From positions 10,205-74,204 of the forward strand of contig JAMCWL010000103.1 in the NCBI GenBank assembly GCA_023481285.1: 64,000 bases of DNA. The letters are read 5' to 3'. Below the pieces are notes generated by a model. That model was not told the origin of the DNA and made no database searches. It saw nothing but the letters and a program-made list of their open reading frames with translations. The stretch is from Actinomycetota bacterium. Lineage in GTDB: Bacteria > Actinomycetota > Aquicultoria > Aquicultorales > JAMCWL01. This document shows positions 1 through 64,000 of the stretch, in pieces (position 1 is the stretch's first letter; the number at the start of each line of letters is the position of its first letter). The position numbers and the translations under genes were made by a program.

Positions 1-1330
1 TCGTTATCACTTCGACAAAGGTCATCGTCTCATTCGAGACGAATCCGGGAGGCAACAATACTTCAATACTCTTCCCAACCCTCTTAACTTGACGATTGCG
101 TCCCGGAAAGTTGAAGATCATCTGATTGACAAGCTTACCGTCCATGATCGCTCTTATATCGATACGATACTTGATGGACCCGCTTGCCGGAGCGTTAAAC
201 GTCGCTATGACGAACGATTCGTTAGCCTTTACGACGCGGAGCATCGTCACATCGCCCGCGGGTTCCAACAGTCGTACGGCCCTGTCGCCGACCGGGTCTT
301 GCGCTCCAACCTCCAGAAGCTCAGGGTTTTTTATCTCGCCATTTTCGACCATTGACTCGGGAACGGTCTCCACCTTGAAGATCCCCCCACCTAACGACCC
401 CACCTCGTTTCGCCTGTAAAAACCGGCGATATCGTAGCTGGCGAAAAAGAATTGCGAGCGGTATTGGACAAGCGCCCTGGCCTTCTTGGATTTGGCCAGG
501 GAGTCAAGGATTACGGAGCGCCAGTCAAGACCTACGTTTAACAGCTTTTCAGGCGGAGGCAGAAAAGCATAGGGATGAAAGCCGTACGGGAAGGGATACC
601 CGCCCCGGTGGACGATGTACTCGACAACGACTGGCTTCTTCGTGATGGCTGGATCCGTAAGCGCCATCGTTCCAAAGAGGTTCGCGGCATAATGGTCGGG
701 GTGCGTTTCTAGCCTGTTTGGCATGATCACAAAGTCAGGCTGGTATCGTGCGAACAATTCGGCAAGTTCGTTACCGATGATTCTGCCCTCATATAACGCC
801 CCCGGTTTGAAGCTTCTCTTATATGGGGAGCGGTCGACCTGAGTAAAAGGGGACTTGAATGGCGTCAGCCAATTATTCCTCCATATTTCCGCGGTTCCCC
901 GATCGGGAAAGCCGAGGAATTGAAGGTCGCTTGCGTAACCCAAGGCACGCGTTGCCCGCAAGCTTTCAATCTGGCGGAGCTCGCCGTTCCGGATGTAATC
1001 CGCCGGTTTCACCTCAAACCTCTTGAGCGTCTGCGCCGTCTCAAGCGTGAAAGCGTCGCCGTTCGTCAAAAGAATGGCGCGAACGGTGGCACCTTTTGCT
1101 GCAGCGCTCGCAAGCCAACCACCAAGCGAAAGCGTCTCGTCGTCAGGGTGCGGGGCGAGGACGACCACCGAAGAACCGGGCGGGATGCTCGGCAGCGGTT
1201 TCACCCCGGCCCTCTGGAAGCCAACCCAGGATACCTTATACGCCAGAAGATTGCTGAGAACGAAGACTCCTACTCCGGCGATCGCTCCGATAGCGATAAA
1301 TCTGAGCAGCCAAGCAAGCTTCTGCGACAT
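1..1330 (-). CDS. PIG-L/LmbE family deacetylase, membrane-anchored; the 3' end runs off the window
   Basis: This ORF is missing from the ORF track because it is open to position 1. The ATG is at 1330-1328. Translation gives MSQKLAWLLRFIAIGAIAGVGVFVL (TM helix) followed by VVVLAPHPDDETLSLGG, the PIG-L motif. I checked the frame by hand down to nt ~50 and it stays open. Confidence 0.7.
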   Translation of the reverse strand, partial: MSQKLAWLLRFIAIGAIAGVGVFVLSNLLAYKVSWVGFQRAGVKPLPSIPPGSSVVVLAPHPDDETLSLGGWLASAAAKGATVRAILLTNGDAFTLETAQTLKRFEVKPADYIRNGELRQIESLRATRALGYASDLQFLGFPDRGTAEIWRNNWLTPFKSPFTQVDRSPYKRSFKPGALYEGRIIGNELAELFARYQPDFVIMPNRLETHPDHYAANLFGTMALTDPAITKKPVVVEYIVHRGGYPFPYGFHPYAFLPPPEKLLNVGLDWRSVILDSLAKSKKARALVQYRSQFFFASYDIAGFYRRNEVGSLGGGIFKVETVPESMVENGEIKNPELLEVGAQDPVGDRAVRLLEPAGDVTMLRVVKANESFVIATFNAPASGSIKYRIDIRAIMDGKLVNQMIFNFPGRNRQVKRVGKSIEVLLPPGFVSNETMTFVEVIT

Positions 1331-1462
1331 ATACATAATTTACCCCCAACTTAGAAGAAGAGTGCCACGTTTAATCGCACGGTTTGAGGGAATATATAGC
1401 GGTAGATAGTACCTCAACCTGTAGGGCCTTGATTCATCGAGGCCCGCGCAGATCGCTTACCG

Positions 1463-3037
1463 ATGGAGAGAAAGATGCGACGTCGCGAATCCGATGGATC
1501 GGCCGGTTTCAACTTTTCGCCGGGAAGAAACAGGGCCTCGCAGATAAATTGGCATCCCTGGAGCTCGGCGTCGTTTGCGAGGGCCGAAGAGGCCGATCGT
1601 CCGATATTTCTTCTGATAACGACATTCTGGAGCGGGCGCTCTCACCTCATGGATGAGACGACCTTTTCAGACTGGAGAGTTATCCGGGAGCTCAACCGCC
1701 GCTTCATCCCCGTCCGCGTTGATGGCGACCGCCGGCCCGACGTAAGCGATCGTTATCTCTTCAACGGCTGGCCGACGGCGGCTTTTCTCACTCCGGACGG
1801 CGACATAATCGCCAGCCGGAATTTCACCGGCGCCGAAGAGTTGCTCAATATTTCGAGAAAAATCACGACGCTCTATCGGAATTTTGGAAGAGAGATGCGC
1901 TTCGAGGCGCAATCCGGCCGACGCGACCTTCTCTCGCTTGAGCTCGATTGGATCGGGAGGTCGTGTAAGTTCAACCCCGGGCTCGCGCCGATCATCGTCG
2001 GCACCCTTGTTAACAGCTATAACCAGGCCGGCGGAAGCTTTGGTGAGAATGATAAGCTCCCCAATCCAGCCGCTTTGGAGCTGCTGATGAGGACTTCCCG
2101 GCAGCAGAGACCCGCCCTCTTGGAGATGGCGACGTCTATTCTGAGTAAAATGGCAACCGGGGGCCTCTACGACCGCATCCAGGGTGGTTTTTACCGCTGT
2201 TCAGCGGGGAAGGTTTGGGGTTCGCCCGATAGGGCGAAGCTGCTCTCGGTCAACGCTGCCCTTATCGCCAACTACTTACTTGCCTATCGCCTGACCAGGA
2301 CGGATCACTACCGCGAGTTGGCCTTCGGAAGCATAGACTACGTCAGTAAAAACCTTCTAGCGGGCGATAGCGGCGGTTTTTTTGCCAGCGAGGATTCCTC
2401 GACGAGCCGCCCGCGGAGGTTAACCGGGGGCGGGCGACCCCTCCCCCGCATCGACAGAACGATATTCACCGACCAGAACTGCTCAATGGTCAACGCTTAT
2501 CTCGATGCGCATCTCATCTCCAGGGAAGGGCAGTACCTTGACTACGCCCTGGCGACGCTTGACCTTCTATGGAGCAAGTGTTTTGAGCCCGACCGGGGAA
2601 TGGCCCACTATCTTGTGAAAGACGGCGCGCATCTCTTCGGCCACTTGAATGACCAGGCCTGGGCCATATACGCCCTGGCGAGAGCGGGGGCCGTAACAGG
2701 TGAGCGCGGCCACGTCGTCCGGGCAATCGAACTGCTCGATATAGCCTCAGCCGCTCTCTATGAGGAAGGCGGTTTTTGCGATCTGCCCTTCAACGCATAC
2801 TCGAACGGGCTCTTAAAGATGAAGCTCAGGCCGATATCCGGAAACGCCGTAATGGCCAGGGCGCTCGCTTTGCTTGCCTCCTTGACCGACAACCGGGAGT
2901 ACCTTGAACTTGCAGAGCGGATTCTGGGCTCGTTAAAGGTTGAGACCATCCTCCCCACGTGCGAAATGAGCGAGTACGGCCTTTCGATCTTTGAAATCGC
3001 GCAGGCATCCTCTACATACCGCCGCAAAGCTGCATGA
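1463..3037 (+). CDS. DUF255/YyaL-type protein with a thioredoxin-like N-domain and an (alpha/alpha)6 barrel
   Basis: 524-aa ORF. The N-terminus (INWHPWSSASFARAEEADRPIFLLITTFWSGRSHLMDETTF) matches the DUF255 layout. The usual CHWCHVM redox motif reads SGRSHLM here. Confidence 0.7.
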   Translation: MERKMRRRESDGSAGFNFSPGRNRASQINWHPWSSASFARAEEADRPIFLLITTFWSGRSHLMDETTFSDWRVIRELNRRFIPVRVDGDRRPDVSDRYLFNGWPTAAFLTPDGDIIASRNFTGAEELLNISRKITTLYRNFGREMRFEAQSGRRDLLSLELDWIGRSCKFNPGLAPIIVGTLVNSYNQAGGSFGENDKLPNPAALELLMRTSRQQRPALLEMATSILSKMATGGLYDRIQGGFYRCSAGKVWGSPDRAKLLSVNAALIANYLLAYRLTRTDHYRELAFGSIDYVSKNLLAGDSGGFFASEDSSTSRPRRLTGGGRPLPRIDRTIFTDQNCSMVNAYLDAHLISREGQYLDYALATLDLLWSKCFEPDRGMAHYLVKDGAHLFGHLNDQAWAIYALARAGAVTGERGHVVRAIELLDIASAALYEEGGFCDLPFNAYSNGLLKMKLRPISGNAVMARALALLASLTDNREYLELAERILGSLKVETILPTCEMSEYGLSIFEIAQASSTYRRKAA

Positions 3038-3115
3038 TCTCTAATTTACCGGTAAATTATCTTCCGGTACCATAGTTCCGGCATCCATATTGATCGTTGC
3101 GCTAAGACGGACCAG

Positions 3116-3871
3116 CTAGAGATTACCCCGAACAACCCCCTCCACGACGCTGAGCGCCTCGTCGATGTCGGCGACGACCAGCCCGGCGGATTCTCTGACC
3201 TCGAGGAGAGCATCTTCAAACGTGACCGATAAGCCGGCCCGCTTCAGCATCGGGATGTCGTTTTCTCCGTCTCCAACCGCAATCAAAGAGAGGTTCGGGT
3301 ACCCCAGGCTCTCGAGGTGGGCCAGGAAGATCCCTTTGTTCAGCCCCTGGGGCATCATGTCGATCATCCCGGAATGGGTCGAAACGTAAAGGCCGCTTTC
3401 CGGGGGCGCGATCGATTGCGCATACTCAAAAACCTCCTTAACCTGTAAACCAACGATAGGCAGTACGGTTATATTTACGAGGTTTGGTTGAAACCAGAGG
3501 CGACTCCGGAATTGCTTCCTGAGCTGTCGCTCGCACCTACCGAGAGCCCGGCGAAGATCGTTTGACACGCTATAGACGATCTGCCGGTGGGTGGATACTT
3601 CAAGAATAACTCCTCCGACCTCGCCAACCGCAAAGGATGCTGAGATACCCATGCCGTCGGCAACCCCGTGGACGTACGCCATGTCCTTACCCGAGATGAG
3701 CGAGAGCTCGATCCCGTTCTCTTGAATAGCGCGAAGCCGTGCAGATACTTCGGGGCTTACCGGGTCAAGATTGGGTCGCAATGTTCCGTCAACGTCGAAA
3801 ACGACCATCCGTGGTTCCATGCTGCTGTCGCTCCCTTCCACAGCCGTGCGTAGCTCGTTAACAGAGAACAT
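3116..3871 (-). CDS. HAD-IIB (Cof-type) sugar-phosphate phosphatase
   Basis: HAD motifs are present: VVFDVDGTL, SGK and GDGENDIPML. The true start may be the internal MEPRM. Confidence 0.65.
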   Translation of the reverse strand: MFSVNELRTAVEGSDSSMEPRMVVFDVDGTLRPNLDPVSPEVSARLRAIQENGIELSLISGKDMAYVHGVADGMGISASFAVGEVGGVILEVSTHRQIVYSVSNDLRRALGRCERQLRKQFRSRLWFQPNLVNITVLPIVGLQVKEVFEYAQSIAPPESGLYVSTHSGMIDMMPQGLNKGIFLAHLESLGYPNLSLIAVGDGENDIPMLKRAGLSVTFEDALLEVRESAGLVVADIDEALSVVEGVVRGNL

Positions 3872-3960
3872 CGCCTACGGTGTACCGCCGCAAGATTGCT
3901 ATGCCCAGCGCGTGCGTTTCAGAATCAATTTAAGGGCTAAATAGTAGCGGGAGGTCGTAG

Positions 3961-4218
3961 ATGTCGGGATATGTCTTTGTCGTACTCGCCATAATTTTCG
4001 TCGTCGTGCTTTTCGGGATGATATTTTATGGAGCAAGCACTCTGATGCGCAGGCTGAACGAGCAGCTCCGTGAAGACAAGCGCGAGCCGTCAAAAAAGGC
4101 GCTCGGCGAGTTGGAGTCCCGCTACGCGAGGGGTGAGATTGACCGGGTAGAATTCGAGTCAAAGCTCAGAGACATCGAGAAAGCCCCTCGTGAAGACGAG
4201 GAGCGCGATGATAAGTAA
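3961..4218 (+). CDS. SHOCT-domain small membrane protein
   Basis: An N-terminal TM helix is followed by LESRYARGEIDRVEFESKLRDI, which is SHOCT-like. Confidence 0.6.
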   Translation: MSGYVFVVLAIIFVVVLFGMIFYGASTLMRRLNEQLREDKREPSKKALGELESRYARGEIDRVEFESKLRDIEKAPREDEERDDK

Positions 4219-4225
4219 AATGTCC

Positions 4226-4699
4226 TTACGCAGCCCGTCTGCCCGTCGAAATCTCTCTAAGGACGTTGAAAACCTCATCTATATCCGGGACATCCGCGTC
4301 CTTGTAGAGGCGGCTGTATCGAACGGTCCTCTCCGCATCGAGCACCATTACGGCGCGATGCTCCCGTAGCTCCTCGAGGTTCCAGACCCCAAAGGCCTTG
4401 CCGACCTCACCCCAGCGGTCGGTAAGCAGAGGAAAGGTCACCCCAATGTCGTCGGCGTACGCCTTGTGACACCAGTTGCTGTCGACGCTGATGCCGAGCA
4501 CACTTGCGCCCATCTCCCGTATCTCGGAACTCCGAGATTCGCAAGCCTGGAGTTCTCCCGTTCAAATCGGTGTGAAGTCGTGAACGTAAAAGAAGAGAGC
4601 GGTATTGCCGCCCTCATTGTAGCGGCTCAACTGAACCTCACCGCCGCTCTGGTCGCGCAAGATGAAGTCAGGCGCGCGAAACCCGGCCTGGAGCATCAT
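4226..4699 (-). CDS. BCP/PrxQ-type peroxiredoxin with an in-frame TGA at 4564-4562, a putative selenocysteine at the peroxidatic position
   Basis: The ORF track reports only 4226..4513. The same frame upstream reads MMLQAGFRAPDFILRDQSGGEVQLSRYNEGGNTALFFYVHDFTPI-TGA-TGELQACESRSSEIREMGASVLGISVDS... The TGA replaces Cys in the FTPxCT motif. An AGGAGG RBS lies upstream, and an alternative GTG start is at 4705. Confidence 0.75.
4515..4561 (-). promoter_or_regulatory. Candidate bacterial SECIS hairpin immediately 3' of the UGA
   Basis: The RNA reads UGA ACGGGAGAACUCCAGGCUUGCGAAUCUCGGAGUUCCGAGAUACGG. GAACUCC pairs with GGAGUUC as a 7-bp stem. An alternative stem is UCUCGG/CCGAGA. I folded this by eye only. 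Confidence 0.4.
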
Positions 4700-4823
4700 A
4701 TCCACGATGACCTCCTAAGAGAAGAGTTTTAACGTTACGTGATTGATTTCCAGAATCGCTCTCCTTTACGCGGGCCGGGCAGCCCTGATGAGCGCTTTCT
4801 TTTAGCGGTTGTTAAATGGCCTC

Positions 4824-5744
4824 TTACGCTATCGCTTCAGAGGGGATCTTTCCCAACTCCACTAAAGCCGACCTTAGAACTTCCAGGCCCTTGGGGCCTA
4901 GATCGACAAGCGGCAGCCTTACCGGACCTGCGGGCTGTCCCATCCATTTGAGGGCTTGCTTAACGGGGGCCGGGTTAGGCTCGACGAAGAGCGCCTTGAC
5001 CGTCGGGAGAATCCGGTAGTGTATCTCGCGGGCCTCTTCCACCCGCCCGGCCGTGACGAGCTCTACAATCTCGCAGACCTCCCGGCCGATAACGTGCCCG
5101 ACCGCGGCGACCGCCCCATGCCCGCCCAGGCATATGAGCGAAAACGTGAGTGCGTCCTCACCGGCGTAGACGTGGAAACCGCTTCCCCTCGTGCCCCTCA
5201 GAACGGACATCGCTTGCAGAATATCCCCCGACGCGTCCTTGAGACCGACTATATTCTCAATTTCAGAGAGACGGATTATCGTATCCGGTTCAATGTTCCT
5301 CCCGGTTCTCGCCGGGATGTTATAGAGAATCATTGGGAGTGAGACGGCCTCGGCCACCTCCTTGAAGTGGCGGTAGATACCTTCTTGGCTTGGCCTGTTG
5401 TAGTAGGGCCCGACCTGCAGGGTGCCTGCGACGCCGATTTCTGCGGCGGCCTCCGTCAGCTCTATCGCCTCCTTCGTGGAGTTCGAGCCCGTCCCCGGAA
5501 TGACCGGGACCCTCCCCGCGACCTGGTCATAGACTATGCGTATGACCTCGATGTGTTCCCGGTGGGAGAGGGTCGGCGACTCTCCCGTCGTGCCACAGGG
5601 AATTATGGCGGCTGCCCCCTGCTGCTCTATCAGGTAATCGGTTAGCCGGCGCAAGCCTGATTCATCAAGCTTGTACTCGTCGGTAAAGGGCGTGATTATG
5701 GGGATCAGGCAGCCCCTCAGGTCCCATTTCTTCTGGCCCATCAA
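4824..5744 (-). CDS. dapA: 4-hydroxy-tetrahydrodipicolinate synthase (DapA/NAL family)
   Basis: Family motifs GTTGESPTLSHREH, YNIPARTG and GLKDASG (catalytic Lys) are present. AGGAGG RBS. Confidence 0.8.
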   Translation of the reverse strand: MMGQKKWDLRGCLIPIITPFTDEYKLDESGLRRLTDYLIEQQGAAAIIPCGTTGESPTLSHREHIEVIRIVYDQVAGRVPVIPGTGSNSTKEAIELTEAAAEIGVAGTLQVGPYYNRPSQEGIYRHFKEVAEAVSLPMILYNIPARTGRNIEPDTIIRLSEIENIVGLKDASGDILQAMSVLRGTRGSGFHVYAGEDALTFSLICLGGHGAVAAVGHVIGREVCEIVELVTAGRVEEAREIHYRILPTVKALFVEPNPAPVKQALKWMGQPAGPVRLPLVDLGPKGLEVLRSALVELGKIPSEAIA

Positions 5745-5820
5745 TTCCTCCTAATAGGAAGTGGTTGTTCCTCCAGGTCATCGACCGCGTGCTTTACATT
5801 ATAGGCTACCAGGGGAAAGA

Positions 5821-5871
5821 GCAATTAGCAATTACCAATTAGCAAGTGGCAATTAGCAAGTGGCAATTAGC
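5821..5871. repeat. Intergenic tandem word repeat (GCAATTAG/GCAAGTGG units)
   Basis: The sequence reads gcaattagcaattaccaattagcaagtggcaattagcaagtggcaattag. It lies between the treT stop and the dapA start. Confidence 0.9.
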
Positions 5872-5882
5872 CTGCCAGCAAC

Positions 5883-5957
5883 GTCGGTCGTCGGTTGGCG
5901 CCGAAGGCGCCTCTGGGCGTCGGCGGTCGGCCGCGGTCGGCGCCTCTGGGCGATCGG
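5883..5957. repeat. Intergenic GC-rich word repeat (GTCGG/CGGTCGG units) with a duplicated ggcgcctctgggcgNcgg
   Basis: The sequence reads gtcggtcgtcggttggcgccgaaggcgcctctgggcgtcggcggtcggccgcggtcggcgcctctgggcgatcggt. Confidence 0.85.
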
Positions 5958-7262
5958 TTAGAGCGCCAGCAACTTGAATAGTTTGAGCTCGTCGATGAGG
6001 AGCCTCGTAACAAGATAGCGCTCGCGGACGAACTCCCTACCGCGACCGGCGATCTCCCGTGACTGCTTGGCGTTTTTCAGCAAGAAGGTGATCCATTTGA
6101 CATACTCTTCTTCGGTATCCGCCAGAAAGCCCCCTACGCCGTTTTTCATCTGGAGTGGTATGCCACCAGTATCACCTGCGACAACCGGCGTCCCTTTCCA
6201 TATCGCTTCCGAAACAACCAGACCGAATCCCTCTTTGATCGACTTCTGGATGACGACGTCGCTCAGTCGCTGAAAAGCATTGACTTCAAGGCTGCCGACG
6301 CCATTCAGGTTTGTGAACATAAAGATGTCCCGGTCATCCTTCGTCTCCTTTTCGATGCTGGAGTATATTCGCCAGGCCTCCGGGTCATCCATCGCCATAA
6401 AGCCGACCAGCGCCAACTGGAGGGTTGGGACCTGCTCTTTAACCTGGCGATAGATCCTTATGACGCCGATGGGATCCTTCCAGGGATCGAAGCGCGAAAC
6501 TTGAGTCAGCAGCGGACGCCTTGCGTCGACACCATATTCCGAAAGCACCTCCCGGCTCAAAGCGATGGGAAGTTCCCGGTTCTTGGTCGATAAGGGATCG
6601 ATCGCCGGTGGGATATAGAGGATTCTATTTTTCGGCATTTCGAGACCGGGTGGACGGAACTTGTCCATGGTGAAGACCGCCGCATCGTGCTCCTCCACGA
6701 ATGGGCGCAGGAAATCCCAGACAGCTTTGTTTGGATGAGCGGTGTCGATGTGGCAACGCCAGACCCATTTTGCCCCTTTGCGGCCGTAAAAATGGCGAAA
6801 GGCGGCGGGCTGTGGATCGTGCGCGATGACCAGATCGTATCGTGAACGGTCGCTCTCGGCGGATAACCTGTTATGATCCAGGTAATCTTTGATATCCTGC
6901 TTCGTCGGCGCATACTCCATCCCTTGAAGGGCATTGTGAAAGACTTTGGTCACCTCGAAGAAGTCGAAGTGTTGCGGAAGAGTCTTCCATTCCGCCTCTA
7001 TCCCGGACGAGACCTCCAGGGGGACGAGCGTCGTCAGAAGCTCCGCGACGCCGCCCCCGGATGCGGTGGAATTGATATGCAGAACCCTCAGACCCCTGAT
7101 ATCCGAAGCGAGCCGGCGTATCTCTTCCAGGACATCCCGCCCGACGATCGAGGCGTAATCGCCGAGCGCCTTTTTCTTAAGAGAAATCCGCACCGTATCG
7201 AGGCGATGCTCTCTCCCCACCATGTCCACTGGGAAACCCTCATGACGTTCCGTTTCCGCCAT
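5958..7262 (-). CDS. treT: Trehalose glycosyltransferring synthase (TreT-like, GT4)
   Basis: It aligns along its full length with what I recall of Thermococcales TreT: HINSTASGGGVAELL, FFEVTKVFHNALQG, WRCHID, VSRFDPWKDP, EGFGLVVSEA. Confidence 0.75.
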   Translation of the reverse strand: MAETERHEGFPVDMVGREHRLDTVRISLKKKALGDYASIVGRDVLEEIRRLASDIRGLRVLHINSTASGGGVAELLTTLVPLEVSSGIEAEWKTLPQHFDFFEVTKVFHNALQGMEYAPTKQDIKDYLDHNRLSAESDRSRYDLVIAHDPQPAAFRHFYGRKGAKWVWRCHIDTAHPNKAVWDFLRPFVEEHDAAVFTMDKFRPPGLEMPKNRILYIPPAIDPLSTKNRELPIALSREVLSEYGVDARRPLLTQVSRFDPWKDPIGVIRIYRQVKEQVPTLQLALVGFMAMDDPEAWRIYSSIEKETKDDRDIFMFTNLNGVGSLEVNAFQRLSDVVIQKSIKEGFGLVVSEAIWKGTPVVAGDTGGIPLQMKNGVGGFLADTEEEYVKWITFLLKNAKQSREIAGRGREFVRERYLVTRLLIDELKLFKLLAL

Positions 7263-7428
7263 AGCTCCTCCGCCTTACCGGTCAGCCACCGTGAACTCCA
7301 TCAGCCGGCAAACCTGCTTCTGCACTATCTGTTCCCTACTGGCACCGCTGTATCTCGAAATGACCACGGAGCTATGAGACAACTCTATAATCGAATCAGC
7401 ACAGAGGGATTGAAATGCGATGCTTTAG

Positions 7429-7464
7429 CCAAGGTACCAAGGTACCAGGGTACTAAGGGTACCC
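7429..7464. repeat. Intergenic tandem word repeat (GGTACC-based)
   Basis: The sequence reads ccaaggtaccaaggtaccagggtactaagggtaccc. It lies between the treT start and the pheT stop. Confidence 0.9.
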
Positions 7465-7472
7465 GGAGCTTT

Positions 7473-9893
7473 CTAGCTACGGATAATGGCGTTGAAGTCT
7501 TTTTGGAGACGTGCGACTATCTTCGCCTGTCTCTCCTTCGCCTCTTCAACTGTGAGCGTTCTCTCGGTCGACCGGTAGGTCATCGTATAGGCAACGCTTT
7601 TTTTACCGGCCGGAATACCGCCGTCTTGGAAGACGTCGAAGACTCCGGCGCTCTCAAGAATATCGCCGCCTTCTCTCTCAATCATCTTGATTATCTCCTC
7701 GTTTGTAACGCTTTCATCTACTACGAGCGCTACATCAAGCGATATGCCTGGAAACCTCGGTATCTCCTCGAAGAAGCGCTCTAAAGATGCCCCTTCAATC
7801 AGCAGATCGTGGCTGATTTCGGCCGCCATAACCTCCACCGGCAAGTCGTAGTTCGCCTGGACCGCCGGGTGTATCTGGCCGAACGCCCCGGCAGGCTCGC
7901 CGCCGATGAGAAGATCCGCAGATTTACCGGGATGAAAACGTGGATCTTTGGACGGCATGATCGACCAGTCGCCGATGCCGATCCTCTCCACCAGGTCGGT
8001 AACGACGCCTTTGAGGTCGTAGAAGTCGAATCGTCGACCCTTCTCCTTGTCGTACCACTCGTAGCCAAGTACCCGCCCGCTTAGGACAATGCCGAGCATC
8101 CTCTTCTCTTCCGGTAGAATGGCCCCGTCTGCAGGCATGAAGACCCTGCCCACCTCAAACTCCTTGACCGAGTACTGCTCCCGGTAGAGGTTGTGGCGCA
8201 CCACCTTGAGGAGCCCTGGCAGCAGCGAAGTCCTCATAATCGACTGCTCCTCGCTCAGTGGATTCAAGAGGGGAATGGCGTTCCGATATGCGCTGTCGGC
8301 GGGCAGATTCATATTGTCGGCATCCTGCGGGCCCATAAAGCTGTACGTCCGCGCCTCGAAAAGGCCCTGTGATATCAACCGCTCAGCGATTACCCCGGCC
8401 ATTCTCTGTTCGGGCGAGAGCCCTCCACGCTTACCACTGCTCTCCGGCAGGGTCGATTCGATGACGTCGTACCCGTACAACCGGGCGACCTCCTCGACCA
8501 GGTCGATCTCCCTCTCGAGGTCAAACCGGAAGGTCGGAACGGTAACCTTCAGTAGATGGGCGTCCTCGGACGCTGGCTTCACCCCGAGCCCGAGATGCGA
8601 GAGAATGGTCGAGACCTCTTTCGTCTCGAGCGACGCTCCCAGAATGGCATTCACCCGTCGGGTTCTAAGCGTCAGATTTCGCGGCTCTATCCTCGTCGGG
8701 TAGACGTCGATCTCACCCTTTAGAACTTCCCCACCGGCCAGCTCTCTCATCAGCTCAATCGCCCGGTCGGAGGCGAATTGGACGATGTTCGGATCAACGC
8801 CCTTTTCAAAGCGCGCCGACGCTTCCGAAAAGAGACCGAGCCGCCGAGAGGTGCGCATAATCGATTCGGGCTTGAAGTGGGCCGCCTCGAGCAGCACGTT
8901 GACCGTTCTATCGGTGACCTCCGAGTACCCGCCGCCCATGATTCCGGCGATTGCTATAGCTCGACTTGCGTCTGCGATGACCAGGTCGTCAGTTAATAGC
9001 AAGCGCTCGACCTCGTCGAGGGTGACGATGCGCTCGCCTTCGGTCGCCCTCCTGACGATAATCTTCCCGCCGCCAACCTGATCGAAGTCGAAGGCGTGAA
9101 GCGGCTGCCCGGTCTCGATCATGACGTAGTTTGTAGCATCGACGATGTTGGAGATCGGCCGGACGCCCGCCTTTTCCAGCCTCCGCCTCATCCAGAGGGG
9201 TGAGGGACCGATCTTCACCCCCATGATGAGCCGGGCCTCGTATCTCGGACAGAGTTCCGGGTCCTTTATCTCAACCGACGCCATCTCCGCTGCCGGTCGA
9301 ACGCCCTCCATGACGCTTGTCGATGGAAGCTTCAGCTCGGCGGCGGTGATCGCCGCCGCTTCTCGCGCTACGCCTATCATCCCGAGGCAATCCGGGCGAT
9401 TCGCCGTTACTTCCAGCTCGAATACAACGTCATCCAAGCCGAGCGCCTTAGCCAAAGGCGTACCGATCTCATATGTGCTGTCGAGAACCATGATGCCGGC
9501 GGCGTCCTCGCCAAGTCCGAGCTCCGACTTCGAGCAGATCATCCCATTCGATTCGATACCCCTGATCTTGGCCCTGCTCAACTCGATTCCGTTCGGAAGC
9601 CTGGCGCCGGGCAAGCCCACCGGAACCACCTGTCCGCCCTCGACGTTTGGCGCCCCACAGACTATCTGCCGCAGCTCTTCCTCACCTATATCAACTTGAC
9701 ATACCTTAAGACGGTCGGCGTTCGGGTGCTTTTCGCAATCGACCACGAGGCCGACGATGACCTTATCCAACTCCTTGTCCAGGTATTTTACGCTCTCGAC
9801 CGCCGTTCCAGTCAGGTCAAAGCGCTTAGCAAGCTCATCGGGAGATAGCTCGATGTGGACGTATTCTTTTAACCAACTGAACGGTACGAGCAT
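7473..9893 (-). CDS. pheT: Phenylalanine--tRNA ligase beta subunit
   Basis: 806 aa, with the tRNA-binding N-domain (HPNADRLKVCQVD), B3/4, B5 and FDX-ACB regions. Confidence 0.95.
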   Translation of the reverse strand: MLVPFSWLKEYVHIELSPDELAKRFDLTGTAVESVKYLDKELDKVIVGLVVDCEKHPNADRLKVCQVDIGEEELRQIVCGAPNVEGGQVVPVGLPGARLPNGIELSRAKIRGIESNGMICSKSELGLGEDAAGIMVLDSTYEIGTPLAKALGLDDVVFELEVTANRPDCLGMIGVAREAAAITAAELKLPSTSVMEGVRPAAEMASVEIKDPELCPRYEARLIMGVKIGPSPLWMRRRLEKAGVRPISNIVDATNYVMIETGQPLHAFDFDQVGGGKIIVRRATEGERIVTLDEVERLLLTDDLVIADASRAIAIAGIMGGGYSEVTDRTVNVLLEAAHFKPESIMRTSRRLGLFSEASARFEKGVDPNIVQFASDRAIELMRELAGGEVLKGEIDVYPTRIEPRNLTLRTRRVNAILGASLETKEVSTILSHLGLGVKPASEDAHLLKVTVPTFRFDLEREIDLVEEVARLYGYDVIESTLPESSGKRGGLSPEQRMAGVIAERLISQGLFEARTYSFMGPQDADNMNLPADSAYRNAIPLLNPLSEEQSIMRTSLLPGLLKVVRHNLYREQYSVKEFEVGRVFMPADGAILPEEKRMLGIVLSGRVLGYEWYDKEKGRRFDFYDLKGVVTDLVERIGIGDWSIMPSKDPRFHPGKSADLLIGGEPAGAFGQIHPAVQANYDLPVEVMAAEISHDLLIEGASLERFFEEIPRFPGISLDVALVVDESVTNEEIIKMIEREGGDILESAGVFDVFQDGGIPAGKKSVAYTMTYRSTERTLTVEEAKERQAKIVARLQKDFNAIIRS

Positions 9894-9924
9894 TACATCC
9901 TCCTACTCGTGGAAGCAAGTGCTT

Positions 9925-9963
9925 TCAGTTTACAGTTTACAGTTCTCAGTTATCAGTTATCAG
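9925..9963. repeat. Intergenic tandem word repeat (CAGTTTA / CAGTTAT units)
   Basis: The sequence reads cagtttacagtttacagttctcagttatcagttatcagt. It lies between pheS and pheT. Confidence 0.9.
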
Positions 9964-9989
9964 TAAAGGCATAGCACCCGTCCTCTAAG

Positions 9990-11039
9990 CTAGAACTGTC
10001 GTAGGAACCGCATATCATTCTCGAAAAACAACCTCATGTCCGAAATGCCATATTTCAACATAGCGATTCTTTCCACGCCCATGCCGAACGCAAAGCCGGA
10101 GACGGTTTCCGGATCGTAGCCGACTTGCGCAAGAACGTTCGGATCGACCATGCCGGCGCCGAGAATCTCTATCCAGCCGTTGCCACAGACCCGACAACCC
10201 CGCCTGTTGCAGACGAAGCACGAGACGTCAACCTCGGCCGACGGCTCGGTAAAGGGGAAGAAGTGCGGGCGTAGCCTCACTTCGCGATCCTCTCCAAACA
10301 TCGCCTTCGCGAAGACCTCGAGCGTCCCCTTCAAATCCCCGAGTGTGATCTTCTCATCAACCGCCAGGCCTTCGACCTGGTGAAAGACGGGGGAGTGCGT
10401 TGGATCGATCGCGTCCCGGCGGTAGACGCGCCCGGGGACGATGACGTAAATGGGGGGCTTTGCCGCCTCCATCACCCTTATCTGGACCGGTGAGGTATGC
10501 GTCCTTAGAAGAGCGTCATCACTCGCAGGCCGGTCGCCCGCCTTTCGGACGTAGAAGGTGTCCGTCGTCGACCTAGCGGGATGATCGGGAGGGGTATTGA
10601 GCGCCTCGAAATTGTAATAATCGAGCTCGATCTCGGGCCCTTCGGCCACGCGGTATCCCAGCCCGATGAATATGTCGATGATCTCATCCGTTACCTGGGT
10701 AAGCAGGTGCTTTCTTCCAACGTTCGGCTTTCGACCGGGCAGCGTTATATCCACGCGCTCAGCTTCAAATTTGGCCTTGAGCTCGCTTTTTCCCAGCTCC
10801 TCTCTCCTGCTCGCCAGCGCTTGCTCGATCTCCTGGCGAACCTCATTGACGAGCGCGCCAACAACCGGGCGCTCTTCAGCCGGGAGCATTCCCAACTCCT
10901 TGAGAGCCGAAGTTATCTTCCCTTTTTTGCCCAGGTAGGAGACCCTGATCTCCTCAAGTTCGGCGACCGTACCGGCTGACTTAATCGAGGCTATAGCTTC
11001 TTCTTTGACTGACCGCACCTCTTCCGCCTTCAAAAACAA
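9990..11039 (-). CDS. pheS: Phenylalanine--tRNA ligase alpha subunit
   Basis: 349 aa with class II motifs (FPFTEPSAEVD, GFAFGMGVERIAML). Confidence 0.95.
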   Translation of the reverse strand: MFLKAEEVRSVKEEAIASIKSAGTVAELEEIRVSYLGKKGKITSALKELGMLPAEERPVVGALVNEVRQEIEQALASRREELGKSELKAKFEAERVDITLPGRKPNVGRKHLLTQVTDEIIDIFIGLGYRVAEGPEIELDYYNFEALNTPPDHPARSTTDTFYVRKAGDRPASDDALLRTHTSPVQIRVMEAAKPPIYVIVPGRVYRRDAIDPTHSPVFHQVEGLAVDEKITLGDLKGTLEVFAKAMFGEDREVRLRPHFFPFTEPSAEVDVSCFVCNRRGCRVCGNGWIEILGAGMVDPNVLAQVGYDPETVSGFAFGMGVERIAMLKYGISDMRLFFENDMRFLRQF

Positions 11040-11044
11040 GCCTC

Positions 11045-11334
11045 CTTCTATAAATAAATCCCCCGTCCTAGGACGAAGGGATTCTTCGCGGTACCACCTA
11101 AGTTAGCCATAGGGCTCTCTCATTGAAGCTTCGCTTCCGCCCGTTAACGGGGGCTCCGTCCAGGTCTACTGGTTGTCGTTACGCTTCTACCGATACAACT
11201 TTCTACCTGACGCTCCAGGGTGAAACTTCAGCCAGCACGCCTCTTGGTCGCTTCCAGCCATGGCGCCCTTCTCTTGAGAGGTTACCAACCTACTCCTCCC
11301 CTTCACAGCGTTTGCTATATTGCGGAGGATTATA
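11045..11334 (-). promoter_or_regulatory. T-box leader (Phe specifier) with an extended -10 promoter and a terminator, controlling pheST
   Basis: On the minus strand there is TGgTATAAT at 11337-11329. An AGAGA-type stem I element follows. A UUUC-A specifier candidate lies at 11225-11221. The T-box core GGUGGUACCGCG lies at 11098-11087. A terminator hairpin and U-tract lie at ~11085-11052, just upstream of the pheS RBS. Confidence 0.75.
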
Positions 11335-11375
11335 CCACAACGATCGCATCTCACGTCGTGCAATGTTTGTGTTTC

Positions 11376-11412
11376 CCAGCTTCCAGCTTCCAGCTACTAG
11401 CTACTAGCTACC
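11376..11412. repeat. Intergenic tandem word repeat (CCAGCTT / CTACTAG units)
   Basis: The sequence reads ccagcttccagcttccagctactagctactagctacc. It lies between the rplT stop and the T-box promoter. Confidence 0.9.
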
Positions 11413-11483
11413 GGCTTCTAAAATTCACAGCCAGCAGCCTGTGGTGGAAGCTCAAAGCGCCGCTCCAAGAAAAATTTAATCGC

Positions 11484-11849
11484 CTAGCTCGCGGCAGATA
11501 CCTTCTCCTTCGCAATGTTGGCGAGCTCGGTAAAGGCTCCCGGATCGTTGACGGCCAGCTCCGCCAAGACTTTCCGATCGATTTCAACCTCGGCCATCTT
11601 CAAGCCGCTGATCATTGTGCTGTAGCTAAGGCCGTTAAGCCTCGCAGCCGCGTTAATCCTCGTAATCCAGAGCCGGCGAAAATCCCTCTTCCTGGCCCTT
11701 CGATCACGATAAGCATAAGAGAGAGATTTCATGACCTGCTCTTTGGCATTCTTAAACCTACGGCTCTTAGCCCCCCGGTACCCCTTGGCAAGCTCCAATA
11801 TCTTCTTATGTCTACGCTTGGCGCCCTTCGCCCGGCTAGCGCGCGGCAT
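11484..11849 (-). CDS. rplT: 50S ribosomal protein L20
   Basis: The sequence [26 protein letters not shown] is canonical L20. Confidence 0.95.
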
Positions 11850-11882
11850 AATTCATCATCCCCTTCTTAACCTACCGGTCTC

Positions 11883-12077
11883 TTACAATCCCAAAAGCCT
11901 CTTGGCCACCCTGGCATTCGTCTCATGAAGCACGGCATCCTTGCGAAGATGCCTCTTCCGCTTAGAGGTCTTTTTGCCGGTAAAGTGAGAGTGAAAGGCG
12001 TGGCCCCTGACCAATTTACCGGTTCCCGTCACGCGAAGCCTCTTGGCAGCCCCGCGATGCGTCTTCATCTTAGGCAC
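11883..12077 (-). CDS. rpmI: 50S ribosomal protein L35
   Basis: (V)[20 protein letters not shown] is L35. I trimmed the start to the GTG at 12077, because the 79-aa track ORF carries a non-homologous N-terminal extension. Confidence 0.9.
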
Positions 12078-12163
12078 GGCTCTATCCCCTTTCGATCCAT
12101 CCATGTTCGACCTGCACACCACAGGCCTTGCTGAATCAAGACCCCATAGCCGGACAGCCGCCG

Positions 12164-12739
12164 TTATTCCTCGACAGTCTTGCCCTCGCCGACCGCCGCC
12201 TTTTCAGCTTTAGCCTCTTTCTCCTTCGGCTTCACGGTCGGTGCAATCACCATGATCATGTTTCGCCCATCCTGCTTGGGCAGCGACTCGACCCTTGCTA
12301 TATCGCTCAGCTCAGTAGCCATCCGGTCGAGAAGCCGGCGGCCGATATCGGTGTGAGCCATCTCCCGACCACGAAACATCACCGTGATTTTTACCTTTGA
12401 TCCACTCTCAAGGAAGCGAATAATATGCTTCTTCTTGGTCTCGAAGTCGTGAGTCTCTATCTTTGGACGCAGTTTCATCTCCTTGAGGATGGTCGCCGCC
12501 GAGCGCTTCCTGGCCTTTTTGGCCTTCAGCGCTTGCTCATACCTGTACTTGCCATAGTCCATTATGCGGCAGACCGGTGGATCGGCCTGCGGTGCGACCT
12601 CTACGAGGTCAAGTCCGGCATCGTACGCTATCTTGAGCGCCTCTTGAATGCTCTTTATGCCAAGCTGTTCCCCGTCTTCAGCAATGAGACGGACCTGGGG
12701 CGTACGGATGCGCTCATTTACCCTAACGTCTGTTGAGAT
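12164..12739 (-). CDS. infC: Translation initiation factor IF-3 with a non-canonical ATC start
   Basis: The track ORF starts at an internal Met ([10 protein letters not shown]). IF-3 homology continues upstream: [59 protein letters not shown]. An in-frame TGA two codons upstream of ATC (12739-12737) bounds the ORF. A GGAGGTG RBS sits 7 nt upstream, and no ATG, GTG or TTG is available. Confidence 0.85.
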
Positions 12740-12810
12740 ACTTTTTCACCTCCGCGGTAATTACGATCTGGCGTTTATCGCCCTGCTCTCTACGAGCCGT
12801 ATCTGTATAA

Positions 12811-12838
12811 CAAAAAAGCAGGCAGCATCTGCTGCCCA
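12811..12838 (-). terminator. Rho-independent terminator downstream of thrS
   Basis: The minus strand reads GGCAGCAGAUGCUGCC followed by UGCUUUUUUG. Confidence 0.55.
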
Positions 12839-12987
12839 CTAATGGGGTTCTCTGAACCTTGCTGGCAGCCCGTCAACCAGCGCCGCAAGGCGAGAAGCAG
12901 ATGCCCGGTAAAATCTCCGAATTGCTTCTTCTTGTCTTTATAAAATATCACTCAGTATAAACTGCTCGGAAATCTTTGTCCAGATGC

Positions 12988-14904
12988 CTATCCCTCGGGA
13001 ACCGGCGGCTTGAGCTGAACCGCCAGCTCGTGGGCGAATTCATCAAGCGGCTTGGGCCCTTTGTCGCCCTCCCGGTCTCGCACCGCGACCGACCCCGATT
13101 CCACCTCTTTATCCCCAACTATTAGCATGTAAGGCATCTTCATCAATTGCGCGTCCCATATTTTCTTATTTACCGACTCGACGCGAGTATCTACGTCGAC
13201 TCTGACCCCTACCTCTTCGAGTCGGGATGAGACCGACCTGGCGTAATCGTTGTGGCGGTCCGCGATCGGGAGAACCATCACCTGTACCGGCGAGAGCCAG
13301 ACGGGAAAAGCCCCGGCATAATGCTCGACGAGACAGCCGATAAAGCGCTCGAGAGAGCCAAGGATCGCCCGGTGAATCATGATCGGCTGGTGGTCAAGGT
13401 TGTCCGCCCCCTTGTATTTGATGTTGAAGCGCTCCGGGAGATTGAAGTCGACCTGGATCGTCGTGCATTGCCAGGCTCGCCCAAGAGCGTCCTTGATCTT
13501 GACGTCGATCTTGGGTCCGTAAAAGACGCCCTCGCCGGGATCGATCGAGTAAGCGAGGCCGCGCTTTTCAAGCGCCCCTCTCAGCGCGTCCGTCGCCTTC
13601 TCCCAGTTGGCCTTGGTCCCGACGAACTTCTCGGGCCTGGTGGACAGGTAGATTTCGTGCTCCGAGAAACCGAAGGTTCGCAACATGTACGTCGTGAGGT
13701 CGAGAACGCCCATTATCTCATCCTCGATCTGATCGACCGTGCAGAAGATGTGCGCATCATCCTGCGTAAAGCCGCGCACCCTCAGGAGACCGTGGAGCAC
13801 GCCGCTCCTCTCGAAGCGGTAGACGGTCCCGAGCTCCGCCCAGCGTATGGGCAACTCCCGGTAGCTTCGCGTCGCCGATTTGAAGATGAGAATGTGCTCC
13901 GGGCAGTTCATCGGCTTGACGACGTAGTCGCTACCTTCCACGTCCATCGGAGAGAACATCGAGTCCCGGTAGAAATCCCAATGGCCGCTCCTCTCCCAAA
14001 GACCGACGTGGGCGATGTGCGGAACCATGACCAAGTCATAGCCTCTCTTCAGGTGCTCATCTTTCCAAAAATCCTCAATGATCTTGCGCATCAAGGCGCC
14101 CTTCGGATGCCATAGGGCGAGCCCCGGCCCCACCTCCTCGCTGAAGCTAAAGAGGTCGAGCTCTCGCCCAAGCTTCCGGTGGTCGCGTTTGCCGGCCTCC
14201 GCAAGCCTTACCAGATATGCATCAAGATCTTTGGAGTTAGACCAAGCCGTCCCGTAGATTCTCTGAAGCATAGGCCGCTTCTCATCACCCCGCCAGTAGG
14301 CGCCCGCGACGGAGAGGAGCTTGAAGGCCCCGGTGCGGCCGGTCGAAGGGACGTGCGGGCCGCGGCAGAGGTCGACAAAGCCGTCCTCTTCGTAGATGGA
14401 GACGGTCTCCCCTTCGAGTTCGTCGATAAGCTCCAGCTTGAAAGGCTGGTCGGCGAATATCTCGCGAGCCTCGTTCCTGGATATCTCCCGGCGGGCGAAC
14501 GGCTCATCGGCTCTCACAATCTCGCGCATCTTTCCCTCAATTTGAGATAGGTCGTTCACGTTAAGCGGCTCTTCGAGGAGGAAGTCGTAGTAGAAGCCGT
14601 CTTCAATTGTTGGACCGATGCCTAGCTTGACGTTCGGGTACATCTCAACGACCGCGTGGGCCATGATATGGGCCGCGCTGTGCCGTGCGACGTCGAGCCC
14701 GTCGGGAGACCTGTCGGTGATTATCTCGACGCGGGCTCCATCGACGAGACCGGTTTTCAAGTCGACCGCCCTTCCGTCAAGGCGGGCGGCGACCGCCGCC
14801 TTCGCGAGTCTCGCACCGATCTTCTCGGCGAGGTCCCTAACGTTACTTCCCTCTTCCATCTGCAGCATCGTGCCATCAGGCAGCTCAACGGTAATATGGT
14901 CCAT
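12988..14904 (-). CDS. thrS: Threonine--tRNA ligase
   Basis: 638 aa with TGS, editing, class II catalytic and anticodon-binding domains. Confidence 0.95.
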   Translation of the reverse strand: MDHITVELPDGTMLQMEEGSNVRDLAEKIGARLAKAAVAARLDGRAVDLKTGLVDGARVEIITDRSPDGLDVARHSAAHIMAHAVVEMYPNVKLGIGPTIEDGFYYDFLLEEPLNVNDLSQIEGKMREIVRADEPFARREISRNEAREIFADQPFKLELIDELEGETVSIYEEDGFVDLCRGPHVPSTGRTGAFKLLSVAGAYWRGDEKRPMLQRIYGTAWSNSKDLDAYLVRLAEAGKRDHRKLGRELDLFSFSEEVGPGLALWHPKGALMRKIIEDFWKDEHLKRGYDLVMVPHIAHVGLWERSGHWDFYRDSMFSPMDVEGSDYVVKPMNCPEHILIFKSATRSYRELPIRWAELGTVYRFERSGVLHGLLRVRGFTQDDAHIFCTVDQIEDEIMGVLDLTTYMLRTFGFSEHEIYLSTRPEKFVGTKANWEKATDALRGALEKRGLAYSIDPGEGVFYGPKIDVKIKDALGRAWQCTTIQVDFNLPERFNIKYKGADNLDHQPIMIHRAILGSLERFIGCLVEHYAGAFPVWLSPVQVMVLPIADRHNDYARSVSSRLEEVGVRVDVDTRVESVNKKIWDAQLMKMPYMLIVGDKEVESGSVAVRDREGDKGPKPLDEFAHELAVQLKPPVPEG

Positions 14905-14980
14905 AGTTCTCCCCTCCCTTTCGGTTGAATTCTTCTTAAGTTGACAGCTCCTGGCTCCTAGCTAGCCACCTTATGCAACC

Positions 14981-16303
14981 TTAGCCCGGCCTTTCAGGCG
15001 CCCACTGAGCTAGCTGCTTATCCTTAACCCATCGAACGGCGGCCAGCCAGACCGGAGCGGAGGTTATCATCAGGAGCGGCAGGTATGGAAGACTATACCG
15101 GCTATTGCCGATCGATGCGAGATGCACGGCAACACCCGCCACCAGAACAATCGCCACCACGGCCGTCCCTGGCGAGCTCTTTACAAGCTTGAACGAACCG
15201 AAGAGCCCGGATATCAAGAGGGTGTAGATGACGACGTACTGCGCTATCCCAACCGGCCGCCACCTGCCCTCATTGAATAGGTACGGCATCCACATCTTGC
15301 GCCATTTGCTCCAGATCAGACTTGCCAGTTCAGCGGGGCCCTGACCGGCAATCTCTTTAAATCCCAGCTTGTAGAGCAAGGAGTTCATCTCGATCTCCGA
15401 GAGCCCAGGATTCTCCTTCTTTACCTGGTCGAGGGCGGTCGGCAGGTCCATTCCTCGACGGTCAGCCTTATTCCCCCACCAGAACGTGACGCCTCCGGTC
15501 GTCGCCGCCGGGGAGAGCGTCCCCATATCGATGTAATTTCGCACGCTCCATGGCACGATAATGACAAGGGCGGCAACCAGGAAGGTTGAGGCCCTCTTCG
15601 CCATCCAGGCCCAGCCATGATTTCGGTAGCGACGGATAGCGAAGGGCAGCATGATGATGGGTGCCACGGATATTACCTGGCGGCATAGGAAGGCGAGCGC
15701 AAAAGTGGCGCCGGCCAGCCCGAATATCACCATCCCGGGCTTTTCATTCGAAATAGCCTTCGCCAGAAGGTAGACGAAGAGTATTTCGAGGAAGACGAAG
15801 AGCGTTTCGGACAAAACCGCTGACGGGTAAGCTGCGAGCTCCGGATAGACCGCAAAGAGCGCCGCCGCCATAAGGCCCGCCCTTTTCCCGTAAAGGAGCT
15901 CGCCCACCTTGAAGACGACGTAGCATGTGAGAAGCGACACGAGTATCTGGGCGATCTGTATGTACCTGAAGGAGTAGCCAAACAAGCGGTAGATAGCTGC
16001 CACGAAGAGAGGATAGACCGGGCCGTAAAAGGCGGTCGGCTTCCCCTTCTGGACGATGAGATAGTTCTCACCGATATAGCCCTTCCCGGCCAGAAGGTGC
16101 CGGGGGATCATGTCATAAAGGAAAGTATCGGGCGATCGGACGGGTATCGCCATGCCTGCCTGGTTCAGCATATAGAGAACGCGCAATCCAAGGGCGACGG
16201 CCAGCACCCCGATCAGGACGGCCACCGCCAGCCTGTCTTTTGAAATCTTCCCGAACATATCCCGCGAGGCTTGGCTCTCCAATTCGCCTTCGCCCATGGT
16301 CAA
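14981..16303 (-). CDS. GT39/ArnT-like polytopic membrane glycosyltransferase (PMT_2 type)
   Basis: 440 aa with many TM helices and a family-typical N-terminal loop and TM pattern. It overlaps the upstream GT2 gene by 4 nt. Confidence 0.7.
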   Translation of the reverse strand: MTMGEGELESQASRDMFGKISKDRLAVAVLIGVLAVALGLRVLYMLNQAGMAIPVRSPDTFLYDMIPRHLLAGKGYIGENYLIVQKGKPTAFYGPVYPLFVAAIYRLFGYSFRYIQIAQILVSLLTCYVVFKVGELLYGKRAGLMAAALFAVYPELAAYPSAVLSETLFVFLEILFVYLLAKAISNEKPGMVIFGLAGATFALAFLCRQVISVAPIIMLPFAIRRYRNHGWAWMAKRASTFLVAALVIIVPWSVRNYIDMGTLSPAATTGGVTFWWGNKADRRGMDLPTALDQVKKENPGLSEIEMNSLLYKLGFKEIAGQGPAELASLIWSKWRKMWMPYLFNEGRWRPVGIAQYVVIYTLLISGLFGSFKLVKSSPGTAVVAIVLVAGVAVHLASIGNSRYSLPYLPLLMITSAPVWLAAVRWVKDKQLAQWAPERPG

Positions 16304-17055
16304 TCGGTAAAACGGTACTTGAGAAGAGTCCAGATGGCCTCAAAACCATCCGTCCACCTTATCTTCTTGCCCTCGGAGGTCGACCGGGCCCGGTAATTGA
16401 TCGGCACCTCGTGGATCCTGATGCCCCTTTTAAGCACTTTGGCCGTTATCTCCGGGCAGAACTCAAAGCGCTTGGCTTTAAGCTTGATCGACCTGATGAG
16501 ATCGCCCTTGAACGCCTTATAGGCGGTCGCCTCATCCGTTATCAGGGAGAAAAAGAGGACGTTTGCGGCCAGAGTTAGAATCTTGTTCGCCAGGCGGTTC
16601 GCAAAGGCCATATTCTCACATCTGCCTTTAAACCGGCTACCGTAGACGACATCCGCCTCGCCGGAGAGAAGGGGTCCCAATACCTTGGGTATGTCCTTCG
16701 TGTCGTACTCCATGTCCGCGTCCTGGACCATGACCAAGTCCCCGGTCGCTGTGGACAGCCCCCGCCTGATGGCCGCGCCCTTCCCCGAGTTCTCCTCCAT
16801 CAGGCTGACCCTGAAACCTTTTTTGTCCAGCTTTTCAAGGTACTCTTTTGTCCCATCGGTGGACCCGTCGTCTACTAGAATTACCTCTTTCGAAACTCCA
16901 TCCGGCAATTCCACCCTGTCCAGGTTGTCGATAACCTGCTCTATCCAGTCGATTTCATTATATACCGGAACGATCAGGCTTACGGTCTTCTCGGTCAACC
17001 TCGGCTCCTTGCCGGCGTTTGCCTTCTTTTCATAGCTTTTGACGGCCGCCTTCAT
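16300..17055 (-). CDS. GT2 polyprenol-phosphate glycosyltransferase (Dpm1/PpgS-like)
   Basis: Motifs SLIVPVYNE, DDGSTDGT and QDADMEYD are present. I moved the start to the ATG at 17055 (RBS AGAGGGGG), because the track start at 17124 reads out of the tandem repeat block. Confidence 0.8.
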   Translation of the reverse strand: MKAAVKSYEKKANAGKEPRLTEKTVSLIVPVYNEIDWIEQVIDNLDRVELPDGVSKEVILVDDGSTDGTKEYLEKLDKKGFRVSLMEENSGKGAAIRRGLSTATGDLVMVQDADMEYDTKDIPKVLGPLLSGEADVVYGSRFKGRCENMAFANRLANKILTLAANVLFFSLITDEATAYKAFKGDLIRSIKLKAKRFEFCPEITAKVLKRGIRIHEVPINYRARSTSEGKKIRWTDGFEAIWTLLKYRFTD

Positions 17056-17112
17056 GACCCCCTCTTGGTACGTCGCCTTTAGTAATTCTAGCCCAAGGCG
17101 TAGCTCTTTTCT

Positions 17113-17150
17113 AGCAATTAGCAATTAGCAATTAGCGATTAGGAATTAGC
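17113..17150. repeat. Intergenic tandem word repeat (GCAATTAG units)
   Basis: The sequence reads agcaattagcaattagcaattagcgattaggaattagc. This is the same word as in the block at 5821. Confidence 0.9.
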
Positions 17151-17160
17151 AGGTATACTT

Positions 17161-17216
17161 CGGGTTTCTAAGTTTCTAAGTTTCTAAGTTTCGGGTTTCG
17201 GGTTTCTAGTTTCTAG
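17161..17216. repeat. Intergenic tandem word repeat (TTTCTAAG / TTTCGGG / TTTCTAG units)
   Basis: The sequence reads cgggtttctaagtttctaagtttctaagtttcgggtttcgggtttctagtttctag. It ends at the stop codon of the 1220-aa gene. Confidence 0.9.
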
Positions 17217-20200
17217 TACGGCTTCACCCATTTGGTATCCAGGTTGTTCCAATAATAGCTGAGGTAAACCATCACCGGGTCGGAAAACTTGGCGCCGTTC
17301 GACTGGAATATCCAAATACCGGTCGATCCCCCGCCGTAGTCGTAAACGGCCGCCACATCGGCCTTGCCATCCCCATTGAAGTCGCCGGGAATGATGGTTC
17401 CTTTTGAAAGATTCCAGTTCGACGTGTAGAAGACCATCTCCGGGTATGCGAAGGATGTGCCGGTCGAGGTAAATACAAAGATGGCGGTGGAAGATCCTCC
17501 GTAACCATAGAAGGCGATGACGTCATCTCTGCCGTCGCCGTTCACGTCTCCCACCGCGAACTTGGACCTCGAGGCGTCCCAATAGGGCAAATTCGAGATC
17601 ATGCTCGGATAGGATAGGTTGCCGCTTCCGTCCAAAGAGAAGAGCCAGAGGCCGGTAACGGCGCCGCCATAATCATAAACGGCGATCATGCTCTCTTTCG
17701 CTCCTCCGTCGATCCTTCCCGCGACGAGGGTCGTCCGTCCCCAATCCCAGTAAGGAGAGAAGAAGACCTGCCTCGGGTACTTAAAGGTGCCATCCGGGTT
17801 CTGCTCGAAGACGAAGACGCCCGTTGATGTTCCCCCGTATGTGTATAGGGCAAATGCTTCGTCTTTTCCGTCCCCATTGAAGTCGCCGGAGACAAGCTTT
17901 GTGCGGCTCCACTCCCAGTAGCCCGAGGTAAAAACGCGAATGGGCTGAGCATAGGCCGCTCCGGTGGACTTGAAGAGCCAAAAGGTTGATTGGGATCCGC
18001 CATCGTTGTGCAGAACCAGGAGATCGGCCTTGCCATCCCCGTCAAAATCTCCGGCGACCGTCTTCATCCTGGCAAAATCAAGGCCTGCAGTGCCCTTCCA
18101 CCAGCTCTCCGCAGAGAGGTTGTATCCCAAGGGATTGGCACCCGTCATAACCGGCTTAAAGACCCAGGCATCGAAACTCTCCCAACTATAGCTGTAAAAA
18201 GCCATAATATCGGATTTTCCATCGCCATTGGCATCATCCTTGTAAACGGGTTTCAGAGGCGCAGAACCCGAAGTCACCCCGGAAGCCACGGCCGAGTAGC
18301 CCGAGTCGTTGCCCGCTGTATCGTAAGCCCTCACCCGATAGTACTGGGTTACATTGACCGGCGGCGCGTCGGAGTAGCTCGCTGCCGCGGTCGCTGCAAT
18401 CTGAGACCAGCCAACCAGGTCCGTGCTTCTTTCCACCTTATAGCCGGATATCCCATTGGCGTCGCTTGACGCGCTCCAGTTTAGAATCAGGTTGCCACCT
18501 GAGCGAGTTACCGTCAGATTGGCCGGGTTCGTAGGCGCAACCGTATCGACCATAAGCGGTTGATACTTTACGACCTCTATATTGTTGGCCAAGTCAATGG
18601 AGTAGTAGTAGAGAGTGTGGTTGCCTTCTAGACCGCTAACTGGGATCGAATAGGATTGCCACCCACCGGGTGAAGTTGAATCCCATTGGTAGTACGTCGT
18701 TGCCGTCTCATCGGGAGTAAGAGAGATCGAAGGCGTCGTCTTAAACCAGCCGTTACTGCCATCGGGAGCTGCTGGGTTCGTGGAAAGGCTGGTTCGGGGC
18801 GGGGTTGTATCGGGCAATGATTGCGCATAGCCAAAGACGCCGCCGCCAGCCGTACCGGCGAAGATATTGCCATCATTTATAAAGTTGGCGGAGATCGCCA
18901 TCGAGCTCACACTCATATTCGCAAGATCGGTACCCACCGCGCTCCAGTTGGCGCCCGTATCGACCGACTTGAAGACGCCCCCGCCCGTACCGGCGAATAT
19001 AGTGCCGTCCGTCGCAAAGTTCGGCGAGACGACGAGAGACTTTATCGAGGTATTGGCAAGACCGGTGCTCGCCGGGGTCCAATTGAGACCACTATTGATC
19101 GACTTAAAGACGCCGCCGCCACTCGTGCCGGCGAAGATCGTCTTATCGACTGCGAAGTCGGGAGAAATAGCAAAAGATATCACGTAAGTATCGGTAAGAC
19201 CGCTATTCACCGGAATCCAGTTGGCGCCGCCGTTTGTCGATCTAAAAGCGCCGTTCCAGGTGCCGGCAAAGATGGTACTGTCCGTCATGTAGCTTGGAGA
19301 GACGGCCAAGGCGTATATTTGGTTGACGGTCAAGCCCGCATTTGTCGGATTCCAGTTGACCCCGCCATTTGTCGACTTAAATACACCGCCACCCATGGTA
19401 CCGGCAAAAATACTCCTGTCTATTCCATAGCTTGGAGAGATGGCCATGGAGTAAACGTACGTATTGGTCAAGCCGGTATTCGACTGGCCCCAGGTAGCGC
19501 CCCCGTCGGTTGACTTAAAAATCCCACCGCCGGTATATGTGCCGGCAAAGATCGTCCTATCATTCGCATAACCGGGAGAGATAGTCAGAGCGTATATTAG
19601 AATATTAGTTAAGCCGACGTTAAGCGGGCTCCAACTCGTTCCACTATTGGACGACTTGAAAACGCCACCACCGTATGTGCCCGCAAAGACCGTGCCATCA
19701 GTTGCGTAGTTTGGGGAGATGGCGACGGACTGCGCGATCGTTTTGATAATGCCGGAATTCGCCATGCCCCACACGGCGCCCCCATTGGTCGACTTATAGA
19801 CGCCGCCCCCATATAGACCCGCGAAGATGGTGCCGTCAGCCGCGTAGTTGGGAGAGACGGCAAGAGAATAGAGGTCTCCCCTGATGAGACCGGAGTTCAT
19901 CTCGCTCCAGTTGGTTCCGCCATCGATCGACTTGGAGACGCCACCGCCGACCGTGCCGGCGAAGATAGTATTGTCGGTTGCATAGTTGGAAGAAAGAGCG
20001 AGAGATCTTACGGAAGTCCCGACAAGGCCGGTGCTTGCCGGGTTCCAGCTTGCGCCGCCATCGATCGACTTAAAGACCCCGCTATCGGTGCCCGCAAAAA
20101 CGGTTGCACTATTGAAGAGCGCAAGGGATCTGACAAGAAGATTGGTCAGACCCGTGCTTGCCAAGCTCCAATTGGCACCGCCATCAACCGACTTAAAGAC

Positions 20201-20875
20201 CCCGCTATTCGTCCCGGCGTAAATCGTTCTGTCCGTTGTAAAGCTAGGAGAGAAGGCGAAAGAGTAGATACCGTTAGTGGTAAGACCGGCATTTGCCGCA
20301 CTCCAGGTGGCGCCGCCGTCAATTGACCGATAGACGCCGGAGCCACCCCAGACGCCGGCAAAGACCGTCCTGTCGCTCGCAAAGTTGGGAGAGATGGTGA
20401 GGGCTTTGATCTCGACAAACGCGGGGATGCCGGTATTGAGCGCGCTCCAGTTGGCACCGCCGTCAGTTGATCCGTAGACCCCATTGCTCCCGGTGCCGGC
20501 AAAGACCGTCCTGTCGCTTGCAAAGTTGGGAGAGATGGCAAGAGACAAGATGTTTACATTAGCAGGTAGACCTGTGTTTGCCGCACTCCAACTAACGGCG
20601 CCACCCGTTGACTTATAGACTCCACCGCTCTCCATTCCAGCGAAGAGAGTATTGTCGGTTGCATAGTTAGGAGAGACGACGAGAGAGTTGATAAGGCCAC
20701 CCTCCGGCCCGCCAGTCGTCCATTGATTAATCCCGGCTTCCGCTTCACCGGTCATCAGCAGATTTGCACCTATGACCGTTGAGAAGAAAACCAAGAAGGC
20801 GAGCGTATTGGAAAGGAGCTTAAACCCTCTCTTTTGAGGCAAGACGGATAAAAAAAGTCCCTGCGGGATGCCCAC
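17213..20875 (-). CDS. Large secreted/surface protein: ~14 BNR (Asp-box) propeller repeats, a beta-sandwich region, an Fn3 domain, and FG-GAP/VCBS-like repeats
   Basis: There is an N-terminal signal/TM segment. About 14 units of ~45 aa follow, each containing S.DGG..W and ISPN(F/Y)A.D.T.FAGT. An Fn3 domain follows (NLTVTRSGGNLILNWSASSD...YYRVRAYD). Six GDFNGDGK(A/D) FG-GAP-like units complete the protein. Confidence 0.8.
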   Translation of the reverse strand: MGIPQGLFLSVLPQKRGFKLLSNTLAFLVFFSTVIGANLLMTGEAEAGINQWTTGGPEGGLINSLVVSPNYATDNTLFAGMESGGVYKSTGGAVSWSAANTGLPANVNILSLAISPNFASDRTVFAGTGSNGVYGSTDGGANWSALNTGIPAFVEIKALTISPNFASDRTVFAGVWGGSGVYRSIDGGATWSAANAGLTTNGIYSFAFSPSFTTDRTIYAGTNSGVFKSVDGGANWSLASTGLTNLLVRSLALFNSATVFAGTDSGVFKSIDGGASWNPASTGLVGTSVRSLALSSNYATDNTIFAGTVGGGVSKSIDGGTNWSEMNSGLIRGDLYSLAVSPNYAADGTIFAGLYGGGVYKSTNGGAVWGMANSGIIKTIAQSVAISPNYATDGTVFAGTYGGGVFKSSNSGTSWSPLNVGLTNILIYALTISPGYANDRTIFAGTYTGGGIFKSTDGGATWGQSNTGLTNTYVYSMAISPSYGIDRSIFAGTMGGGVFKSTNGGVNWNPTNAGLTVNQIYALAVSPSYMTDSTIFAGTWNGAFRSTNGGANWIPVNSGLTDTYVISFAISPDFAVDKTIFAGTSGGGVFKSINSGLNWTPASTGLANTSIKSLVVSPNFATDGTIFAGTGGGVFKSVDTGANWSAVGTDLANMSVSSMAISANFINDGNIFAGTAGGGVFGYAQSLPDTTPPRTSLSTNPAAPDGSNGWFKTTPSISLTPDETATTYYQWDSTSPGGWQSYSIPVSGLEGNHTLYYYSIDLANNIEVVKYQPLMVDTVAPTNPANLTVTRSGGNLILNWSASSDANGISGYKVERSTDLVGWSQIAATAAASYSDAPPVNVTQYYRVRAYDTAGNDSGYSAVASGVTSGSAPLKPVYKDDANGDGKSDIMAFYSYSWESFDAWVFKPVMTGANPLGYNLSAESWWKGTAGLDFARMKTVAGDFDGDGKADLLVLHNDGGSQSTFWLFKSTGAAYAQPIRVFTSGYWEWSRTKLVSGDFNGDGKDEAFALYTYGGTSTGVFVFEQNPDGTFKYPRQVFFSPYWDWGRTTLVAGRIDGGAKESMIAVYDYGGAVTGLWLFSLDGSGNLSYPSMISNLPYWDASRSKFAVGDVNGDGRDDVIAFYGYGGSSTAIFVFTSTGTSFAYPEMVFYTSNWNLSKGTIIPGDFNGDGKADVAAVYDYGGGSTGIWIFQSNGAKFSDPVMVYLSYYWNNLDTKWVKPY

Positions 20876-20988
20876 TTTTCCTCCCGGTCACCAAGATTAA
20901 GAGCTTTGATTACCAGCTATTTTATCGGTTGCACCGGGAAGATACTTTAGTATCCTGGCCCTATGTTTTCAATATCCTTACCTGCCTA

Positions 20989-21016
20989 TTGTCCCCCAAC
21001 ATGCTAGGAATATAAT
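20989..21016 (+). promoter_or_regulatory. Candidate sigma70-type promoter for the GT-B gene
   Basis: TTGTCC, a 16-nt spacer and TATAAT, located 45 nt upstream of the ATG at 21062. Confidence 0.45.
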
Positions 21017-21061
21017 GGAAATCAGATCGCTAGACTGAAGGCATCCATCAACCAGCGGAGC

Positions 21062-22360
21062 ATGGACGGAGATACCATCATGAATAGCGAGCAAGGGGCC
21101 TCTCGGCGCGTGACAATCCTGGTCAGCTCAGTCGGCCTCGGCCACGTCTTTCGAGAGCTCGCAATAGTCAACGAGCTGCGGCGGATCATACCCGACCTCG
21201 AAGCAACCTGGGTTACTACACATCCCAACACTATACCGCTTGAAGAGCTTGGTGAGAGCGTGCATCCACTATCCTCCAGGCTTAAACCAGCCAGCTTGAT
21301 CGCCGAAACCTCTGCGGAGCCGGCATTTCGCTGGGACAGCCATAAGAGCATCCGCCGGATGAACACCCTCTACCGTCTTAACTCCCGGGTGGTTCGAGAG
21401 ATCCTGGCCAGTTCGACGCCTAACCTGGTCATCGCCGATGAGGCGATGGAGCTCATGATCCTTCTTGAGCTGCAACCATATATTAGCTGGTCGCTCGCGT
21501 ACATCACTGATTCGCCGCTTCCATACTGGGTAAACCCCACCATAGCCTCCGGCCCGTTCTCCCGGGTATCCGATTACTTCCGCTGCCGTAATTATGTCCG
21601 CTTCTTCGCCGACTGGCTGACCGAGAGAGGCGCCGCCATCTTTATCGGAACGAATGAGGACGTCCCCGATCTGCCCATGGGCCCCGGACTCCCGAAACTT
21701 CGCTCCTGGTTCGAAAAGACATTTCAACCGGTAGGCTACGTGATAAACTTCAACCCAAACACCCCCACGGCTGCCGGAAAGTACTCCTTGAAAGAACGGC
21801 TCGGTTATGACCCCGATAAGAGGGTGATCATCGCTTCGGTCGGCGGCACCGCCATAGGGCAGGAGCTGCTGGAAAAAGTCGATCTGGCCGCCGATGCGCT
21901 GACCGCGGCGACCGAATCGGATGTCGAAGTCGTGCTCGTCACCGGCCCTCGCCTCCCGCCCGAGAAGCTCAAGCTCGCGTCGGGTAGATCTTTGGTCAAA
22001 TCTTACGTCCCGAGGTTATACGAGCACTTCGCGGCGGCGGACTTTGCAGTCGTTATGGGTTCTTTGTCGTCGGCGGTGGAGCTTGCGGCGGTCGGGACCC
22101 CCTTCGTCTACGTGCCCGTTGCCGGTCATACCGAGCAGGAGCACAATGTGGCCGCAAGGCTCGATCGCCTTGGCGTCGGCCAGAAGATGAGCTTTATGGA
22201 AATGGGGCCGAACAGGCTGGCCTCGGCATTCAGGAAGGCCCTCAATCACCAGGCGCAACCCCCTAAGGTGGCCCTCCCGCTCGACGGGGCGCGCCGGGCC
22301 GCGGAAATCCTGGCATCGGTACTTCAAGAGAGTAATAAGGCTGAGGCTGAAGGCCGATAA
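21062..22360 (+). CDS. GT-B fold glycosyltransferase (GT28/MurG-like C-terminal domain)
   Basis: The N-terminus VSSVGLGHVFRELAI and the C-terminus GSLSSAVELAAVGTPFVYVP...EQEHNA are typical of the GT1/GT28 family. Confidence 0.55.
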   Translation: MDGDTIMNSEQGASRRVTILVSSVGLGHVFRELAIVNELRRIIPDLEATWVTTHPNTIPLEELGESVHPLSSRLKPASLIAETSAEPAFRWDSHKSIRRMNTLYRLNSRVVREILASSTPNLVIADEAMELMILLELQPYISWSLAYITDSPLPYWVNPTIASGPFSRVSDYFRCRNYVRFFADWLTERGAAIFIGTNEDVPDLPMGPGLPKLRSWFEKTFQPVGYVINFNPNTPTAAGKYSLKERLGYDPDKRVIIASVGGTAIGQELLEKVDLAADALTAATESDVEVVLVTGPRLPPEKLKLASGRSLVKSYVPRLYEHFAAADFAVVMGSLSSAVELAAVGTPFVYVPVAGHTEQEHNVAARLDRLGVGQKMSFMEMGPNRLASAFRKALNHQAQPPKVALPLDGARRAAEILASVLQESNKAEAEGR

Positions 22361-22451
22361 ACAAGGTATCACTTTTCTCTGTCGCGGCAACGTCAATATC
22401 TCACCCTAACTGCAACATGAAAACGTCACTTTTCTCCCGTCGCTTTTCTCT

Positions 22452-22479
22452 TTGCATAGCGGGTATGCCGTGGTAAAAT
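22452..22479 (+). promoter_or_regulatory. Candidate promoter for the tRNA Gly-Cys-Val cluster
   Basis: TTGCAT, a 16-nt spacer and TGgTAAAAT. It is preceded by three copies of CTTTTCTC within two 17-18-nt direct repeats (22369-22385 and 22426-22443). Confidence 0.45.
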
Positions 22480-22503
22480 TTCTATCGTCATTTATAGAAT
22501 GTT

Positions 22504-22575
22504 GCGGATGTAGCTCAGTGGTAGAGCACAACCTTGCCAAGGTTGGGGTCGTGGGTTCAAGTCCCATCATCCGCT
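22504..22575 (+). tRNA. tRNA-Gly (GCC)
   Basis: I folded the cloverleaf by hand. The acceptor stem is GCGGATG/CATCCGC and the anticodon loop is TTGCCAA. CCA is not encoded. Confidence 0.9.
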
Positions 22576-22773
22576 CTTCTGGTACCGTAGTATCTTAGTA
22601 CCCTGGTACCTTGGTAAAATGTTTGAGACGATCGCGAGCTTCTTGCACCAACTGCATCTATCAGCTGTTTTTGAGACTCTGCATTCTAGCCGCTGAATGG
22701 AGCCATGCAGAAAGATTGCTTCACCATAAACTTTCTACCACGGTACCAAGAGACTAAGGTACTATACTACTAC

Positions 22774-22845
22774 GGCGACGTGGCCGAGTGGCTTAGGCAA
22801 CGGTCTGCAAAACCGTGTACGGCGGTTCAATTCCGCCCGTCGCCT
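22774..22845 (+). tRNA. tRNA-Cys (GCA)
   Basis: Acceptor stem GGCGACG/CGTCGCC, anticodon stem ACGGT/ACCGT and loop CTGCAAA. Confidence 0.85.
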
Positions 22846-22908
22846 CAATTGTAGATGCAAGTCAGAAGCATGTTAAAATAAGCTATCGTTGGATCAGATA
22901 AGGAAAGC

Positions 22909-22980
22909 GGGCGCTTAGCTCAGGGGGAGAGCGCTTCCTTGACGCGGAAGAGGCCGTAGGTTCAAATCCTACAGCGCCCA
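22909..22980 (+). tRNA. tRNA-Val (GAC)
   Basis: Acceptor stem GGGCGCT/AGCGCCC and anticodon loop TTGACGC. Confidence 0.9.
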
Positions 22981-22985
22981 CGGAT

Positions 22986-23018
22986 AAAAGGCCAGCTCAG
23001 AGCTGGTCTTTGCTTTTT
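22986..23018 (+). terminator. Rho-independent terminator after the tRNA cluster
   Basis: The sequence reads AAAAGGCCAGCTCAGAGCTGGTCTTTGCTTTTT. Confidence 0.5.
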
Positions 23019-23291
23019 CTCCTGCTTGCTCGAAGGCCCCAAAAGCCGAATCTTGCCCTGTTTTTGCCCTGTCAGTGCGAAAAAGGACGCTATCCAAGGC
23101 CTCTGCGGAGCCTTCGTCCGTGTCCGGGAGAAGGTGGCCGTAGACGACCGAGGAAAGCGCCAACGCTAAACCTGAAACAATTAACGAGATGTTTTCTTTC
23201 ATTTTAACGCCTTTATTTTACAGCTAACATTGTCGATTTATTTGGGGTAAACTATAAACACTAGTAAACACAAGTATGCAACGAGGAAAAC

Positions 23292-23465
23292 ATGGCAAAG
23301 CCAATAGAGCCGACACCAACTTATGAAGCAGCCGACGCGGAGCGTTTCTATACGCGCATGAAGGATGCGCGGTATAGCGAGGAAAAAAACGCTCAGTTGG
23401 CGCGTGCTCGTGAAGTTTATCATAGAGCGCGCGCACATCAGCACGGTAAAAGACCGTCTAGGTAA
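23292..23465 (+). CDS. 57-aa putative antitoxin partner of the GNAT toxin; too short for the ORF track
   Basis: ATG with a GAGGA RBS. The protein is MAKPIEPTPTYEAADAERFYTRMKDARYSEEKNAQLARAREVYHRARAHQHGKRPSR. It ends 9 nt before the GNAT gene. Its assignment as an antitoxin rests on gene context only. Confidence 0.4.
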   Translation: MAKPIEPTPTYEAADAERFYTRMKDARYSEEKNAQLARAREVYHRARAHQHGKRPSR

Positions 23466-23474
23466 TCCATTCCA

Positions 23475-24044
23475 TTGCGACCCATGATTGAAATCCCCGC
23501 GATCTTCAATGACCTGCTTTTTAAAGGCCTTACGGACGAAAACCTTCCTGTCACCTTCAACTGTGGTGATAAGGACTTAGAGGATTTTCTTCTCGAAGAT
23601 GCCGGATGGCACGCCGAGCTTGATATAGCTCACACAACGCTTATCTTCTACCAGAACAAAGTGGCCGGTTATTTTTCGCTCCTTATGGACGCAATACGCT
23701 TGAATCCTAGCGAACGGTCGGACGTTTTCGGAACCGAGCCGGAGCTCAGGTATAGGGAATATCCGGCGTTGAAAATAGGACGGCTTGCTATCGCCGAGGA
23801 TTGCCAACGAAAGGGCATCGGGACGTGCGCTTTTCTATACATCCTGGGATTAGCTCAATCACTTCAAACTCAAAGAGAAATCGGCGTTAAGTTTATCTCC
23901 GTGGATGCTTACAACAACGAGGACAGCCTGAGGTTCTATAAGCGGTGCAAGTTTGAGGTAGGCATAGCGGAAAACCCACCGCGTAAAGATGGAAGAACCC
24001 CCGGAACCATCAGCATGTATTACGATATAAGGCCCTACGAATAA
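23475..24044 (+). CDS. GNAT-family acetyltransferase, TacT/AtaT-like type II toxin
   Basis: The motifs FNCGDKDLEDFLLEDA, YPALKIGRLAIAEDCQRKGIG and VDAYNNEDSLRFYKRCKF match the toxin-type GNAT pattern. Confidence 0.65.
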   Translation: MRPMIEIPAIFNDLLFKGLTDENLPVTFNCGDKDLEDFLLEDAGWHAELDIAHTTLIFYQNKVAGYFSLLMDAIRLNPSERSDVFGTEPELRYREYPALKIGRLAIAEDCQRKGIGTCAFLYILGLAQSLQTQREIGVKFISVDAYNNEDSLRFYKRCKFEVGIAENPPRKDGRTPGTISMYYDIRPYE

Positions 24045-24059
24045 AAAAATAGGCCAGCC

Positions 24060-24165
24060 TAGACGGATGTTAAGCTAACCCTTCGCTCTTCCGTTCTTCT
24101 CACGAGCTTTGCCACCGCGTCCGCCTTAACTTGCGGCGACAGGTGGGCGTATCCGAGCGTCGTCT
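24060..24165 (-). pseudogene. Tyrosine integrase 3'-terminal remnant (~30 codons)
   Basis: The minus strand translates to TTLGYAHLSPQVKADAVAKLVRRTEERR, the catalytic-Tyr end of a phage-type integrase. The rest of the gene is absent. Confidence 0.6.
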
Positions 24166-24393
24166 AGAAAAGCTCTCGTATCAGTTCTTCTTTCGTCCTT
24201 CCAAGATGATCGGCGATGTCGGCAAGAATCTTACTGAGCGTACCGACTCTGATGGGATCGTGCGCCCAATCGTAATGTGGTGCTCGCCGGTTACAAGCCT
24301 CATATGGCTTCCGGTTTGCCGCGCAACCTTGTAGCCGTATTTGCTCAAACGCTTGGCAAGCTCTTTTCCGCTGATATCTCTGGGGATTCTCAT
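24164..24393 (-). pseudogene. hicA: hicA toxin gene interrupted by a 1-nt frameshift
   Basis: One frame gives MRIPRDISGKELAKRLSKYGYKVARQTGSHMRLVTGEHHITI. The conserved C-terminal half (AHDPIRVGTLSKILADIADHLGRTKEELIRELF) continues in another frame from about nt 24262. Confidence 0.6.
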
Positions 24394-24608
24394 ACGGCGA
24401 TAACTTCATCGTGAACCATATGAAGGCGGATGACTTTGGGCATTTCATCCTCTTCAAAGTGGCACTTTACGGCGTCCCTGACGGCTGCTTTTAGTTCTTC
24501 AAAGCTCTCAGCTTGAGTGTAAATGGAATAGCCAAGCGCGTGCGCTTCGTATCCGCCTTCCGCTGACTCCTCAACGGTAAAGATGATTTCCCTTGCCATG
24601 TGATGCAC
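24390..24608 (-). CDS. hicB: HicB-family antitoxin (DUF1902-like)
   Basis: 72 aa, with EIIFTVEESAEGGYEAHALGYSIYTQAESFEELKAAVRDAVKCHF. It overlaps hicA by 4 nt (ATGA). Confidence 0.7.
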   Translation of the reverse strand: MHHMAREIIFTVEESAEGGYEAHALGYSIYTQAESFEELKAAVRDAVKCHFEEDEMPKVIRLHMVHDEVIAV

Positions 24609-24622
24609 CTCCTGGTAGAAGT

Positions 24623-24904
24623 TTATACCTCCGCCGGCAATTTCACCACTTTGGGTTTTGATGTTCTACCGACAAGCCTTTCCACCGCATCGAGTTTTAC
24701 CCCCGGGCTGAGGTGAGCGTATCGCGTAGTCATTTTAAGGTCGGAGTGTCCAAGCAAGTCCCTGACGGTGTTCAGATCCACACCGGCCATTACCAGACGG
24801 CTTGCAAAATGATGCTTAATATCATGCCAGCGGAAAATATTCGAGTGCTTGGTGGAGGATAATTCTTGGAGGAGTCGCAGAGACAATCTGGGCGTGCCTG
24901 GCAC
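24623..24904 (-). pseudogene. Tyrosine integrase C-terminal fragment with no N-terminal or core-binding domains
   Basis: The fragment reads [54 protein letters not shown], covering the HxxR and catalytic Y region only. Confidence 0.7.
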
Positions 24905-25342
24905 CTAGTTCTTCGTATGCTCTAGCCGGTAAGTATTAACCTCTACCAACCACTTAATTCCCCTTATCGTAATTTCAGGGCCAGAGCTAACCTCATGATA
25001 ACCAGTCCTTTTTCTCGTTGCTACAGCCGGCCCATCTGCAGGTACAAAGATGTAGCGCAGTGCAGGGCTGCCCTCTCTCAACAGCTTGATGTCGTATTCG
25101 ATTTCGCCCTTTTGCGCCCCAAGCTGAATCACGTAACGTGCTACTTTTCGCAAAAAGTCCCCTGGCTGTATGTGCGAACCGCCATGCCGCCAGAATGCCA
25201 GCACGGAGTCAAAGACCCCTATGTTCACATAAGTCCAAAGCTTGGAATTCTTACTCACGCTGAACGCCATAAAGTGAGGAGAGCGGTCCACTTCCTCTAT
25301 CGAATATTCATCATCGCCTAGCATAAACATCTGCTTTCCCAT
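24905..25342 (-). CDS. Hypothetical 145-aa protein; I recognise no family
   Basis: Clean ORF in a visibly AT-richer patch. It abuts the integrase fragment. Confidence 0.5.
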   Translation of the reverse strand: MGKQMFMLGDDEYSIEEVDRSPHFMAFSVSKNSKLWTYVNIGVFDSVLAFWRHGGSHIQPGDFLRKVARYVIQLGAQKGEIEYDIKLLREGSPALRYIFVPADGPAVATRKRTGYHEVSSGPEITIRGIKWLVEVNTYRLEHTKN

Positions 25343-25549
25343 TGCCGATCATCCTTATTTAAGCCTGGTTTTACATGGTCTCCCTGCAATTTTACTACAA
25401 TGCCTGTTTCTTGGATAATCCATCAGCTTTGAACCTGGATGGCTAGATGGAAAGGTATTGCCTTGAGCCAATGATAAAGTGAGCCAGCCGCTCCTACGTA
25501 GAGACATCTCCCGCTATCTCCTGCTAATATTGTTGTCAACAGCACGTCA

Positions 25550-26296
25550 TTGGAGACGCTAATGGCCGTCAAGAAGGGTTTTATCGAAAGGGTTACAGAT
25601 GAGCATGTCCGGGAGATGCTCTCGCTCATCCCTCAAAATATCTTCCGCTTGCTGAGAGACGCTATCCTCCTTTACGACCACTCCTCCTACCCTTCGGCAT
25701 TCGCCCTGGCGACTTACTCGCTCGAAGAGCTCGGTAAGGCCTTCGCCTTCATCACCATTCTGAACCCGGCCGAGAAGCCCGCCGTCGATCAGAGGCTTTT
25801 AATCCTTGACAAAGCCTTCTCGGATCATACCAACAAGCAGCGTGAAGCCCTCAAGTTTATCAGCGAAGCAATCGAGGAGATAAAATCGTCGACCAGCTTC
25901 AACAGCCTTCTCTGGGGGATATCCGATAAGTATGACGACGAAAAACTCTCTACCATCTACCAGCGCATTCTCTACACATTCAAGAAAGTCGAGCTCAGAA
26001 AGCGGCGGAGCATATATGTCGACCTCGACAAGCAATACCGACCGACCTTTCCCGAAATAAAACGCGACGAAGCGTTCGACATCATCGAGACTTGTCTTGA
26101 CGCGCTTACGATCCTTCTGATTTCGGCGACCAGTCCCGGTAAAAACGCCTGGCTAGGCAATCTACTCTACTCAGCAGGGTTCGAGCGCTTTCCCCCCGAC
26201 CTCGAGGAGTTACTGGATCTCAGCCTCCGCTTGAGCCAACAGCGGTTGGAAGGAATTGTCAAGAAAGCATCCGACGCGCATCTTTACCTTTATTAG
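25550..26296 (+). CDS. AbiV-like (HEPN-related) abortive-infection family protein
   Basis: The segment AILLYDHSSYPSAFALATYSLEELGKA followed by a later DHTNKQ resembles my memory of the AbiV family signature. The region is AT-richer than its neighbours. Confidence 0.45.
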   Translation: METLMAVKKGFIERVTDEHVREMLSLIPQNIFRLLRDAILLYDHSSYPSAFALATYSLEELGKAFAFITILNPAEKPAVDQRLLILDKAFSDHTNKQREALKFISEAIEEIKSSTSFNSLLWGISDKYDDEKLSTIYQRILYTFKKVELRKRRSIYVDLDKQYRPTFPEIKRDEAFDIIETCLDALTILLISATSPGKNAWLGNLLYSAGFERFPPDLEELLDLSLRLSQQRLEGIVKKASDAHLYLY

Positions 26297-26447
26297 TCCA
26301 ATTAGAGGGTATAATAATGTCACTTACATACGCTTGTTCCTTGTTTTTTGGCCTGTAATATGCTGAAATTATCAAGTTAAACCAGAGTAACCGCATGGCT
26401 TTCGGCGCGTTACGAAGCTTGGGCGCCGGAGTCTTATCCGACAAAGG

Positions 26448-27095
26448 GTGCCAATGGTTGAAGCGATACCGATAAAAACTAAACTCCTCATGCCCGGCGA
26501 TGATATCGTCGATATCGCTGCCGAATACGTCGGCGACGTGAGAGAGGACGACATCGTCTGCGTCGCCGAGACTCCGCTGGCCATAACCCAAAAACGTTTC
26601 TACTTCCTGTCCGACCTCAACCCCTCGTGGTTGGCCCGCACTCTATGTCGCTTTTTCGGTCAGAGGGGCAGTCTTTCCACGGCTTACGGCATGCAGGCGG
26701 CGACCAACGAGGTCGGCGCAGTCAGGATCGTCCTGGCGTTCATCGTAGGTGTTGGTGGTCGGCTAGTCGGCCGCCGGGGGGACTTTCATCGCATAGCAGG
26801 CAAGCGCGTCTCCTACATCGACGACATAACCGGCACCATGCCCCCTTACGACAAAGCCATCGTCCTTTGCCCCACCAACACGGAATCCATAACGCGCGCC
26901 ATTAAGGAGCGTCTGAACTGTGAAGCTGCGGTTGTCGACGCCAACGACCTGGGAAAGGTCAATATCCTGGCGGCAACCGAACGTGTCGACCTGGATAACG
27001 TCATTAAAGCGCTGGAGTCCAACCCCGCGGGCAACGGCGACGAGCAGACGCCCATCGTCGTTATCCGAAATCTTGATAATCGTCAAGGAGATTGA
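26448..27095 (+). CDS. CofE-like (F420-0:gamma-glutamyl ligase fold) protein
   Basis: Supporting segments are GDDIVDIAAEY...DDIVCVAETPLAITQKR, VVDANDLG and the C-terminal NPAGNGDEQTPIVVIR. The start could be the ATG at 26454. Its stop overlaps the next gene by 4 nt. Confidence 0.5.
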   Translation: MPMVEAIPIKTKLLMPGDDIVDIAAEYVGDVREDDIVCVAETPLAITQKRFYFLSDLNPSWLARTLCRFFGQRGSLSTAYGMQAATNEVGAVRIVLAFIVGVGGRLVGRRGDFHRIAGKRVSYIDDITGTMPPYDKAIVLCPTNTESITRAIKERLNCEAAVVDANDLGKVNILAATERVDLDNVIKALESNPAGNGDEQTPIVVIRNLDNRQGD

Positions 27096-28621
27096 CGTTG
27101 TATAAGGTTAACGGCCGAAGATCGCTCGATACCATCGAGCAGACGGAAACACCCTACTTCGACGCCCTCGTCAACTACGTCCAAGAGGAGCATATCCCCT
27201 TTCACGTGCCCGGGCATAAGCAGGGTAAGGGCGTGCACCCCAAGATCAAGGAGGTCTTCGGCGAGAGGGTCTTTCAACTCGACCTTTGCTCTGGCCTGGA
27301 GGGCATAGACGACCACTCCCAGCCAAGGGCGGTGCTCATGGAAGCCGAGCACCTGGCTGCCAAAGCGTACGGGGCTGACCAGACGTTCTTTCTCTCAAAT
27401 GGTAGCACCCAGGGCAATTATGCGATGCTCATGTCTTTCTGCGGACACGGCGAAAAGATCATCATCCCGAGAAACGCTCACCGCTCGATCGTGTCGGGTT
27501 TGATTCTCTCGGGGGCGGCTCCCGTCTATGTAAACCCCGAGGTCGACGAGGAGCTTCACATCGCACACAACGTTACGGCGGAATCGGTCGAGGAGGCTTT
27601 AATCGCCAATCCGGACGCCAAAGCGGTCCTCCTCGTCTCGCCAACCTACTATGGTGTGAGCTGCGATCTCAGGCGGATAGCCGAGACCGTCCACTCCCAC
27701 AACAAGCCCCTGCTCGTGGATGAAGCCTGGGGACCGCACTTCGCTTTCCATCCGGATCTGCCGGAGTCGGCGCTCTCGGCCGGCGCAGACGTCTGCGTGA
27801 CGGGCATACACAAACTGCTCAGCGGCTTCACCCAGAGCTCGATGCTCCACGTGAGAACGGAGAGGGCGAACCTGGCCCACATCAATTCGATGCTGCGGAT
27901 TATACAGTCGACCAGTCCGTCCTGCCTCTTGCTCGCCTCTCTCGACGTCGCCCGGATGCAGATGGCTACGGAAGGCGAGCGCTTGCTAAGTATAGCGATA
28001 GAACTCGCGCAGGACGCCCGATCGCGTATCAACGACGTTTCCGGCATATACTCTTTTGGGCGCGAGATCATCGGTCGCCCCGGCGTCGCCGACATCGATC
28101 CGACCCGGCTCAGCGTACGAGTTGTCGATACCGGCTTCTCGGGCTATGCGGTCGACCGCATACTGAGGCGAAGCTACGGCATCCAGGTCGAGCTATCCGA
28201 CCTCTTCAACGTCCTTTTCAATGTGACCATCGGTGACCGACCGGAGGATCTGGAGAAACTCGTCGTCGCACTCGCGGATTTCGCCGCAAGCGCGGGTTAC
28301 CGCTGGCCCGACTATGACTCAATGCGCCTGGGCAGCGGCTATCGCAAACGCCTTAGAATACCCCACCAGCCCGAGCAGGCGATGTCTCCGCGCGAGGCGT
28401 TCTTTGCCAAGCATGAGACGGTGCCGCTGGAAATTTCAACCGGCAAGGTCTGCGCGGAGATCGTCGCGTCTTACCCGCCGGGCATCCCCGCCCTCTCGCC
28501 CGGTGAGAGGATCACCCGTGAGCTGGTCGACTATCTTAATGCGGAACTGGCCGCGGGAATATATATCCAGGGACCGGAAGATCCGACGCTGGCAACAATC
28601 AAGGTGGTCGCCGAGGGATGA
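27092..28621 (+). CDS. PLP-dependent Orn/Lys/Arg decarboxylase, SpeA(Bsu)/YaaO-like
   Basis: It aligns throughout with what I recall of B. subtilis SpeA: FHVPGHKQGKG, IIIPRNAHRSI, VDEAWGPHF, the GIHKLLSGFTQSS PLP-Lys region and SPSCLLLASLDVAR. Confidence 0.85.
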   Translation: MTLYKVNGRRSLDTIEQTETPYFDALVNYVQEEHIPFHVPGHKQGKGVHPKIKEVFGERVFQLDLCSGLEGIDDHSQPRAVLMEAEHLAAKAYGADQTFFLSNGSTQGNYAMLMSFCGHGEKIIIPRNAHRSIVSGLILSGAAPVYVNPEVDEELHIAHNVTAESVEEALIANPDAKAVLLVSPTYYGVSCDLRRIAETVHSHNKPLLVDEAWGPHFAFHPDLPESALSAGADVCVTGIHKLLSGFTQSSMLHVRTERANLAHINSMLRIIQSTSPSCLLLASLDVARMQMATEGERLLSIAIELAQDARSRINDVSGIYSFGREIIGRPGVADIDPTRLSVRVVDTGFSGYAVDRILRRSYGIQVELSDLFNVLFNVTIGDRPEDLEKLVVALADFAASAGYRWPDYDSMRLGSGYRKRLRIPHQPEQAMSPREAFFAKHETVPLEISTGKVCAEIVASYPPGIPALSPGERITRELVDYLNAELAAGIYIQGPEDPTLATIKVVAEG

Positions 28622-28625
28622 TCTT

Positions 28626-29132
28626 ATGACCTTGCTCTTCATCATAATAGGTGCTCTTGCCCTTGCGGGCGGTTACGCCGCTTACTATATAAAACGCCAG
28701 GGCGATTCCGATATCGTCCTCGTTACCCAATCGATAGAAGCACCGGAGCTGATCAAACCGGAGGAGATGGCCACGTTCTCACGCTCTCTAACTTTTGAGA
28801 ATAGAGGAACCCAGGACGGTGTTCTGCTTGATGTGCGCGTATCGGCCCCGCGGGCGCCCGGCGTTCTCATCGAGCCGTCGATCGTCCGCAAGGGGACCCG
28901 GCCTTCTCAACTTGGCTACTGGGTCTCGAATATCCTGGAGCCCGGAGAGTCTTGCGAGGGTGAGCTCACCGTGGAGATGTCCACCGCCTCATCGGAGGCC
29001 CTCGGACGCCTCAATGATCTCTCTCTCACCGTGAGCTTTGACGCGGTCGGCCGCTCTCTGCTCGTCACCAAATCGCCGACCGTGAAGATAGTAGTTCCAG
29101 CTAGGGACCGTAGACTGGAGACTCGAAACTAG
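28626..29132 (+). CDS. Hypothetical single-pass membrane protein (168 aa)
   Basis: The ATG lies 5 nt after the decarboxylase stop. The N-terminal TM helix is MTLLFIIIGALALAGGYAAYYI. The track ORF from 28233 is an out-of-frame upstream extension. Confidence 0.5.
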   Translation: MTLLFIIIGALALAGGYAAYYIKRQGDSDIVLVTQSIEAPELIKPEEMATFSRSLTFENRGTQDGVLLDVRVSAPRAPGVLIEPSIVRKGTRPSQLGYWVSNILEPGESCEGELTVEMSTASSEALGRLNDLSLTVSFDAVGRSLLVTKSPTVKIVVPARDRRLETRN

Positions 29133-29221
29133 ACCGGAAAACAAGGCGGCCTCTCGACTTACAGGTAGTTCCGTTAGCAGTGATACCGAATTTGTTTTAG
29201 TGGCCGATATTATGCTCTCGT

Positions 29222-29431
29222 CTATGCGGACTCTTTGAGCCGCCTGACGCTTACCGCTCTTCGCCCCTTGGCATCCTCCTGGACTTCAAACTCAACCTCT
29301 TCGCCCTCCTCTAAAGAGCGAAACCCAGCGGTCTCAATCGCGGAGTAGTGGACGAACGCGTCCACGCCATCCTCTCCCTCGACGAAACCGTATCCTTTTT
29401 CCGGGCTGAACCACTTTACTTTTCCGCGCAT
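29222..29431 (-). CDS. Cold-shock protein (CspA family)
   Basis: MRGKVKWFSPEKGYGFVEGEDG..DAFVHYSAI is the CSD signature. A GGAGG RBS lies 6 nt upstream of the chosen ATG. Confidence 0.9.
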   Translation of the reverse strand: MRGKVKWFSPEKGYGFVEGEDGVDAFVHYSAIETAGFRSLEEGEEVEFEVQEDAKGRRAVSVRRLKESA

Positions 29432-29641
29432 CTGCATCCTCCATCCTAGCAACTATATTCAGATGTTATCCCAGGCATGAAAGGGGTAAACAAGCCACCT
29501 TGTTTTTGTTGCTAAGTCCCCGAGCGTTCGCATGGCGCTCCGTATTTTCCATGCGCATCCTTGAAGCCTTAAAGCTGCCCGGGGGTCTTAAGATACTGCG
29601 CTTGACGAACGGGAGCTCGGCAAAGATCCCGAGGATTGGAT

Positions 29642-29812
29642 TTATATTTTACTCATCAGATTTGAGATCTTCACTATCTGCTTTTCGCGCGCCCTGATCG
29701 CTCCAAGATGTCTCGCGATGCCCTTTTCATGGAGTCTGATCTCCCTCACGTGCGTCGCTACGTCCCTTTGGCGGGCGTGAATATGCCGCCTCACGTCTTG
29801 TCTTGTCATCCT
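29642..29812 (-). CDS. Small basic hypothetical protein (weak call)
   Basis: The protein begins MARMTRQDVRRHIHARQRDV... A GGGAGG lies about 10 nt upstream of this ATG. I recognise no homology. Confidence 0.3.
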   Translation of the reverse strand, partial: RMTRQDVRRHIHARQRDVATHVREIRLHEKGIARHLGAIRAREKQIVKISNLMSKI

Positions 29813-29909
29813 CGCCATTCTAACCATGCCTCCCATTTTCAGTTCGAACAACCTGGACCGTTTCTCAAAGTATTATTCTTTAGCAAATCGGCTTGCGCCC
29901 TAACATTAG

Positions 29910-29969
29910 AACATTAGGGACGTAGTTTCCTATCTTTCCTATCCACACACTCACCGCATAACTACATAT
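29910..29969 (+). repeat. Copy A of a ~60-nt dispersed element, inverted relative to copy B at 59265-59323
   Basis: The sequence reads aacattagggacgtagtttcctatctttcctatccacacactcaccgcataactacatat. Confidence 0.9.
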
Positions 29970-29989
29970 TCATTGAAGAGGTCCTTCTC

Positions 29990-30193
29990 ATGGGCCGGTG
30001 CCCGGAGTTTTCCGGAGGAGGGCTAAAGCGCTCGAAAACACTTGAGGAAGCAGGCCCGCAAGAGCGGTGGGCTTACGACGAGCGCGTGCTCGGCGATGGA
30101 GGCTTTGTTGAAGCGCTCCTATTAGCCGAGGAGGCCAAGGATCTGAACTCTATCTTCACAACATTAGCCCAGCTAGAGAAGCTAATAGGGTAA
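29990..30193 (+). pseudogene. C-terminal fragment of a REP-associated/IS200-like (RayT-type) transposase-family gene
   Basis: The segment GGGLKRS...WAYDERVLGDGGFVEALLLAEE resembles the tail of proteins annotated as Y1-transposase-like. No catalytic domain is present. Confidence 0.4.
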
Positions 30194-30221
30194 CGTAATG
30201 CAATGCCATCGGTTTACTAGG

Positions 30222-30449
30222 CTACGCGGCGCGGTACTCCCTAACGTCAACTTGAACCCCGCTCCGTGCCGCATCCTCGGCCATTTTCAATAGGCTCCTG
30301 GTGGTTTCTTCGTCGACGTATTCCTCGCCACAATTTTCGCAGATTTCAGCGGGAACACCCTTCACGACGAGGGTCATTCCGTCGCGCTCCAGGGTGACGG
30401 TAGCTTTTCCGGGCTTCGTCTCGCCTTCCCGGCAAATTACGCACTTCAT
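30222..30449 (-). CDS. YgiT/MqsA-type zinc-finger antitoxin
   Basis: MKCVICREGETKPGKATVTLERDG...CENCGEEYVDEE contains two CxxC pairs. Confidence 0.7.
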   Translation of the reverse strand: MKCVICREGETKPGKATVTLERDGMTLVVKGVPAEICENCGEEYVDEETTRSLLKMAEDAARSGVQVDVREYRAA

Positions 30450-30724
30450 GATTTTCTCCTCTTAAAATCCGATTGCCATTGGTCTACATCTGGCTTATAA
30501 GCAGTGATGATTATAATCTGCGCCTTATTGTCGCGCACGATCACAACATGGATGGGCCTCGATTCATACCATCCCATCAGTAAGCTGCTTGGAAACGGTT
30601 TGTAGTCAGGATAGTTCTGAATAACTTCGCCAGTTTCCAAAACGTGCCTTATCGCATCTTCGCCTATCCGGCGCTCAAACATCCGCCTTACGGCATGTAT
30701 GCGAAATATCAAGCGTTCATTCAA
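30446..30724 (-). CDS. DUF4258-domain toxin
   Basis: FRIHAVRRMFERRIGEDAIRHVLETGEVIQNYPD...IHVVI...IITAY is present. It overlaps its antitoxin by 4 nt. Confidence 0.65.
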   Translation of the reverse strand: MNERLIFRIHAVRRMFERRIGEDAIRHVLETGEVIQNYPDYKPFPSSLLMGWYESRPIHVVIVRDNKAQIIIITAYKPDVDQWQSDFKRRKS

Positions 30725-30972
30725 GAACGGCCTCCGGCGAGTGGTTCAAAGCCGCCAATAACTATAGCATCGCAAGCACTTATATGACTGCGATTAAATC
30801 AACCGCGCTGCAAATAAGTAAGAATTGAGGGACGGAGAGACGTCAAAGGGTGGCCGACATAGTCAGGAGGCTGGCCGGAAAACTAACTGATTATTTCGAA
30901 TCCCCTTTACCACCTAGCATTTGGAGAACAAAAAATGCTTTAGTAGCAGTCATTTTTCAAAACGCTTTGGTG

Positions 30973-31045
30973 TGGAGATGACGGGACTCGAACCCGTGGC
31001 CTCTACGTTGCGAACGTAGCGCTCTCCCAGCTGAGCTACACCCCC
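30973..31045 (-). tRNA. tRNA-Ala (CGC)
   Basis: The reverse complement is GGGGGTGTAGCTCAGCTGGGAGAGCGCTACGTTCGCAACGTAGAGGCCACGGGTTCGAGTCCCGTCATCTCCA, with anticodon loop TTCGCAA. Confidence 0.85.
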
Positions 31046-31240
31046 GTATGTTGCGCCAAAAGACGGCGCCAAAAGACGTACTTTTGTATTTTGTCAAAAA
31101 TTCGGCAAGAATTCCAGAGATTCTCTTCGTCGGGCTTTCCGCATTATGCGGTTTAGTTGAAGCGGCTTCCTCCAGTTACAGCTCTCTCAGAACGACAAAT
31201 CTTGCCCAGCTACCTGGCAGTGCGGTTTACCGAGCCCCCC

Positions 31241-31753
31241 CTAATCAAACAGCCCGGGCATTGGTTCGATGGTGATTTTGCCGGCGTTGAGGTCGATCTT
31301 CTTTACGACATCTCTAATCGCCGGGATGAGGTGCTCCTCACCTTGATCGTCCTCGACGACGTAGACGTCGTTTCCCGCGCTTCTCAAGACATCCTTGACG
31401 CGTCCGATCCTCTCACCGGCGGTCGTGACGACGGTAAGACCGATGAGATCGTCGATCCAGTACGCGCCCTCGGGGAGCTCTTCGACCTCGCCCGGTGGAA
31501 CGGCAATGTAGCGGCCGCGCAGCGGTTCGACATCGTTTCTGGTTTCCACACCTTCAAAAGTGAGAACCAGCCCCTTGGGCTGGTGCGCCACCTCTTCGAT
31601 GACCAGCTCGCGCCTGTCTGGAAGCGGGGGGATAAGATAGACTCTCAAGCCCGGGTGAAATCTGTCGGGAAAGTCGGTCAGACTTAAAAGATCGACTTCA
31701 CCGCGCGTTCCGCGGGGCTTTAAGATTTGACCGATGGTGACGTAATCCTGCAT
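31241..31753 (-). CDS. rimM: 16S rRNA processing protein RimM
   Basis: MQDYVTIGQILKPRGTRGEVDL plus a PRC barrel C-terminus. Confidence 0.9.
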   Translation of the reverse strand: MQDYVTIGQILKPRGTRGEVDLLSLTDFPDRFHPGLRVYLIPPLPDRRELVIEEVAHQPKGLVLTFEGVETRNDVEPLRGRYIAVPPGEVEELPEGAYWIDDLIGLTVVTTAGERIGRVKDVLRSAGNDVYVVEDDQGEEHLIPAIRDVVKKIDLNAGKITIEPMPGLFD

Positions 31754-31762
31754 GTCAAGAAG

Positions 31763-31993
31763 TTAGTCGATGATTTCGACCATCGCCTTTTTCCCCTCTT
31801 TAACGGCGACGGCCTTGATTAAGGAGCGGAGCGCTTTCACGATTCGCCCCTGCTTGCCGATGACCTTCCCGATGTCGTCGGGGTTCACGTAAAGCTGCAG
31901 TATTACGGATGTATCGCCCTCGACGACCGTTACTTTGACGTCGTCCGGGTTGTCGACAATCGCCTTGGCCAGTGTCTCCAATAGCTCTTTCAA
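31763..31993 (-). CDS. KH-domain RNA-binding protein (YlqC/UPF0109)
   Basis: DDIGKVIGKQGRIVKALRSL is present, in the conserved position between rpsP and rimM. Confidence 0.9.
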   Translation of the reverse strand: MKELLETLAKAIVDNPDDVKVTVVEGDTSVILQLYVNPDDIGKVIGKQGRIVKALRSLIKAVAVKEGKKAMVEIID

Positions 31994-32015
31994 GGGCTCC
32001 TCCTACCGGGGTTGC

Positions 32016-32267
32016 CTATTTGGATTCGATCACGCCGGTGATCTTCAGTAAATTCTTGACCTGATCGGTGGGCTGGGCGCCCTTAGATAACCAGGACAGC
32101 GCCTTCTCCTTATCGATCTCGATCGTCGACGGCTCGGTCCTGGGGTTATACCTTCCGATGACTTCGATGAATCTGCCGTCGCGCGGGGCTCTCGCGTCTG
32201 CCGCGACCACGCGGTAGTAGGGCTGCTTTTTCGCCCCGACGCGGCTTAATCTCAACTTGACCGCCAA
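32016..32267 (-). CDS. rpsP: 30S ribosomal protein S16
   Basis: The sequence begins [21 protein letters not shown]. Confidence 0.95.
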
Positions 32268-32302
32268 GTTTTCACCTCCTTCCTACCCAAAGATGCGCTC
32301 GT

Positions 32303-33628
32303 TTACATAAACGGGAAAGCGCCCTTGGGCAGCTTTACCCGACCCTGCATCTTACCAAACTGCTTGAGCAGCTTCTTCATCTCGTGGAACTGTTTCAAAA
32401 GCTGGTTAACGTCGTGAGTGGTGGCGCCGCTTCCGGTCGCTATCCTCTGCCGACGGCTACCGCTGATGATGTTGGGATTTCGCCGCTCCTCGGGGGTCAT
32501 GGATTGGATGATCGCCTGCACCTTGACGAGGTCCTTGTCGTTTACCTCCATACCCTTCGGCATCTTGCCCATCCCCGGTATCATCGACATTATCTGGCTG
32601 ACCGGCCCCATCTTTTTAATCTGCTCCATCTGGTCCATGAAATCTTCCAGTGTAAAGTCGAGCTTCCGGAGCTTCTCCTCCATCTCGGCCGCTTTCTTGG
32701 CGTCGGCCGTGCCCTGCGCCTTCTCTATGAGGGTCAGTACATCCCCCATGCCGAGGATGCGCGAGGCCATCCTGTCCGGATGGAAGGGTTCCATGGAGTC
32801 GATCTTCTCGCCGATGGAGACGAGCTTGATCGGCTTTCCCGTCACGGCTTTGACCGAAAGCGCGGCACCTCCCCGGGCGTCGCCGTCGAGCTTGGTCATG
32901 ACCACGCCGTCGAAGTCGAGCCGCTCCTTGAAGCCGTTCGCAACGTTCACCGCGTCCTGGCCGGTCATCGCGTCAACCACCAGAAGAATCTGGTCCGGCT
33001 TGACGGCCACTTTCATCTCGACGAGCTCTGTCATCAATTCTTCGTCGATATGAAGCCGCCCGGCCGTATCAACGATCACGACATCGCACGCGCGCTCGAT
33101 CGCCTCTTTGCTTCCTTTCCTGGCGATCTCGACCGGCTTTTCAGACGTCGAACCATGGAAGGGGATGTCGTTCTCCTCGGCCAGCGCCCTTAACTGGTCG
33201 ACGGCGGCCGGCCGGTAGATGTCGGCACCAACGACGAAGGGACGCCGTCCCTGCTTTCGAAGCATGAACGCGAGCTTCGCCGTCGCCGTCGTCTTACCGG
33301 ACCCTTGCAAGCCGACCATCATGACGATACTCGGCCTTCCTGCCAGGACTAGCTTTGATTCGGTCGAGCCCATCAGGCCGGTCAGCTCTTCGTTGACGAT
33401 TTTGACGACCTGCTGGGCCGGGGTGAGGGACTCCATAACTTCGCCGCCTACCGCCCGCTCGCGGATCTTGGCCACGAAATCCTTGACGACCCGGAAGTTT
33501 ACGTCAGCCTCGAGAAGCGCCAGCCTCACCTCACGCAGCGCCTGATCCACGTCTTTCTCGGAGAGCTTCCCCCTCCCCTTCAATTTGTCGAATATGCCCT
33601 GCAACCTTTGGCTAAGATTATCGAACAT
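32303..33628 (-). CDS. ffh: Signal recognition particle protein Ffh
   Basis: The N, G (GLQGSGKTT, DTAGR) and Met-rich M domains are present. Confidence 0.95.
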   Translation of the reverse strand: MFDNLSQRLQGIFDKLKGRGKLSEKDVDQALREVRLALLEADVNFRVVKDFVAKIRERAVGGEVMESLTPAQQVVKIVNEELTGLMGSTESKLVLAGRPSIVMMVGLQGSGKTTATAKLAFMLRKQGRRPFVVGADIYRPAAVDQLRALAEENDIPFHGSTSEKPVEIARKGSKEAIERACDVVIVDTAGRLHIDEELMTELVEMKVAVKPDQILLVVDAMTGQDAVNVANGFKERLDFDGVVMTKLDGDARGGAALSVKAVTGKPIKLVSIGEKIDSMEPFHPDRMASRILGMGDVLTLIEKAQGTADAKKAAEMEEKLRKLDFTLEDFMDQMEQIKKMGPVSQIMSMIPGMGKMPKGMEVNDKDLVKVQAIIQSMTPEERRNPNIISGSRRQRIATGSGATTHDVNQLLKQFHEMKKLLKQFGKMQGRVKLPKGAFPFM

Positions 33629-33853
33629 GCGATTTCTTCATTCCCTTATTTACGGCTATTCTCAGGCCGTTACTGACCGACTGCGGACCACCGACCACCG
33701 CCTTACCGGCGGTCGGCCGTCGTCCATCGGCGCGCGTAAGGTGCGCCTAAACAAATTCGAGCTGGGATGACCCAGCCCGGGCGGTCCGGGCGCCGCGTGT
33801 GCGGCGCGTGATAAACCCAATAAATATTATCTGACGTGGTGAAAGGTGTCAAG

Positions 33854-33905
33854 GGTACTGGCAGTTAAAAGGCCAGCCATAGCTGGCCTTTTAACTGCCA
33901 GTACC
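33854..33905. terminator. Perfect 24-bp palindromic hairpin whose inner part resembles a bidirectional terminator
   Basis: The sequence reads ggtactggcagttaaaaggccagc-cata-gctggccttttaactgccagtacc. It lies downstream of the GDT1-family gene on the minus strand. Confidence 0.5.
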
Positions 33906-33932
33906 AGCAATATGCCCTCCAGTCCATCTGTA

Positions 33933-33960
33933 GGGGCAAGCCGGTGGCGTGCCCTTTTTT
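33933..33960 (+). repeat. REP-like hairpin (GCAAGCC-GGTG-GCGTGC) followed by T6
   Basis: The sequence reads ggggcaagccggtggcgtgcccttttt. Confidence 0.6.
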
Positions 33961-33998
33961 ACGGCTCGTCTGAATGTCAGCTAAGAGCACGCCATGTC

Positions 33999-34559
33999 TT
34001 ACCGCAACGCTTCTACCATCACGTATGCGCCGTAGATAATGAATATCGCGGCTGAGGTGTACTTGATGGCTCTCTCGGGCAGGCGCTTGCCGGCAAAGAC
34101 ACCAAGGATGATCGCCAGCCCGTCCGCAACGACCATGCCGAGCGTGGAGCCGATCCAGACGCCGACAAAGCTTTCATACTTGGCGGCCAATGCGATCGTC
34201 GCAAGCTGGGTCTTGTCTCCGAGCTCGGCCAGGAAAAAGGCTATGGCAACGGTGATAACCTGGCCGAGCTTGAGGCCGGACTCCCCTTTTTCGGCCAGTC
34301 TATCGCCACGCAGGGTCCAGAGTCCGAAAGCTACGAAGGAGACGCCTACGGCAAGCCTAATGTAATAGAGAGGAATTAGAATACCGAGGTAAATGCCGGC
34401 GATGACGGAAGCGAAGTGGACGACCAGGGTACCGAGCGTGATGCCGATCAGAACCTTCCACGGCCGGTATCTGGTGGCAAAAGAAAGGGTTAGAAGTTGC
34501 GTCTTATCGCCCATCTCGGCTGCGGCTATAAAAAAGAGCGACGCCAAAAATCCGGTCAT
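33999..34559 (-). CDS. TMEM165/GDT1 (UPF0016) family cation (Mn2+/Ca2+) transporter
   Basis: It carries two E-x-G-D-K-T/S motifs: AAEMGDKTQLLTL and LAELGDKTQLATI. Confidence 0.8.
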   Translation of the reverse strand: MTGFLASLFFIAAAEMGDKTQLLTLSFATRYRPWKVLIGITLGTLVVHFASVIAGIYLGILIPLYYIRLAVGVSFVAFGLWTLRGDRLAEKGESGLKLGQVITVAIAFFLAELGDKTQLATIALAAKYESFVGVWIGSTLGMVVADGLAIILGVFAGKRLPERAIKYTSAAIFIIYGAYVMVEALR

Positions 34560-34713
34560 TGGCGACGATTATAACACGACGCGGCGCAGCCGAATCGACC
34601 GATGACCGCCGACAAACCGTCCGCCGCCCTTGCATCATTACGAGGGGAGGTGGTGACGAAGCAACTTCTACTGTCTAATGGCTCGCCCGCTTGTAGAACG
34701 GGCCCTATATCCC

Positions 34714-34774
34714 CTACTGCCTACTGCCTGCTGCCTACTGCCTGCTGCCTACTGCCTGCTGCCTACTGCCTACT
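34714..34774. repeat. Intergenic tandem word repeat (CTACTGCC / CTGCTGCC units)
   Basis: The sequence reads ctactgcctactgcctgctgcctactgcctgctgcctactgcctgctgcctactgcctact. The ClC gene's TAG stop is one of the repeat units. Confidence 0.9.
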
Positions 34775-36007
34775 CTGATGCGACATTATCGACTCCGGAC
34801 CCGAAACGATTCTAGCAACCAATGCGGTCGCCAGGGCGGGAATGAGGGCGCTCGGTGCTCCGCTCGTCTCAACAGCGAGAACCGCTGCAGCCAGCGGTAC
34901 GTTATACCCTCCAGAAAGAAAACCGGCGATCCCGACGACCGGCATCATCTCCCGTGCTCCAAGCGGCACCAACCCTCCCCAGGCAGCGCCCGTCGAGGAA
35001 CCCATTACGACCAGGGGCCCTATGCTACCCCCGAAAGCGCCGCTCGCGATCGTCGCCACCGTAGCAGATCCTTTCAAAAAAACGAGGAGCAAAAAGACAA
35101 AAGGGTTATAGGTCAGATCGACCGCCGCTCTTACCGCCTCAAAACCGGCCCCAAGGACGAAAGGTGCTCCCGTTAACAGGAGCCCAAAAAAGGCGATGAA
35201 CCCTGTGGCGACGCCACCGAGAAGCGTCTTCAGGTAAAGCCTTACACGGCTCGAACTAAAAGACGACCTTGCCGCCTGGTAGAGAAGGATGTAGAGACGG
35301 CTACCCAAGCCGCACAGGATGCCGACGAAGAGGGCTCCGACGACATCGGCGAGAGTGAACCCTCCCATCTTCGCGACCTGAAAGAAAGGTGTCTTCCCTA
35401 CAACCGAAACCATGATGGCGTAGGCGGTAAGCGCCGAGATCAAGGCGGGAATAGCGGGCTTCGCATCGAGCGTTCTCCTGAATGGTAGCTCGAGCGCGAG
35501 CAGCGTCCCGGTAAAAGGCGCCTTAAAGGCGGCCGCGAATCCCGCCGCTACGCCGCTCATGAGGATGATCTGAAAGCTTTCACGATCCCGGGGATCAAAC
35601 TTGAACATGTTGTACAGCAACTGGCCGATCGAGCCTCCGGCGTAGATCATCGGGGCTGCTATGCCGGCGCTTCCACCAAGCCCGACGACGAGCGCGGATG
35701 AGAGTACCTTCCAGGGCGAGATCGTAAGATCGATCTCTTTCGCCGGTTCGTGGTATGCCTGGAGGACCGCATCGGTGGGATACGCAGTATCGCTTTTCGC
35801 CAGGTAAGTAAGTATCAACCCCCCGAAAAACAGGCCGGCCGCGGGAAGAACGAATATCGCCCCCGGTACGAATGCGGCCGGCAGGACTCTGCTCCAGATG
35901 AGGCTGATTGTTAAAAGATAGAAGAGCAGGACGACGAGGCCGGTGATTATGCCGACGAGTAACGCCATGAGCAGTATCGATGGATAGCTAACTCTTGCCC
36001 GCTGCAT
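34763..36007 (-). CDS. ClC-family (voltage-gated chloride channel-like) membrane protein, divergent
   Basis: 414 aa and polytopic, with ClC-like glycine-rich helix N-termini (GLGGSAGIAAP, GAFGGSIGP). Confidence 0.55.
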   Translation of the reverse strand: MQRARVSYPSILLMALLVGIITGLVVLLFYLLTISLIWSRVLPAAFVPGAIFVLPAAGLFFGGLILTYLAKSDTAYPTDAVLQAYHEPAKEIDLTISPWKVLSSALVVGLGGSAGIAAPMIYAGGSIGQLLYNMFKFDPRDRESFQIILMSGVAAGFAAAFKAPFTGTLLALELPFRRTLDAKPAIPALISALTAYAIMVSVVGKTPFFQVAKMGGFTLADVVGALFVGILCGLGSRLYILLYQAARSSFSSSRVRLYLKTLLGGVATGFIAFFGLLLTGAPFVLGAGFEAVRAAVDLTYNPFVFLLLVFLKGSATVATIASGAFGGSIGPLVVMGSSTGAAWGGLVPLGAREMMPVVGIAGFLSGGYNVPLAAAVLAVETSGAPSALIPALATALVARIVSGPESIMSHQSRQ

Positions 36008-36028
36008 ACCCTCCGTTCATTCCCAAAA

Positions 36029-36048
36029 GATAGCTATCAGCTATCAGC
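36029..36048. repeat. Intergenic tandem word repeat (AGCTATC units)
   Basis: The sequence reads gatagctatcagctatcagc. Confidence 0.8.
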
Positions 36049-36087
36049 AAGCTGTTTGAGATGCAATGATTGTCTAAGCTAGCGCAT

Positions 36088-37290
36088 TTATTCGTACCTT
36101 AGCGCCTCTATCGGGTTTTTCCTGGCCGCCCTGATGGCGGGAATGATGCCGAAGACCACTCCGACAAAAAAGGCCATGGCCAACGCGAGCCCGATCGACT
36201 GTGACGAAATGTAGGGGTGGAGATTGTCGCTAACACGACCGATAAGCCTGCTTCCCGCGAAAGCGACGCCGAGCCCTATGATCGCCCCGATGAAGCTCAA
36301 AGCAATCGCCTCCGACAAGAATTGAAAAAGAATGTTCCCGCTGGTCGCACCGACTGCTTTCCTAATCCCGATCTCGCGCGTCCGTTCCGTAACCGAGACG
36401 AGCATCATGTTCATAATGCCTATGCCGCCCACAACTAATGAGATCGCGGCGATGCTCGCAATCATGGCCGTGAAGGCGTCGATTACCCTGCTGGCGGTAT
36501 TTAAAATGTCCCGTTGGGTAAGTACCGAAAAGTCCTCAACGCCGCCGTGATTTTTCTTGACCTCCTTTACGATCTCTTCTTTCACGTCCTCGGGGTTCCT
36601 CCCGCTCCGTACGGTCGCAGCTATCCTGGCGATCGTCGTCGAGCCGAGCAGGCCGTTCGCCGTCGTAAAGGGGATCATCACCATGGTATCGAAATTCGCC
36701 CCACCCAAGGATGATGTCGGAGGCGCCTTCTGCAAGACGCCGACGACCTTGAAGGGTTTCTCCTTGATGATAATTGTTTTTCCGACCGCATCTCCACCCG
36801 GGAAAAGAACGCTGCTGGGTCCGGCTCCGACTATGGCGACCGGCGCGCTTTTATCGACTTCGCTTTTGGAAAGAAAGCGACCCCGCTCCATTTTCAAGTT
36901 CAATATCCCGAGCGTCACGTCGCTCACCCCGATATTCAGCGCCGTCGAGTCGGTCCGTCCGTCTCCCGCCGCAACGTTCGAGATTATGACGAGGGGCGAG
37001 ACGTCCTTCACTGCGGCAAGTCCCTTTATCGTACTAACGTCCTTCGCCGTCAGAACCGATGACAAAGTTCCCGGGCTGAAGAAACGTCCCGGTTGGACCT
37101 TTCCTGGAAGTACGAAGACGATGTTCGAGCCGAGGCCCTCGATCGACTTCGCGACATCCCGCTTCGCACCCTCAGCGATGGCGAGAATAAGGATGACGGA
37201 GCCCACTCCAATAATAATCCCCAGCATGGTCAAGAAAGACCTCCCCTTATTGATTGCGATCGAACTGAAGGCCATTCGCAAGTTCGCCAT
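36088..37290 (-). CDS. ABC transporter permease, MacB/FtsX type
   Basis: MacB_PCD-like periplasmic domain plus a C-terminal FtsX 3-TM block. Confidence 0.85.
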   Translation of the reverse strand: MANLRMAFSSIAINKGRSFLTMLGIIIGVGSVILILAIAEGAKRDVAKSIEGLGSNIVFVLPGKVQPGRFFSPGTLSSVLTAKDVSTIKGLAAVKDVSPLVIISNVAAGDGRTDSTALNIGVSDVTLGILNLKMERGRFLSKSEVDKSAPVAIVGAGPSSVLFPGGDAVGKTIIIKEKPFKVVGVLQKAPPTSSLGGANFDTMVMIPFTTANGLLGSTTIARIAATVRSGRNPEDVKEEIVKEVKKNHGGVEDFSVLTQRDILNTASRVIDAFTAMIASIAAISLVVGGIGIMNMMLVSVTERTREIGIRKAVGATSGNILFQFLSEAIALSFIGAIIGLGVAFAGSRLIGRVSDNLHPYISSQSIGLALAMAFFVGVVFGIIPAIRAARKNPIEALRYE

Positions 37291-37968
37291 CTACCGGGAA
37301 GCCTCCTGGACAACACCGTCGAATATTCTGACTTGCCGCTTTGCAAAAGCGGCTATCTGCGCGTTGTGGGTTACGAGAATGATCGTTCGCCCACTGCGAT
37401 TGAGCGACGCCAAAACATTGAGGATATCCTTGCCCGTCTTCGAATCCAGGTTACCGGTCGGCTCGTCGGCGAGTATGACGTCCGGGTCATTGATGAGCGC
37501 CCGCGCTATCGCAACGCGCTGGACTTCCCCACCGGAAAGCTTGTCCGGAGTACGGTCGGCCTTCTCCTCCAGCCCGACCGCCCGCAGCGCGGCCATGACC
37601 CTTTCATAGCGCTCAGATGCCGGAACGCCGGCATAGACCATCGGCAGCTCGGCGTTGCGAAAGACGGTCAGCCTGGGGATGAGGTTGAACATCTGGAAGA
37701 CGAAGCCTATTCGCCCGCCTCTCAGCTTTGCGAGCTCCCTCTCTCTCTTCTTTTCGACGGCCTCACCGGCGAAGAGGTAGCTGCCGCTGGTCGGCCTGTC
37801 GAGCCCGCCGATAATGTTGAGAAGCGTCGTCTTTCCGGAGCCGGACGGCCCCATGATGGCGATTATTATTGGAGTTTCAACCGATAGATTTACATTCTTG
37901 AGGACATAGGTCTTGCCGTTCCCGCTGTCGTAAGCTTTGGAAACATCCTTCAGCTCGATCAAGGCCAT
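37291..37968 (-). CDS. ABC transporter ATP-binding protein (MacB/LolD-like)
   Basis: Walker A GPSGSGKTT, signature LSGGEVQRVAIARAL and Walker B ILADEPTGNLD. Confidence 0.9.
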   Translation of the reverse strand: MALIELKDVSKAYDSGNGKTYVLKNVNLSVETPIIIAIMGPSGSGKTTLLNIIGGLDRPTSGSYLFAGEAVEKKRERELAKLRGGRIGFVFQMFNLIPRLTVFRNAELPMVYAGVPASERYERVMAALRAVGLEEKADRTPDKLSGGEVQRVAIARALINDPDVILADEPTGNLDSKTGKDILNVLASLNRSGRTIILVTHNAQIAAFAKRQVRIFDGVVQEASR

Positions 37969-37974
37969 AAACTC

Positions 37975-39192
37975 CTACCATACCCTGTATCTGCCTTCGG
38001 CCAGGTCAGCGATGAACACCGCCATCTCCGAGAGTTCGAGATCTATTATCTCGGCGACCTTGTCGGCCACCGCCGAGTAGGCGACCCCGGGCTTGAGAAT
38101 CAGTTGAGCCGAGGCGACCCTCGGCTCATCCACCGGCCGGCCTATCTGGCTTGCCAACCAGACGTATACCTCGGCCACCCCTTCTACACCCAGGTATATC
38201 TCGTTTGCGATCCGGTGGGCCAGAATGCTGTATATCTTGCCCACGTGACTCGTCGGATTCTTGCCGGCCGCCGCCTCCATGCCCGACGGCCTGTTAAGCG
38301 CGATCACGCCGTTGACCCGATTCCCTCGCCCGACCTCCCCGGAATCGGCGTCCTCGGCCGACGTCCCCGTCACCGAGAGGTAGATACCCCCCATCCCTCG
38401 GCCCTTTTTATCGAGCGTATTGAGCTCGATCTTTATTGATTCGAGGGGACCCAGGTTGCGCCGAGCAAACTTGGTAATCTCTTCGCCGACCGCCTCCTTG
38501 ATAGACCAGTATTCCGCCTCATTTTCAACAAAGCGGTCGATGAGCGGGAGAGCAATCGTGAGAAGCAGCTCTCCCTTCACGCGAAAACCCATCACCTTGA
38601 CGTCTTCTCCGGCGGCCGGGTGCACCTCTTTAAAGCCGACGGAGTTTATATAACGCTCGGTCTCGAGGACGAGCTTCTCGGTGACGGTGAGCGGCGCATA
38701 CCCCACAGCCGCCGACGTATCGTTGGCGCTCATCAAGCGATCGCCGCGTTCGAAGATATCGGTGAGCTCGGTCGATCCGGGCCGCAAGGCCGTCTCGATC
38801 ACCACGTCTTTTTGGGGATCGACGAAACGGAGATTCTCGCGTACCCAACGTCGTGCGGTCTCTTCGACTATCGCCTGAACGTCAATGCTGTCCCCACCAA
38901 AATTGAAGGTCGCTCGGTCACCCACGATCAGCCTCATCGGCACGTCAACGCTCCCGCCCCCGAACAAGCGAGTCACCTCGCCGGCGATCAAGAGCCCCTT
39001 GTCGATGTTATGGTGAAGTATCTTGTCGAAGCGTGCCAGATACTCGCGGCTTAGCGCGATCGATATCTCCTCCATCACCGCGTCACAGATGGAGTCCGGA
39101 TGCCCAACCCCCTTGCGCTCAACTATCTCGACCTGGTGTGCAGAGACGGGGGGCTGCTTCATATCCTCGACAATTATCTGCCTGCTCTTCAC
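37975..39192 (-). CDS. mat: Archaeal-type S-adenosylmethionine synthetase (MAT, PF01941-like)
   Basis: [32 protein letters not shown] and [21 protein letters not shown]...[12 protein letters not shown] match what I recall of Methanocaldococcus MAT. Confidence 0.85.
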
Positions 39193-39263
39193 AGCGCACC
39201 TCCAACAAAACCGGCACCTCGATTCTTATTCCTTGAGATTTAAAAGTGGAAACAGAAAAGGGC

Positions 39264-39294
39264 AGACATTAGACGTTAGACATTAGACATTAGC
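39264..39294. repeat. Intergenic tandem word repeat (GACATTA units)
   Basis: The sequence reads agacattagacgttagacattagacattagc. Confidence 0.9.
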
Positions 39295-39525
39295 TAGTGG
39301 CTGTTTCGAGCTTCGAGAGAACCTAGCGCCTTGCGGTATATCTCGTCGTCCTCGAGAGCCAGTGCGATCTTGAAATGACGGCGAGCGATATCTCGCTTGC
39401 CCAAGTGGAAGTTGCTAAGTCCGAGCCCATAATGGGCATAGTGATTGGTCGGATTAGATAACGGCTTGCGTGCTGGGGGCTTCTTCCCTAATATATAGAA
39501 GAATTTTAGCGGACAGGAGTTTTAC

Positions 39526-40821
39526 TTGGCCGAAATTAGACCGTTCAAAGGAATCCTCTACGACCCCCAGAAGATCGATGGATATGCCAGCGTCGTAGCC
39601 CCTCCGTACGACGTCATATCGAGAGAGGAGCAATCGGCACTCCTAAGACGACACAAATTCAACGTGGTGAGGCTTATCCTCCCGCAGTCGATGCCCGGCG
39701 ATAGTCCGGCGGGTAACATGTACACGCGGGCGGCGTCGCTTTTTGCGGCATGGCTTAACAAGGGAGTGCTTACCCGTGACGAAGTTCCCGCCATCTACAT
39801 CTACGAGCAAGAGTACCTCTTCCAGGATCAAACAAAGCGCCGGACAGGCTTTATAGCGCTCGCCAAGATCGAGGACTTTGCGTCGGGAAAGATCAAGGCT
39901 CATGAGCGGACGCTTGCCGGACCTAAAGCGGATCGCTTAAACCTTCTCAGGGCTACCAAGGCGAATCTAAGCCAGGTCTTCAGCCTTTACTCAGACCCCG
40001 AAAGCGAGGTCGAGAGGGCGCTTACCGGATGTCTTTCAAGATCACCCCTCATGGATTTTTCCTTCCACTCGGTCGGCCAGAGACTTTGGAGGGTTACCGA
40101 CCCCGAAGTCATCACCCGAGTCACCGCCCTCATGACAGACAAGCCCCTTTTCATCGCCGACGGCCATCACAGGTACGAGACGGCGCTCAATTACCGGAAC
40201 GAGATGAGAGAGCGGACTGGAAAAAAGAGCGGCGATGCCCCATTCGATTACGTAATGATGATGTTCGTCAATATGAATGCGGACGAATTGACCATCCTAC
40301 CTACACACAGGGTGCTCAAGAACCTTCCCAAAATCAACGAAGAAAAGTTTAGACTTAATCTCGCGCACTTTTTCGAAGTGACGCCGGCCGGCTCGCTCGA
40401 GGCGTTGATCTCCTCGATGGCCGAGCGAGAGAGCGAGCACGCCATGGGTGCCTATATAGGTCGAAATAGTTACACGCTCCTTACAGTAAAAGATGAAGAC
40501 CTCGTTCAGGCGGCGCTCGACGGTGAACACTCGCGCGACTGGAAGTTGCTGGACGTGACCATCTTACACGGCCTTGTGATCGGCCGGGTTCTCGGGCTCA
40601 AGGGAACGAACATGGAGAACGGTATCAACTTCACGATCGCGGAGAAAGAGGCCGTCAAGCTGGTCGATGGGGGAAGCTACCAGGCGGCGTTCTTTCTCAA
40701 CCCGACCAGGATTTCGCAGATTAGGGCGGTGGCCGACCGCGGGGAGACGATGCCCCAGAAATCGACCTACTTCTACCCCAAGCTCTTGAGCGGATTGGTT
40801 TTCAACAAGCTTGAGGGGTAA
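39526..40821 (+). CDS. DUF1015 domain-containing protein
   Basis: MAEIRPFKGILYDP...VVAPPYDVISREEQ and FIADGHHRYETAL are typical of DUF1015. Confidence 0.8.
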   Translation: MAEIRPFKGILYDPQKIDGYASVVAPPYDVISREEQSALLRRHKFNVVRLILPQSMPGDSPAGNMYTRAASLFAAWLNKGVLTRDEVPAIYIYEQEYLFQDQTKRRTGFIALAKIEDFASGKIKAHERTLAGPKADRLNLLRATKANLSQVFSLYSDPESEVERALTGCLSRSPLMDFSFHSVGQRLWRVTDPEVITRVTALMTDKPLFIADGHHRYETALNYRNEMRERTGKKSGDAPFDYVMMMFVNMNADELTILPTHRVLKNLPKINEEKFRLNLAHFFEVTPAGSLEALISSMAERESEHAMGAYIGRNSYTLLTVKDEDLVQAALDGEHSRDWKLLDVTILHGLVIGRVLGLKGTNMENGINFTIAEKEAVKLVDGGSYQAAFFLNPTRISQIRAVADRGETMPQKSTYFYPKLLSGLVFNKLEG

Positions 40822-40980
40822 GGCTTTGAATTCCGCGGCGAACTTCAGCTTGTTCTGACCCGAACGGACCAAGTGGAATGTGATCGAGCCATTGACAGCT
40901 CCTTTGCTTTCATAATGCTTTTCTGACAATATATACAATATATAAAAGTAATCGCCAACCTGTTCTAAAATGGAGGCGAT

Positions 40981-42585
40981 GTGGCTAAAGCTATGAACAA
41001 AGCGCCGGGCAAGCGTCCGGACGAGAAACCGGCTGTGCAAAAAGCCAACGAAGAACCCCTTGAGAGAGTATCAAATTGGTTGAAAGCACAGGTCACGCCC
41101 CTTAACCTAGCACTAGCCGTTGTTGTACTTCTCGGTATCATCCTACGCGCCTATCGTCTCACCGAACCATTTGGCGGCTTTCACGCATTTAACGAGGCCT
41201 TTTACTTGTCGACCGCTCAAAAGTATCTTGACAAGGGCCTTCTATCGCTCATCTTCTCGCCAAACGATTACAATAATCCACCCTTCTACTCCCTATTGCT
41301 GGTCATCTCCTTTAAGCTTTTCGGAGTAAGCGAGGCAGCGGCCAGGGGCGTCTCCGTGGCGGCGAGCGTCCTGTCAATCATCTACCTTTATAAGCTCGTG
41401 AAAACCATCTACAACGAGAAAATCGGTCTGATGGCGGCGGTCATCTTCGCTTTCTCCCCCGGCGCGGCTCTCATAGGACGAAATGTGCAGTTGGAGGCGG
41501 TTCTCGTTCTCCTGATACTCTCATCGGCCTACTACTACGTCCGGGGCATTAAAGAGAACAGGCCGCTTCTAACCGGGATCGGCGGGGCTCTTCTGGGGCT
41601 CGGCCTGGTTACCAAAGTGCCCGCTATACTTTCGATTCCCGCCATTGCCGCCTGGGAGACCTGGCGCAGGCGAAGCCTGAGATGGGTACTGGATAAGACT
41701 ACGCTGGCCTTTGCGGGTGCTTTTGTCGCCTTCGGCTTCCCCTGGTATCTCTTTCAGCTCGTCACAAACTGGGGCAACTTCATCGGGGCGCAGGCGCACC
41801 TCGCCTCGACCTTCCAGATGCCGGGCGCTAACTTCATGAGGTACGCTTTCTACGACGAGTTGGTCTGGATGCTCTCGCCCCCAATCTTCTACGCATCTCT
41901 AGTGGCGACCGCCTGGATGCTCTATAAGAGACAGCCATCAGACATACTTGTCCTGTTAATTACGCTCGTCAACCTGGTTTTTTATACCTTCTACCACTTC
42001 CACACATACTACTTGATCCCGGTCGCGCCCCTCGCAGCCGTCGCCGTCGCCCGGGGAGCGTACTCGCTTCGGATAATCTCCTGGAAGAGAATCGCCATAA
42101 CGTCAGTCTGCCTCGCCACCCTATCCATCTTCTTCTCCCTCCTGCTTCTGGGAGGACAGAAGTATGGCAAAAGCTCCTTCGCCAACCTCGAGAGCGACCT
42201 CGGAGCAGATCCCGACAAGCTGACGATCGGGGTGAGTAAGATCGTGATGGATAATACGGGACCCGTTCTCAAGCAGTACGTAAAGCGAGCCAAACTTATC
42301 AACTATCCGCCCTCGCCCGGGGAAAAACCAGGGCAGGAAGGGCCTACCTTCATCCTCGACCTCAGAAGCACCGACATCAAGGACGTCGTACCCTACGCTA
42401 TCCTTCCCGAGCAGCAGTCCAGGATTATTTTGTTCGGCTACGCTTTCAGCCAGTCCCCGCCCAGACGCCACTTCTTCACCAACGGAGAGATTTTCGTTGA
42501 AAGGGTTGGGTCGCTCACCGATTTTGGGCTGGATGAGATGGTCGTGCGCAGCCCGTACACCGTCTACGTGCCGAGAAAACTGTAG
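40981..42585 (+). CDS. GT39/ArnT-like membrane glycosyltransferase (paralogue 2)
   Basis: 534 aa and polytopic. The N-terminal third matches the PMT_2 pattern. The start may be the ATG at 40993. Confidence 0.7.
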   Translation: MAKAMNKAPGKRPDEKPAVQKANEEPLERVSNWLKAQVTPLNLALAVVVLLGIILRAYRLTEPFGGFHAFNEAFYLSTAQKYLDKGLLSLIFSPNDYNNPPFYSLLLVISFKLFGVSEAAARGVSVAASVLSIIYLYKLVKTIYNEKIGLMAAVIFAFSPGAALIGRNVQLEAVLVLLILSSAYYYVRGIKENRPLLTGIGGALLGLGLVTKVPAILSIPAIAAWETWRRRSLRWVLDKTTLAFAGAFVAFGFPWYLFQLVTNWGNFIGAQAHLASTFQMPGANFMRYAFYDELVWMLSPPIFYASLVATAWMLYKRQPSDILVLLITLVNLVFYTFYHFHTYYLIPVAPLAAVAVARGAYSLRIISWKRIAITSVCLATLSIFFSLLLLGGQKYGKSSFANLESDLGADPDKLTIGVSKIVMDNTGPVLKQYVKRAKLINYPPSPGEKPGQEGPTFILDLRSTDIKDVVPYAILPEQQSRIILFGYAFSQSPPRRHFFTNGEIFVERVGSLTDFGLDEMVVRSPYTVYVPRKL

Positions 42586-42608
42586 AAGCACGCCGGTGGC
42601 GTGCTTCT
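42584..42608 (+). repeat. REP-like hairpin overlapping the GT39 stop codon
   Basis: The sequence reads agaagcacgccggtggcgtgcttct, followed by gtaccttagtaccttg. Confidence 0.7.
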
Positions 42609-42683
42609 GTACCTTAGTACCTTGTTTATATGCGGTTAAGAGGTGGACGCTCTTGGCAGAGGTATTGATGAACCAAGATATAC

Positions 42684-43814
42684 TTATCCCTTGAGCTCTA
42701 CGTCATCATCGATATCGGGTCTCGCTTTAACGTGCTCCAGGATGTTGTAGCCGGTGGGCGCGTTACCCACCATCTGCTTGAGTTCATTCGAGTCGGGCGA
42801 CTTGGAAAGGGCCTCATCGAGCGTCACCCGCCGATTATTAACCAGGTTTGCCAGCGATTTGTTCATCGTTATCATTCCGTGGCTCGATCCAGTCTGCAGC
42901 AATTGGCCCAGTTGAAAGGTCTTGCCCTCCCGGATGAGGTTCCTCACGGCGGGCGTCGCCACCATGATTTCAAAGGCGCCGATCCTTCCCTTTCCGTCGA
43001 TTCTCTTCAAGAGAACCTGTGATACTACCCCTATAAGATTGACCGAGAGCTGCATCCTGATCTGCTCCTGCTGGTGTGGTGGGAATACGTCGATAATTCG
43101 ATCGACCGTTTGAATAGCGCTGGACGTATGGAGCGTGGCCAGCGCCAGGTGGCCGGTCTCGGCGGCCGTGATGGTAAGCGAGATGGTTTCAAGATCGCGC
43201 ATCTCGCCCACGAGGATGACGTCAGGATCCTGGCGCAGGACCGATTTCAAGGCCCTCGCAAATGAGACGGTGTCCGGTCCCACCTGGCGCTGGTTAATAA
43301 GCGCCAGCTTATCATGGTGAACGTACTCGACGGGATCCTCTATCGTCACGACATGGCACTCCTCGTTCTCATTCCGATGCCTGATAAGGGCGGCCAGCGT
43401 CGTCGTCTTGCCGCAACCCGTGGGTCCCGTAACCAGCACCAAGCCACGCGGGCGCATAGCGAACGACTTGCACAGCTCAGGCAGGCTCAATTCGTCGCAG
43501 GTCGGCACTACGGCAGGGATCCTTCGAAGCACCATCCCATTCGAGCCGCGCTGGCGAAAGACGTTCACCCGGAAGCGACAGAGCCCCTTGAGCTCGTAGG
43601 CCAGGTCGAGCTCCAGATCACGCTCGAACCTGGCGAACATTTCATCCCCCGTAATTTGGCGAATCAGCTCAACGGTGTCCTGGGGCGAAAGCTTTCCCTC
43701 GCCCACGGGCGACAGATCCCCATGGACCTTGAATAGAGGAGGGGCTCCCACCTTGATTATCACGTCGGAGGCGTCCGCCTCGTGGCTTCTCACAAGCAAA
43801 TCCATTACGTTCAT
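42684..43814 (-). CDS. pilT: Type IV pilus retraction ATPase, PilT family
   Basis: Walker A GPTGCGKTTTLAA, Asp box, His box, and the PilT AIRNLIRE-like motif (AVRNLIREGK). Confidence 0.85.
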   Translation of the reverse strand: MNVMDLLVRSHEADASDVIIKVGAPPLFKVHGDLSPVGEGKLSPQDTVELIRQITGDEMFARFERDLELDLAYELKGLCRFRVNVFRQRGSNGMVLRRIPAVVPTCDELSLPELCKSFAMRPRGLVLVTGPTGCGKTTTLAALIRHRNENEECHVVTIEDPVEYVHHDKLALINQRQVGPDTVSFARALKSVLRQDPDVILVGEMRDLETISLTITAAETGHLALATLHTSSAIQTVDRIIDVFPPHQQEQIRMQLSVNLIGVVSQVLLKRIDGKGRIGAFEIMVATPAVRNLIREGKTFQLGQLLQTGSSHGMITMNKSLANLVNNRRVTLDEALSKSPDSNELKQMVGNAPTGYNILEHVKARPDIDDDVELKG

Positions 43815-44950
43815 GTGAGTTGACCCTTTATGCTAAATGCCGTGGTTTGACGGCGCCTGCCCACCAAGGCGCTGAACTCATTAGGGTTTGATGACTTGGC
43901 GATCGCCTCATCGAATTCGACGATATCCTGGATGACCAGGAAGGAGAGACTGTCGTCGAGCAGGCGCATGCCCATCTCACCGCCCGTCTGGATGAGAGAG
44001 TATATCTGGTGCGTCTTTCCTTCTCTGATGAGGTTGCGCACGCCCGCATGGCAGACGAGAACTTCAAACGCCGCCACTCGCCCGTTACCTTCCTTCTTGG
44101 GTAGCAGGGTCTGTGAGACAACCGCCTGAAGGGTCATTCCGAGCTGCATCCTGATCTGTGATTGCTGGTTCGGCGGAAAGACGTCTATCATACGGTCGAT
44201 CGTCTGTGCGGCGTCCGTCGTGTGAAGCGTCGCAAAGACGAGATGCCCGGTCTCCGCGGCGGTGACCGCGAGCGAGATCGTCTCAAGATCACGCAGCTCG
44301 CCAACGAGGATGATATCCGGGGCCTGGCGCATGACGTGCTTCAGGGCCTCCGCGAAGGATCGGGTGTCCGCCCCGAGCTCGCGCTGGTTTATGGTGGATC
44401 TCTTGTCCATATGCAAGAATTCAATTGGATCCTCGATCGTCATGATGTGGCTCGTCCTTGACGTGTTGATATAATCGATCATCGCGGCCAGAGAGGTCGA
44501 TTTTCCCGACCCGGTCGGCCCGGTAACGAGAACGATCCCGCGTGGGAGATCGCAAAATTCTTTGACAACCGGGGGTAAGCCGAGATCGTCAACGGTCGAT
44601 ATCTTAAAAGGTATGACTCTAAAGACGGCTCCCAGATGACCGCTCTGGTGAAAAGCGTTCACCCTAAACCTAGCCAATCCCGCTACCGAGTAAGCGAGAT
44701 CGAGCTCGAGCTCCTTATCCATCGCCCGCCATTGCCCTTCGCTCAAGACCTTTGAAAGGAGCGCCTGCATGTTTTCATCCGTCAGCGGCGGTAGGTTTTC
44801 GCGTATGAGGCGCCCGTGGATTCGCACGACCGGTGGCTCGCCAACCTTTAAATGCAGGTCGGAACCGGTTTTCTGGACGAGGTCGGTCAGCAGAACATCT
44901 ATGTCGAGGATGGTTTTACCGGGAGAACCGACCGAAATCGTTGAATCCAA
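43811..44950 (-). CDS. pilT: Type IV pilus retraction ATPase, PilT/PilU family (second copy)
   Basis: GPTGSGKSTSLAA and GVRNLIREGK are present. It overlaps the downstream copy by 4 nt. Confidence 0.85.
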   Translation of the reverse strand: MDSTISVGSPGKTILDIDVLLTDLVQKTGSDLHLKVGEPPVVRIHGRLIRENLPPLTDENMQALLSKVLSEGQWRAMDKELELDLAYSVAGLARFRVNAFHQSGHLGAVFRVIPFKISTVDDLGLPPVVKEFCDLPRGIVLVTGPTGSGKSTSLAAMIDYINTSRTSHIMTIEDPIEFLHMDKRSTINQRELGADTRSFAEALKHVMRQAPDIILVGELRDLETISLAVTAAETGHLVFATLHTTDAAQTIDRMIDVFPPNQQSQIRMQLGMTLQAVVSQTLLPKKEGNGRVAAFEVLVCHAGVRNLIREGKTHQIYSLIQTGGEMGMRLLDDSLSFLVIQDIVEFDEAIAKSSNPNEFSALVGRRRQTTAFSIKGQLT

Positions 44951-45034
44951 AGCGCAAGCCTCCTCGCGAAGAGATTAAAACCCAGGTTATTTTATCGACA
45001 CTAAACGGCCGGAAGTTTAGCCGGCAAGGGAGAA

Positions 45035-45060
45035 AGTTACTAAGTTACTAAGTTACCAAG
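45035..45060. repeat. Intergenic tandem word repeat (AGTTACTA units)
   Basis: The sequence reads agttactaagttactaagttaccaag. Confidence 0.85.
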
Positions 45061-45063
45061 ATA

Positions 45064-45990
45064 CTATGGGACTAACGGCGCAAGGACGGGTTTCCTTTCC
45101 GGCACTATCGCGGGCGCATATGCCGGAGCTACGACCGATATCGCCCCGGGATGGACGGTGATCTCGGCTGGTAGTTGGCTTACGTACTCCCCATCGGCGT
45201 AGATCGGAAAGTCGCGATCCGCTTCCAGCCTGACCGCCTTGGTCTTGAGCATCCTCACCGCACTCGATTTTACGTGAGTCCCGTTAAACACGCGAGGAAA
45301 CATTATCATAAAGTGGGGTATCGAAATGTTTTCCACTATGCAGACGTCCAGGACGCCATCGTCGAACCTGGCGTCGGGCGTTACCCTCATGCCTCCCCCG
45401 TAGCTGGGGCCGTTGCCAACGGCAACCATCATGGCCTTGAGTTCTACTCTCCCGTCAGGCGTTGTGATCGAGAAGTTGGCGGCCTCGAAGCCGAAGAGCG
45501 TTCTTATCGTGGCGTAAACATAGACCTCCCGCCCCTTGATCCATGAGGTATCGTTCGCCGCCTTTGTGACCAGCGAATCAAAGCCCGCTCCGGCCACCTG
45601 GAAGAAGTAGCGCTCGTTCACCCGGCCGACATCTATTGAAACGGCGGTTCCCGATAGCGCCAACTTGGTCGCCTCGGCGGGCTTCAGGGGGATGCCCAAA
45701 CCAGCCGCCAGATCGTTTCCTGTGCCCGCCGGAACTACCGCAAGTTCAGTATCCGATCCGAAGATGCCGTTGAGCACCTCCCCAGCCACGCCGTCTCCCC
45801 CGACCGAGAGGATGCGAGAAAATCCCCGCTCGGCCGCGTGGTGGGCCAGTTCGATCGCGTGGCCCCTCCGCCGGGTAAAAGCGATCTCGTAATCCACGCC
45901 CATGTTCATGAGCGTGCCCGTTACCTCCGAGATCACACGCCTCGCTCTGCCCCTTCCCGATGTTGGATTAACGATTACAAAGAGCCTCAA
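45064..45990 (-). CDS. Diacylglycerol/lipid kinase (YegS/BmrU/DagK family)
   Basis: NPTSGRGRA, VGGDGVAGEVLNG and PAGTGNDLA are present. Confidence 0.8.
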   Translation of the reverse strand: MRLFVIVNPTSGRGRARRVISEVTGTLMNMGVDYEIAFTRRRGHAIELAHHAAERGFSRILSVGGDGVAGEVLNGIFGSDTELAVVPAGTGNDLAAGLGIPLKPAEATKLALSGTAVSIDVGRVNERYFFQVAGAGFDSLVTKAANDTSWIKGREVYVYATIRTLFGFEAANFSITTPDGRVELKAMMVAVGNGPSYGGGMRVTPDARFDDGVLDVCIVENISIPHFMIMFPRVFNGTHVKSSAVRMLKTKAVRLEADRDFPIYADGEYVSQLPAEITVHPGAISVVAPAYAPAIVPERKPVLAPLVP

Positions 45991-46114
45991 CCGAACCTCT
46001 CCTGCGAAGTGCTTGCGGATAGACTAATGATAGCGCTCCAACCTAAGGGTGTACATGTGGACCATCGGATTTTCATGGTAGAATAATCGAAGAGCGCATG
46101 GTTAGGAGTTCATT

Positions 46115-48067
46115 TTGCCGATTATCAAGACGACCTGTACTAGAGATTGTCCGGATGCCTGCGGCCTTCACGTCAAGGTGGAAGGCGGCCGAGCCACCTC
46201 CATCAGAGGAGCCCCCGAGCACCCAATTACCAAGGGCTTTGTCTGCTATAAGCAGCGGTACTTCCTGGATCGAGTTTACGGGAAGCGTCGTGTAAAATCT
46301 CCGCTCCTCCGTGAGGACGCCGGTTGGCGGGAACTCGACTGGAAGCAGGCCATTGGCCTTCTCGCCGGACGCATCGATATGGTTCTTGATCGCAGCGGCC
46401 CCTTAAGTCTCTTTCACTACCAGGGCAGTGGTTCGCTGTCGGCAACGAAGCTCTTGAACAGGCGATTCTTTAACCTCATAGGCGGTTCGACCTTCGCGAC
46501 CGGCAGTCTTTGCGGTGGCGCTGGGATGGCCGGGCAGAGACTTGATTTCGGCGCCAGGACCGCACACGATCCCCTGGACCTCGTAAACAGTAAGATGATA
46601 ATCATCTGGGGGAGGAATCCGGCCGCTACTAACATCCATCAAATGGGGCTAATTAGAGAAGCGAAATCCCGAGGAGCGACCGTTGCGCTTATCGACCCCC
46701 TGCCAACCGAGACGGCCCGCTATGCCGACTACCATCTGAAACCATCGCCCGGAACGGATGTTTTTCTGGCGCTCGCTATAGGAGCGGCGCTCATTGAGAT
46801 GCGCCTGGTGGACCTCGATTTCGTCTCAGAATATACCGACGGGTTCGCCGCATACGAGTCGATGATAAACAAGTACTCGATCGATTGGTTATCCCGCCGC
46901 TGTGACGTGCCCGCAATACAGATCGAGGAGGTGGCAATCGAATACGGTCGGATCAAGCCGGCCACCATACTGCTTGGCTGGGGTCCCCAGAGGTACGCGT
47001 GGGGCGGGGAGACCTTTCGGCTCATCGACGCCCTAGGGGCGCTCACCGCGAATCTCGGTGTTTCCGGCGGGGGTGTAAATTATGACATGGACAGCGCCAG
47101 GCACTTCGACGCCTCCCTTAAAGGTGATGACGGCCGTGTGACGGCGAGGCGCGATATATCGAAAGCCCGGCTTGGCATGGAGCTCCCTCTCTGCGATCCT
47201 CGTGTGGACGTGGGTATCGTCTGCGGAGCGAACCCGGCGGTCCAGTCGCTTGATGCACGGGAAACAGCCCAAGCGCTTTCCGATATCGGCTTTTTAGCGG
47301 TCATCGATTACGAGATGACAGAGACGGCCAAGCTAGCCGATCTGGTCCTGCCGTCCACAACATTCTTGGAAGAAAACGATGTCGTCGGCTCTTTTTTCCA
47401 CCACCATGTCGGCTGCGTCAACCGGGCGATTGATCCAGTAGGCGACTCAAAAAGCGACCTCGAGATCTTTCAGCTCGTGGCCGAGAAACTCGGCGTCTCC
47501 GGACTTGAAGGAAGTACTAACGAGTGGATCGATCGACTGCTGAGACCGGTCGAGGACGACGGCATCACCCGACAAGCGCTTTCCAAGCGGACCTGGATCC
47601 GGACTTCCGAACCGTGCGTACCGTTCGAGGGCGGTCGTTTTCCGACGAGTAGCGGGCGCTTCAACTATGTCAGTGAGGTGCCGCAGGTCTGGGGATTCGA
47701 TAGCGATTATCCGCTCGTCCTTTTGTCCACCCATGCCAGGGAGTGGTTGCACTCAGAGATGACGGAAGAGCAGTTGAACGCTCCGCTGGTCCTGAAAATC
47801 TCCCCGGCGACGGCGTCGTCCGCCGGTCTTCAAGAAGGCGACCTTGCGAAGGTTTCTTCCCGAAGCGGTTCATTTAGAGCCGTCGTCAAGCTCGATGAGC
47901 GCGTCAGAGACGACACCATCGCTTGTCTTCAAGGGAGACCCTTGCCCGACGGCCCTAACGCGTCGACCGCCCAAATCATCAGCAATATCGGGGAGAATGC
48001 GTGCTACTACCAGACCCGCGTGAAGCTAGAGCGCCTTCGGCCGACCACCGACCGCCGACCACCTTAG
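46115..48067 (+). CDS. Molybdopterin (bis-MGD) oxidoreductase family protein, cytoplasmic type
   Basis: TTG start. The N-terminal 4Fe-4S motif is CTRDCPDACGLHV...C. The molybdopterin and C-terminal dinucleotide-binding domains follow. The last ~9 codons read into a CCGACC word repeat. Confidence 0.8.
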   Translation: MPIIKTTCTRDCPDACGLHVKVEGGRATSIRGAPEHPITKGFVCYKQRYFLDRVYGKRRVKSPLLREDAGWRELDWKQAIGLLAGRIDMVLDRSGPLSLFHYQGSGSLSATKLLNRRFFNLIGGSTFATGSLCGGAGMAGQRLDFGARTAHDPLDLVNSKMIIIWGRNPAATNIHQMGLIREAKSRGATVALIDPLPTETARYADYHLKPSPGTDVFLALAIGAALIEMRLVDLDFVSEYTDGFAAYESMINKYSIDWLSRRCDVPAIQIEEVAIEYGRIKPATILLGWGPQRYAWGGETFRLIDALGALTANLGVSGGGVNYDMDSARHFDASLKGDDGRVTARRDISKARLGMELPLCDPRVDVGIVCGANPAVQSLDARETAQALSDIGFLAVIDYEMTETAKLADLVLPSTTFLEENDVVGSFFHHHVGCVNRAIDPVGDSKSDLEIFQLVAEKLGVSGLEGSTNEWIDRLLRPVEDDGITRQALSKRTWIRTSEPCVPFEGGRFPTSSGRFNYVSEVPQVWGFDSDYPLVLLSTHAREWLHSEMTEEQLNAPLVLKISPATASSAGLQEGDLAKVSSRSGSFRAVVKLDERVRDDTIACLQGRPLPDGPNASTAQIISNIGENACYYQTRVKLERLRPTTDRRPP

Positions 48068-48100
48068 TACCTTGGTACCTTAGTACCTTGGTACCAAGTA
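48062..48100. repeat. Intergenic tandem word repeat (GGTACCTTAGTACCTT units)
   Basis: The sequence reads ccttagtaccttggtaccttagtaccttggtaccaagta. It contains the stop codon of the molybdoenzyme gene. Confidence 0.9.
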
Positions 48101-48173
48101 AGGGCACGCCAATGGCATGCCCTTTAGAGTACGACAGCGTGCTCTAAATACATAAGCACGCCGGTGGCGCGCT
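48101..48173. repeat. Cluster of three REP-like hairpins
   Basis: The hairpins are agggcacgcc-aatg-gcatgccct, tagagtacg-acag-cgtgctcta and agcacgcc-ggtg-gcgcgct. Confidence 0.7.
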
Positions 48174-48716
48174 CTACGCAGCAGCGGCTAACTCTTCACC
48201 TATCATCTGTATGAGCTTGGCAGCAAAGGCCTCGGCATCTCGAGGGTTGCGTGAGCTCACAAGGTTTCCGTCGACGACCACCTGCTGATCTACATAGTTT
48301 GCACCGGCGTTCTTCAGGTCAACGGCAATCGACGGCCAACAGGTCAACGTTCTTCCCTTGACGACGCCGGCCGTTATTAGAATCTGCGGCCCGTGGCAGA
48401 TGGCGCCGACGGTCTTACCCGAATTGACGAAGTCGCGAACAAAGCTCACCGCCCGATCATCCAGCCTGAGCTTATCGGGGGAGTAACCTCCAGGTATGAC
48501 CAGCCCGTCGAAATCATCGACGCTCACTTCGTCGAATGACTTATCGGTCGTCACGCAAACTCTGTCATGGTCGCCGCAAAAGTCGTCGCCAGCTCTCAAA
48601 CCGACGATCGTTGCGTCGGCTCCCACCTCTTTCAACCGGTTATAGGGCACCTCGAACTCGGTATCGTCGAAATCTTTCGCCAAGATAAATGCGATTCTCT
48701 TCCCTTGTATCGCCAT
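48174..48716 (-). CDS. DJ-1/PfpI family protein
   Basis: AICHGPQIL (nucleophile elbow Cys) is present in an overall PfpI layout. Confidence 0.85.
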   Translation of the reverse strand: MAIQGKRIAFILAKDFDDTEFEVPYNRLKEVGADATIVGLRAGDDFCGDHDRVCVTTDKSFDEVSVDDFDGLVIPGGYSPDKLRLDDRAVSFVRDFVNSGKTVGAICHGPQILITAGVVKGRTLTCWPSIAVDLKNAGANYVDQQVVVDGNLVSSRNPRDAEAFAAKLIQMIGEELAAAA

Positions 48717-48943
48717 TTTTCAAATCACCTCGATCGACTTGATACCCACAAACGACCGCGCATCACCGCCGTCAAGATAAATACAAGCGTTCAACGGCTT
48801 CGCCGAGGAATGAAATGACGAGGCAAGAATAGGTGATAACCGCCAGGTAAGCGCTAGCGGCTAGGGGCCAGTTGCTAGTGGCTAATTCGGTGGATCGGTG
48901 GTCGGCGGTCTGTGTCGGTGGTCGTTAAAGCTTTACGGCAGGG

Positions 48944-49219
48944 TTATTCTTTCGCGGGGAGTGCGTTCTCCAAGTACTGCTTGCAGGCAAGGCACTCCTT
49001 CTTCGCCGGCTCCGGCCGGTTGGGCGTAAAAATGAGAAGTGGATCTTCGCTAAGAACTCGCTTGGGGCTATTGCACACTGCCGTCCAGCAATTCAAGGGG
49101 CAAAGATCCGTCGACTGGTAATGCGGACAGTGCTCTCGCATATCATCGTCACAAGGTATGACTTCCCAACAATTTACTGCCACCTTCACCACCTTAAACC
49201 AGGATAACAGCCTCGCCAT
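48944..49219 (-). CDS. Cysteine-rich small protein, two-CW-domain-like
   Basis: NCWEVIPC...CPHY...CPLNCWTAVC...CLACKQY contains two C-W motifs and 9 Cys. Confidence 0.45.
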   Translation of the reverse strand: MARLLSWFKVVKVAVNCWEVIPCDDDMREHCPHYQSTDLCPLNCWTAVCNSPKRVLSEDPLLIFTPNRPEPAKKECLACKQYLENALPAKE

Positions 49220-49239
49220 CAGCTAGCAACCACTGATCG

Positions 49240-49557
49240 CTATTTCTTTCCGGCGGCCGAATAAACGGAGAATATGGTCCCACAGCTCTCGCAAGGCGTC
49301 GGCACTTTGGGCTCTACTGTCGACCTCTCCTTGCTGCAGATGGGACAGACGAGCCGTGACTCACCAAGTCCATTGAGCAAATCTTCTTCGTGCTGGCGCA
49401 TGATCGCCTTCATGGCCGACATCAATTTCCTGGCGCAATCCTCGCAAATGTCGAAGCGCATTCTTGACTTTTCGTCGAGCGAATTGTACTTCGCCAGATT
49501 GAAAAGCCAGAGCGAGCGAGCCCCTTTTCCGCAGATTGAACAGATTTCGCGCCTCAT
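49240..49557 (-). CDS. Zinc-ribbon hypothetical protein (four CxxC pairs)
   Basis: The CxxC pairs are CSIC, CEDC, CPIC and CESC. Confidence 0.5.
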   Translation of the reverse strand: MRREICSICGKGARSLWLFNLAKYNSLDEKSRMRFDICEDCARKLMSAMKAIMRQHEEDLLNGLGESRLVCPICSKERSTVEPKVPTPCESCGTIFSVYSAAGKK

Positions 49558-49690
49558 TCTTCCCTCACCCTTGAGCTTGAGACTCCACCCTCGAATCGCC
49601 GTTGGGTCATACCGGTTCAGCCCTTTAGTTCCTTAGTTTATTCTTTAAGCAACCTGCCGGCAACCGTTCTCTAGCTACAAGTTATATTGC

Positions 49691-52126
49691 TTACAGCTTC
49701 TGTATCCGGCGCCTGCCAAGCAGAATGGAATTCACCGTGACCGTGATGGTGCTCGCCGACATAGCGAAGGCGGCGATTCCCGGCGACAAGAGCAGGCCGA
49801 AGGCAGGGTAGAGCACTCCGGCGGCTATCGGCAGGGCGACGGTGTTATAGGCTATCGCCCAGAAGATGTTCTGCCTGATCTTGCGGAGAACGAGCGTTCC
49901 AAGCTTGATCGCGGCTACAACATCCCTTGGATCGTTTTTCATAAGGACGATTGCGCCGGACTCCACGGCGACGTCCGTTCCGGCACCGATGGCGATCCCG
50001 GTGTTCGCCTGGACGAGAGCCGGTGCGTCGTTTATTCCATCCCCGACCATAGCCACGTTCTTCCCCTCTGACTGCAGCTCTTTCACCTTCTCGGCCTTTT
50101 GAGCAGGCAGAACCTCGGCAAAGACCCTGTCAAAGCCGAGCTCGGCGGCGACAGCCTCCGCCGTCGCCCTATTGTCCCCGGTCACCATGGCGACCTCTAT
50201 ACCCATCTCTTTAAGCGCACTTATAGCCTCTCTCGACTCCGGCCTGATGCGATCGGCAAGCCCTAGGATTCCTGCGACGGACCCGTCAACCTCGACAAAG
50301 ATGATCGTCAAGGGTTGTTTTTTCAGGCGCGTCAATTCAGCCGCGGCCGGCTCCAAGGAAACGCCTCGCTCCTCCATCAGAGTCGCGTTCCCGACGGCAA
50401 TCTCGCGCCCCTCCACAATGGCGACCGCCCCTCGTCCGGGCTCGGCGCGAAAGTCGCTGGTGGTTGGCAACTCCTTTATACGCTCCCGAGCGGCGTCGAC
50501 TATCGCCCTGGCAAGAATATGTTCCGAGCCCACTTCGAGCGCCGCCGCACTCCTTAGCAACGCCTCTTCACCGAACCCGGAAAGAGCTACAACTTCTCTG
50601 ACCTCCGGCTTTCCTTCGGTAAGCGTACCCGTCTTGTCAAAAAGAACGGTCTGTATCCTGGCGGCCCCCTCAAGTGCGAGTGCGCTCTTGACCAGAATTC
50701 CCTGCCTTGCCCCCAGGCCGGTCCCGACGACGATAGCGATCGGCGTCGCGAGAGCAAGCGCGTCCGGGCAGGCGATTATGATCGTCGCTATCCCGGCCGT
50801 CAACGCAAAGACCGCCCCCTTGCCACCCAAGACAAGCCAGATGAGAAACGCCGCCGTGCCACCGCCCACCGCGACTGGCACCAGCCACGCGGCAACCCGG
50901 TCGATTATCCGCTGTACCGGCGCCCTCGTCCTCTGAGCCGCCTGTATGAGAGCGACTATCTGGTTGAGCGTCGTGTCCTCGCCCACCTTCTCGGCCACCA
51001 TCCGGATGGAGCCTTCCTGGTTTATCGTCGCCCCGATCACTGGGTCACCAACCTTCTTCCCCACCGGCAGCGACTCCCCGGTGATCATCGACTCGTTGAT
51101 CGAGGTCGTTCCCTCGGTGACCCGCCCATCCACCGGCACCTTCTCTCCCGGCCGCACAAGTAGAATATCGTCGGCCGCGACTTGCTCGACGGGTACCGTC
51201 TCCACCTCCCCATCGGTAACCCGGTTGGCCGTTTGTGGAGTCAGATCAAGCAGGGCCTGAATCGCTTCGTTCGTCCGCCCTCGGGCCGCCATTTCGAGCC
51301 AATGACCGAGAAGAACGAAGGTGAGAAGTAAGGTCGCCGCCTCGTAGAAGGTCTCCCCACCAAATAGAAAAGTCGCGGCGACGCTGTACAAATAAGCAGC
51401 CAGAACGGCGATGGAGACAAGGACCGCCATATTTGCCGTCCGCTGCCGCAAAGCCCGATACGCCCCCGTAAAGAAGAACCAGCCACCATAGAAGACGGCT
51501 GGTGTGGCTAGGACGAAGTGGAAGATATTGCGATCGAATGGGAGCGGAATTGAACGACGGATGAAGAACTCTCCCACCGGCGAGGTGATGAGGATTATAA
51601 AGGTGGGGATGGCGCTGACGATAAAGGCGTTTCTAAGGGCGGTAACCATTTCGGGGCCGTGAGCGGCGTGCTCGGACTCGAGGCCGTACTCGGATTGCCA
51701 CGCCGGCGCGACGTGCTCGTGCGCCGCGTGTTCCGGCTTCTCGGGGGCCACCTGTTCCTCCATTCTTGCGCTTCCCGGATGAATGTGGGCGTGCTCGTGA
51801 CACTTGCATTCGCAGCACCGCTCAAAGATCACCTTGTTAAGCTGCTCTTCACTGATCCCGGACGGATCGTAGGTGACGGTAACCTTTACCGCGTCGAGAT
51901 CGACCCGCGCATCCTGAACGTACGGGTTTCGCCGCAACATCTTCTCCAGCTCTTCCGCGTAAGCCGGATGCTTCGGGATACCCTCTATGCGAAAGTCTTT
52001 CGTAACATAGCGCCCGCCTGTAACATAGCGCCCGCCGCCCGGCGGTGGAGGACCGCCGTGCGTCTCATGACCGCCGTGCCCCTTACCACCGTGGGACTCG
52101 TGCCCACTGTCGCGATCTCTATCCAC
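49691..52126 (-). CDS. P1B-type heavy-metal translocating ATPase (CopB-like, His-rich N-terminus)
   Basis: [17 protein letters not shown] and TGES are present. The TM6 motif reads [11 protein letters not shown]. The N-terminus is [17 protein letters not shown] and a [13 protein letters not shown] cluster follows. Confidence 0.85.
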
Positions 52127-52286
52127 GGATTGACCCCCATCTCATAATCTATCTCTTTGTTCGGCCTCTTAACTACGAGCTTTACGCAATTGCCCGACAG
52201 ACCTTTTAACCTATCTGACTTACACGCTTTTTACCGTCACAGTTGATCTGATTGCTTGGTTCTCAGACCCTGCAACAACGCCAAAA

Positions 52287-52337
52287 GCTGATGGCTGACG
52301 GCTGATGGCTAATGCCGGATAGCTGATAGCTGATGGC
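52287..52337. repeat. Intergenic tandem word repeat (GCTGATGG / GCTGATAG units)
   Basis: The sequence reads gctgatggctgacggctgatggctaatgccggatagctgatagctgatggc. Confidence 0.9.
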
Positions 52338-52453
52338 TTCCTTTTTTTCGCTTGCTTAACCTGAGTAGAAGGCCCGGTCGCCTATTTATTCTATCATTCA
52401 TTTTTTTAAGCTAACATACGGTTTACGTTTCAACATTAAGAAGGGTGATCCGG

Positions 52454-54706
52454 ATGAAAAGCGGTATCAGACAGAGACTGATGATTATATACTTGATCGT
52501 CATCCTCCCGCTCACGGCGCTGATAGGTTATAACTACTACCACTCCTACCAGAACCGAAGGGACCACGCGATCAGCGAGCAATATCATATGTCCAGGCTG
52601 GCCGGGAGCAGCTTCGAGCGCTTCGTCGCCGACGTTGTCGAGACCAACCGGGGCACGGGGACGGTAATCTACTCGAACCGGATGAACATTCCCCAGGCGA
52701 ACGCGTTTCTCGCCTCCGCCAAGCAGGGTTATCCCATGGTCAACATGTTCTACGCCAACGAAAGCGGGATAGTGACCGCATCGTCGACGCCGGGCCTCAT
52801 CAACGCCAATCTAACGACCATGCCCCAGTATGCCAGATTGGCCAGCGGGGGTGCGGAATGGACGATCACCAACTTCCAACAGAACGCGAATGGTGAGTTC
52901 GGTTTCACCATATTGACCGCGGTCCGCAGCGGCGGAAGCCTCGTGGCCGTCTCGGGATGTCAAGTTAATAGCCGTGATATCCAGCAGATAATCCCCAAGG
53001 ACTTGCTGAATGGAACGGTTATCCTGACCGACGCCCAGGGAAATGTCGTCTTCAACAGCGCAATTCCCAACATGGGCGTCTCGGAGAGGAACTGGAGTAC
53101 TTATGAACCAGTTAGAACGGCCCTCAAGGGCGCCAGTTTCAAGAGCGGATCGACGGCTTTGCCGGAGACCGACGGGGATTATACCGGCTCCTTCGTCCCG
53201 ATGACCTCGACAGGGTGGACCGCCGGCTATTTCACTCCCTCGGTTCAGGCGTTTGCTCACGTCAAGAACGAGGCCATGGTATCGCTCTTCATAATTCTTA
53301 TCGTGATCGCCATTTCAGCGGCGATCGGCCTCTTCTACATCAAGAGAATCAGCCGCCCGATAATCGACCTTTCCGCCAGGTCGGTCGAGATCGGCAAGGG
53401 CGATTTCAGCAGAACGGTTGAGGTCAAGACAGGCGACGAAGTCGAGCTCCTTGCCCGGAACTTCAACCGGATGCAGGGGGATCTGAAGAAGAACTTCGAG
53501 GATCTCTCCAGGCTCATCGAGGCGTCGAGATCGGTCAATTCCGCGCTCGACGTAAGGTCCGTCTCGGAGTCGGCGGCCGCCTACCTGAAAGATATCCTTG
53601 GCGCCGGAAACATCATCGTCAGAATCAAGGACCAGGACACCGGCAAGTTCTCGGTAATCTTTTCCAACGGCTTGGATGAGCACGAGGCCGAGCGCATCGC
53701 GCGGGCGTCCGACGCCTTCATGGGCTCCGCCGCCGAAGATACGCAAGCGGTCAGCTTTTATAATCTGGTCGATATCGGCTTCACTCCTGGAGTTTTCAAA
53801 GAGAGCGGCGTTAAAGCGCTCGTCTCGCTGCCGCTCGTCAGCAACAACCGGCTGATCGGGCGGATCGACGCCCTCATGACCGAGACGACCGGCTCGAAGC
53901 TCGGCCGCAGCGAGATGGGACTTGCCGTCAGTTTCTCCCAGCAGGTCTCCGTCGCCATCCAGAACGCCAAGCTCCTCGAGCGGGAGAGCTACATAGCGGA
54001 CGTTCTGCAGAAGAGCCTGCTTACCGCGCCGCAGCATATACCCGGCCTCGACATCGGCCTCGCCTATCAACCGGCGATAAGCGGTACCAAGGTCGGCGGC
54101 GATTTCTACGATTTCATCATATTCGATGAGGAGAGGGTGGCGATCGTGGTGGGCGACGTCTGCGGCAAAGGGATCGAGGCCGCAAGGTACACGGCGCTGG
54201 CCAAGAATGCCGTTCGCTCCTTCGCCTCTGAAGACCCGTCCCCCTCAAGCGTCGTCGAACGGGCGAACAAGCTGATCTGTGGAGAAAGCGACTCATTCCA
54301 CTTTATAACCCTCTTTTACACCCTGATCGACCGGAAGACCGGCAAAGTGAGATATGCAAGCGGTGGGCACCCGCCGGCGCTCTTCTTCGATCACCGAGGA
54401 GACTGCGTTAACGAGCTACTCTCCCCCGGCATGCCCCTTGGAATCGATCCCGGGGTCTCCTATGAAGAGAGGGAGTTCCTCCTCGATGATGGGGACAAGC
54501 TCCTGCTCTATACGGACGGGCTTACCGAAGCCAGACGCGACGATGAGATGCTCGGCCAACGCGGCGTGATACAGGCCTTCCTCGACCTCAAGAAGCACCG
54601 GGCGACCGATCTGGCCCCGAAGCTCGTCGAGGCCGCTCGCAGCTTCGTCGGCGGCAGCTTCAACGACGACATCGCCGTCATCGCCATAGAGCGCAAGGCA
54701 GCATAG
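52454..54706 (+). CDS. Membrane sensor PP2C phosphatase (Cache-like ectodomain, HAMP, GAF, SpoIIE/PP2C)
   Basis: A TM helix, a ~250-aa ectodomain and a second TM helix are followed by HAMP (RPIIDLS...FNRMQ), GAF and a C-terminal SpoIIE-type PP2C domain (GGDFYDF...VGDVCGKG...YTDGLTEA). I prefer the ATG at 52454 over the GTG at 52445. Confidence 0.8.
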   Translation: MKSGIRQRLMIIYLIVILPLTALIGYNYYHSYQNRRDHAISEQYHMSRLAGSSFERFVADVVETNRGTGTVIYSNRMNIPQANAFLASAKQGYPMVNMFYANESGIVTASSTPGLINANLTTMPQYARLASGGAEWTITNFQQNANGEFGFTILTAVRSGGSLVAVSGCQVNSRDIQQIIPKDLLNGTVILTDAQGNVVFNSAIPNMGVSERNWSTYEPVRTALKGASFKSGSTALPETDGDYTGSFVPMTSTGWTAGYFTPSVQAFAHVKNEAMVSLFIILIVIAISAAIGLFYIKRISRPIIDLSARSVEIGKGDFSRTVEVKTGDEVELLARNFNRMQGDLKKNFEDLSRLIEASRSVNSALDVRSVSESAAAYLKDILGAGNIIVRIKDQDTGKFSVIFSNGLDEHEAERIARASDAFMGSAAEDTQAVSFYNLVDIGFTPGVFKESGVKALVSLPLVSNNRLIGRIDALMTETTGSKLGRSEMGLAVSFSQQVSVAIQNAKLLERESYIADVLQKSLLTAPQHIPGLDIGLAYQPAISGTKVGGDFYDFIIFDEERVAIVVGDVCGKGIEAARYTALAKNAVRSFASEDPSPSSVVERANKLICGESDSFHFITLFYTLIDRKTGKVRYASGGHPPALFFDHRGDCVNELLSPGMPLGIDPGVSYEEREFLLDDGDKLLLYTDGLTEARRDDEMLGQRGVIQAFLDLKKHRATDLAPKLVEAARSFVGGSFNDDIAVIAIERKAA

Positions 54707-54762
54707 AACTTGGTACCTGTAACTTGCAAGGCAGCGTAGAACTTGCTACTTGCTACTTGCCG
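54693..54762. repeat. Duplicated 20-nt motif plus CTTGCTA tandem words between convergent genes
   Basis: gcaaggcagcAtagaacttg lies at 54693-54712 and gcaaggcagcGtagaacttg at 54726-54745, followed by ctacttgctacttgc. Both gene stops fall inside this block. Confidence 0.9.
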
Positions 54763-56743
54763 CGCTCAGCGAGAGTGAAAGAAGGGCCACGTCATCGGAG
54801 AGCTTCCCGTGGGAAAAGTCCATTACTTCTCCGAAGATCAGTTCGGGCATCTCCCTCGCCGAAGGCGGCTTCAGCTCCTTTACGCAACTCAGAAGCCCCT
54901 CTTCGCCGAAGAATTCGCTATCTTTTCTTGCCTCCGTCACCCCATCGGTATAAAGAATGAGCATGTCGCCCTCTTCCAAAGTTTCCGAGCCCTTAACATA
55001 GCGAAGTCTCTCAAACGCTCCGATTATCGGCGAGCTTTTTGATAGGAGCGAGACTTCAAAGGTTTTCCTCCTGAGTATCGCCGGTGGATGGCCCGCACAG
55101 CAATAAGCGAGCCTCCCGGATCTTATGTTCAGAATGCCGAAGAACGCGGTCACAAACATCGTCGGAGCAGACGCTCTTCGGACCACATCGCTGGTCTTGG
55201 CAATGATCGAGGCCGGATGGTCCACCTCGTAGGCATATGCCTTTATGGTGTTCTTGACGAGGGACGTTAACGTTGCCGCCTCCAAGCCTTTGCCGGAAAC
55301 ATCTCCTATGACTATACCTACTCTATCGTGCTCCAGCTCAAAGAGGTCGTAGAAGTCCCCTCCGACCTCCGCCACCTCGGTTGCCGGGCGATAGAGGTGG
55401 CCGAAGCTGACGCCCTGTATCTGCTCCGGTACTGTAAGGAGCACATCCTGTAAGGTGTCTGCGATATTTCGTTCGATTGCATAAAGACGGGAGTTTTCGA
55501 GGGCAAGAGAGATGGATATAGCGAGTTTGCTTGCAAAATCAACCTGGGCGTCGTTGAAAGGAACCGCGCCCGAGTGATAGTGGAAACAAAGGGCGCCGAT
55601 CATTTTGTCCCTGACAATCAAGGGGACGGTCAGGAGAGATCTGATTCCGAATCTTTCCATCGTCTTTCGATCGACCCGTTCATCTCTATGAGTATCATTA
55701 ACAACAACCGGTTTTCTGGTTCTAGCGGCGATTAACGCATGTCTTACTTCCTTGCTGGAGAAGCGCGTTCCAACCATCTCGTCCGGTAACCCATAAATGT
55801 ATCTCAATGCCCAGTAATCATTTTCACACAGATTCACACAGCCGGTCTCAGCGCCTATCGCTTTTGTAGACTCGATGACGACCCTCTTCATGATCTCATT
55901 AAAATCGAACGTTGAACCTATGGCCGCATTGACCTTATTAAGGGCGTCACTCAATTCCTTTGCTATTTTGCGCTCTGTAATATCCCTGATTATCCCCACC
56001 ATGGCTATCGGCCTGCCTTTATCGTCCTTAACCATGGAACAGGTAAGCCAGATGGGAAATGTCCGTCCTGTCTTGTGCTTGACCACCAGCTCTCCGATCC
56101 AGCGTCCTGTCTCTTTGATGCTGGGGATTATCTTCCTGTCGGCAAAGTCCGGATCTACGTTCAACTCATTGACATGTCTTCCCCTGAGCTCATCGGGGCA
56201 GAAGCCGTATATCTCCTCGACAGCCCTGTTCGAGTAGATTACGTATCCATCAAGATCGACGATTTGAATCCCATCCGGGGCCCCTTTTACGGCCTCAGAG
56301 AAGAGCCTCAGCTTCTTCTCCATTCGCTTGCGATCCGTGATGTCCCGAAAAGCTGAGACGGCGCTAACGACCTTTCCATCCTCAATAATCGGAGTAACGA
56401 TGTAAGCAACGGGAAAGATGCTCCCATCTTTACGGGTAAGAACATCATCATCCGTTCGGTAAACGACGCCCGATCTGAGAACCCCTATCATGGGACACTC
56501 ATCGGCGGGCAACGGAGCTCCGTTCGCCGTTTGATAGTGGATTACCTCATGGACGTTTCGCCCGAGTAGTTCCGCTTCAGTCCAGCCCAAGAGTCGCTCG
56601 GCTTCCGGATTCATAAAAGTGAGGCGACACTCGCTATCCAGGACGTATATCCCCTCTCCCAGCACCGAAGTGACATCACGCAGCTTTTTCTCACTGGCTT
56701 TCAGCGCTTCATCTGCTTTTTCTTCTTCCATGGCCGCACCCAT
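54746..56743 (-). CDS. Cytoplasmic PAS-PAS-PAS-GAF-PP2C (SpoIIE) phosphatase
   Basis: Three PAS units are followed by GAF and a SpoIIE domain (GGDFYDLF...IGDVSGKG...YTDGVTEA). Confidence 0.8.
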   Translation of the reverse strand: MGAAMEEEKADEALKASEKKLRDVTSVLGEGIYVLDSECRLTFMNPEAERLLGWTEAELLGRNVHEVIHYQTANGAPLPADECPMIGVLRSGVVYRTDDDVLTRKDGSIFPVAYIVTPIIEDGKVVSAVSAFRDITDRKRMEKKLRLFSEAVKGAPDGIQIVDLDGYVIYSNRAVEEIYGFCPDELRGRHVNELNVDPDFADRKIIPSIKETGRWIGELVVKHKTGRTFPIWLTCSMVKDDKGRPIAMVGIIRDITERKIAKELSDALNKVNAAIGSTFDFNEIMKRVVIESTKAIGAETGCVNLCENDYWALRYIYGLPDEMVGTRFSSKEVRHALIAARTRKPVVVNDTHRDERVDRKTMERFGIRSLLTVPLIVRDKMIGALCFHYHSGAVPFNDAQVDFASKLAISISLALENSRLYAIERNIADTLQDVLLTVPEQIQGVSFGHLYRPATEVAEVGGDFYDLFELEHDRVGIVIGDVSGKGLEAATLTSLVKNTIKAYAYEVDHPASIIAKTSDVVRRASAPTMFVTAFFGILNIRSGRLAYCCAGHPPAILRRKTFEVSLLSKSSPIIGAFERLRYVKGSETLEEGDMLILYTDGVTEARKDSEFFGEEGLLSCVKELKPPSAREMPELIFGEVMDFSHGKLSDDVALLSLSLSAASSK

Positions 56744-57072
56744 TCGTTTTCAGGTCTTTAAGAAGCTTGTTAGTTTTTTTCCGGCCACGGAAGAATTAAA
56801 AAGCACAGCTCAAGTACGAGCTATTTGCACTTTATCAAGCTGAGTAGAGCACCATGCGCTCCACACAACCAAGGTGCCGAGATACCGCGGTAATCATTGA
56901 TTTGATTACTCTGCCGCCCACCCTACCGCCGGCGCATGATCGGCTGAAATCATCTCTAGCTGGCAAGCGCTTGCACTAATGACGCTTCGGGTATAAAACT
57001 TTAAGGTAATGATATTATCCGTTATCTTAAATAAAGAAGAGTCCTACGTAACAACTGCCTTAGAGCGCAAAG

Positions 57073-58551
57073 ATGTATGAGGCATCCGAGGCGGGAGTTC
57101 AAGACCGAGACTACGTCAAGCTTCTGTCGACACTGATTGAGGCTTGTACGAGCCTTCATTCCTCCCTTCACCTCTCTGACGTCCTGGCGCGAGCTTCACA
57201 AGCCGCGTTCAGAATAAGCGGCATGGACCGCGCGGTCATCGGCCTTTACCATCCAGAGAAAGAAACCGTTGAGACGGTATCGGGTTTCGGCGAAGCGCAT
57301 CCCCTTACCTCCTACCGAGTCTCCGACCTCGGCGATGAGTTTGTCGCTCTGACTCAGGGCAAGACCATCTTTATCAAACACCTGGTCGACGCAGGCCTTT
57401 CACTAAAAGCAAGAGAGCTTGCTTCAGCCCTTAGCATAAAGTCGGCGCTCGCCGTTCCCATGATGGAGAATGGTTTGCTTCTCGGCGTTATATTCCTCTA
57501 CTCAACGGGCAGACCGCATCCCATCCCGAGTAGCGTCGTCGAGGCCATGAACGCCCTTGCCGATCAGGCCGCCGTTTCGATTAAGAACGCTAAGCAATAC
57601 GAGGCGCAGGAAAGAAAAGCCCTTGAGAAACAGGCCGAACAGCGTGAAGATATCCTCGAAAATCTGATCGAGCAATTCGAGGGCGAGCGCGGAAGTCTTC
57701 AGGCGGTGCTCGAGCAGATGCCGGCCGGCGTCATCATCGCCGAGGCTCCCGCTGGGAGGTTAATCTTTGGAAACAAGCAAATCGAAGAGATCTGGCGCCA
57801 TCCTTTTCATAAGGCCGCTGAGATAGGCCAATACAAGCAGTATAAGGGCTTCCACCCTGAAGATGGACGACCTTACCGGCCCGAGGAGTGGCCGCTCGCC
57901 CGCTCAATAACTTCAGGGGAGATAGTCAAAGATGAGGAGATCGACTTCCTGCGAGGCGACGGCACCCGTGGCACGCAGGCCGTCAGCTCAACTCCCATCC
58001 GCGACCGTGGGGGTCGGATTGTCGCGGGGGTGGCGGTCTTCACCGATATCACCGAGCGCAAAAGGGCTGAGGAAGACCGCAAACAACTGCTTGAGCAGTT
58101 GAGAGAAGAGCAGTCAACCCTGAAGGCCATAATCGACAACGCCCCGGAGGGCATCGTTGTCGCCGATATACAAGGCCGCGTCATGCTCACCAATCAAGTG
58201 GCCGACAGACTTTACGCACGACCGATCCCCTACGGAGAAAGCTTTGAAAGTCATGCGGGATTGAGGCTCTGCCATACAGATGGTAAGCTTTACGATCCTC
58301 GCGACCTGCCACTCACTCGCTCGGCATTGGATGGAGAGACGTTCACCAATGTGGAGATGGCCATCATCTGGCCCGATGGTGAACGCCGGGAATTGCTGGT
58401 CAACACCGCACCGATCAGGGACAACCGGGACAACATCATAGGCGCCGTCGGTGTTTTCCAGGATATTACAGAGCGCAAACAGATCGAGAAAGAAAGAGAG
58501 CGGCTACTCGTTCAAATTAAGCAGCTAAGCGACATGATCAACAACCGCTAA
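57073..58551 (+). CDS. GAF-PAS-PAS sensor protein with no recognisable output domain
   Basis: The GAF N-domain is followed by two PAS units, each ending FxDITERK, and a coiled-coil tail. Confidence 0.7.
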   Translation: MYEASEAGVQDRDYVKLLSTLIEACTSLHSSLHLSDVLARASQAAFRISGMDRAVIGLYHPEKETVETVSGFGEAHPLTSYRVSDLGDEFVALTQGKTIFIKHLVDAGLSLKARELASALSIKSALAVPMMENGLLLGVIFLYSTGRPHPIPSSVVEAMNALADQAAVSIKNAKQYEAQERKALEKQAEQREDILENLIEQFEGERGSLQAVLEQMPAGVIIAEAPAGRLIFGNKQIEEIWRHPFHKAAEIGQYKQYKGFHPEDGRPYRPEEWPLARSITSGEIVKDEEIDFLRGDGTRGTQAVSSTPIRDRGGRIVAGVAVFTDITERKRAEEDRKQLLEQLREEQSTLKAIIDNAPEGIVVADIQGRVMLTNQVADRLYARPIPYGESFESHAGLRLCHTDGKLYDPRDLPLTRSALDGETFTNVEMAIIWPDGERRELLVNTAPIRDNRDNIIGAVGVFQDITERKQIEKERERLLVQIKQLSDMINNR

Positions 58552-58636
58552 TAGTGCGAGAAGCGGTTATAAGTGTTCTCGCCTTCCACTATCGTTCCGC
58601 GCGTTGCCTTCACCGAAGCTCAAGTTGATTTTGGCG

Positions 58637-58664
58637 TTGAACCTTCCGGTAAATATGCTAAAAT
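58637..58664 (+). promoter_or_regulatory. Candidate promoter for tRNA-Glu
   Basis: TTGAAC, a 16-nt spacer and TGcTAAAAT. Confidence 0.45.
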
Positions 58665-58725
58665 AACGAAGTCGCCCCGGATGGAAATTAATCACTCTAA
58701 GCCGGGTGAACAAAAGAGATTTTCT

Positions 58726-58799
58726 GGCGCATTCGTCTAGTGGCCTAGGACACCGCCCTCTCAAGGCGGAGATCGCGGGTTCGACTCCCGCATGCGCCA
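58726..58799 (+). tRNA. tRNA-Glu (CUC)
   Basis: Acceptor stem GGCGCAT/ATGCGCC, D-arm GTCTAGTGGCCTAGGAC and anticodon loop CTCTCAA. Confidence 0.85.
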
Positions 58800-58805
58800 C
58801 AGATA

Positions 58806-58832
58806 AACACCAGGTAAAGTCTGGTGTTTTTG
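58806..58832 (+). terminator. Rho-independent terminator after tRNA-Glu
   Basis: The sequence reads AACACCAGgtaaagtCTGGTGTTTTTG. Confidence 0.55.
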
Positions 58833-58902
58833 CTTACCTAATCATCCGCCGTATTCCTGGCCGTTAACGATAAGTGCATGGTAAGTGCAACATGGCTAGT
58901 AG

Positions 58903-59044
58903 ATGCTGGAAGCTCATGAAATCCGCTTAGTTCGGCTATCGTCCACTCATGACCTTTCCCGGTTTAATTGCGACGATCCGGAGCTTGACGGCTTTTTGGT
59001 TGATGACGCTCTCACCTATCAGCTTCGCCACCGCGTCGGCTTTC
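58903..59044 (+). pseudogene. N-terminal remnant (~47 codons) of a GNAT toxin gene
   Basis: LSRFNCDDPELDGFLVDDALTYQ matches the FNCGD..LEDFLLEDA motif of the intact GNAT toxin at 23475. The reading frame then runs into the antisense of the integrase fragment. Confidence 0.45.
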
Positions 59045-59262
59045 ACCTGTGGCGGCAGGTGCGCATACCTAAGAGTCATCTTTAAATCCGCATGGCCTAA
59101 AAGCTCTCGGACGGTGCTTAGATCGACGCCGGCCATTACAAGGTGGCTGGCAAAATGATGGCGCATGTCATGCCAACGGAAGTTAGCAATGCCGGCTTGC
59201 TTCAAAACATTCTTCCAGGCCGTCTTGATACCGCCGGTAAGACGATCCCCGTCCTTGCCTAC
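58936..59262 (-). pseudogene. Tyrosine integrase C-terminal fragment
   Basis: The fragment reads [82 protein letters not shown]. Homology stops exactly at the 59-nt repeat copy B, and no N-terminal half is present. Confidence 0.7.
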
Positions 59263-59264
59263 AG

Positions 59265-59323
59265 ATATGTAGTTATGGGTGAGTGTGTGGGTAGGAAAGA
59301 TAGGAAACTACGTCCCCAATGTT
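59265..59323 (-). repeat. Copy B of the ~60-nt dispersed element, inverted relative to copy A
   Basis: The reverse complement is aacattggggacgtagtttcctatctttcctacccacacactcacccataactacatat. It differs from copy A by 2 substitutions and 1 indel. Confidence 0.9.
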
Positions 59324-59359
59324 TCAGACCAGGTAAAGGAGGGTACCAAGGAGGGCACC

Positions 59360-59581
59360 ATGGCGAATAAGATAGAGATCGAACAGGCTTATTCCAAGCA
59401 GGATTTCGCGCGTATATTGAGGGAGCTGGCAGACGCGCTCGAAAGTTCCCATTCCTTCGCTCTTTACATCAAAAATCAGGTCGTGTCCATCCCTCCAGAT
59501 GGTCTTATGAAGATAGAATACGAGGCGACGGAGAGTAAAAACGAAATCGAGCTCGAGCTCACCTGGAAGCCGGCCGCCTAA
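59360..59581 (+). CDS. Amphi-Trp domain-containing small protein
   Basis: AAGGAGGG RBS. The pattern FARILRELADALES...IPPDGLMKIEYEATESKNEIELELTWK is typical of the family. Confidence 0.5.
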   Translation: MANKIEIEQAYSKQDFARILRELADALESSHSFALYIKNQVVSIPPDGLMKIEYEATESKNEIELELTWKPAA

Positions 59582-59591
59582 GCCAGGGATC

Positions 59592-60980
59592 ATGGCGTCA
59601 AACCTGTCCGTTGGCGCCAATATTATGACCGCCGAGGAGGACGTCCCGTCAACCCCGGACATGGCCGGCTTGCGCGAAAGTATGCCACGAGCAAGACGGC
59701 GGGGCACCTTCCTCTTTCTGGTCGTTCTGACGGCCGCAGCCTTAAGGATCGCCTGGATAATCGCCACTCCCAATATTCTGGCGACCGACTTCTACGGTTA
59801 CCACCAGCTTGGAAAGGGTCTAGCAGCAAGAACCATACCCTGGACGCTGCCCGGTATCTTCCACTGGACGCCCGGATATCCCTACTTCCTCGCGCTTATT
59901 TACAAGTCGTTTGGCTCCAGCACGCACGTCGCCCGCCTGGCCAACGCCGTGCTCGGCACCCTCAGCGTCGTCCTGGTCTATTTTGTCGCCCGGGAGGTTT
60001 TTTCGAGACGGGTCGCCTCCCTCTCCGCGGCAATCTACGCACTTCTCCCGACCCCGATCTTCTTCACGGCCCTCGTCGGGACCGAGACGCTCTTCGTCTC
60101 CCTCACGCTGGCCGCCGTCTATACCTGGTTCTTAACTAGACGCCTCCTGGGCGACTGGGCTCCCGCTCTCCTCTCGGGCGCGCTATTTGGACTCGCGGGC
60201 CTGGTCCGCGCCTCGGGCCTCCTCTTGCCCGCGGCGCTCCTGCCGCTGACCCTCAAAAGGCGTGACGTCTTCCTGAGAAGCCTCGCCGTCGTTACGATCG
60301 CCTTCATCATCGTCTTACCCTGGCTGATGCGGACCCAGATTTTATACGGCACATTCAACATGCAAGTAAACGGCGGGGTCTTTTTGTGGCAGGGCAACCA
60401 CGAGAACTCGACGGTAGCCTGGGGCGACTTTCCTTGGGTCGCAAGCGGGATTCCTTACCAGACGGTCTCAGCGGAGACCTATTACAAGCACCCGAAAGAG
60501 GCTTCCACCTGGGGATACCGGAGGACCTTCGAATTTTTAAAGAATAAGCCCCTGTCGGCCGCCCGGGGCGTCTTGTTGAAGGGCGCGCACTTAATCTTCG
60601 GCGAGCCCGACGGCGTCTACTGGAACCAGACGGACGACATTTCAAAGCCCGGCAAAGTGCTCCTCCGCCCGGTAATGATCTCGGGCAAGGATTTTAGCAA
60701 TCTCTTCTACCAGGTGGAACGATGGGGATACTGGCTTCTGCTCATTCCAGCCATAGGTGGAATAACCCTCGTCCTTCACATGGGGAAAGGGCGCGCCCTG
60801 CTCATCCCGCCGGCCGTTTGGATCCTGCTACACACGCTCACCGTCGCCATGGTTAGATACCGTTTCCCCATCTATCCGTTTCTGGCCATCTACGGAGCTC
60901 TTGCGCTCTGCATAATGGTGGATGCTCTCAGAACACTCTACCGGCAAACGCTGTCACGAGAACCAAACGCAGGGTCTTGA
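59592..60980 (+). CDS. GT39/ArnT-like membrane glycosyltransferase (paralogue 3)
   Basis: 462 aa and polytopic, with PMT_2-like N-terminal loops (DFYGYHQLGKGLA, PGYPYFLALIY). Confidence 0.7.
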   Translation: MASNLSVGANIMTAEEDVPSTPDMAGLRESMPRARRRGTFLFLVVLTAAALRIAWIIATPNILATDFYGYHQLGKGLAARTIPWTLPGIFHWTPGYPYFLALIYKSFGSSTHVARLANAVLGTLSVVLVYFVAREVFSRRVASLSAAIYALLPTPIFFTALVGTETLFVSLTLAAVYTWFLTRRLLGDWAPALLSGALFGLAGLVRASGLLLPAALLPLTLKRRDVFLRSLAVVTIAFIIVLPWLMRTQILYGTFNMQVNGGVFLWQGNHENSTVAWGDFPWVASGIPYQTVSAETYYKHPKEASTWGYRRTFEFLKNKPLSAARGVLLKGAHLIFGEPDGVYWNQTDDISKPGKVLLRPVMISGKDFSNLFYQVERWGYWLLLIPAIGGITLVLHMGKGRALLIPPAVWILLHTLTVAMVRYRFPIYPFLAIYGALALCIMVDALRTLYRQTLSREPNAGS

Positions 60981-61082
60981 TTAATCTTGTAGGCGGCACG
61001 CCGCTTGCACGCCCTTTTATGACAACAGGCACGACACCGGCTTCGGACTCGCCACCGGCATGCCGTGCATAAATCAAGTATC

Positions 61083-61568
61083 TTATATAACCGGCGGTTC
61101 TTCCTCCGGGCTGATCTCCTCGTCGATAAACAAGCGGTGGCTGAAAGTATCATAGCAGGCCGACCGGACCCGCCCGGACAGCCCCCACCTTAGGAGCGCT
61201 TTATCAAAAGCACGGCAGCCGTTGAAAGACCTGTCACCCTTGCGGCAGTTCAAGAACATAACGGCATAGGTGCTATGCTTGGCGTTCGACGAGAGAACCG
61301 AGAGCTTCGATTTCGTCGCCATCTCGTCAAGGAAGCTCTCGCAGGTCTCGATCTCAAAATAGTAGTTGGCTCCGCCACGAGAAGATTCAAGATCGGGCAT
61401 GACGCCCCCGTAAGACTCGGGCATTCCGCCTTCCCAGTCAATGTGGTTCGCCGCGACCCTAAAGCCCTTAGCGTCGAGATATTTTGCCAGACGCAAGAGG
61501 GCGTCATCATGTAGGCGTTTAATCTCCGGCGACCTCGCCGCACCCGCTCTCATGAGCACCTCCACCAC
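61083..61568 (-). CDS. Hypothetical protein, possibly with a PD-(D/E)xK-like fold
   Basis: 161-aa ORF. MPDLESSRGGANYYFEIET is weakly reminiscent of a nuclease motif. I make no firm family assignment. Confidence 0.4.
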   Translation of the reverse strand: MVEVLMRAGAARSPEIKRLHDDALLRLAKYLDAKGFRVAANHIDWEGGMPESYGGVMPDLESSRGGANYYFEIETCESFLDEMATKSKLSVLSSNAKHSTYAVMFLNCRKGDRSFNGCRAFDKALLRWGLSGRVRSACYDTFSHRLFIDEEISPEEEPPVI

Positions 61569-61693
61569 GAATGCTGATCCTAAGAGGCATACATTGCATT
61601 ACTAATTCCCATCATGAGCATAGAATCCCGTTTCTCCGGCATTTTCGCGAAAAATAAGTCGCATAACTGTCGCTATCGCGCGCGCTTGTAAAC

Positions 61694-61722
61694 TTGGCGA
61701 TCATTGATGATCGTGGTAAGAT
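61694..61722 (+). promoter_or_regulatory. Candidate promoter for tRNA-Gln
   Basis: TTGGCG, a 17-nt spacer and TGgTAAGAT. Confidence 0.4.
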
Positions 61723-61778
61723 ATCAAATCGTCACGTGCGCGGACTTTCCCGGGCCGTAGACAGCTTCGACGCAATAG

Positions 61779-61849
61779 TGGGGGATCGTCTAGTGGTAGG
61801 ACAGCGGACTCTGGATCCGTCAGCGAGGGTTCGAATCCTTCTCCCCCAG
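61779..61849 (+). tRNA. tRNA-Gln (CUG)
   Basis: Acceptor stem TGGGGGA/TCCCCCA (U1-A72, typical of Gln) and anticodon loop CTCTGGA. Confidence 0.8.
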
Positions 61850-61857
61850 CATAAGTA

Positions 61858-61880
61858 GGGGCACGCCGATGGCGTGCCCT
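61858..61880 (+). repeat. REP-like hairpin, near-identical to the one at 48101
   Basis: The sequence reads ggggcacgccgatggcgtgccct followed by ttagagtac. The same flank occurs at 48125. Confidence 0.7.
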
Positions 61881-61963
61881 TTAGAGTACCCACCGGCGTG
61901 CGCTTGGTTGCCAACAGCTTGCCCCTGAAACAAATCACGACCCCACGATTCGACATTCGTTGC

Positions 61964-63430
61964 TTAATCCGTACTTACGGCCAGTTGGCGAGCTTTGGCG
62001 ATGCGGTCTATGGCGCGTTCTCGTCCGAGGAGTTCGAGGCTTTCGAAAAGTGGAAGGCTTACCGTCCGGCCGGTTACAGCCACCCTTACCGGCTGGAAGA
62101 CTTGCTTCGCTTTAAGACCCATCTCCTCGGCTACGCCTCGGAGAGCTTGTTCGATTTCGTCATGTTTGAATTCCGCAACTTCGAGAAGGACGATTCGCCC
62201 GCGACCAAGCACGTCGAACGCGTTGTCGGTTCGAAGAACTTTATCGATAGCTTCGGGATCGTATTTTACGGCCGTAAATAGAAAGTCGCTTAAGCCAATG
62301 ATATCGGTGAGCAGTTCCATGCGCTCGCGAGCGACGGAGACGAGCTTCTCAAGCCAGGTCCGGTCGACCTTTGAGAGGTCATAGCCCGCCCTCTCCAGGA
62401 AGGGAACCACCCGATCAACAAGCATGGCCGGCGAAATCTCTCTGATGTAGTAGCCGTTCATCCACTTGAGCTTGACGACGTCGAAGACGGCCGCCGTCTT
62501 ACCCACCCTTTCCAGAGAGAACTTCTCTATGAGCTCGTCTTTCGAGAAGATGGTCGTTTTTTCGTCCCACGACCATCCCAAAAGAGCTAGGTAGTTTACC
62601 ATAGACTCTGGTAGAAAACCCTGGTTGCGGTAGGACTCCACGCCTACGGCTCCATGGCGCTTGGAGAGCTTGGCCTTATCCGGTCCAAGAATCATCGGCA
62701 GGTGGGCGTATTCCGGCTCTTTCCAACCGAGAGCCCGGTAGACTTGGATCTGCCGGGGCGTGTTTGAAAGATGATCTTCACCTCGAATGACGTGGGTTAC
62801 CTTCATATCGTGGTCGTCGACGACAACGGCAAAGTTGTAGGTTGGGATGCCGTCCCCACGTACCATGATGAAATCGTCGAGATGGCGGTTCTCAAACGAG
62901 ACGTCTCCTCTAATATGGTCGTGTACGACGGTCTCCCCTTCGTCCGGCAGGTAGAACCTGATGACCGGCGGTCGGCCTTCCTGCTCGCAGCGACGGCGTT
63001 CTTCCTCAGTCAGCCGCGAGCATCGGCGGTCGTACATGGGAGTTTCCTTGCGCTCGAGCTGTGCTTTCCTCATCGCGTCGAGCTCTTCCGTCGTGCAGTA
63101 ACAGCGATAAGCCTTCCCCTCGCCTAGCAGACGGTCGGCGGCTTTGGCGTATTTTTCCAAGTGGTCGGTCTGTCGGAACGGGCCTTCGTCCCAGTCAAGA
63201 CCCAGCCAGCTCATCGAGTCGATGATCTGGGCGATCGCCTCTTCGGTCGAGCGTGTCCGGTCCGTGTCCTCGATGCGAAGGATGAACTTCCCCCCGCGAC
63301 GCCGGGCGAAAAGCCAGTTAAAAAGGGCGGTTCTCGCGCCTCCAATGTGCAGATATCCGGTCGGGCTTGGCGCAAATCTGACCCTGACCTCGTTTCGCAT
63401 TAGACTTTCTTGTTCCTCTCCACTTCCCAC
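61964..63430 (-). CDS. gltX: Glutamate--tRNA ligase
   Basis: VRVRFAPSPTGYLHIGGARTAL (HIGH motif) and KLSKR (KMSKS motif) are present. Confidence 0.95.
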   Translation of the reverse strand: MGSGEEQESLMRNEVRVRFAPSPTGYLHIGGARTALFNWLFARRRGGKFILRIEDTDRTRSTEEAIAQIIDSMSWLGLDWDEGPFRQTDHLEKYAKAADRLLGEGKAYRCYCTTEELDAMRKAQLERKETPMYDRRCSRLTEEERRRCEQEGRPPVIRFYLPDEGETVVHDHIRGDVSFENRHLDDFIMVRGDGIPTYNFAVVVDDHDMKVTHVIRGEDHLSNTPRQIQVYRALGWKEPEYAHLPMILGPDKAKLSKRHGAVGVESYRNQGFLPESMVNYLALLGWSWDEKTTIFSKDELIEKFSLERVGKTAAVFDVVKLKWMNGYYIREISPAMLVDRVVPFLERAGYDLSKVDRTWLEKLVSVARERMELLTDIIGLSDFLFTAVKYDPEAIDKVLRTDNAFDVLGRGRIVLLEVAEFKHDEIEQALRGVAEEMGLKAKQVFQPVRVAVTGRTVSLPLFESLELLGRERAIDRIAKARQLAVSTD

Positions 63431-63438
63431 TCTCCATT

Positions 63439-63470
63439 CAAGATTCGACTTTCAAGTTTCGACTTTCTAG
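63439..63470. repeat. Intergenic tandem word repeat (TTCGACTTTC units)
   Basis: The sequence reads caagattcgactttcaagtttcgactttctag. It ends in the stop codon of the cupin gene. Confidence 0.85.
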
Positions 63471-63808
63471 AGCTGCATTTCGCGCCCGTAATCGTCGGCA
63501 AGCCGGTGAGTGTCGTCCTCGTTTGAGTAGCCGAAGGCAATCTCAAGCACCCTTGCCCTCTTTCCGACGGACTTGAGGCGGTGCACCTGCCCGGCCGGTA
63601 TGAAGAACTCGTCGCCGACATGGGCGTCGTGCACCTCGTCACCGACCTGGACGCGAATGCCATCATCCAGGATAACCCAGGTGTCGCTTCTTAAGTTGTG
63701 CCAGTGGAGGCTCGTCTCCTGGTCGGGGTCGAAGACGAGAAGCTTGACAGAGCAGCTCTTGTTGAGCGCGTATTGCTTGTAATGGCCCCACGGTTTATCC
63801 ACCAGCAT
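63467..63808 (-). CDS. Cupin-domain protein (type II phosphomannose isomerase-like)
   Basis: KPWGHYKQY...SLHWHNLRSDTWVIL...IPAGQVHRL is the cupin_2/PMI signature. Confidence 0.7.
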   Translation of the reverse strand: MLVDKPWGHYKQYALNKSCSVKLLVFDPDQETSLHWHNLRSDTWVILDDGIRVQVGDEVHDAHVGDEFFIPAGQVHRLKSVGKRARVLEIAFGYSNEDDTHRLADDYGREMQL

Positions 63809-63868
63809 TTATCCCACCACTACATTTATAACCAATACGTGACTGGCAGCGCAATGGGGGATTGCCAC

Positions 63869-64000
63869 TTAAGACATGGTTTTTAGGAGATTCGCCATCT
63901 CGATGGCGGAGACGGCCGCCTGCCAACCCTTGTTCCCGCTCTTCGCTCCAGCCCTTTCGATCGCCTGCTCGATGGTGTCGGCGGTGACCACACCGTTGAT
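63869..64000 (-). CDS. 3' end (43 codons) of an unidentified gene truncated by the window edge
   Basis: The frame is open from the window edge to the TAA at 63871-63869 and reads [44 protein letters not shown] do not recognise the family. Confidence 0.5.

What the first reader, a model, noticed from the sequence alone, without database searches (positions are those of the whole stretch)
4226..4705. Peroxiredoxin with an in-frame UGA at the catalytic cysteine position: probable selenoprotein
The ORF track reports only the C-terminal 95 codons (4226-4513). In the same frame, 62 more codons upstream encode the missing N-terminal half of a BCP/PrxQ-type peroxiredoxin and are preceded by an AGGAGG RBS. 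The only interruption is one TGA at 4564-4562. It falls at the peroxidatic Cys of the FTPxC-T motif (..VHDFTPI-U-TGELQAC..), and a plausible resolving Cys sits 7 residues later. A random nonsense mutation is unlikely to land on that exact codon. A stem (GAACUCC/GGAGUUC) begins a few nucleotides 3' of the UGA, where bacterial SECIS elements sit. Sec-containing peroxiredoxins are known (PrxU of Eubacterium acidaminophilum and Prx-like selenoprotein families), so the mechanism is established. What is new is the unannotated recoding event in this lineage, and standard gene callers will truncate the gene.
Basis: partly seen in the sequence, partly recalled or inferred. Interest (0 to 1): 0.75.

Follow-up and report, generated by a model that had tools for sequence, protein, structure and literature searches.

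The report
Selenocysteine peroxiredoxin gene split by UGA
This is one intact peroxiredoxin (peroxide-detoxifying) gene whose catalytic residue is encoded by UGA, almost certainly read as selenocysteine; this kind of bacterial selenoprotein is already well known and gene finders routinely cut it in two.

Summary
On the minus strand, AGGAGG (4716-4711) is followed by GTG 4705 and ATG 4699. The frame then runs to TAA 4228-4226 with one interruption, TGA 4564-4562.

Read through, the 157-159 aa product is an AhpC/TSA peroxiredoxin (Pfam 7.6e-30). It is closest to M. tuberculosis AhpE. The TGA sits on the invariant peroxidatic Cys column.

The TGA is not an error. Three assemblies carry it identically. 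Eight further orthologues (41-62% identity) have TGA in the same column. Synonymous sites are saturated, while both halves remain under purifying selection. TGA also ends 6 of 35 window genes, so the code is standard.

A 7-bp tetraloop hairpin (4538-4521, loop AGUU, 30 nt after UGA, -9 to -10 kcal/mol) meets the published bacterial SECIS model. It recurs in L004, the closest orthologue (62% identity), with a compensatory pair.

Not shown: selA, selB, selC or selD. None lies in the 64 kb or in related loci, and the rest of the genome could not be read.

Sec-peroxiredoxins are an established family, and 79 of 80 metagenome pattern hits were of this kind. Verdict: a correct call, a new member of a known kind, of modest interest.

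The parts
4226..4705 (-). Complete peroxiredoxin gene, 159 codons from GTG (157 from ATG 4699) including one UGA, plus the TAA stop
4711..4716 (-). Shine-Dalgarno AGGAGG, 5 nt before GTG 4705 and 11 nt before ATG 4699
   Evidence: sequence read directly
4565..4705 (-). N-terminal coding segment (MDMMLQAGFRAPDF...FYVHDFTPI). Public gene calls show it as a separate 45-aa mini-gene or omit it
   Evidence: pN 0.35 against saturated pS versus L004
4562..4564 (-). UGA codon at the peroxidatic position, inferred selenocysteine (Sec48 from GTG, Sec46 from ATG 4699)
4521..4538 (-). Core SECIS-like hairpin AUCUCGG-AGUU-CCGAGAU. The loop starts 30 nt after UGA
   Evidence: Conserved in L004 as AGCUCGG-GGUC-CCGAGCU
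4509..4551 (-). Extended imperfect helix around the core hairpin in the minimum-free-energy fold
4527..4555 (-). It is mutually exclusive with the core hairpin and not conserved
4229..4561 (-). C-terminal coding segment. Its last 95 codons (from ATG 4513) are what ORF finders report

Best explanation
Window 4705-4226(-) is a single gene for an AhpE-like thiol(selenol) peroxidase. Its peroxidatic residue is selenocysteine, encoded by UGA 4564-4562.

Inferred mechanism, following the established bacterial pathway:
- When the ribosome reaches the UGA, SelB-GTP carrying Sec-tRNA(Sec) binds the apical part of the hairpin 4538-4521 (loop AGUU, 30 nt downstream) and delivers Sec instead of terminating.
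- In the protein, the selenolate in the T-x-x-U motif attacks a hydroperoxide, helped by the invariant Arg (EHRAV).
- The resulting selenenic acid is reduced by an external thiol partner. This is the 1-Cys/AhpE-type cycle, favoured because most orthologues have no Cys. In the window and L004 it may instead proceed through a Se-S bond with Cys at +7.

Shown here: gene continuity, family assignment, the U/C column, conservation of the UGA, selection on both halves, a model-conform hairpin and the standard code.

Inferred: actual Sec insertion, SelB binding to this hairpin, the reductant, and any role for Cys+7.
For: - Family: PF00578 at 7.6e-30. The best solved relative is AhpE Rv2238c at 4.7e-20, with the TGA on its Cys45.
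- U/C column: the TGA aligns with the invariant Cys of eight Cys-type homologues, and the catalytic Arg is invariant.
- Not an error: identical TGA in the window and in Logan assemblies from runs SRR22746125 and SRR10267473.
- Conservation: TGA in the same column in L004 (62% identity), L003, L085/86, L087/88 and L089 (41-46% identity), and in L105, L213/214 and L215 of the same group, whose C-terminal fragments score 44-49%. Each has its own start codon and an open frame on both sides.
- Database pattern: the nearest hits are all 92-109-aa C-terminal fragments. Full-length Cys forms are only 31-42% identical.
- Selection: within-group pS is 0.5-0.9 (saturated) and pN is 0.13-0.35 on both sides of the TGA.
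- Code: TGA terminates 6 of 35 Pfam-supported window genes and the L004 gene itself.
- Hairpin: it meets all four criteria of the published bSECIS model (PMC13188914), namely loop AGUU, 7 bp, 30 nt, -9.1 kcal/mol. Only 2.4% of 1,896 TGA triplets in the window do as well.
- Hairpin conservation: L004 keeps it with a U-A to G-C double change produced by two non-synonymous substitutions.
- Precedent: Prx (TxxU) is an experimentally verified bacterial selenoprotein family (PMC13188914, PMC1794560). 79 of 80 metagenome pattern hits are Prx ORFs reading through TGA at this position.
Against: - No selA, selB or selD domain and no tRNA-Sec was found in the 64-kb window or in about 130 kb of related loci. 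The rest of the genome could not be examined.
- There is no other candidate selenoprotein gene in the window.
- The fold of the 71-nt region is not significantly more stable than shuffles (z = -1.5).
- Hairpin covariation rests on two sequences only.
- The seven more distant orthologues lack a model-conform hairpin at this position.
- The Pro of the canonical PxxxTxxC motif is Val here.
- There is no experimental evidence.
Confidence: 0.9

Rival explanations
1. Pseudogene: a nonsense mutation happened to hit the catalytic Cys codon of a decaying peroxiredoxin gene.
For: Gene callers split or truncate it. The 95-aa fragment is on record only from Logan, not as an NCBI protein. No Sec machinery was seen.
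Against: The TGA is retained in nine distinct orthologues at 41-62% identity, while synonymous sites are saturated. Both halves keep start codons, open frames and low pN. A dead gene would not keep either half.
Confidence: 0.02
2. Sequencing or assembly error at one base (true codon TGC or TGT).
For: Single-base errors occur in metagenome-assembled genomes.
Against: The sequence is identical in the window and in two independent SRA-run assemblies. TGA is also present in eight further orthologues from unrelated samples.
Confidence: 0.01
3. UGA is decoded without selenium. Possible routes are genome-wide reassignment (Trp or Gly), near-cognate readthrough, or Cys insertion at this site.
For: The Sec machinery is not demonstrated. 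TGA is the least-used stop (6 of 35).
Against: TGA ends six well-supported genes in the window and the orthologous gene in L004. Long ORFs are not fragmented by TGA. Trp or Gly at the peroxidatic position would kill catalysis. The column is Cys in all Cys-type homologues. A SECIS-model hairpin sits at the expected distance.
Confidence: 0.05
4. Two separate polypeptides (47 aa and 95 aa) are made and associate.
For: Public gene calls list two mini-genes.
Against: ATG 4513 has no properly spaced SD (GGGAG abuts it). The position of the first Met after the TGA differs among orthologues: their called fragments start at different residues. The catalytic residue would be missing from both pieces.
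Confidence: 0.02

Closest known systems
Bacterial Sec-containing peroxiredoxins (selenoprotein family 'Prx', PF00578, TxxU motif; Zhang et al. 2006 PMC1794560; review PMC13188914)
   Same: AhpC/TSA fold. UGA at the peroxidatic Cys within T-x-x-U. Cys-containing homologues exist. A hairpin lies just downstream inside the coding region. The gene is truncated by standard gene callers.
   Different: This clade is AhpE-like rather than the Prx1/AhpC-type PrxU. The active-site Pro of PxxxTxxU is Val here. The organism is an uncultured MAG lineage labelled Actinomycetota by NCBI.
PrxU of Eubacterium acidaminophilum (NCBIfam NF040737 peroxi_PrxU)
   Different: The window protein scores 70 bits against a cut-off of 270. 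PrxU's model is 233 positions long, against 157-159 aa here. The window protein is not an orthologue.
AhpE (Rv2238c) of Mycobacterium tuberculosis, a mycoredoxin-dependent 1-Cys peroxiredoxin
   Same: It is the best solved-structure match (4.7e-20 over residues 2-139), with similar length and no canonical resolving Cys in most members of the clade. The nearest Cys-type homologues are labelled mycoredoxin-dependent peroxiredoxin by JGI.
   Different: About 35-40% identity. AhpE has Cys, not Sec, and keeps the active-site Pro. The margin over archaeal BCP (70 bits) is small.
E. coli fdhF-type bacterial SECIS and the bSECISearch consensus model
   Same: A stem-loop in the coding region just 3' of UGA. 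The small apical loop has G followed by U or G in its first positions (AGUU here, GGUC in L004). Spacing is within 16-37 nt.
   Different: There is no sequence similarity beyond the loop motif, and no Rfam family covers it. SelB binding is untested.

Membership tests
Peroxiredoxin, AhpC/TSA (PF00578) | Profile match above Pfam's gathering score | tested here: met
   103.8 bits against a cut-off of 26, E 7.6e-30, residues 7-128
Peroxiredoxin, AhpC/TSA (PF00578) | Active-site motif PxxxT/SxxC(U) plus the conserved catalytic Arg | tested here: inconclusive
   T-P-I-U and Arg (EHRAV) are present and aligned. The Pro is replaced by Val in the window and by L, T or V in seven orthologues. Only L004 keeps P
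Bacterial selenoprotein Prx (TxxU) | In-frame UGA aligned with the catalytic Cys of Cys-containing homologues | tested here: met
Bacterial selenoprotein Prx (TxxU) | UGA conserved in orthologues from other organisms, with coding constraint on both sides | tested here: met
   Nine distinct orthologues. pN is far below pS both upstream and downstream
Bacterial selenoprotein Prx (TxxU) | [quoted passage not shown] | tested here: met
   Loop AGUU, 7 bp, 30 nt, -9.1 kcal/mol. 4.4% of window TGA triplets pass the model and 2.4% do as well. L004 also passes
Bacterial selenoprotein Prx (TxxU) | Host genome encodes selA, selB, selD and tRNA-Sec | not testable with these tools
   None was found in the window or in about 130 kb of related loci. 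The single genome-collection scan did not return this genome
Bacterial selenoprotein Prx (TxxU) | Selenium actually incorporated into the protein | not testable with these tools
   Needs 75Se labelling or mass spectrometry
PrxU (NF040737 equivalog) | Score at or above the curated cut-off | tested here: not met
   70.3 bits against 270
BCP/PrxQ subfamily | NCBIfam Bcp or PrxQ equivalog score, and a resolving Cys five residues after the peroxidatic residue | tested here: not met
   PRK09437 scores 61 against 140 and PrxQ scores 60 against 260. The Cys is at +7, not +5, and is absent in seven orthologues. The +5 spacing is from my own knowledge of BCP
AhpE subfamily | Closest to AhpE among solved peroxiredoxins, with 1-Cys architecture | tested here: inconclusive
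   AhpE is the top hit (75 bits), but Aeropyrum BCP is close (70 bits). The four group-2 orthologues checked in full have no Cys, which fits a 1-Cys type. No subfamily-specific profile was available

The most novel reading that the evidence does not exclude
The window gene and its relatives may form a distinct, previously uncatalogued AhpE-like '1-Sec' peroxiredoxin clade in uncultured anaerobic lineages. Three features would set it apart. The active site has lost the otherwise universal Pro. The gene has a fixed neighbourhood (dapA, a DUF255 thioredoxin-domain protein, a rhodanese). The SECIS has moved during evolution: it is a canonical tetraloop 30 nt after UGA in the window and L004, but in the sister group there is an invariant GCYCA-GGUCG-UGGGY hairpin 59 nt after UGA, outside the accepted 16-37 nt range.
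Probability: 0.25. Interest if true: 0.45.

Novelty: new member of a known kind. Interest (0 to 1): 0.28.

Why it matters
The practical value is in annotation. In public resources this gene appears as a 45-aa and a 95-aa fragment, or not at all. At least a dozen relatives are truncated in the same way, so antioxidant capacity and selenium use are under-counted in these uncultured lineages. The gene also implies that the organism has the selenocysteine-decoding trait, which predicts selABCD elsewhere in its genome. Biologically it adds one more Cys/Sec pair in the peroxiredoxin family. That family is already known for repeated Cys-to-Sec conversions, so the finding does not change current understanding.

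Tried and rejected
I used the exact 95-aa C-terminal part instead.
- The first word-indexed search with the single protein found only the fragment itself. A three-sequence profile was needed.
It returned only Cys-type homologues at 41% identity or less and not the source genome, so selABCD could not be sought.
- Rfam gave no SECIS-type hit at gathering or permissive thresholds.
- ARAGORN found no tRNA-Sec in the window or in ten related loci.
- The scan for other TGA-joined frames in the window found no second selenoprotein candidate.
- Two look-ups meant to read the NCBI contig beyond the window ends returned only short Logan contigs.
- A literature search for the WGS prefix of the related MAG returned nothing relevant.
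It has a 15-nt loop, lies 13 nt from UGA, and falls to -3.6 kcal/mol in L004, against -12.1 for the tetraloop hairpin.
- The covariation test on the sister-group hairpins was not significant.

Full report
**1. What is in the sequence**

On the minus strand the text reads ...TAG GAG GTC ATC GTG GAT ATG ATG CTC CAG.... The elements are:
- AGGAGG at 4716-4711.
- GTG at 4705-4703, 5 nt after the SD.
- ATG at 4699-4697 and 4696-4694.

An in-frame TAG overlapping the SD closes the frame upstream. From there the frame is open to TAA 4228-4226 except for one TGA at 4564-4562. Mechanical ORF listing reports only 4226-4513, 95 aa. With the TGA written as Cys, the 157-aa product matches Pfam AhpC-TSA at 7.6e-30 over residues 7-128, and Redoxin at 1.3e-15.

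**2. Position of the TGA**

The best solved relative is M. tuberculosis AhpE (Rv2238c) at 4.7e-20. The printed alignment pairs FTPI-[TGA]-TGEL with FTGI-C-QGEL, which is AhpE's peroxidatic Cys. In a 14-sequence alignment the TGA column is Cys in all eight Cys-type homologues, and the catalytic Arg (EHRAV) is invariant. The Pro of the textbook PxxxTxxC motif is Val in the window protein.

**3. Is the TGA real and maintained?**

The called 95-aa fragment occurs on two Logan contigs from different SRA runs. Both are 100% identical to the window across the gene, TGA included. That excludes a one-off base error but is not an evolutionary test.

A full HMMER scan with the 95-aa part and a profile search showed a pattern. 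The nearest relatives in public protein sets are almost all 92-109-aa fragments that begin shortly after the catalytic position. Full-length Cys forms are only 31-42% identical.

I fetched the DNA for seven of these fragments and recovered one more orthologue from a metagenome scan (L105). Every one has TGA in the identical column:

| Locus | Context around the TGA (*) |
|---|---|
| L004 (62% identity) | FYPADFTPI*TGELQTC |
| L003 | FYLHDFSPT*TSEF |
| L085/86 (NCBI GCA_023511485.1) | FYTHDFSPV*TSEL |
| L087/88 | TGA in the same column |
| L089 | TGA in the same column |
| L105 | TGA in the same column |
| L213/214 (GCA_027345605.1) | TGA in the same column |
| L215 | TGA in the same column |

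Each has its own start codon, and gene callers mark the N-terminal 44-54 aa as a separate mini-gene.

Nei-Gojobori counts within the two subgroups give pS of 0.5-0.9, which is saturated. pN is only 0.13-0.35 on both sides of the TGA. So the upstream piece is translated and constrained like the downstream piece. A null mutation could not persist across that divergence.

**4. Genetic code**

Of 35 Pfam-supported ORFs in the window, 15 end in TAG, 14 in TAA and 6 in TGA. The L004 orthologue itself ends in TGA. Long ORFs up to 1,220 aa are not broken by TGA. The code is standard, so this UGA is a site-specific recoding event.

**5. The RNA element**

It encloses a 15-nt loop and starts 6 nt after the UGA. 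It shares nucleotides with a tighter hairpin, AUCUCGG-AGUU-CCGAGAU (4538-4521, -10.1 kcal/mol), which is the one in the minimum-free-energy fold.

The tetraloop hairpin persists as AGCUCGG-GGUC-CCGAGCU at -12.1 kcal/mol. It carries a U-A to G-C double change produced by two non-synonymous substitutions (Ser to Ala, Ile to Leu).

The review PMC13188914 gives the published bacterial SECIS consensus:
- apical loop of 3-9 nt;
- stem of 4-16 bp;
- G in the first two loop positions, usually followed by G or U;
- 16-37 nt between UGA and the loop;
- energy at or below -7.5 kcal/mol.

The window hairpin meets every criterion: loop AGUU, 7 bp, 30 nt, -9.1 kcal/mol for the stem-loop alone. I applied a simple implementation of the model to all 1,896 TGA triplets of the window. 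4.4% pass and 2.4% do as well as this site.

There are caveats. The 71-nt region is not significantly more stable than shuffles (z = -1.5). Conservation rests on two sequences. Rfam has no matching family.

**6. What could not be shown**

No tRNA-Sec and no SelA, SelB or SelD domain lies in the 64 kb. None lies in the flanks of the related loci either. No second TGA-interrupted gene is present in the window.

Exact look-ups identify the window as part of a 101,363-bp contig of an NCBI MAG labelled 'Actinobacteria/Actinomycetota bacterium' (proteins MCL5292738-770). The rest of that assembly is out of reach.

**7. Mechanism**

Shown: one gene, the family, the catalytic column, a conserved UGA, and a hairpin at the right place.

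Inferred from the established bacterial pathway: SelB carrying Sec-tRNA(Sec) recognises the hairpin loop and inserts Sec. The selenolate then reduces hydroperoxides. The selenenic acid is recycled by an external thiol partner.

The Cys at +7 (and a second Cys in NWCHKAYA) occurs only in the window and L004. The four group-2 orthologues aligned in full contain no Cys at all, and all seven lack Cys at +7. The ancestral chemistry of the clade is therefore 1-Sec, like 1-Cys AhpE. A Se-S intermediate with Cys+7 is possible but unsupported. The canonical BCP resolving Cys is at +5 (my own knowledge).

**8. Comparison with what is known**

Prx (PF00578, TxxU) is listed among experimentally verified bacterial selenoproteins (PMC13188914). 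The 2006 survey counted 12 Sec-Prx genes and five independent Cys-to-Sec conversions (PMC1794560).

79 of those 80 are Prx reading frames that continue through the TGA, from several subfamilies. The phenomenon is thus common.

The window protein is not a PrxU orthologue (70 bits against 270). It reaches no NCBIfam Bcp or PrxQ cut-off either. AhpE-like is the best description, by a small margin over archaeal BCP. JGI's labels on the nearest Cys forms agree with that.

**9. Verdict**

It needs correction on the SECIS stem, the subfamily and the resolving Cys. It is a new member of a known kind. Its main value is correcting annotation and flagging selenium use in an uncultured lineage. Interest is modest.

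The most unusual thing seen lies outside the window. The sister group replaces the +30 hairpin by an invariant GCYCA-GGUCG-UGGGY hairpin whose loop is 59 nt after UGA. Its codons are identical at synonymous sites in the five orthologues tested (five of the six codons there, against 2 of 40 elsewhere), and the sequence recurs in the other two. This would fall outside the accepted SECIS spacing if it is the functional element.

Noticed in passing
L003 2969-3061; L085, L087, L089, L105, L213, L215 (the 93 nt from the TGA): Seven sister-group orthologues lack a model-conform hairpin 16-37 nt after UGA. Instead they share an invariant GCYCA-GGUCG-UGGGY hairpin with its loop 59 nt after UGA. Its codons are identical at synonymous sites in the five orthologues tested (five of the six codons there, against 2 of 40 elsewhere), and the sequence recurs in the other two. 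A long imperfect hairpin (+10 to +54) precedes it. This may be a non-canonical or relocated SECIS. The covariation test was not significant.
   Followed up: partly
window 4824-5744(-), 1463-3037(+); L085, L087, L089, L213, L215: The neighbourhood is conserved. dapA (DHDPS) lies immediately upstream of the Sec-peroxiredoxin in every locus with readable upstream sequence except L004. A DUF255/Thioredox_DsbH thioredoxin-domain protein lies within a few kb wherever enough flank was read. In five of the six annotated sister-group loci (not L213) a rhodanese gene is convergent downstream. The window has a small SHOCT gene (3961-4218) there instead.
   Followed up: partly
window 11066-11315 (-): A T-box leader (97 bits, above the gathering score) lies directly upstream of the pheS-pheT ORFs (9990-11039, 7473-9893).
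   Followed up: no
window 37975-39192 (-): The S-adenosylmethionine synthetase is of the archaeal type (PF01941, 4e-158), in what NCBI labels an actinobacterial MAG.
   Followed up: no
window 25550-26296 (+): ORF with a HEPN/AbiV domain (9e-18), a possible abortive-infection defence gene.
   Followed up: no
L090-L169 (metagenome loci): 79 of 80 hits to the pattern FY..DF[TS]P.-TGA-T are peroxiredoxin frames continuing past the TGA, from several subfamilies (FTPG*T, FTPV*T, FTPT*T). In L108 the frame runs 630 codons beyond the TGA, suggesting a fusion protein.
   Followed up: partly
window as a whole; L085: NCBI labels the window's MAG 'Actinobacteria bacterium'. The clearly syntenic relative GCA_023511485.1 is labelled 'Firmicutes bacterium'. 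At least one label is probably crude, and the true lineage is unresolved.
   Followed up: no
window 4586-4588 (-), codon Val in FYVHDF: The otherwise near-universal Pro of the peroxiredoxin PxxxTxxC motif is Val in the window and Leu, Thr or Val in the sister group. Only L004 keeps Pro, as do all eight Cys-type homologues aligned. This may be an adaptation of the active site to Sec.
   Followed up: partly
window 46115-48067 (+): A molybdopterin oxidoreductase (Fe4S4, Molybdopterin and Molydop_binding domains) has an uninterrupted ORF. It is not a Sec-containing formate dehydrogenase in this window.
   Followed up: no

Follow-up and report, generated by a model that had tools for sequence, protein, structure and literature searches.

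The window, that is, the whole 64,000-nt stretch of actinomycetotal DNA analysed here, carries tandem arrays of 7- and 8-nt words that are real and far beyond chance, and on balance they are probably heptamer/octamer microsatellites of the long simple sequence repeat (LSSR) kind, born by slippage and tolerated on the 3' side of intergenic gaps. Using a fixed TRF criterion (period 6–10, at least 2.8 copies, non-redundant), 16 arrays were obtained. The non-coding DNA (10.2 kb) contains 14 of them and the coding DNA (53.8 kb) two, the latter being one in-frame hexamer and one array at the 3' end of a gene. When the gaps were shuffled 100 times with dinucleotide composition preserved, the mean was 0.09 arrays and the maximum 1. 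This excess and the confinement to non-coding DNA support slippage. Unit length was 7 nt in ten arrays, 8 nt in five and 6 nt in one, and all arrays of period 7 or 8 were located in gaps or at gene 3' ends. The density of 23.4 arrays per 100 kb compares with 4.8 in 854 kb of unrelated genomes, among which the same style occurs sporadically, one of them holding 9 arrays within 22 kb. The sites are collected in Table 1 (periods 7, the majority, or 8; 2.4–8.9 copies by TRF). A first-pass annotation had listed tandem repeats in this DNA, and TRF and sequence reading agree on an array at every coordinate that it gave, although those at 22740, 42609 and 36029 comprise only about 2–2.5 copies. It had placed such repeats in nearly every gap, which is too strong, as 17 of the 45 gaps of at least 30 nt (38%) hold an array. 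Its remark that coding regions lack these words is right for tandem copies, but single copies are found there, and the array at 48041–48063 encodes the end of the molybdoenzyme.

Table 1. Tandem arrays and a neighbouring leader in the window, with strand, repeat unit, setting and basis of detection.
Position	Strand	Repeat or feature	Setting	Basis
5820..5871	-	AGCAATT ×7.4, higher-order unit 14 nt; sense strand CTAATTGC/CACTTGC	86 nt past stop of TreT-like glycosyltransferase, 78 nt ahead of dapA start; last unit overlaps -35-like TTGC	TRF, sequence
5883..5957	.	CGGTCGG and 17-nt repeats, GC-rich class without stops	immediately after TreT-like stop	TRF (5906–5957 period 17; 5923–5941 period 10)
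7429..7463	-	octamer TACCTTGG/TACCCTTAG ×4.2	sense-oriented, 9 nt past pheT stop	TRF
9925..9964	-	TAACTGA ×2, then GAACTGT, AAACTGT, AAACTGA	between pheS stop (25 nt) and pheT start (31 nt), forward orientation	TRF, sequence
11066..11315		pheS T-box leader		Rfam match
11376..11416	-	heptamer TAGCTAG/AAGCTGG ×5.9	67 nt past rplT stop; just upstream of promoter region of pheS T-box leader	TRF
17112..17151	-	TAGCAAT ×5.7, same word as at 5820	ends where -35 hexamer of predicted promoter (17113..17085) starts; 56 nt ahead of GT2 start	TRF, sequence
17164..17217	-	AAACTTAG ×3, AAACCCG ×2, AAACTAG ×2	last unit is TAG stop of 1220-aa gene; one Logan contig ends inside	TRF, sequence
22579..22616	+	octamer TACCGTAG/TATCTTAG/TACCCTGG/TACCTTGG ×4.8	2 nt past tRNA-Gly	TRF, tRNA search
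22740..22765	-	GGTACC-type, weak, ~2–3 degenerate units	8 nt before tRNA-Cys; sole reverse-oriented member of its word family	sequence
33680..33720	.	GACCACC ×2.1 and CGGTCGG, weak, GC-rich		TRF (33686–33700), sequence
34713..34774	-	CAGTAGG/CAGCAGG ×8.9, higher-order unit 14 or 28 nt	contains last 12 nt of ClC gene and its TAG stop; three Logan contigs break there	TRF, sequence
36032..36048	-	TAGCTGA ×2.4	39 nt past MacB-like stop, 24 nt before ClC start	TRF
39264..39293	-	CTAATGT ×4.3	71 nt upstream of archaeal-type SAM synthetase start; abuts stop of 36-aa ORF (39294–39404)	TRF
42606..42625	+	TACCTTAG ~×2.3	directly follows GCACGCC..GGCGTGC hairpin; 20 nt past stop of PMT-family gene	sequence
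45034..45066	-	TAACTTAG ×4.1	contains TAG stop of gene 45064–45990	TRF
48041..48063	+	CCGACCA ×3.3, GC-rich	within last codons of molybdoenzyme (...RPTTDRRPP*)	TRF
48061..48095	+	TACCTTAG/TACCTTGG ×4.4, higher-order unit 16 nt	first TAG is molybdoenzyme stop; terminator-like hairpin comes next	TRF
48887..48924	-	CCACCGA ×5.4, GC-rich, without stop triplets	19 nt past stop of 91-aa ORF	TRF
52287..52338	+	GCTGATG/GCTGATA ×7.4	divergent gap, 160 and 106 nt from the two starts	TRF
54693..54760	.	33-nt unit ×2.1 and ACTTGCT ×2.9 (54741–54760)	33-nt unit duplicates last codons and TAG stop of + strand PP2C gene; ACTTGCT array carries TAG stop of - strand PP2C gene	TRF
63437..63471	-	14-nt unit ×2.5 (heptamer TTCGACT)	cupin TAG stop at array edge	TRF

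The arrays keep close to the ends of genes, with a median distance of 19.5 nt to the facing stop, i.e., the end of the upstream gene, and 94.5 nt to the facing start. Eight genes have a TAG stop that lies on an array or immediately ahead of one; the ClC, 1220-aa, molybdoenzyme, cupin and both PP2C genes had already been named as ending on a repeat unit, to which the gene at 45064 is added. The repeats had been taken as non-random, intergenic and tied to gene ends, and all three points are borne out. The genes flanking them are a housekeeping mix, including pheST, rplT, dapA and tRNAs. A spacing role at promoters had also been suggested, and two GCAATTA arrays do end at -35-like positions, but the 3' ends of genes are where most arrays lie, and convergent gaps hold several (42606, 48061 and 54741). 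The distances resemble those of the Xanthomonas heptamers (28 versus 160 nt; PMC4692102), and this analogy would support slippage here as well.

Under the slippage reading, each array would have arisen at its present site through replication slippage and short tandem duplications, in registers of 7 or 8 nt and at times 14 or 16 nt, and would turn over rapidly on an evolutionary scale. It would survive only where selection permits: stop-bearing units whose period is not divisible by three would be lethal in genes, and promoters and leaders would take up the downstream part of each gap, so that arrays would accumulate just behind the upstream gene. The many words with TAG were probably seeded from stop-codon-proximal sequence in a lineage with TAG as its main stop, and in arrays that run into a gene end, the protein C-terminus would stay intact only with units that carry a stop. 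We infer further that the arrays lack a sequence-specific function. Typical internal patterns support local duplication, namely variant units identical in runs (11376 and 9925), double units in alternation (34713, 48061 and 5820), two-copy proto-arrays detected by TRF at 29902, 29926 and 40926, and the 33-nt copy of a gene end with its TAG. TAG is the main stop codon in the window (23 of 53) and likewise in the relatives, which supports TAG seeding and slippage. Further support is given by the sporadic same-style arrays of unrelated genomes, the missing conservation in relatives described below, and the lack of a common structure, as predicted folding ranged from strongly structured to an MFE of 0.

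The words themselves are biased. They had been described as rich in stop triplets, which does not hold for stops in general, since an either-strand stop was present in 12 of 17 consensus units against 48–53% from non-coding k-mers, a non-significant difference. TAG/CTA occurs in 14 of 19 arrays against 17–19% expected (p about 3e-7), and most arrays repeat TAG every 7 or 8 nt. This enrichment is not general to heptamer arrays, 6 of 41 of which carry TAG/CTA in other genomes, and it therefore counts against the slippage reading. The words are also not independent, which is a second point against it: 11 pairs of arrays have units that differ by at most one mismatch, whereas 1.4 such pairs are expected and 3000 draws gave 7 at the most, and the words fall into the superfamilies TARCTGR, TAMCTTRG, TAGCAAK and CCGACCA. 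The octamer family TAMCTTRG, which has a palindromic core GGTACC, is found at seven sites, at six of which it is sense-oriented and 0–20 nt past a gene or tRNA 3' end, a consistency of position and orientation that argues in the same direction. Stop seeding does not obviously explain the antisense-strand TAG of arrays 5820, 17112 and 39264, either. A separate palindromic family exists beside the arrays.

Contigs from seven further samples (Logan and ENA) are 99.85–100% identical to the window through the arrays. No indel was observed in arrays 5820, 48041–48095, 48887 and 63437 in the seven samples, which have SNPs elsewhere; this lack of length polymorphism speaks against slippage as well, only weakly because the populations differ by at most 0.15%. 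The relatives found have a PheT identity of 64–68%, and none of intermediate divergence was found. In one of them, the syntenic pheS–pheT, pheT–treT and treT–dapA gaps (134–248 nt) contain no array, and in another the rplT–pheS gap contains an unrelated CTATCGA array at another place in the gap. By this sequence comparison, array positions are not conserved in relatives and the arrays are lineage-specific.

The first-pass annotation knew of no class resembling these repeats, whereas heptamer-dominated LSSRs, the repeats of Calothrix and of Xanthomonas/Nostoc, and the TAACTGA repeats have all been described. The LSSRs of Mrazek, Guo & Shah 2007, as far as they are summarised in PMC4679880 and PMC4692102, have 5–11-nt units, and three Actinobacteria are among the ten genomes richest in such repeats (PMC4679880); the heptamer excess is attributed in both summaries to polymerase slippage. 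The present arrays resemble the LSSRs so summarised in being head-to-tail and beyond chance in number, in having heptamers as the commonest unit, in their mostly intergenic location with periods other than multiples of three kept out of genes, in sporadic phylogenetic distribution, and in the slippage proposed for them. They differ from what these summaries convey in that octamers are nearly as common as heptamers, in the many related, AT-richer and strongly TAG/CTA-rich words in a 55% GC genome, and in the host, an uncultured Aquicultorales-like Actinomycetota lineage. Rehm et al. 2015 reported the heptamers GGGAATC of Xanthomonas and GGGGAYT of Nostoc/Anabaena, which are 89–93% intergenic and located ~28 nt from the upstream and ~160 nt from the downstream ORF (PMC4692102). 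Such proximity to the upstream ORF was also observed here, together with rarity between divergent genes and flanking genes of all functional classes. Those systems, however, have one dominant G-rich, G-quadruplex-capable word with a preferred copy number of four, whereas the arrays here are heterogeneous and their words have no G-runs. None of the consensus units of the 16-array set contains GGG, and the G-quadruplex-forming class was thus rejected.

TAACTGA direct repeats were described by MacGregor 2015 for marine Beggiatoaceae, some cyanobacteria and Bacteroidetes, and in the Beggiatoaceae genome this word dominates, with 169 sets located a few nt from start codons, replacing the Shine-Dalgarno sequence (PMC4679880). 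Array 9925–9964 holds two exact intergenic units of this heptamer and one-mismatch variants, in forward orientation upstream of a start, and three more arrays are one mismatch off (TAGCTGA, TAGCTGG). In both systems, the repeats are missing from relatives that share the gene order, and assemblies break in the arrays. The word is not dominant here, however, being one array among ~20; it lies 31 nt from the start of pheT, a gene that retains a GGAGGA of its own, and it is stops rather than starts that most arrays adjoin. Tandem heptanucleotide repeats of Calothrix are mentioned in PMC4692102. The cyanobacterial repeats and the present arrays both comprise several heptamer families, with each family scattered over many intergenic sites of a genome; they differ in words and phylum. 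The repeats of Calothrix and Anabaena are known as STRR sequences, and as STRR is the name of the cyanobacterial families, the arrays here are an analogue and not a member. Other classes were rejected: CRISPR has 23–47-nt repeats and unique spacers of similar length, whereas the present units are 7–8 nt and contiguous; REP/BIME and MITE elements have an imperfect palindrome or terminal inverted repeats, whereas the arrays are direct repeats and no conserved flanks were found around them; and a HIP1-type genome as in cyanobacteria was discarded because GCGATCGC is not over-represented (4 sites versus 3.6 expected).

The relatedness of the words favours another explanation, in which the arrays would act, as DNA or as transcribed 3'/5' UTR RNA, as multimeric platforms to which one or a few oligomeric nucleic-acid-binding proteins of the lineage attach in a regulatory or nucleoid-organising network. 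We consider this possible but doubtful. The ribbon-helix-helix repressor MetJ binds tandem 8-bp metboxes, arranged as two to five units with a palindromic core and conserved in the promoters of one regulon, and HutP and TRAP bind UAG or GAG triplets at fixed spacing. The palindromic core of the octamer family is reminiscent of the metboxes, and the few word superfamilies, the sense orientation of the octamers just past gene and tRNA ends, and the TAG at period 7 or 8 would suit such a platform; the lineage-specific binding protein that had been proposed gains some ground from the non-random relatedness. One array, moreover, has the word TAACTGA, which three other phyla also carry and for whose repeats a post-transcriptional regulator was proposed (PMC4679880). 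(GGTACCTT)n immediately precedes a small gene in three unrelated metagenome contigs of high GC, and since that gene matches the ribbon-helix-helix type weakly, an operator role of the word is plausible, but no homologue of the small protein was found in the window. Unlike metboxes, the arrays follow genes and are not conserved in position; those in convergent gaps have nothing to regulate, units within arrays are degenerate, and the flanking genes have mixed housekeeping functions. In viral contigs, the octamer word was not commoner than permuted controls (2 matches versus 1 and 6).

It is unlikely that selection favoured the arrays as compact translation stops for all frames, or as insulators. 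Period 7 or 8 and a stop triplet would then place a stop in all three frames within three units, ending translation by ribosomes that pass a leaky TAG or are frameshifted and uncoupling adjacent cistrons. Such stop pads, also suggested at first, agree with the arrays hugging stop codons, with the eight genes ending in TAG on or adjoining an array, with TAG as the commonest stop codon of the clade, and with a sense-strand stop in 13–15 of the 17 arrays for which a sense strand could be defined (~31% expected per strand). Much of this follows from the definition of gene ends, as seven arrays overlap the stop that defines a gene end, so that a sense-strand stop is guaranteed in them; when these are excluded, the excess is marginal (6–8 of 10). 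In addition, a period-7 array would serve poorly as a tandem stop, since its next in-frame stop is 7–14 codons on, stop triplets are absent from the GC-rich arrays, some arrays are in divergent gaps or have TAG on the antisense strand, and relatives with equal TAG usage do without arrays.

Hypermutable contingency loci, which would switch flanking genes through copy-number change (phase variation), are very improbable. Short-unit, slippage-prone tandem repeats are the classic substrate, and arrays 5820 and 17112 end at -35-like positions, but the repeats of host-adapted pathogens have 1–5-nt units, are placed in the promoter spacer or 5' coding region of genes for surface or host-interaction functions, and differ within a population, whereas most arrays here are downstream of housekeeping genes, and the seven samples, populations at most 0.15% apart, showed no indels in the arrays compared. 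The evidence is accordingly against the contingency role proposed for them. An artefact of assembly or scaffolding is extremely improbable: short-read unitigs break inside the two longest perfect arrays, but the same sequence was obtained in the NCBI MAG, Logan unitigs from five runs and two ENA assemblies. The slippage reading is preferred: the arrays are of an already described kind of bacterial microsatellite.

Tandem Repeats Finder, together with direct reading of all gap sequences, detected an array at every coordinate listed in the first-pass annotation. The units were mostly 7 nt long, with 8 nt as the second class, and they were present in 2.4–8.9 copies. When a fixed criterion was used (period 6–10, at least 2.8 copies, non-redundant), 16 arrays were counted in the window, 14 of them in the 10.2 kb without long ORFs and 2 in the 53.8 kb of long-ORF DNA, namely an in-frame hexamer and the final 15 nt of a PP2C gene. 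When the gap sequences were shuffled 100 times with dinucleotides preserved, the mean was 0.09 arrays and the maximum one, against the 14 observed. Arrays constitute approximately 8% of the non-coding DNA in the window. The earlier description of a repeat in nearly every gap was overstated: of the 45 gaps with a length of 30 nt or more, 17 (38%) carried one, with weaker sites counted too. A perfect (AGAGGCT)x4.1 array with CTAG was also observed 3.6 kb past the right end of the window (contig L060, 3252–3280), between ribBA, whose stop lies 20 nt before it, and ribH, whose start lies 30 nt after it, which indicates that the trait continues beyond the window.

Independent contigs covering parts of the window, namely Logan unitigs from five sequencing runs and two ENA assemblies, exhibited 99.85–100% identity to it, with few SNPs, all outside the arrays. 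Their alignments passed gap-free through arrays 5820, 7429, 9925, 11376, 17112, 33680, 48041–48095, 48887 and 63437 (named by window start), whose presence in independently assembled contigs indicates that the arrays are real. An assembly or scaffolding artefact, which the first-pass annotation had considered, was thus not borne out. Unitig ends fell inside 17164 and 34713, the two longest perfect arrays, which is the expected behavior of k-mer assembly. No copy-number polymorphism was seen, as the arrays were identical in contigs of seven further samples, although the very low divergence among these populations limits the weight of this result. The array feature is real and statistically robust.

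The window carries dapA, pheST preceded by a T-box leader, rplT-rpmI-infC, thrS and ffh, and it also encodes a ClC channel, a SAM synthetase of archaeal type and a pair of PP2C sensors. Its PheT is identical to MCL5292739.1 of an Actinomycetota MAG, and the nearest relatives share 68% and 64% identity, the latter being labelled Candidatus Aquicultorales. A cyanobacterial origin was ruled out by this placement of PheT and by the lack of any HIP1 excess. Against this gene map, the proposed tie between arrays and gene ends was confirmed by the measured distances. The median distance from an array to a facing stop was 19.5 nt (mean 33 nt), with the stop overlapped in seven cases, whereas that to a facing start was 94.5 nt (mean 109 nt). 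Eight genes have a TAG stop on a repeat unit or at most 9 nt from one, and the tail of the molybdoenzyme is encoded by one translated GC-rich array. Several arrays sit between convergent genes; only 52287 is clearly flanked by divergent genes. Of the seven octamer arrays, six are in sense orientation 0–20 nt past a gene or tRNA end. Both GCAATTA arrays stop exactly where a −35-like element begins: one element belongs to a predicted promoter (17113–17085), and the other, upstream of dapA, is TTGCTC, with TATAAT after a further 15 nt. Array 11376 closely precedes the region that holds the promoter of the pheS T-box leader. The picture is that the arrays fill the signal-free part of a gap, against the upstream gene.

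Array families and other features (window coordinates; arrays named by start)
Feature	Position	Strand	Remark
TARCTGR superfamily	9925, 36032, 52287, 11376		
Octamer superfamily TAMCTTRG/AAACTTAG	7429, 22579, 22740, 42606, 45034, 48061, 17164		
TAGCAAK superfamily	5820, 17112, 54741		
CCGACCA class	5883, 33680, 48041, 48887		GC-rich, without stops
Two-copy proto-arrays	29902–29943 (29902, 29926), 40926–40944 (40926)		AACATTAG x2, TTTCCTATC x2, ACAATATAT x2; below count thresholds
Degenerate GCTCCTR run	14945–14970		thrS-PMT gap; below count thresholds
33-nt direct duplication	54693–54760		copies last codons and TAG stop of the + strand PP2C gene
Hairpin GCACGCC-NNTG-GCGTGC	33936–33952, 42588–42604, 48104–48120, 48156–48172, 61861–61877		palindromic, often GGGCACGCC..GGCGTGCCCTTT
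Degenerate hairpin copies	60996, 61047		
141-nt tandem repeat	20283–20590		2.2 copies, 72% matches; in the 1220-aa BNR/FG-GAP/sortilin-like gene; repeat at the protein level with no relation to the short arrays
S-adenosylmethionine synthetase	37975–39192	−	archaeal-type (Pfam PF01941, E 4e-158); the genome is bacterial
36-aa ORF	39294–39404	−	MGKRDIARRHFKIALALEDDEIYRKALGSLEARNSH; TAG stop abuts array 39264–39293; may be a gene remnant

The words were found not to be independent of one another, as 11 pairs of arrays share a unit at no more than one mismatch in some rotation, on either strand; 1.4 such pairs were expected, and the maximum over 3000 random draws was 7. They had been called rich in stop triplets, which holds for a bias toward TAG/CTA and not for stops in general: an either-strand stop was present in 12 of 17 consensus units against 48–53% of k-mers from the remaining non-coding DNA, which is not significant. 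TAG/CTA recurs in 14 of 19 arrays, where 17–19% would be expected (p ~3e-7), and TTAG/CTAA in 6 of 19, where ~6% would. In unrelated genomes (854 kb, 52 genomes), only 6 of 41 period-7 or period-8 units contained TAG/CTA, indicating that heptamer arrays do not share this bias in general. Among stop codons, TAG also ranks first in the called genes of the window (23 TAG, 22 TAA, 8 TGA) and at the syntenic loci of both relatives, L054 (8 of 19) and L056 (13 of 23). Since TGA is usually the dominant stop in bacteria of 55–58% GC, this preference is unusual. Separately, the GCACGCC hairpins all lie in gaps past gene or tRNA ends (15 strand matches against 2.6 expected); two copies are followed by TAGAGTAC and two adjoin GGTACCTT-type arrays. 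The family has the look of REP-like elements or terminators.

A scan of genome contigs with PheT gave only relatives of at most 48% identity, useless for comparing orthologous gaps, and the two syntenic loci were recovered otherwise. The arrays of the window were not found in the orthologous gaps. At L054 (68% PheT identity) these gaps are 134–248 nt long and hold no array; at L056 (64%) they are 11–77 nt long, and the sole clear array, (CTATCGA)n, is situated elsewhere in the rplT-pheS gap. Measured against how far these genomes have diverged, the arrays are thus young. Array density within the clade was 23.4, 13.4 and 4.5 per 100 kb, and that of unrelated genomes averaged 4.8 per 100 kb with a patchy distribution. 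An unclassified bacterial MAG contig (L030, JBBAAC010000002.1, GC 59%) contains 9 varied heptamer arrays in 22 kb, one of them between its own pheS and pheT genes; their style resembles that of the window, and their words are not TAG-rich.

By the tests of head-to-tail units, excess over chance and confinement to non-coding DNA, the window arrays are long simple sequence repeats, a class defined by Mrazek and colleagues. As relayed in two later papers, that work found heptamers to be the commonest class with a sporadic distribution, counted three Actinobacteria among the ten genomes richest in 5–11-nt repeats, and proposed polymerase slippage in a 7-nt register (PMC4679880, PMC4692102). Rehm et al. 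reported that heptamers of Xanthomonas and Nostoc are 89–93% intergenic, lie on average 28 nt from the upstream ORF versus 160 nt from the downstream ORF, are rare in divergent gaps, and occur beside genes of all classes without demonstrable function (PMC4692102). Direct repeats of TAACTGA were reported by MacGregor from Beggiatoaceae, cyanobacteria and Bacteroidetes; close relatives lack them in syntenic gaps, and assemblies break at them (PMC4679880). Array 9925–9964 consists of the same word, with two exact units and variants of it, and lies 31 nt before pheT in forward orientation; the window shares only the identity of the word with that system, not its genomic habit. The arrays failed the defining tests of contingency loci, CRISPR, REP/MITE and G-quadruplex repeats, and their anatomy does not fit CRISPR, REP, MITE or iteron readings. 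They belong to a known but unexplained kind of repeat, and are distinctive in their density, octamers and TAG-rich related words.

We put at about even the chance that the arrays are slippage-born heptamer and octamer microsatellites tolerated beside gene 3′ ends. Local duplication is pointed to by runs of identical variant units (CCAGCTT x2, CCAGCTA, CTAGCTA x2; and CAGTTTA x2, CAGTTCT, CAGTTAT x2), by alternating double units with a higher-order period of 14 or 16 nt in arrays 34713, 5820 and 48061, by the two-copy proto-arrays, and by the 33-nt duplication at the two convergent PP2C/SpoIIE sensor genes, which lie 39 nt apart. Overall, adjacent units were no more alike than distant ones (1.09 vs 1.07 mismatches), and in several arrays two variants alternate. 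Both the TAG bias and the relatedness of the words speak against random seeds. Seeds may have been drawn from stop-proximal sequence in a TAG-using clade, and an array overlapping a gene end would have to carry a stop. The PP2C duplication demonstrates that such seeding does happen, but it leaves arrays with TAG on the antisense strand unexplained.

It is rather unlikely that the arrays serve as platforms recognized by a protein. Such a role is suggested by (GGTACCTT)n lying directly upstream of a small gene on three unrelated high-GC metagenome contigs (L067, L090, L122; GC 59–70%). This gene is a conserved ORF (M..TRVQTGVRLESRLVKVLKALATELDLSLGDLLEGIV...) whose match to the ribbon-helix-helix family PF13467 is weak (E 0.003). 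There the array may be an autoregulatory operator of tandem octamers, and tandem 8-bp metboxes are a precedent. However, the window contains no homologue of this gene, and several of its arrays lie between convergent genes. Moreover, although GGTACCTT matched 86 metagenome contigs (GC 24%–70%, many probably eukaryotic), it was no commoner in viral contigs than permuted control words (2 matches vs 1 and 6), so that no special recurrence is claimed. Its orientation in the metagenome contigs leans sense-after-gene, at about 14 to 6 with crude ORF calls. More doubtful is the specific proposal that the TARCTGR, TAMCTTRG, TAGCAAK and CCGACCA words are platforms for a lineage-specific oligomeric DNA- or RNA-binding protein whose task would be to mark or process the 3′ ends of transcripts or to insulate neighboring genes from one another; the proposal draws on TAG recurring at a 7–8-nt period in most superfamilies and on the sense orientation just past gene ends. 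An action of the arrays as translation stops in all frames is likewise improbable. A common RNA or DNA structure was ruled out by the spread of predicted folding (Z-scores −6.1 to +1.8), since good folding is predicted for arrays with a palindromic core and an MFE of zero for others, so that no single structural role fits all arrays.

Intergenic microsatellites dominated by heptamers have been reported from scattered bacteria for decades with no accepted origin or function. To these the window adds an uncultured, deep-branching actinobacterial lineage with unusually dense and varied arrays, including the TAACTGA word previously obtained from three other phyla. In practice, short-read assemblies of this organism are broken up by the arrays, which can also displace the ends at which genes are called. 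If true, the platform reading would at last give a function to heptamer repeats found sporadically across bacteria since 1990. Any explanation must cover their position at gene 3′ ends, the non-random relatedness of words across loci, and the strong TAG/CTA bias in a TAG-using clade.
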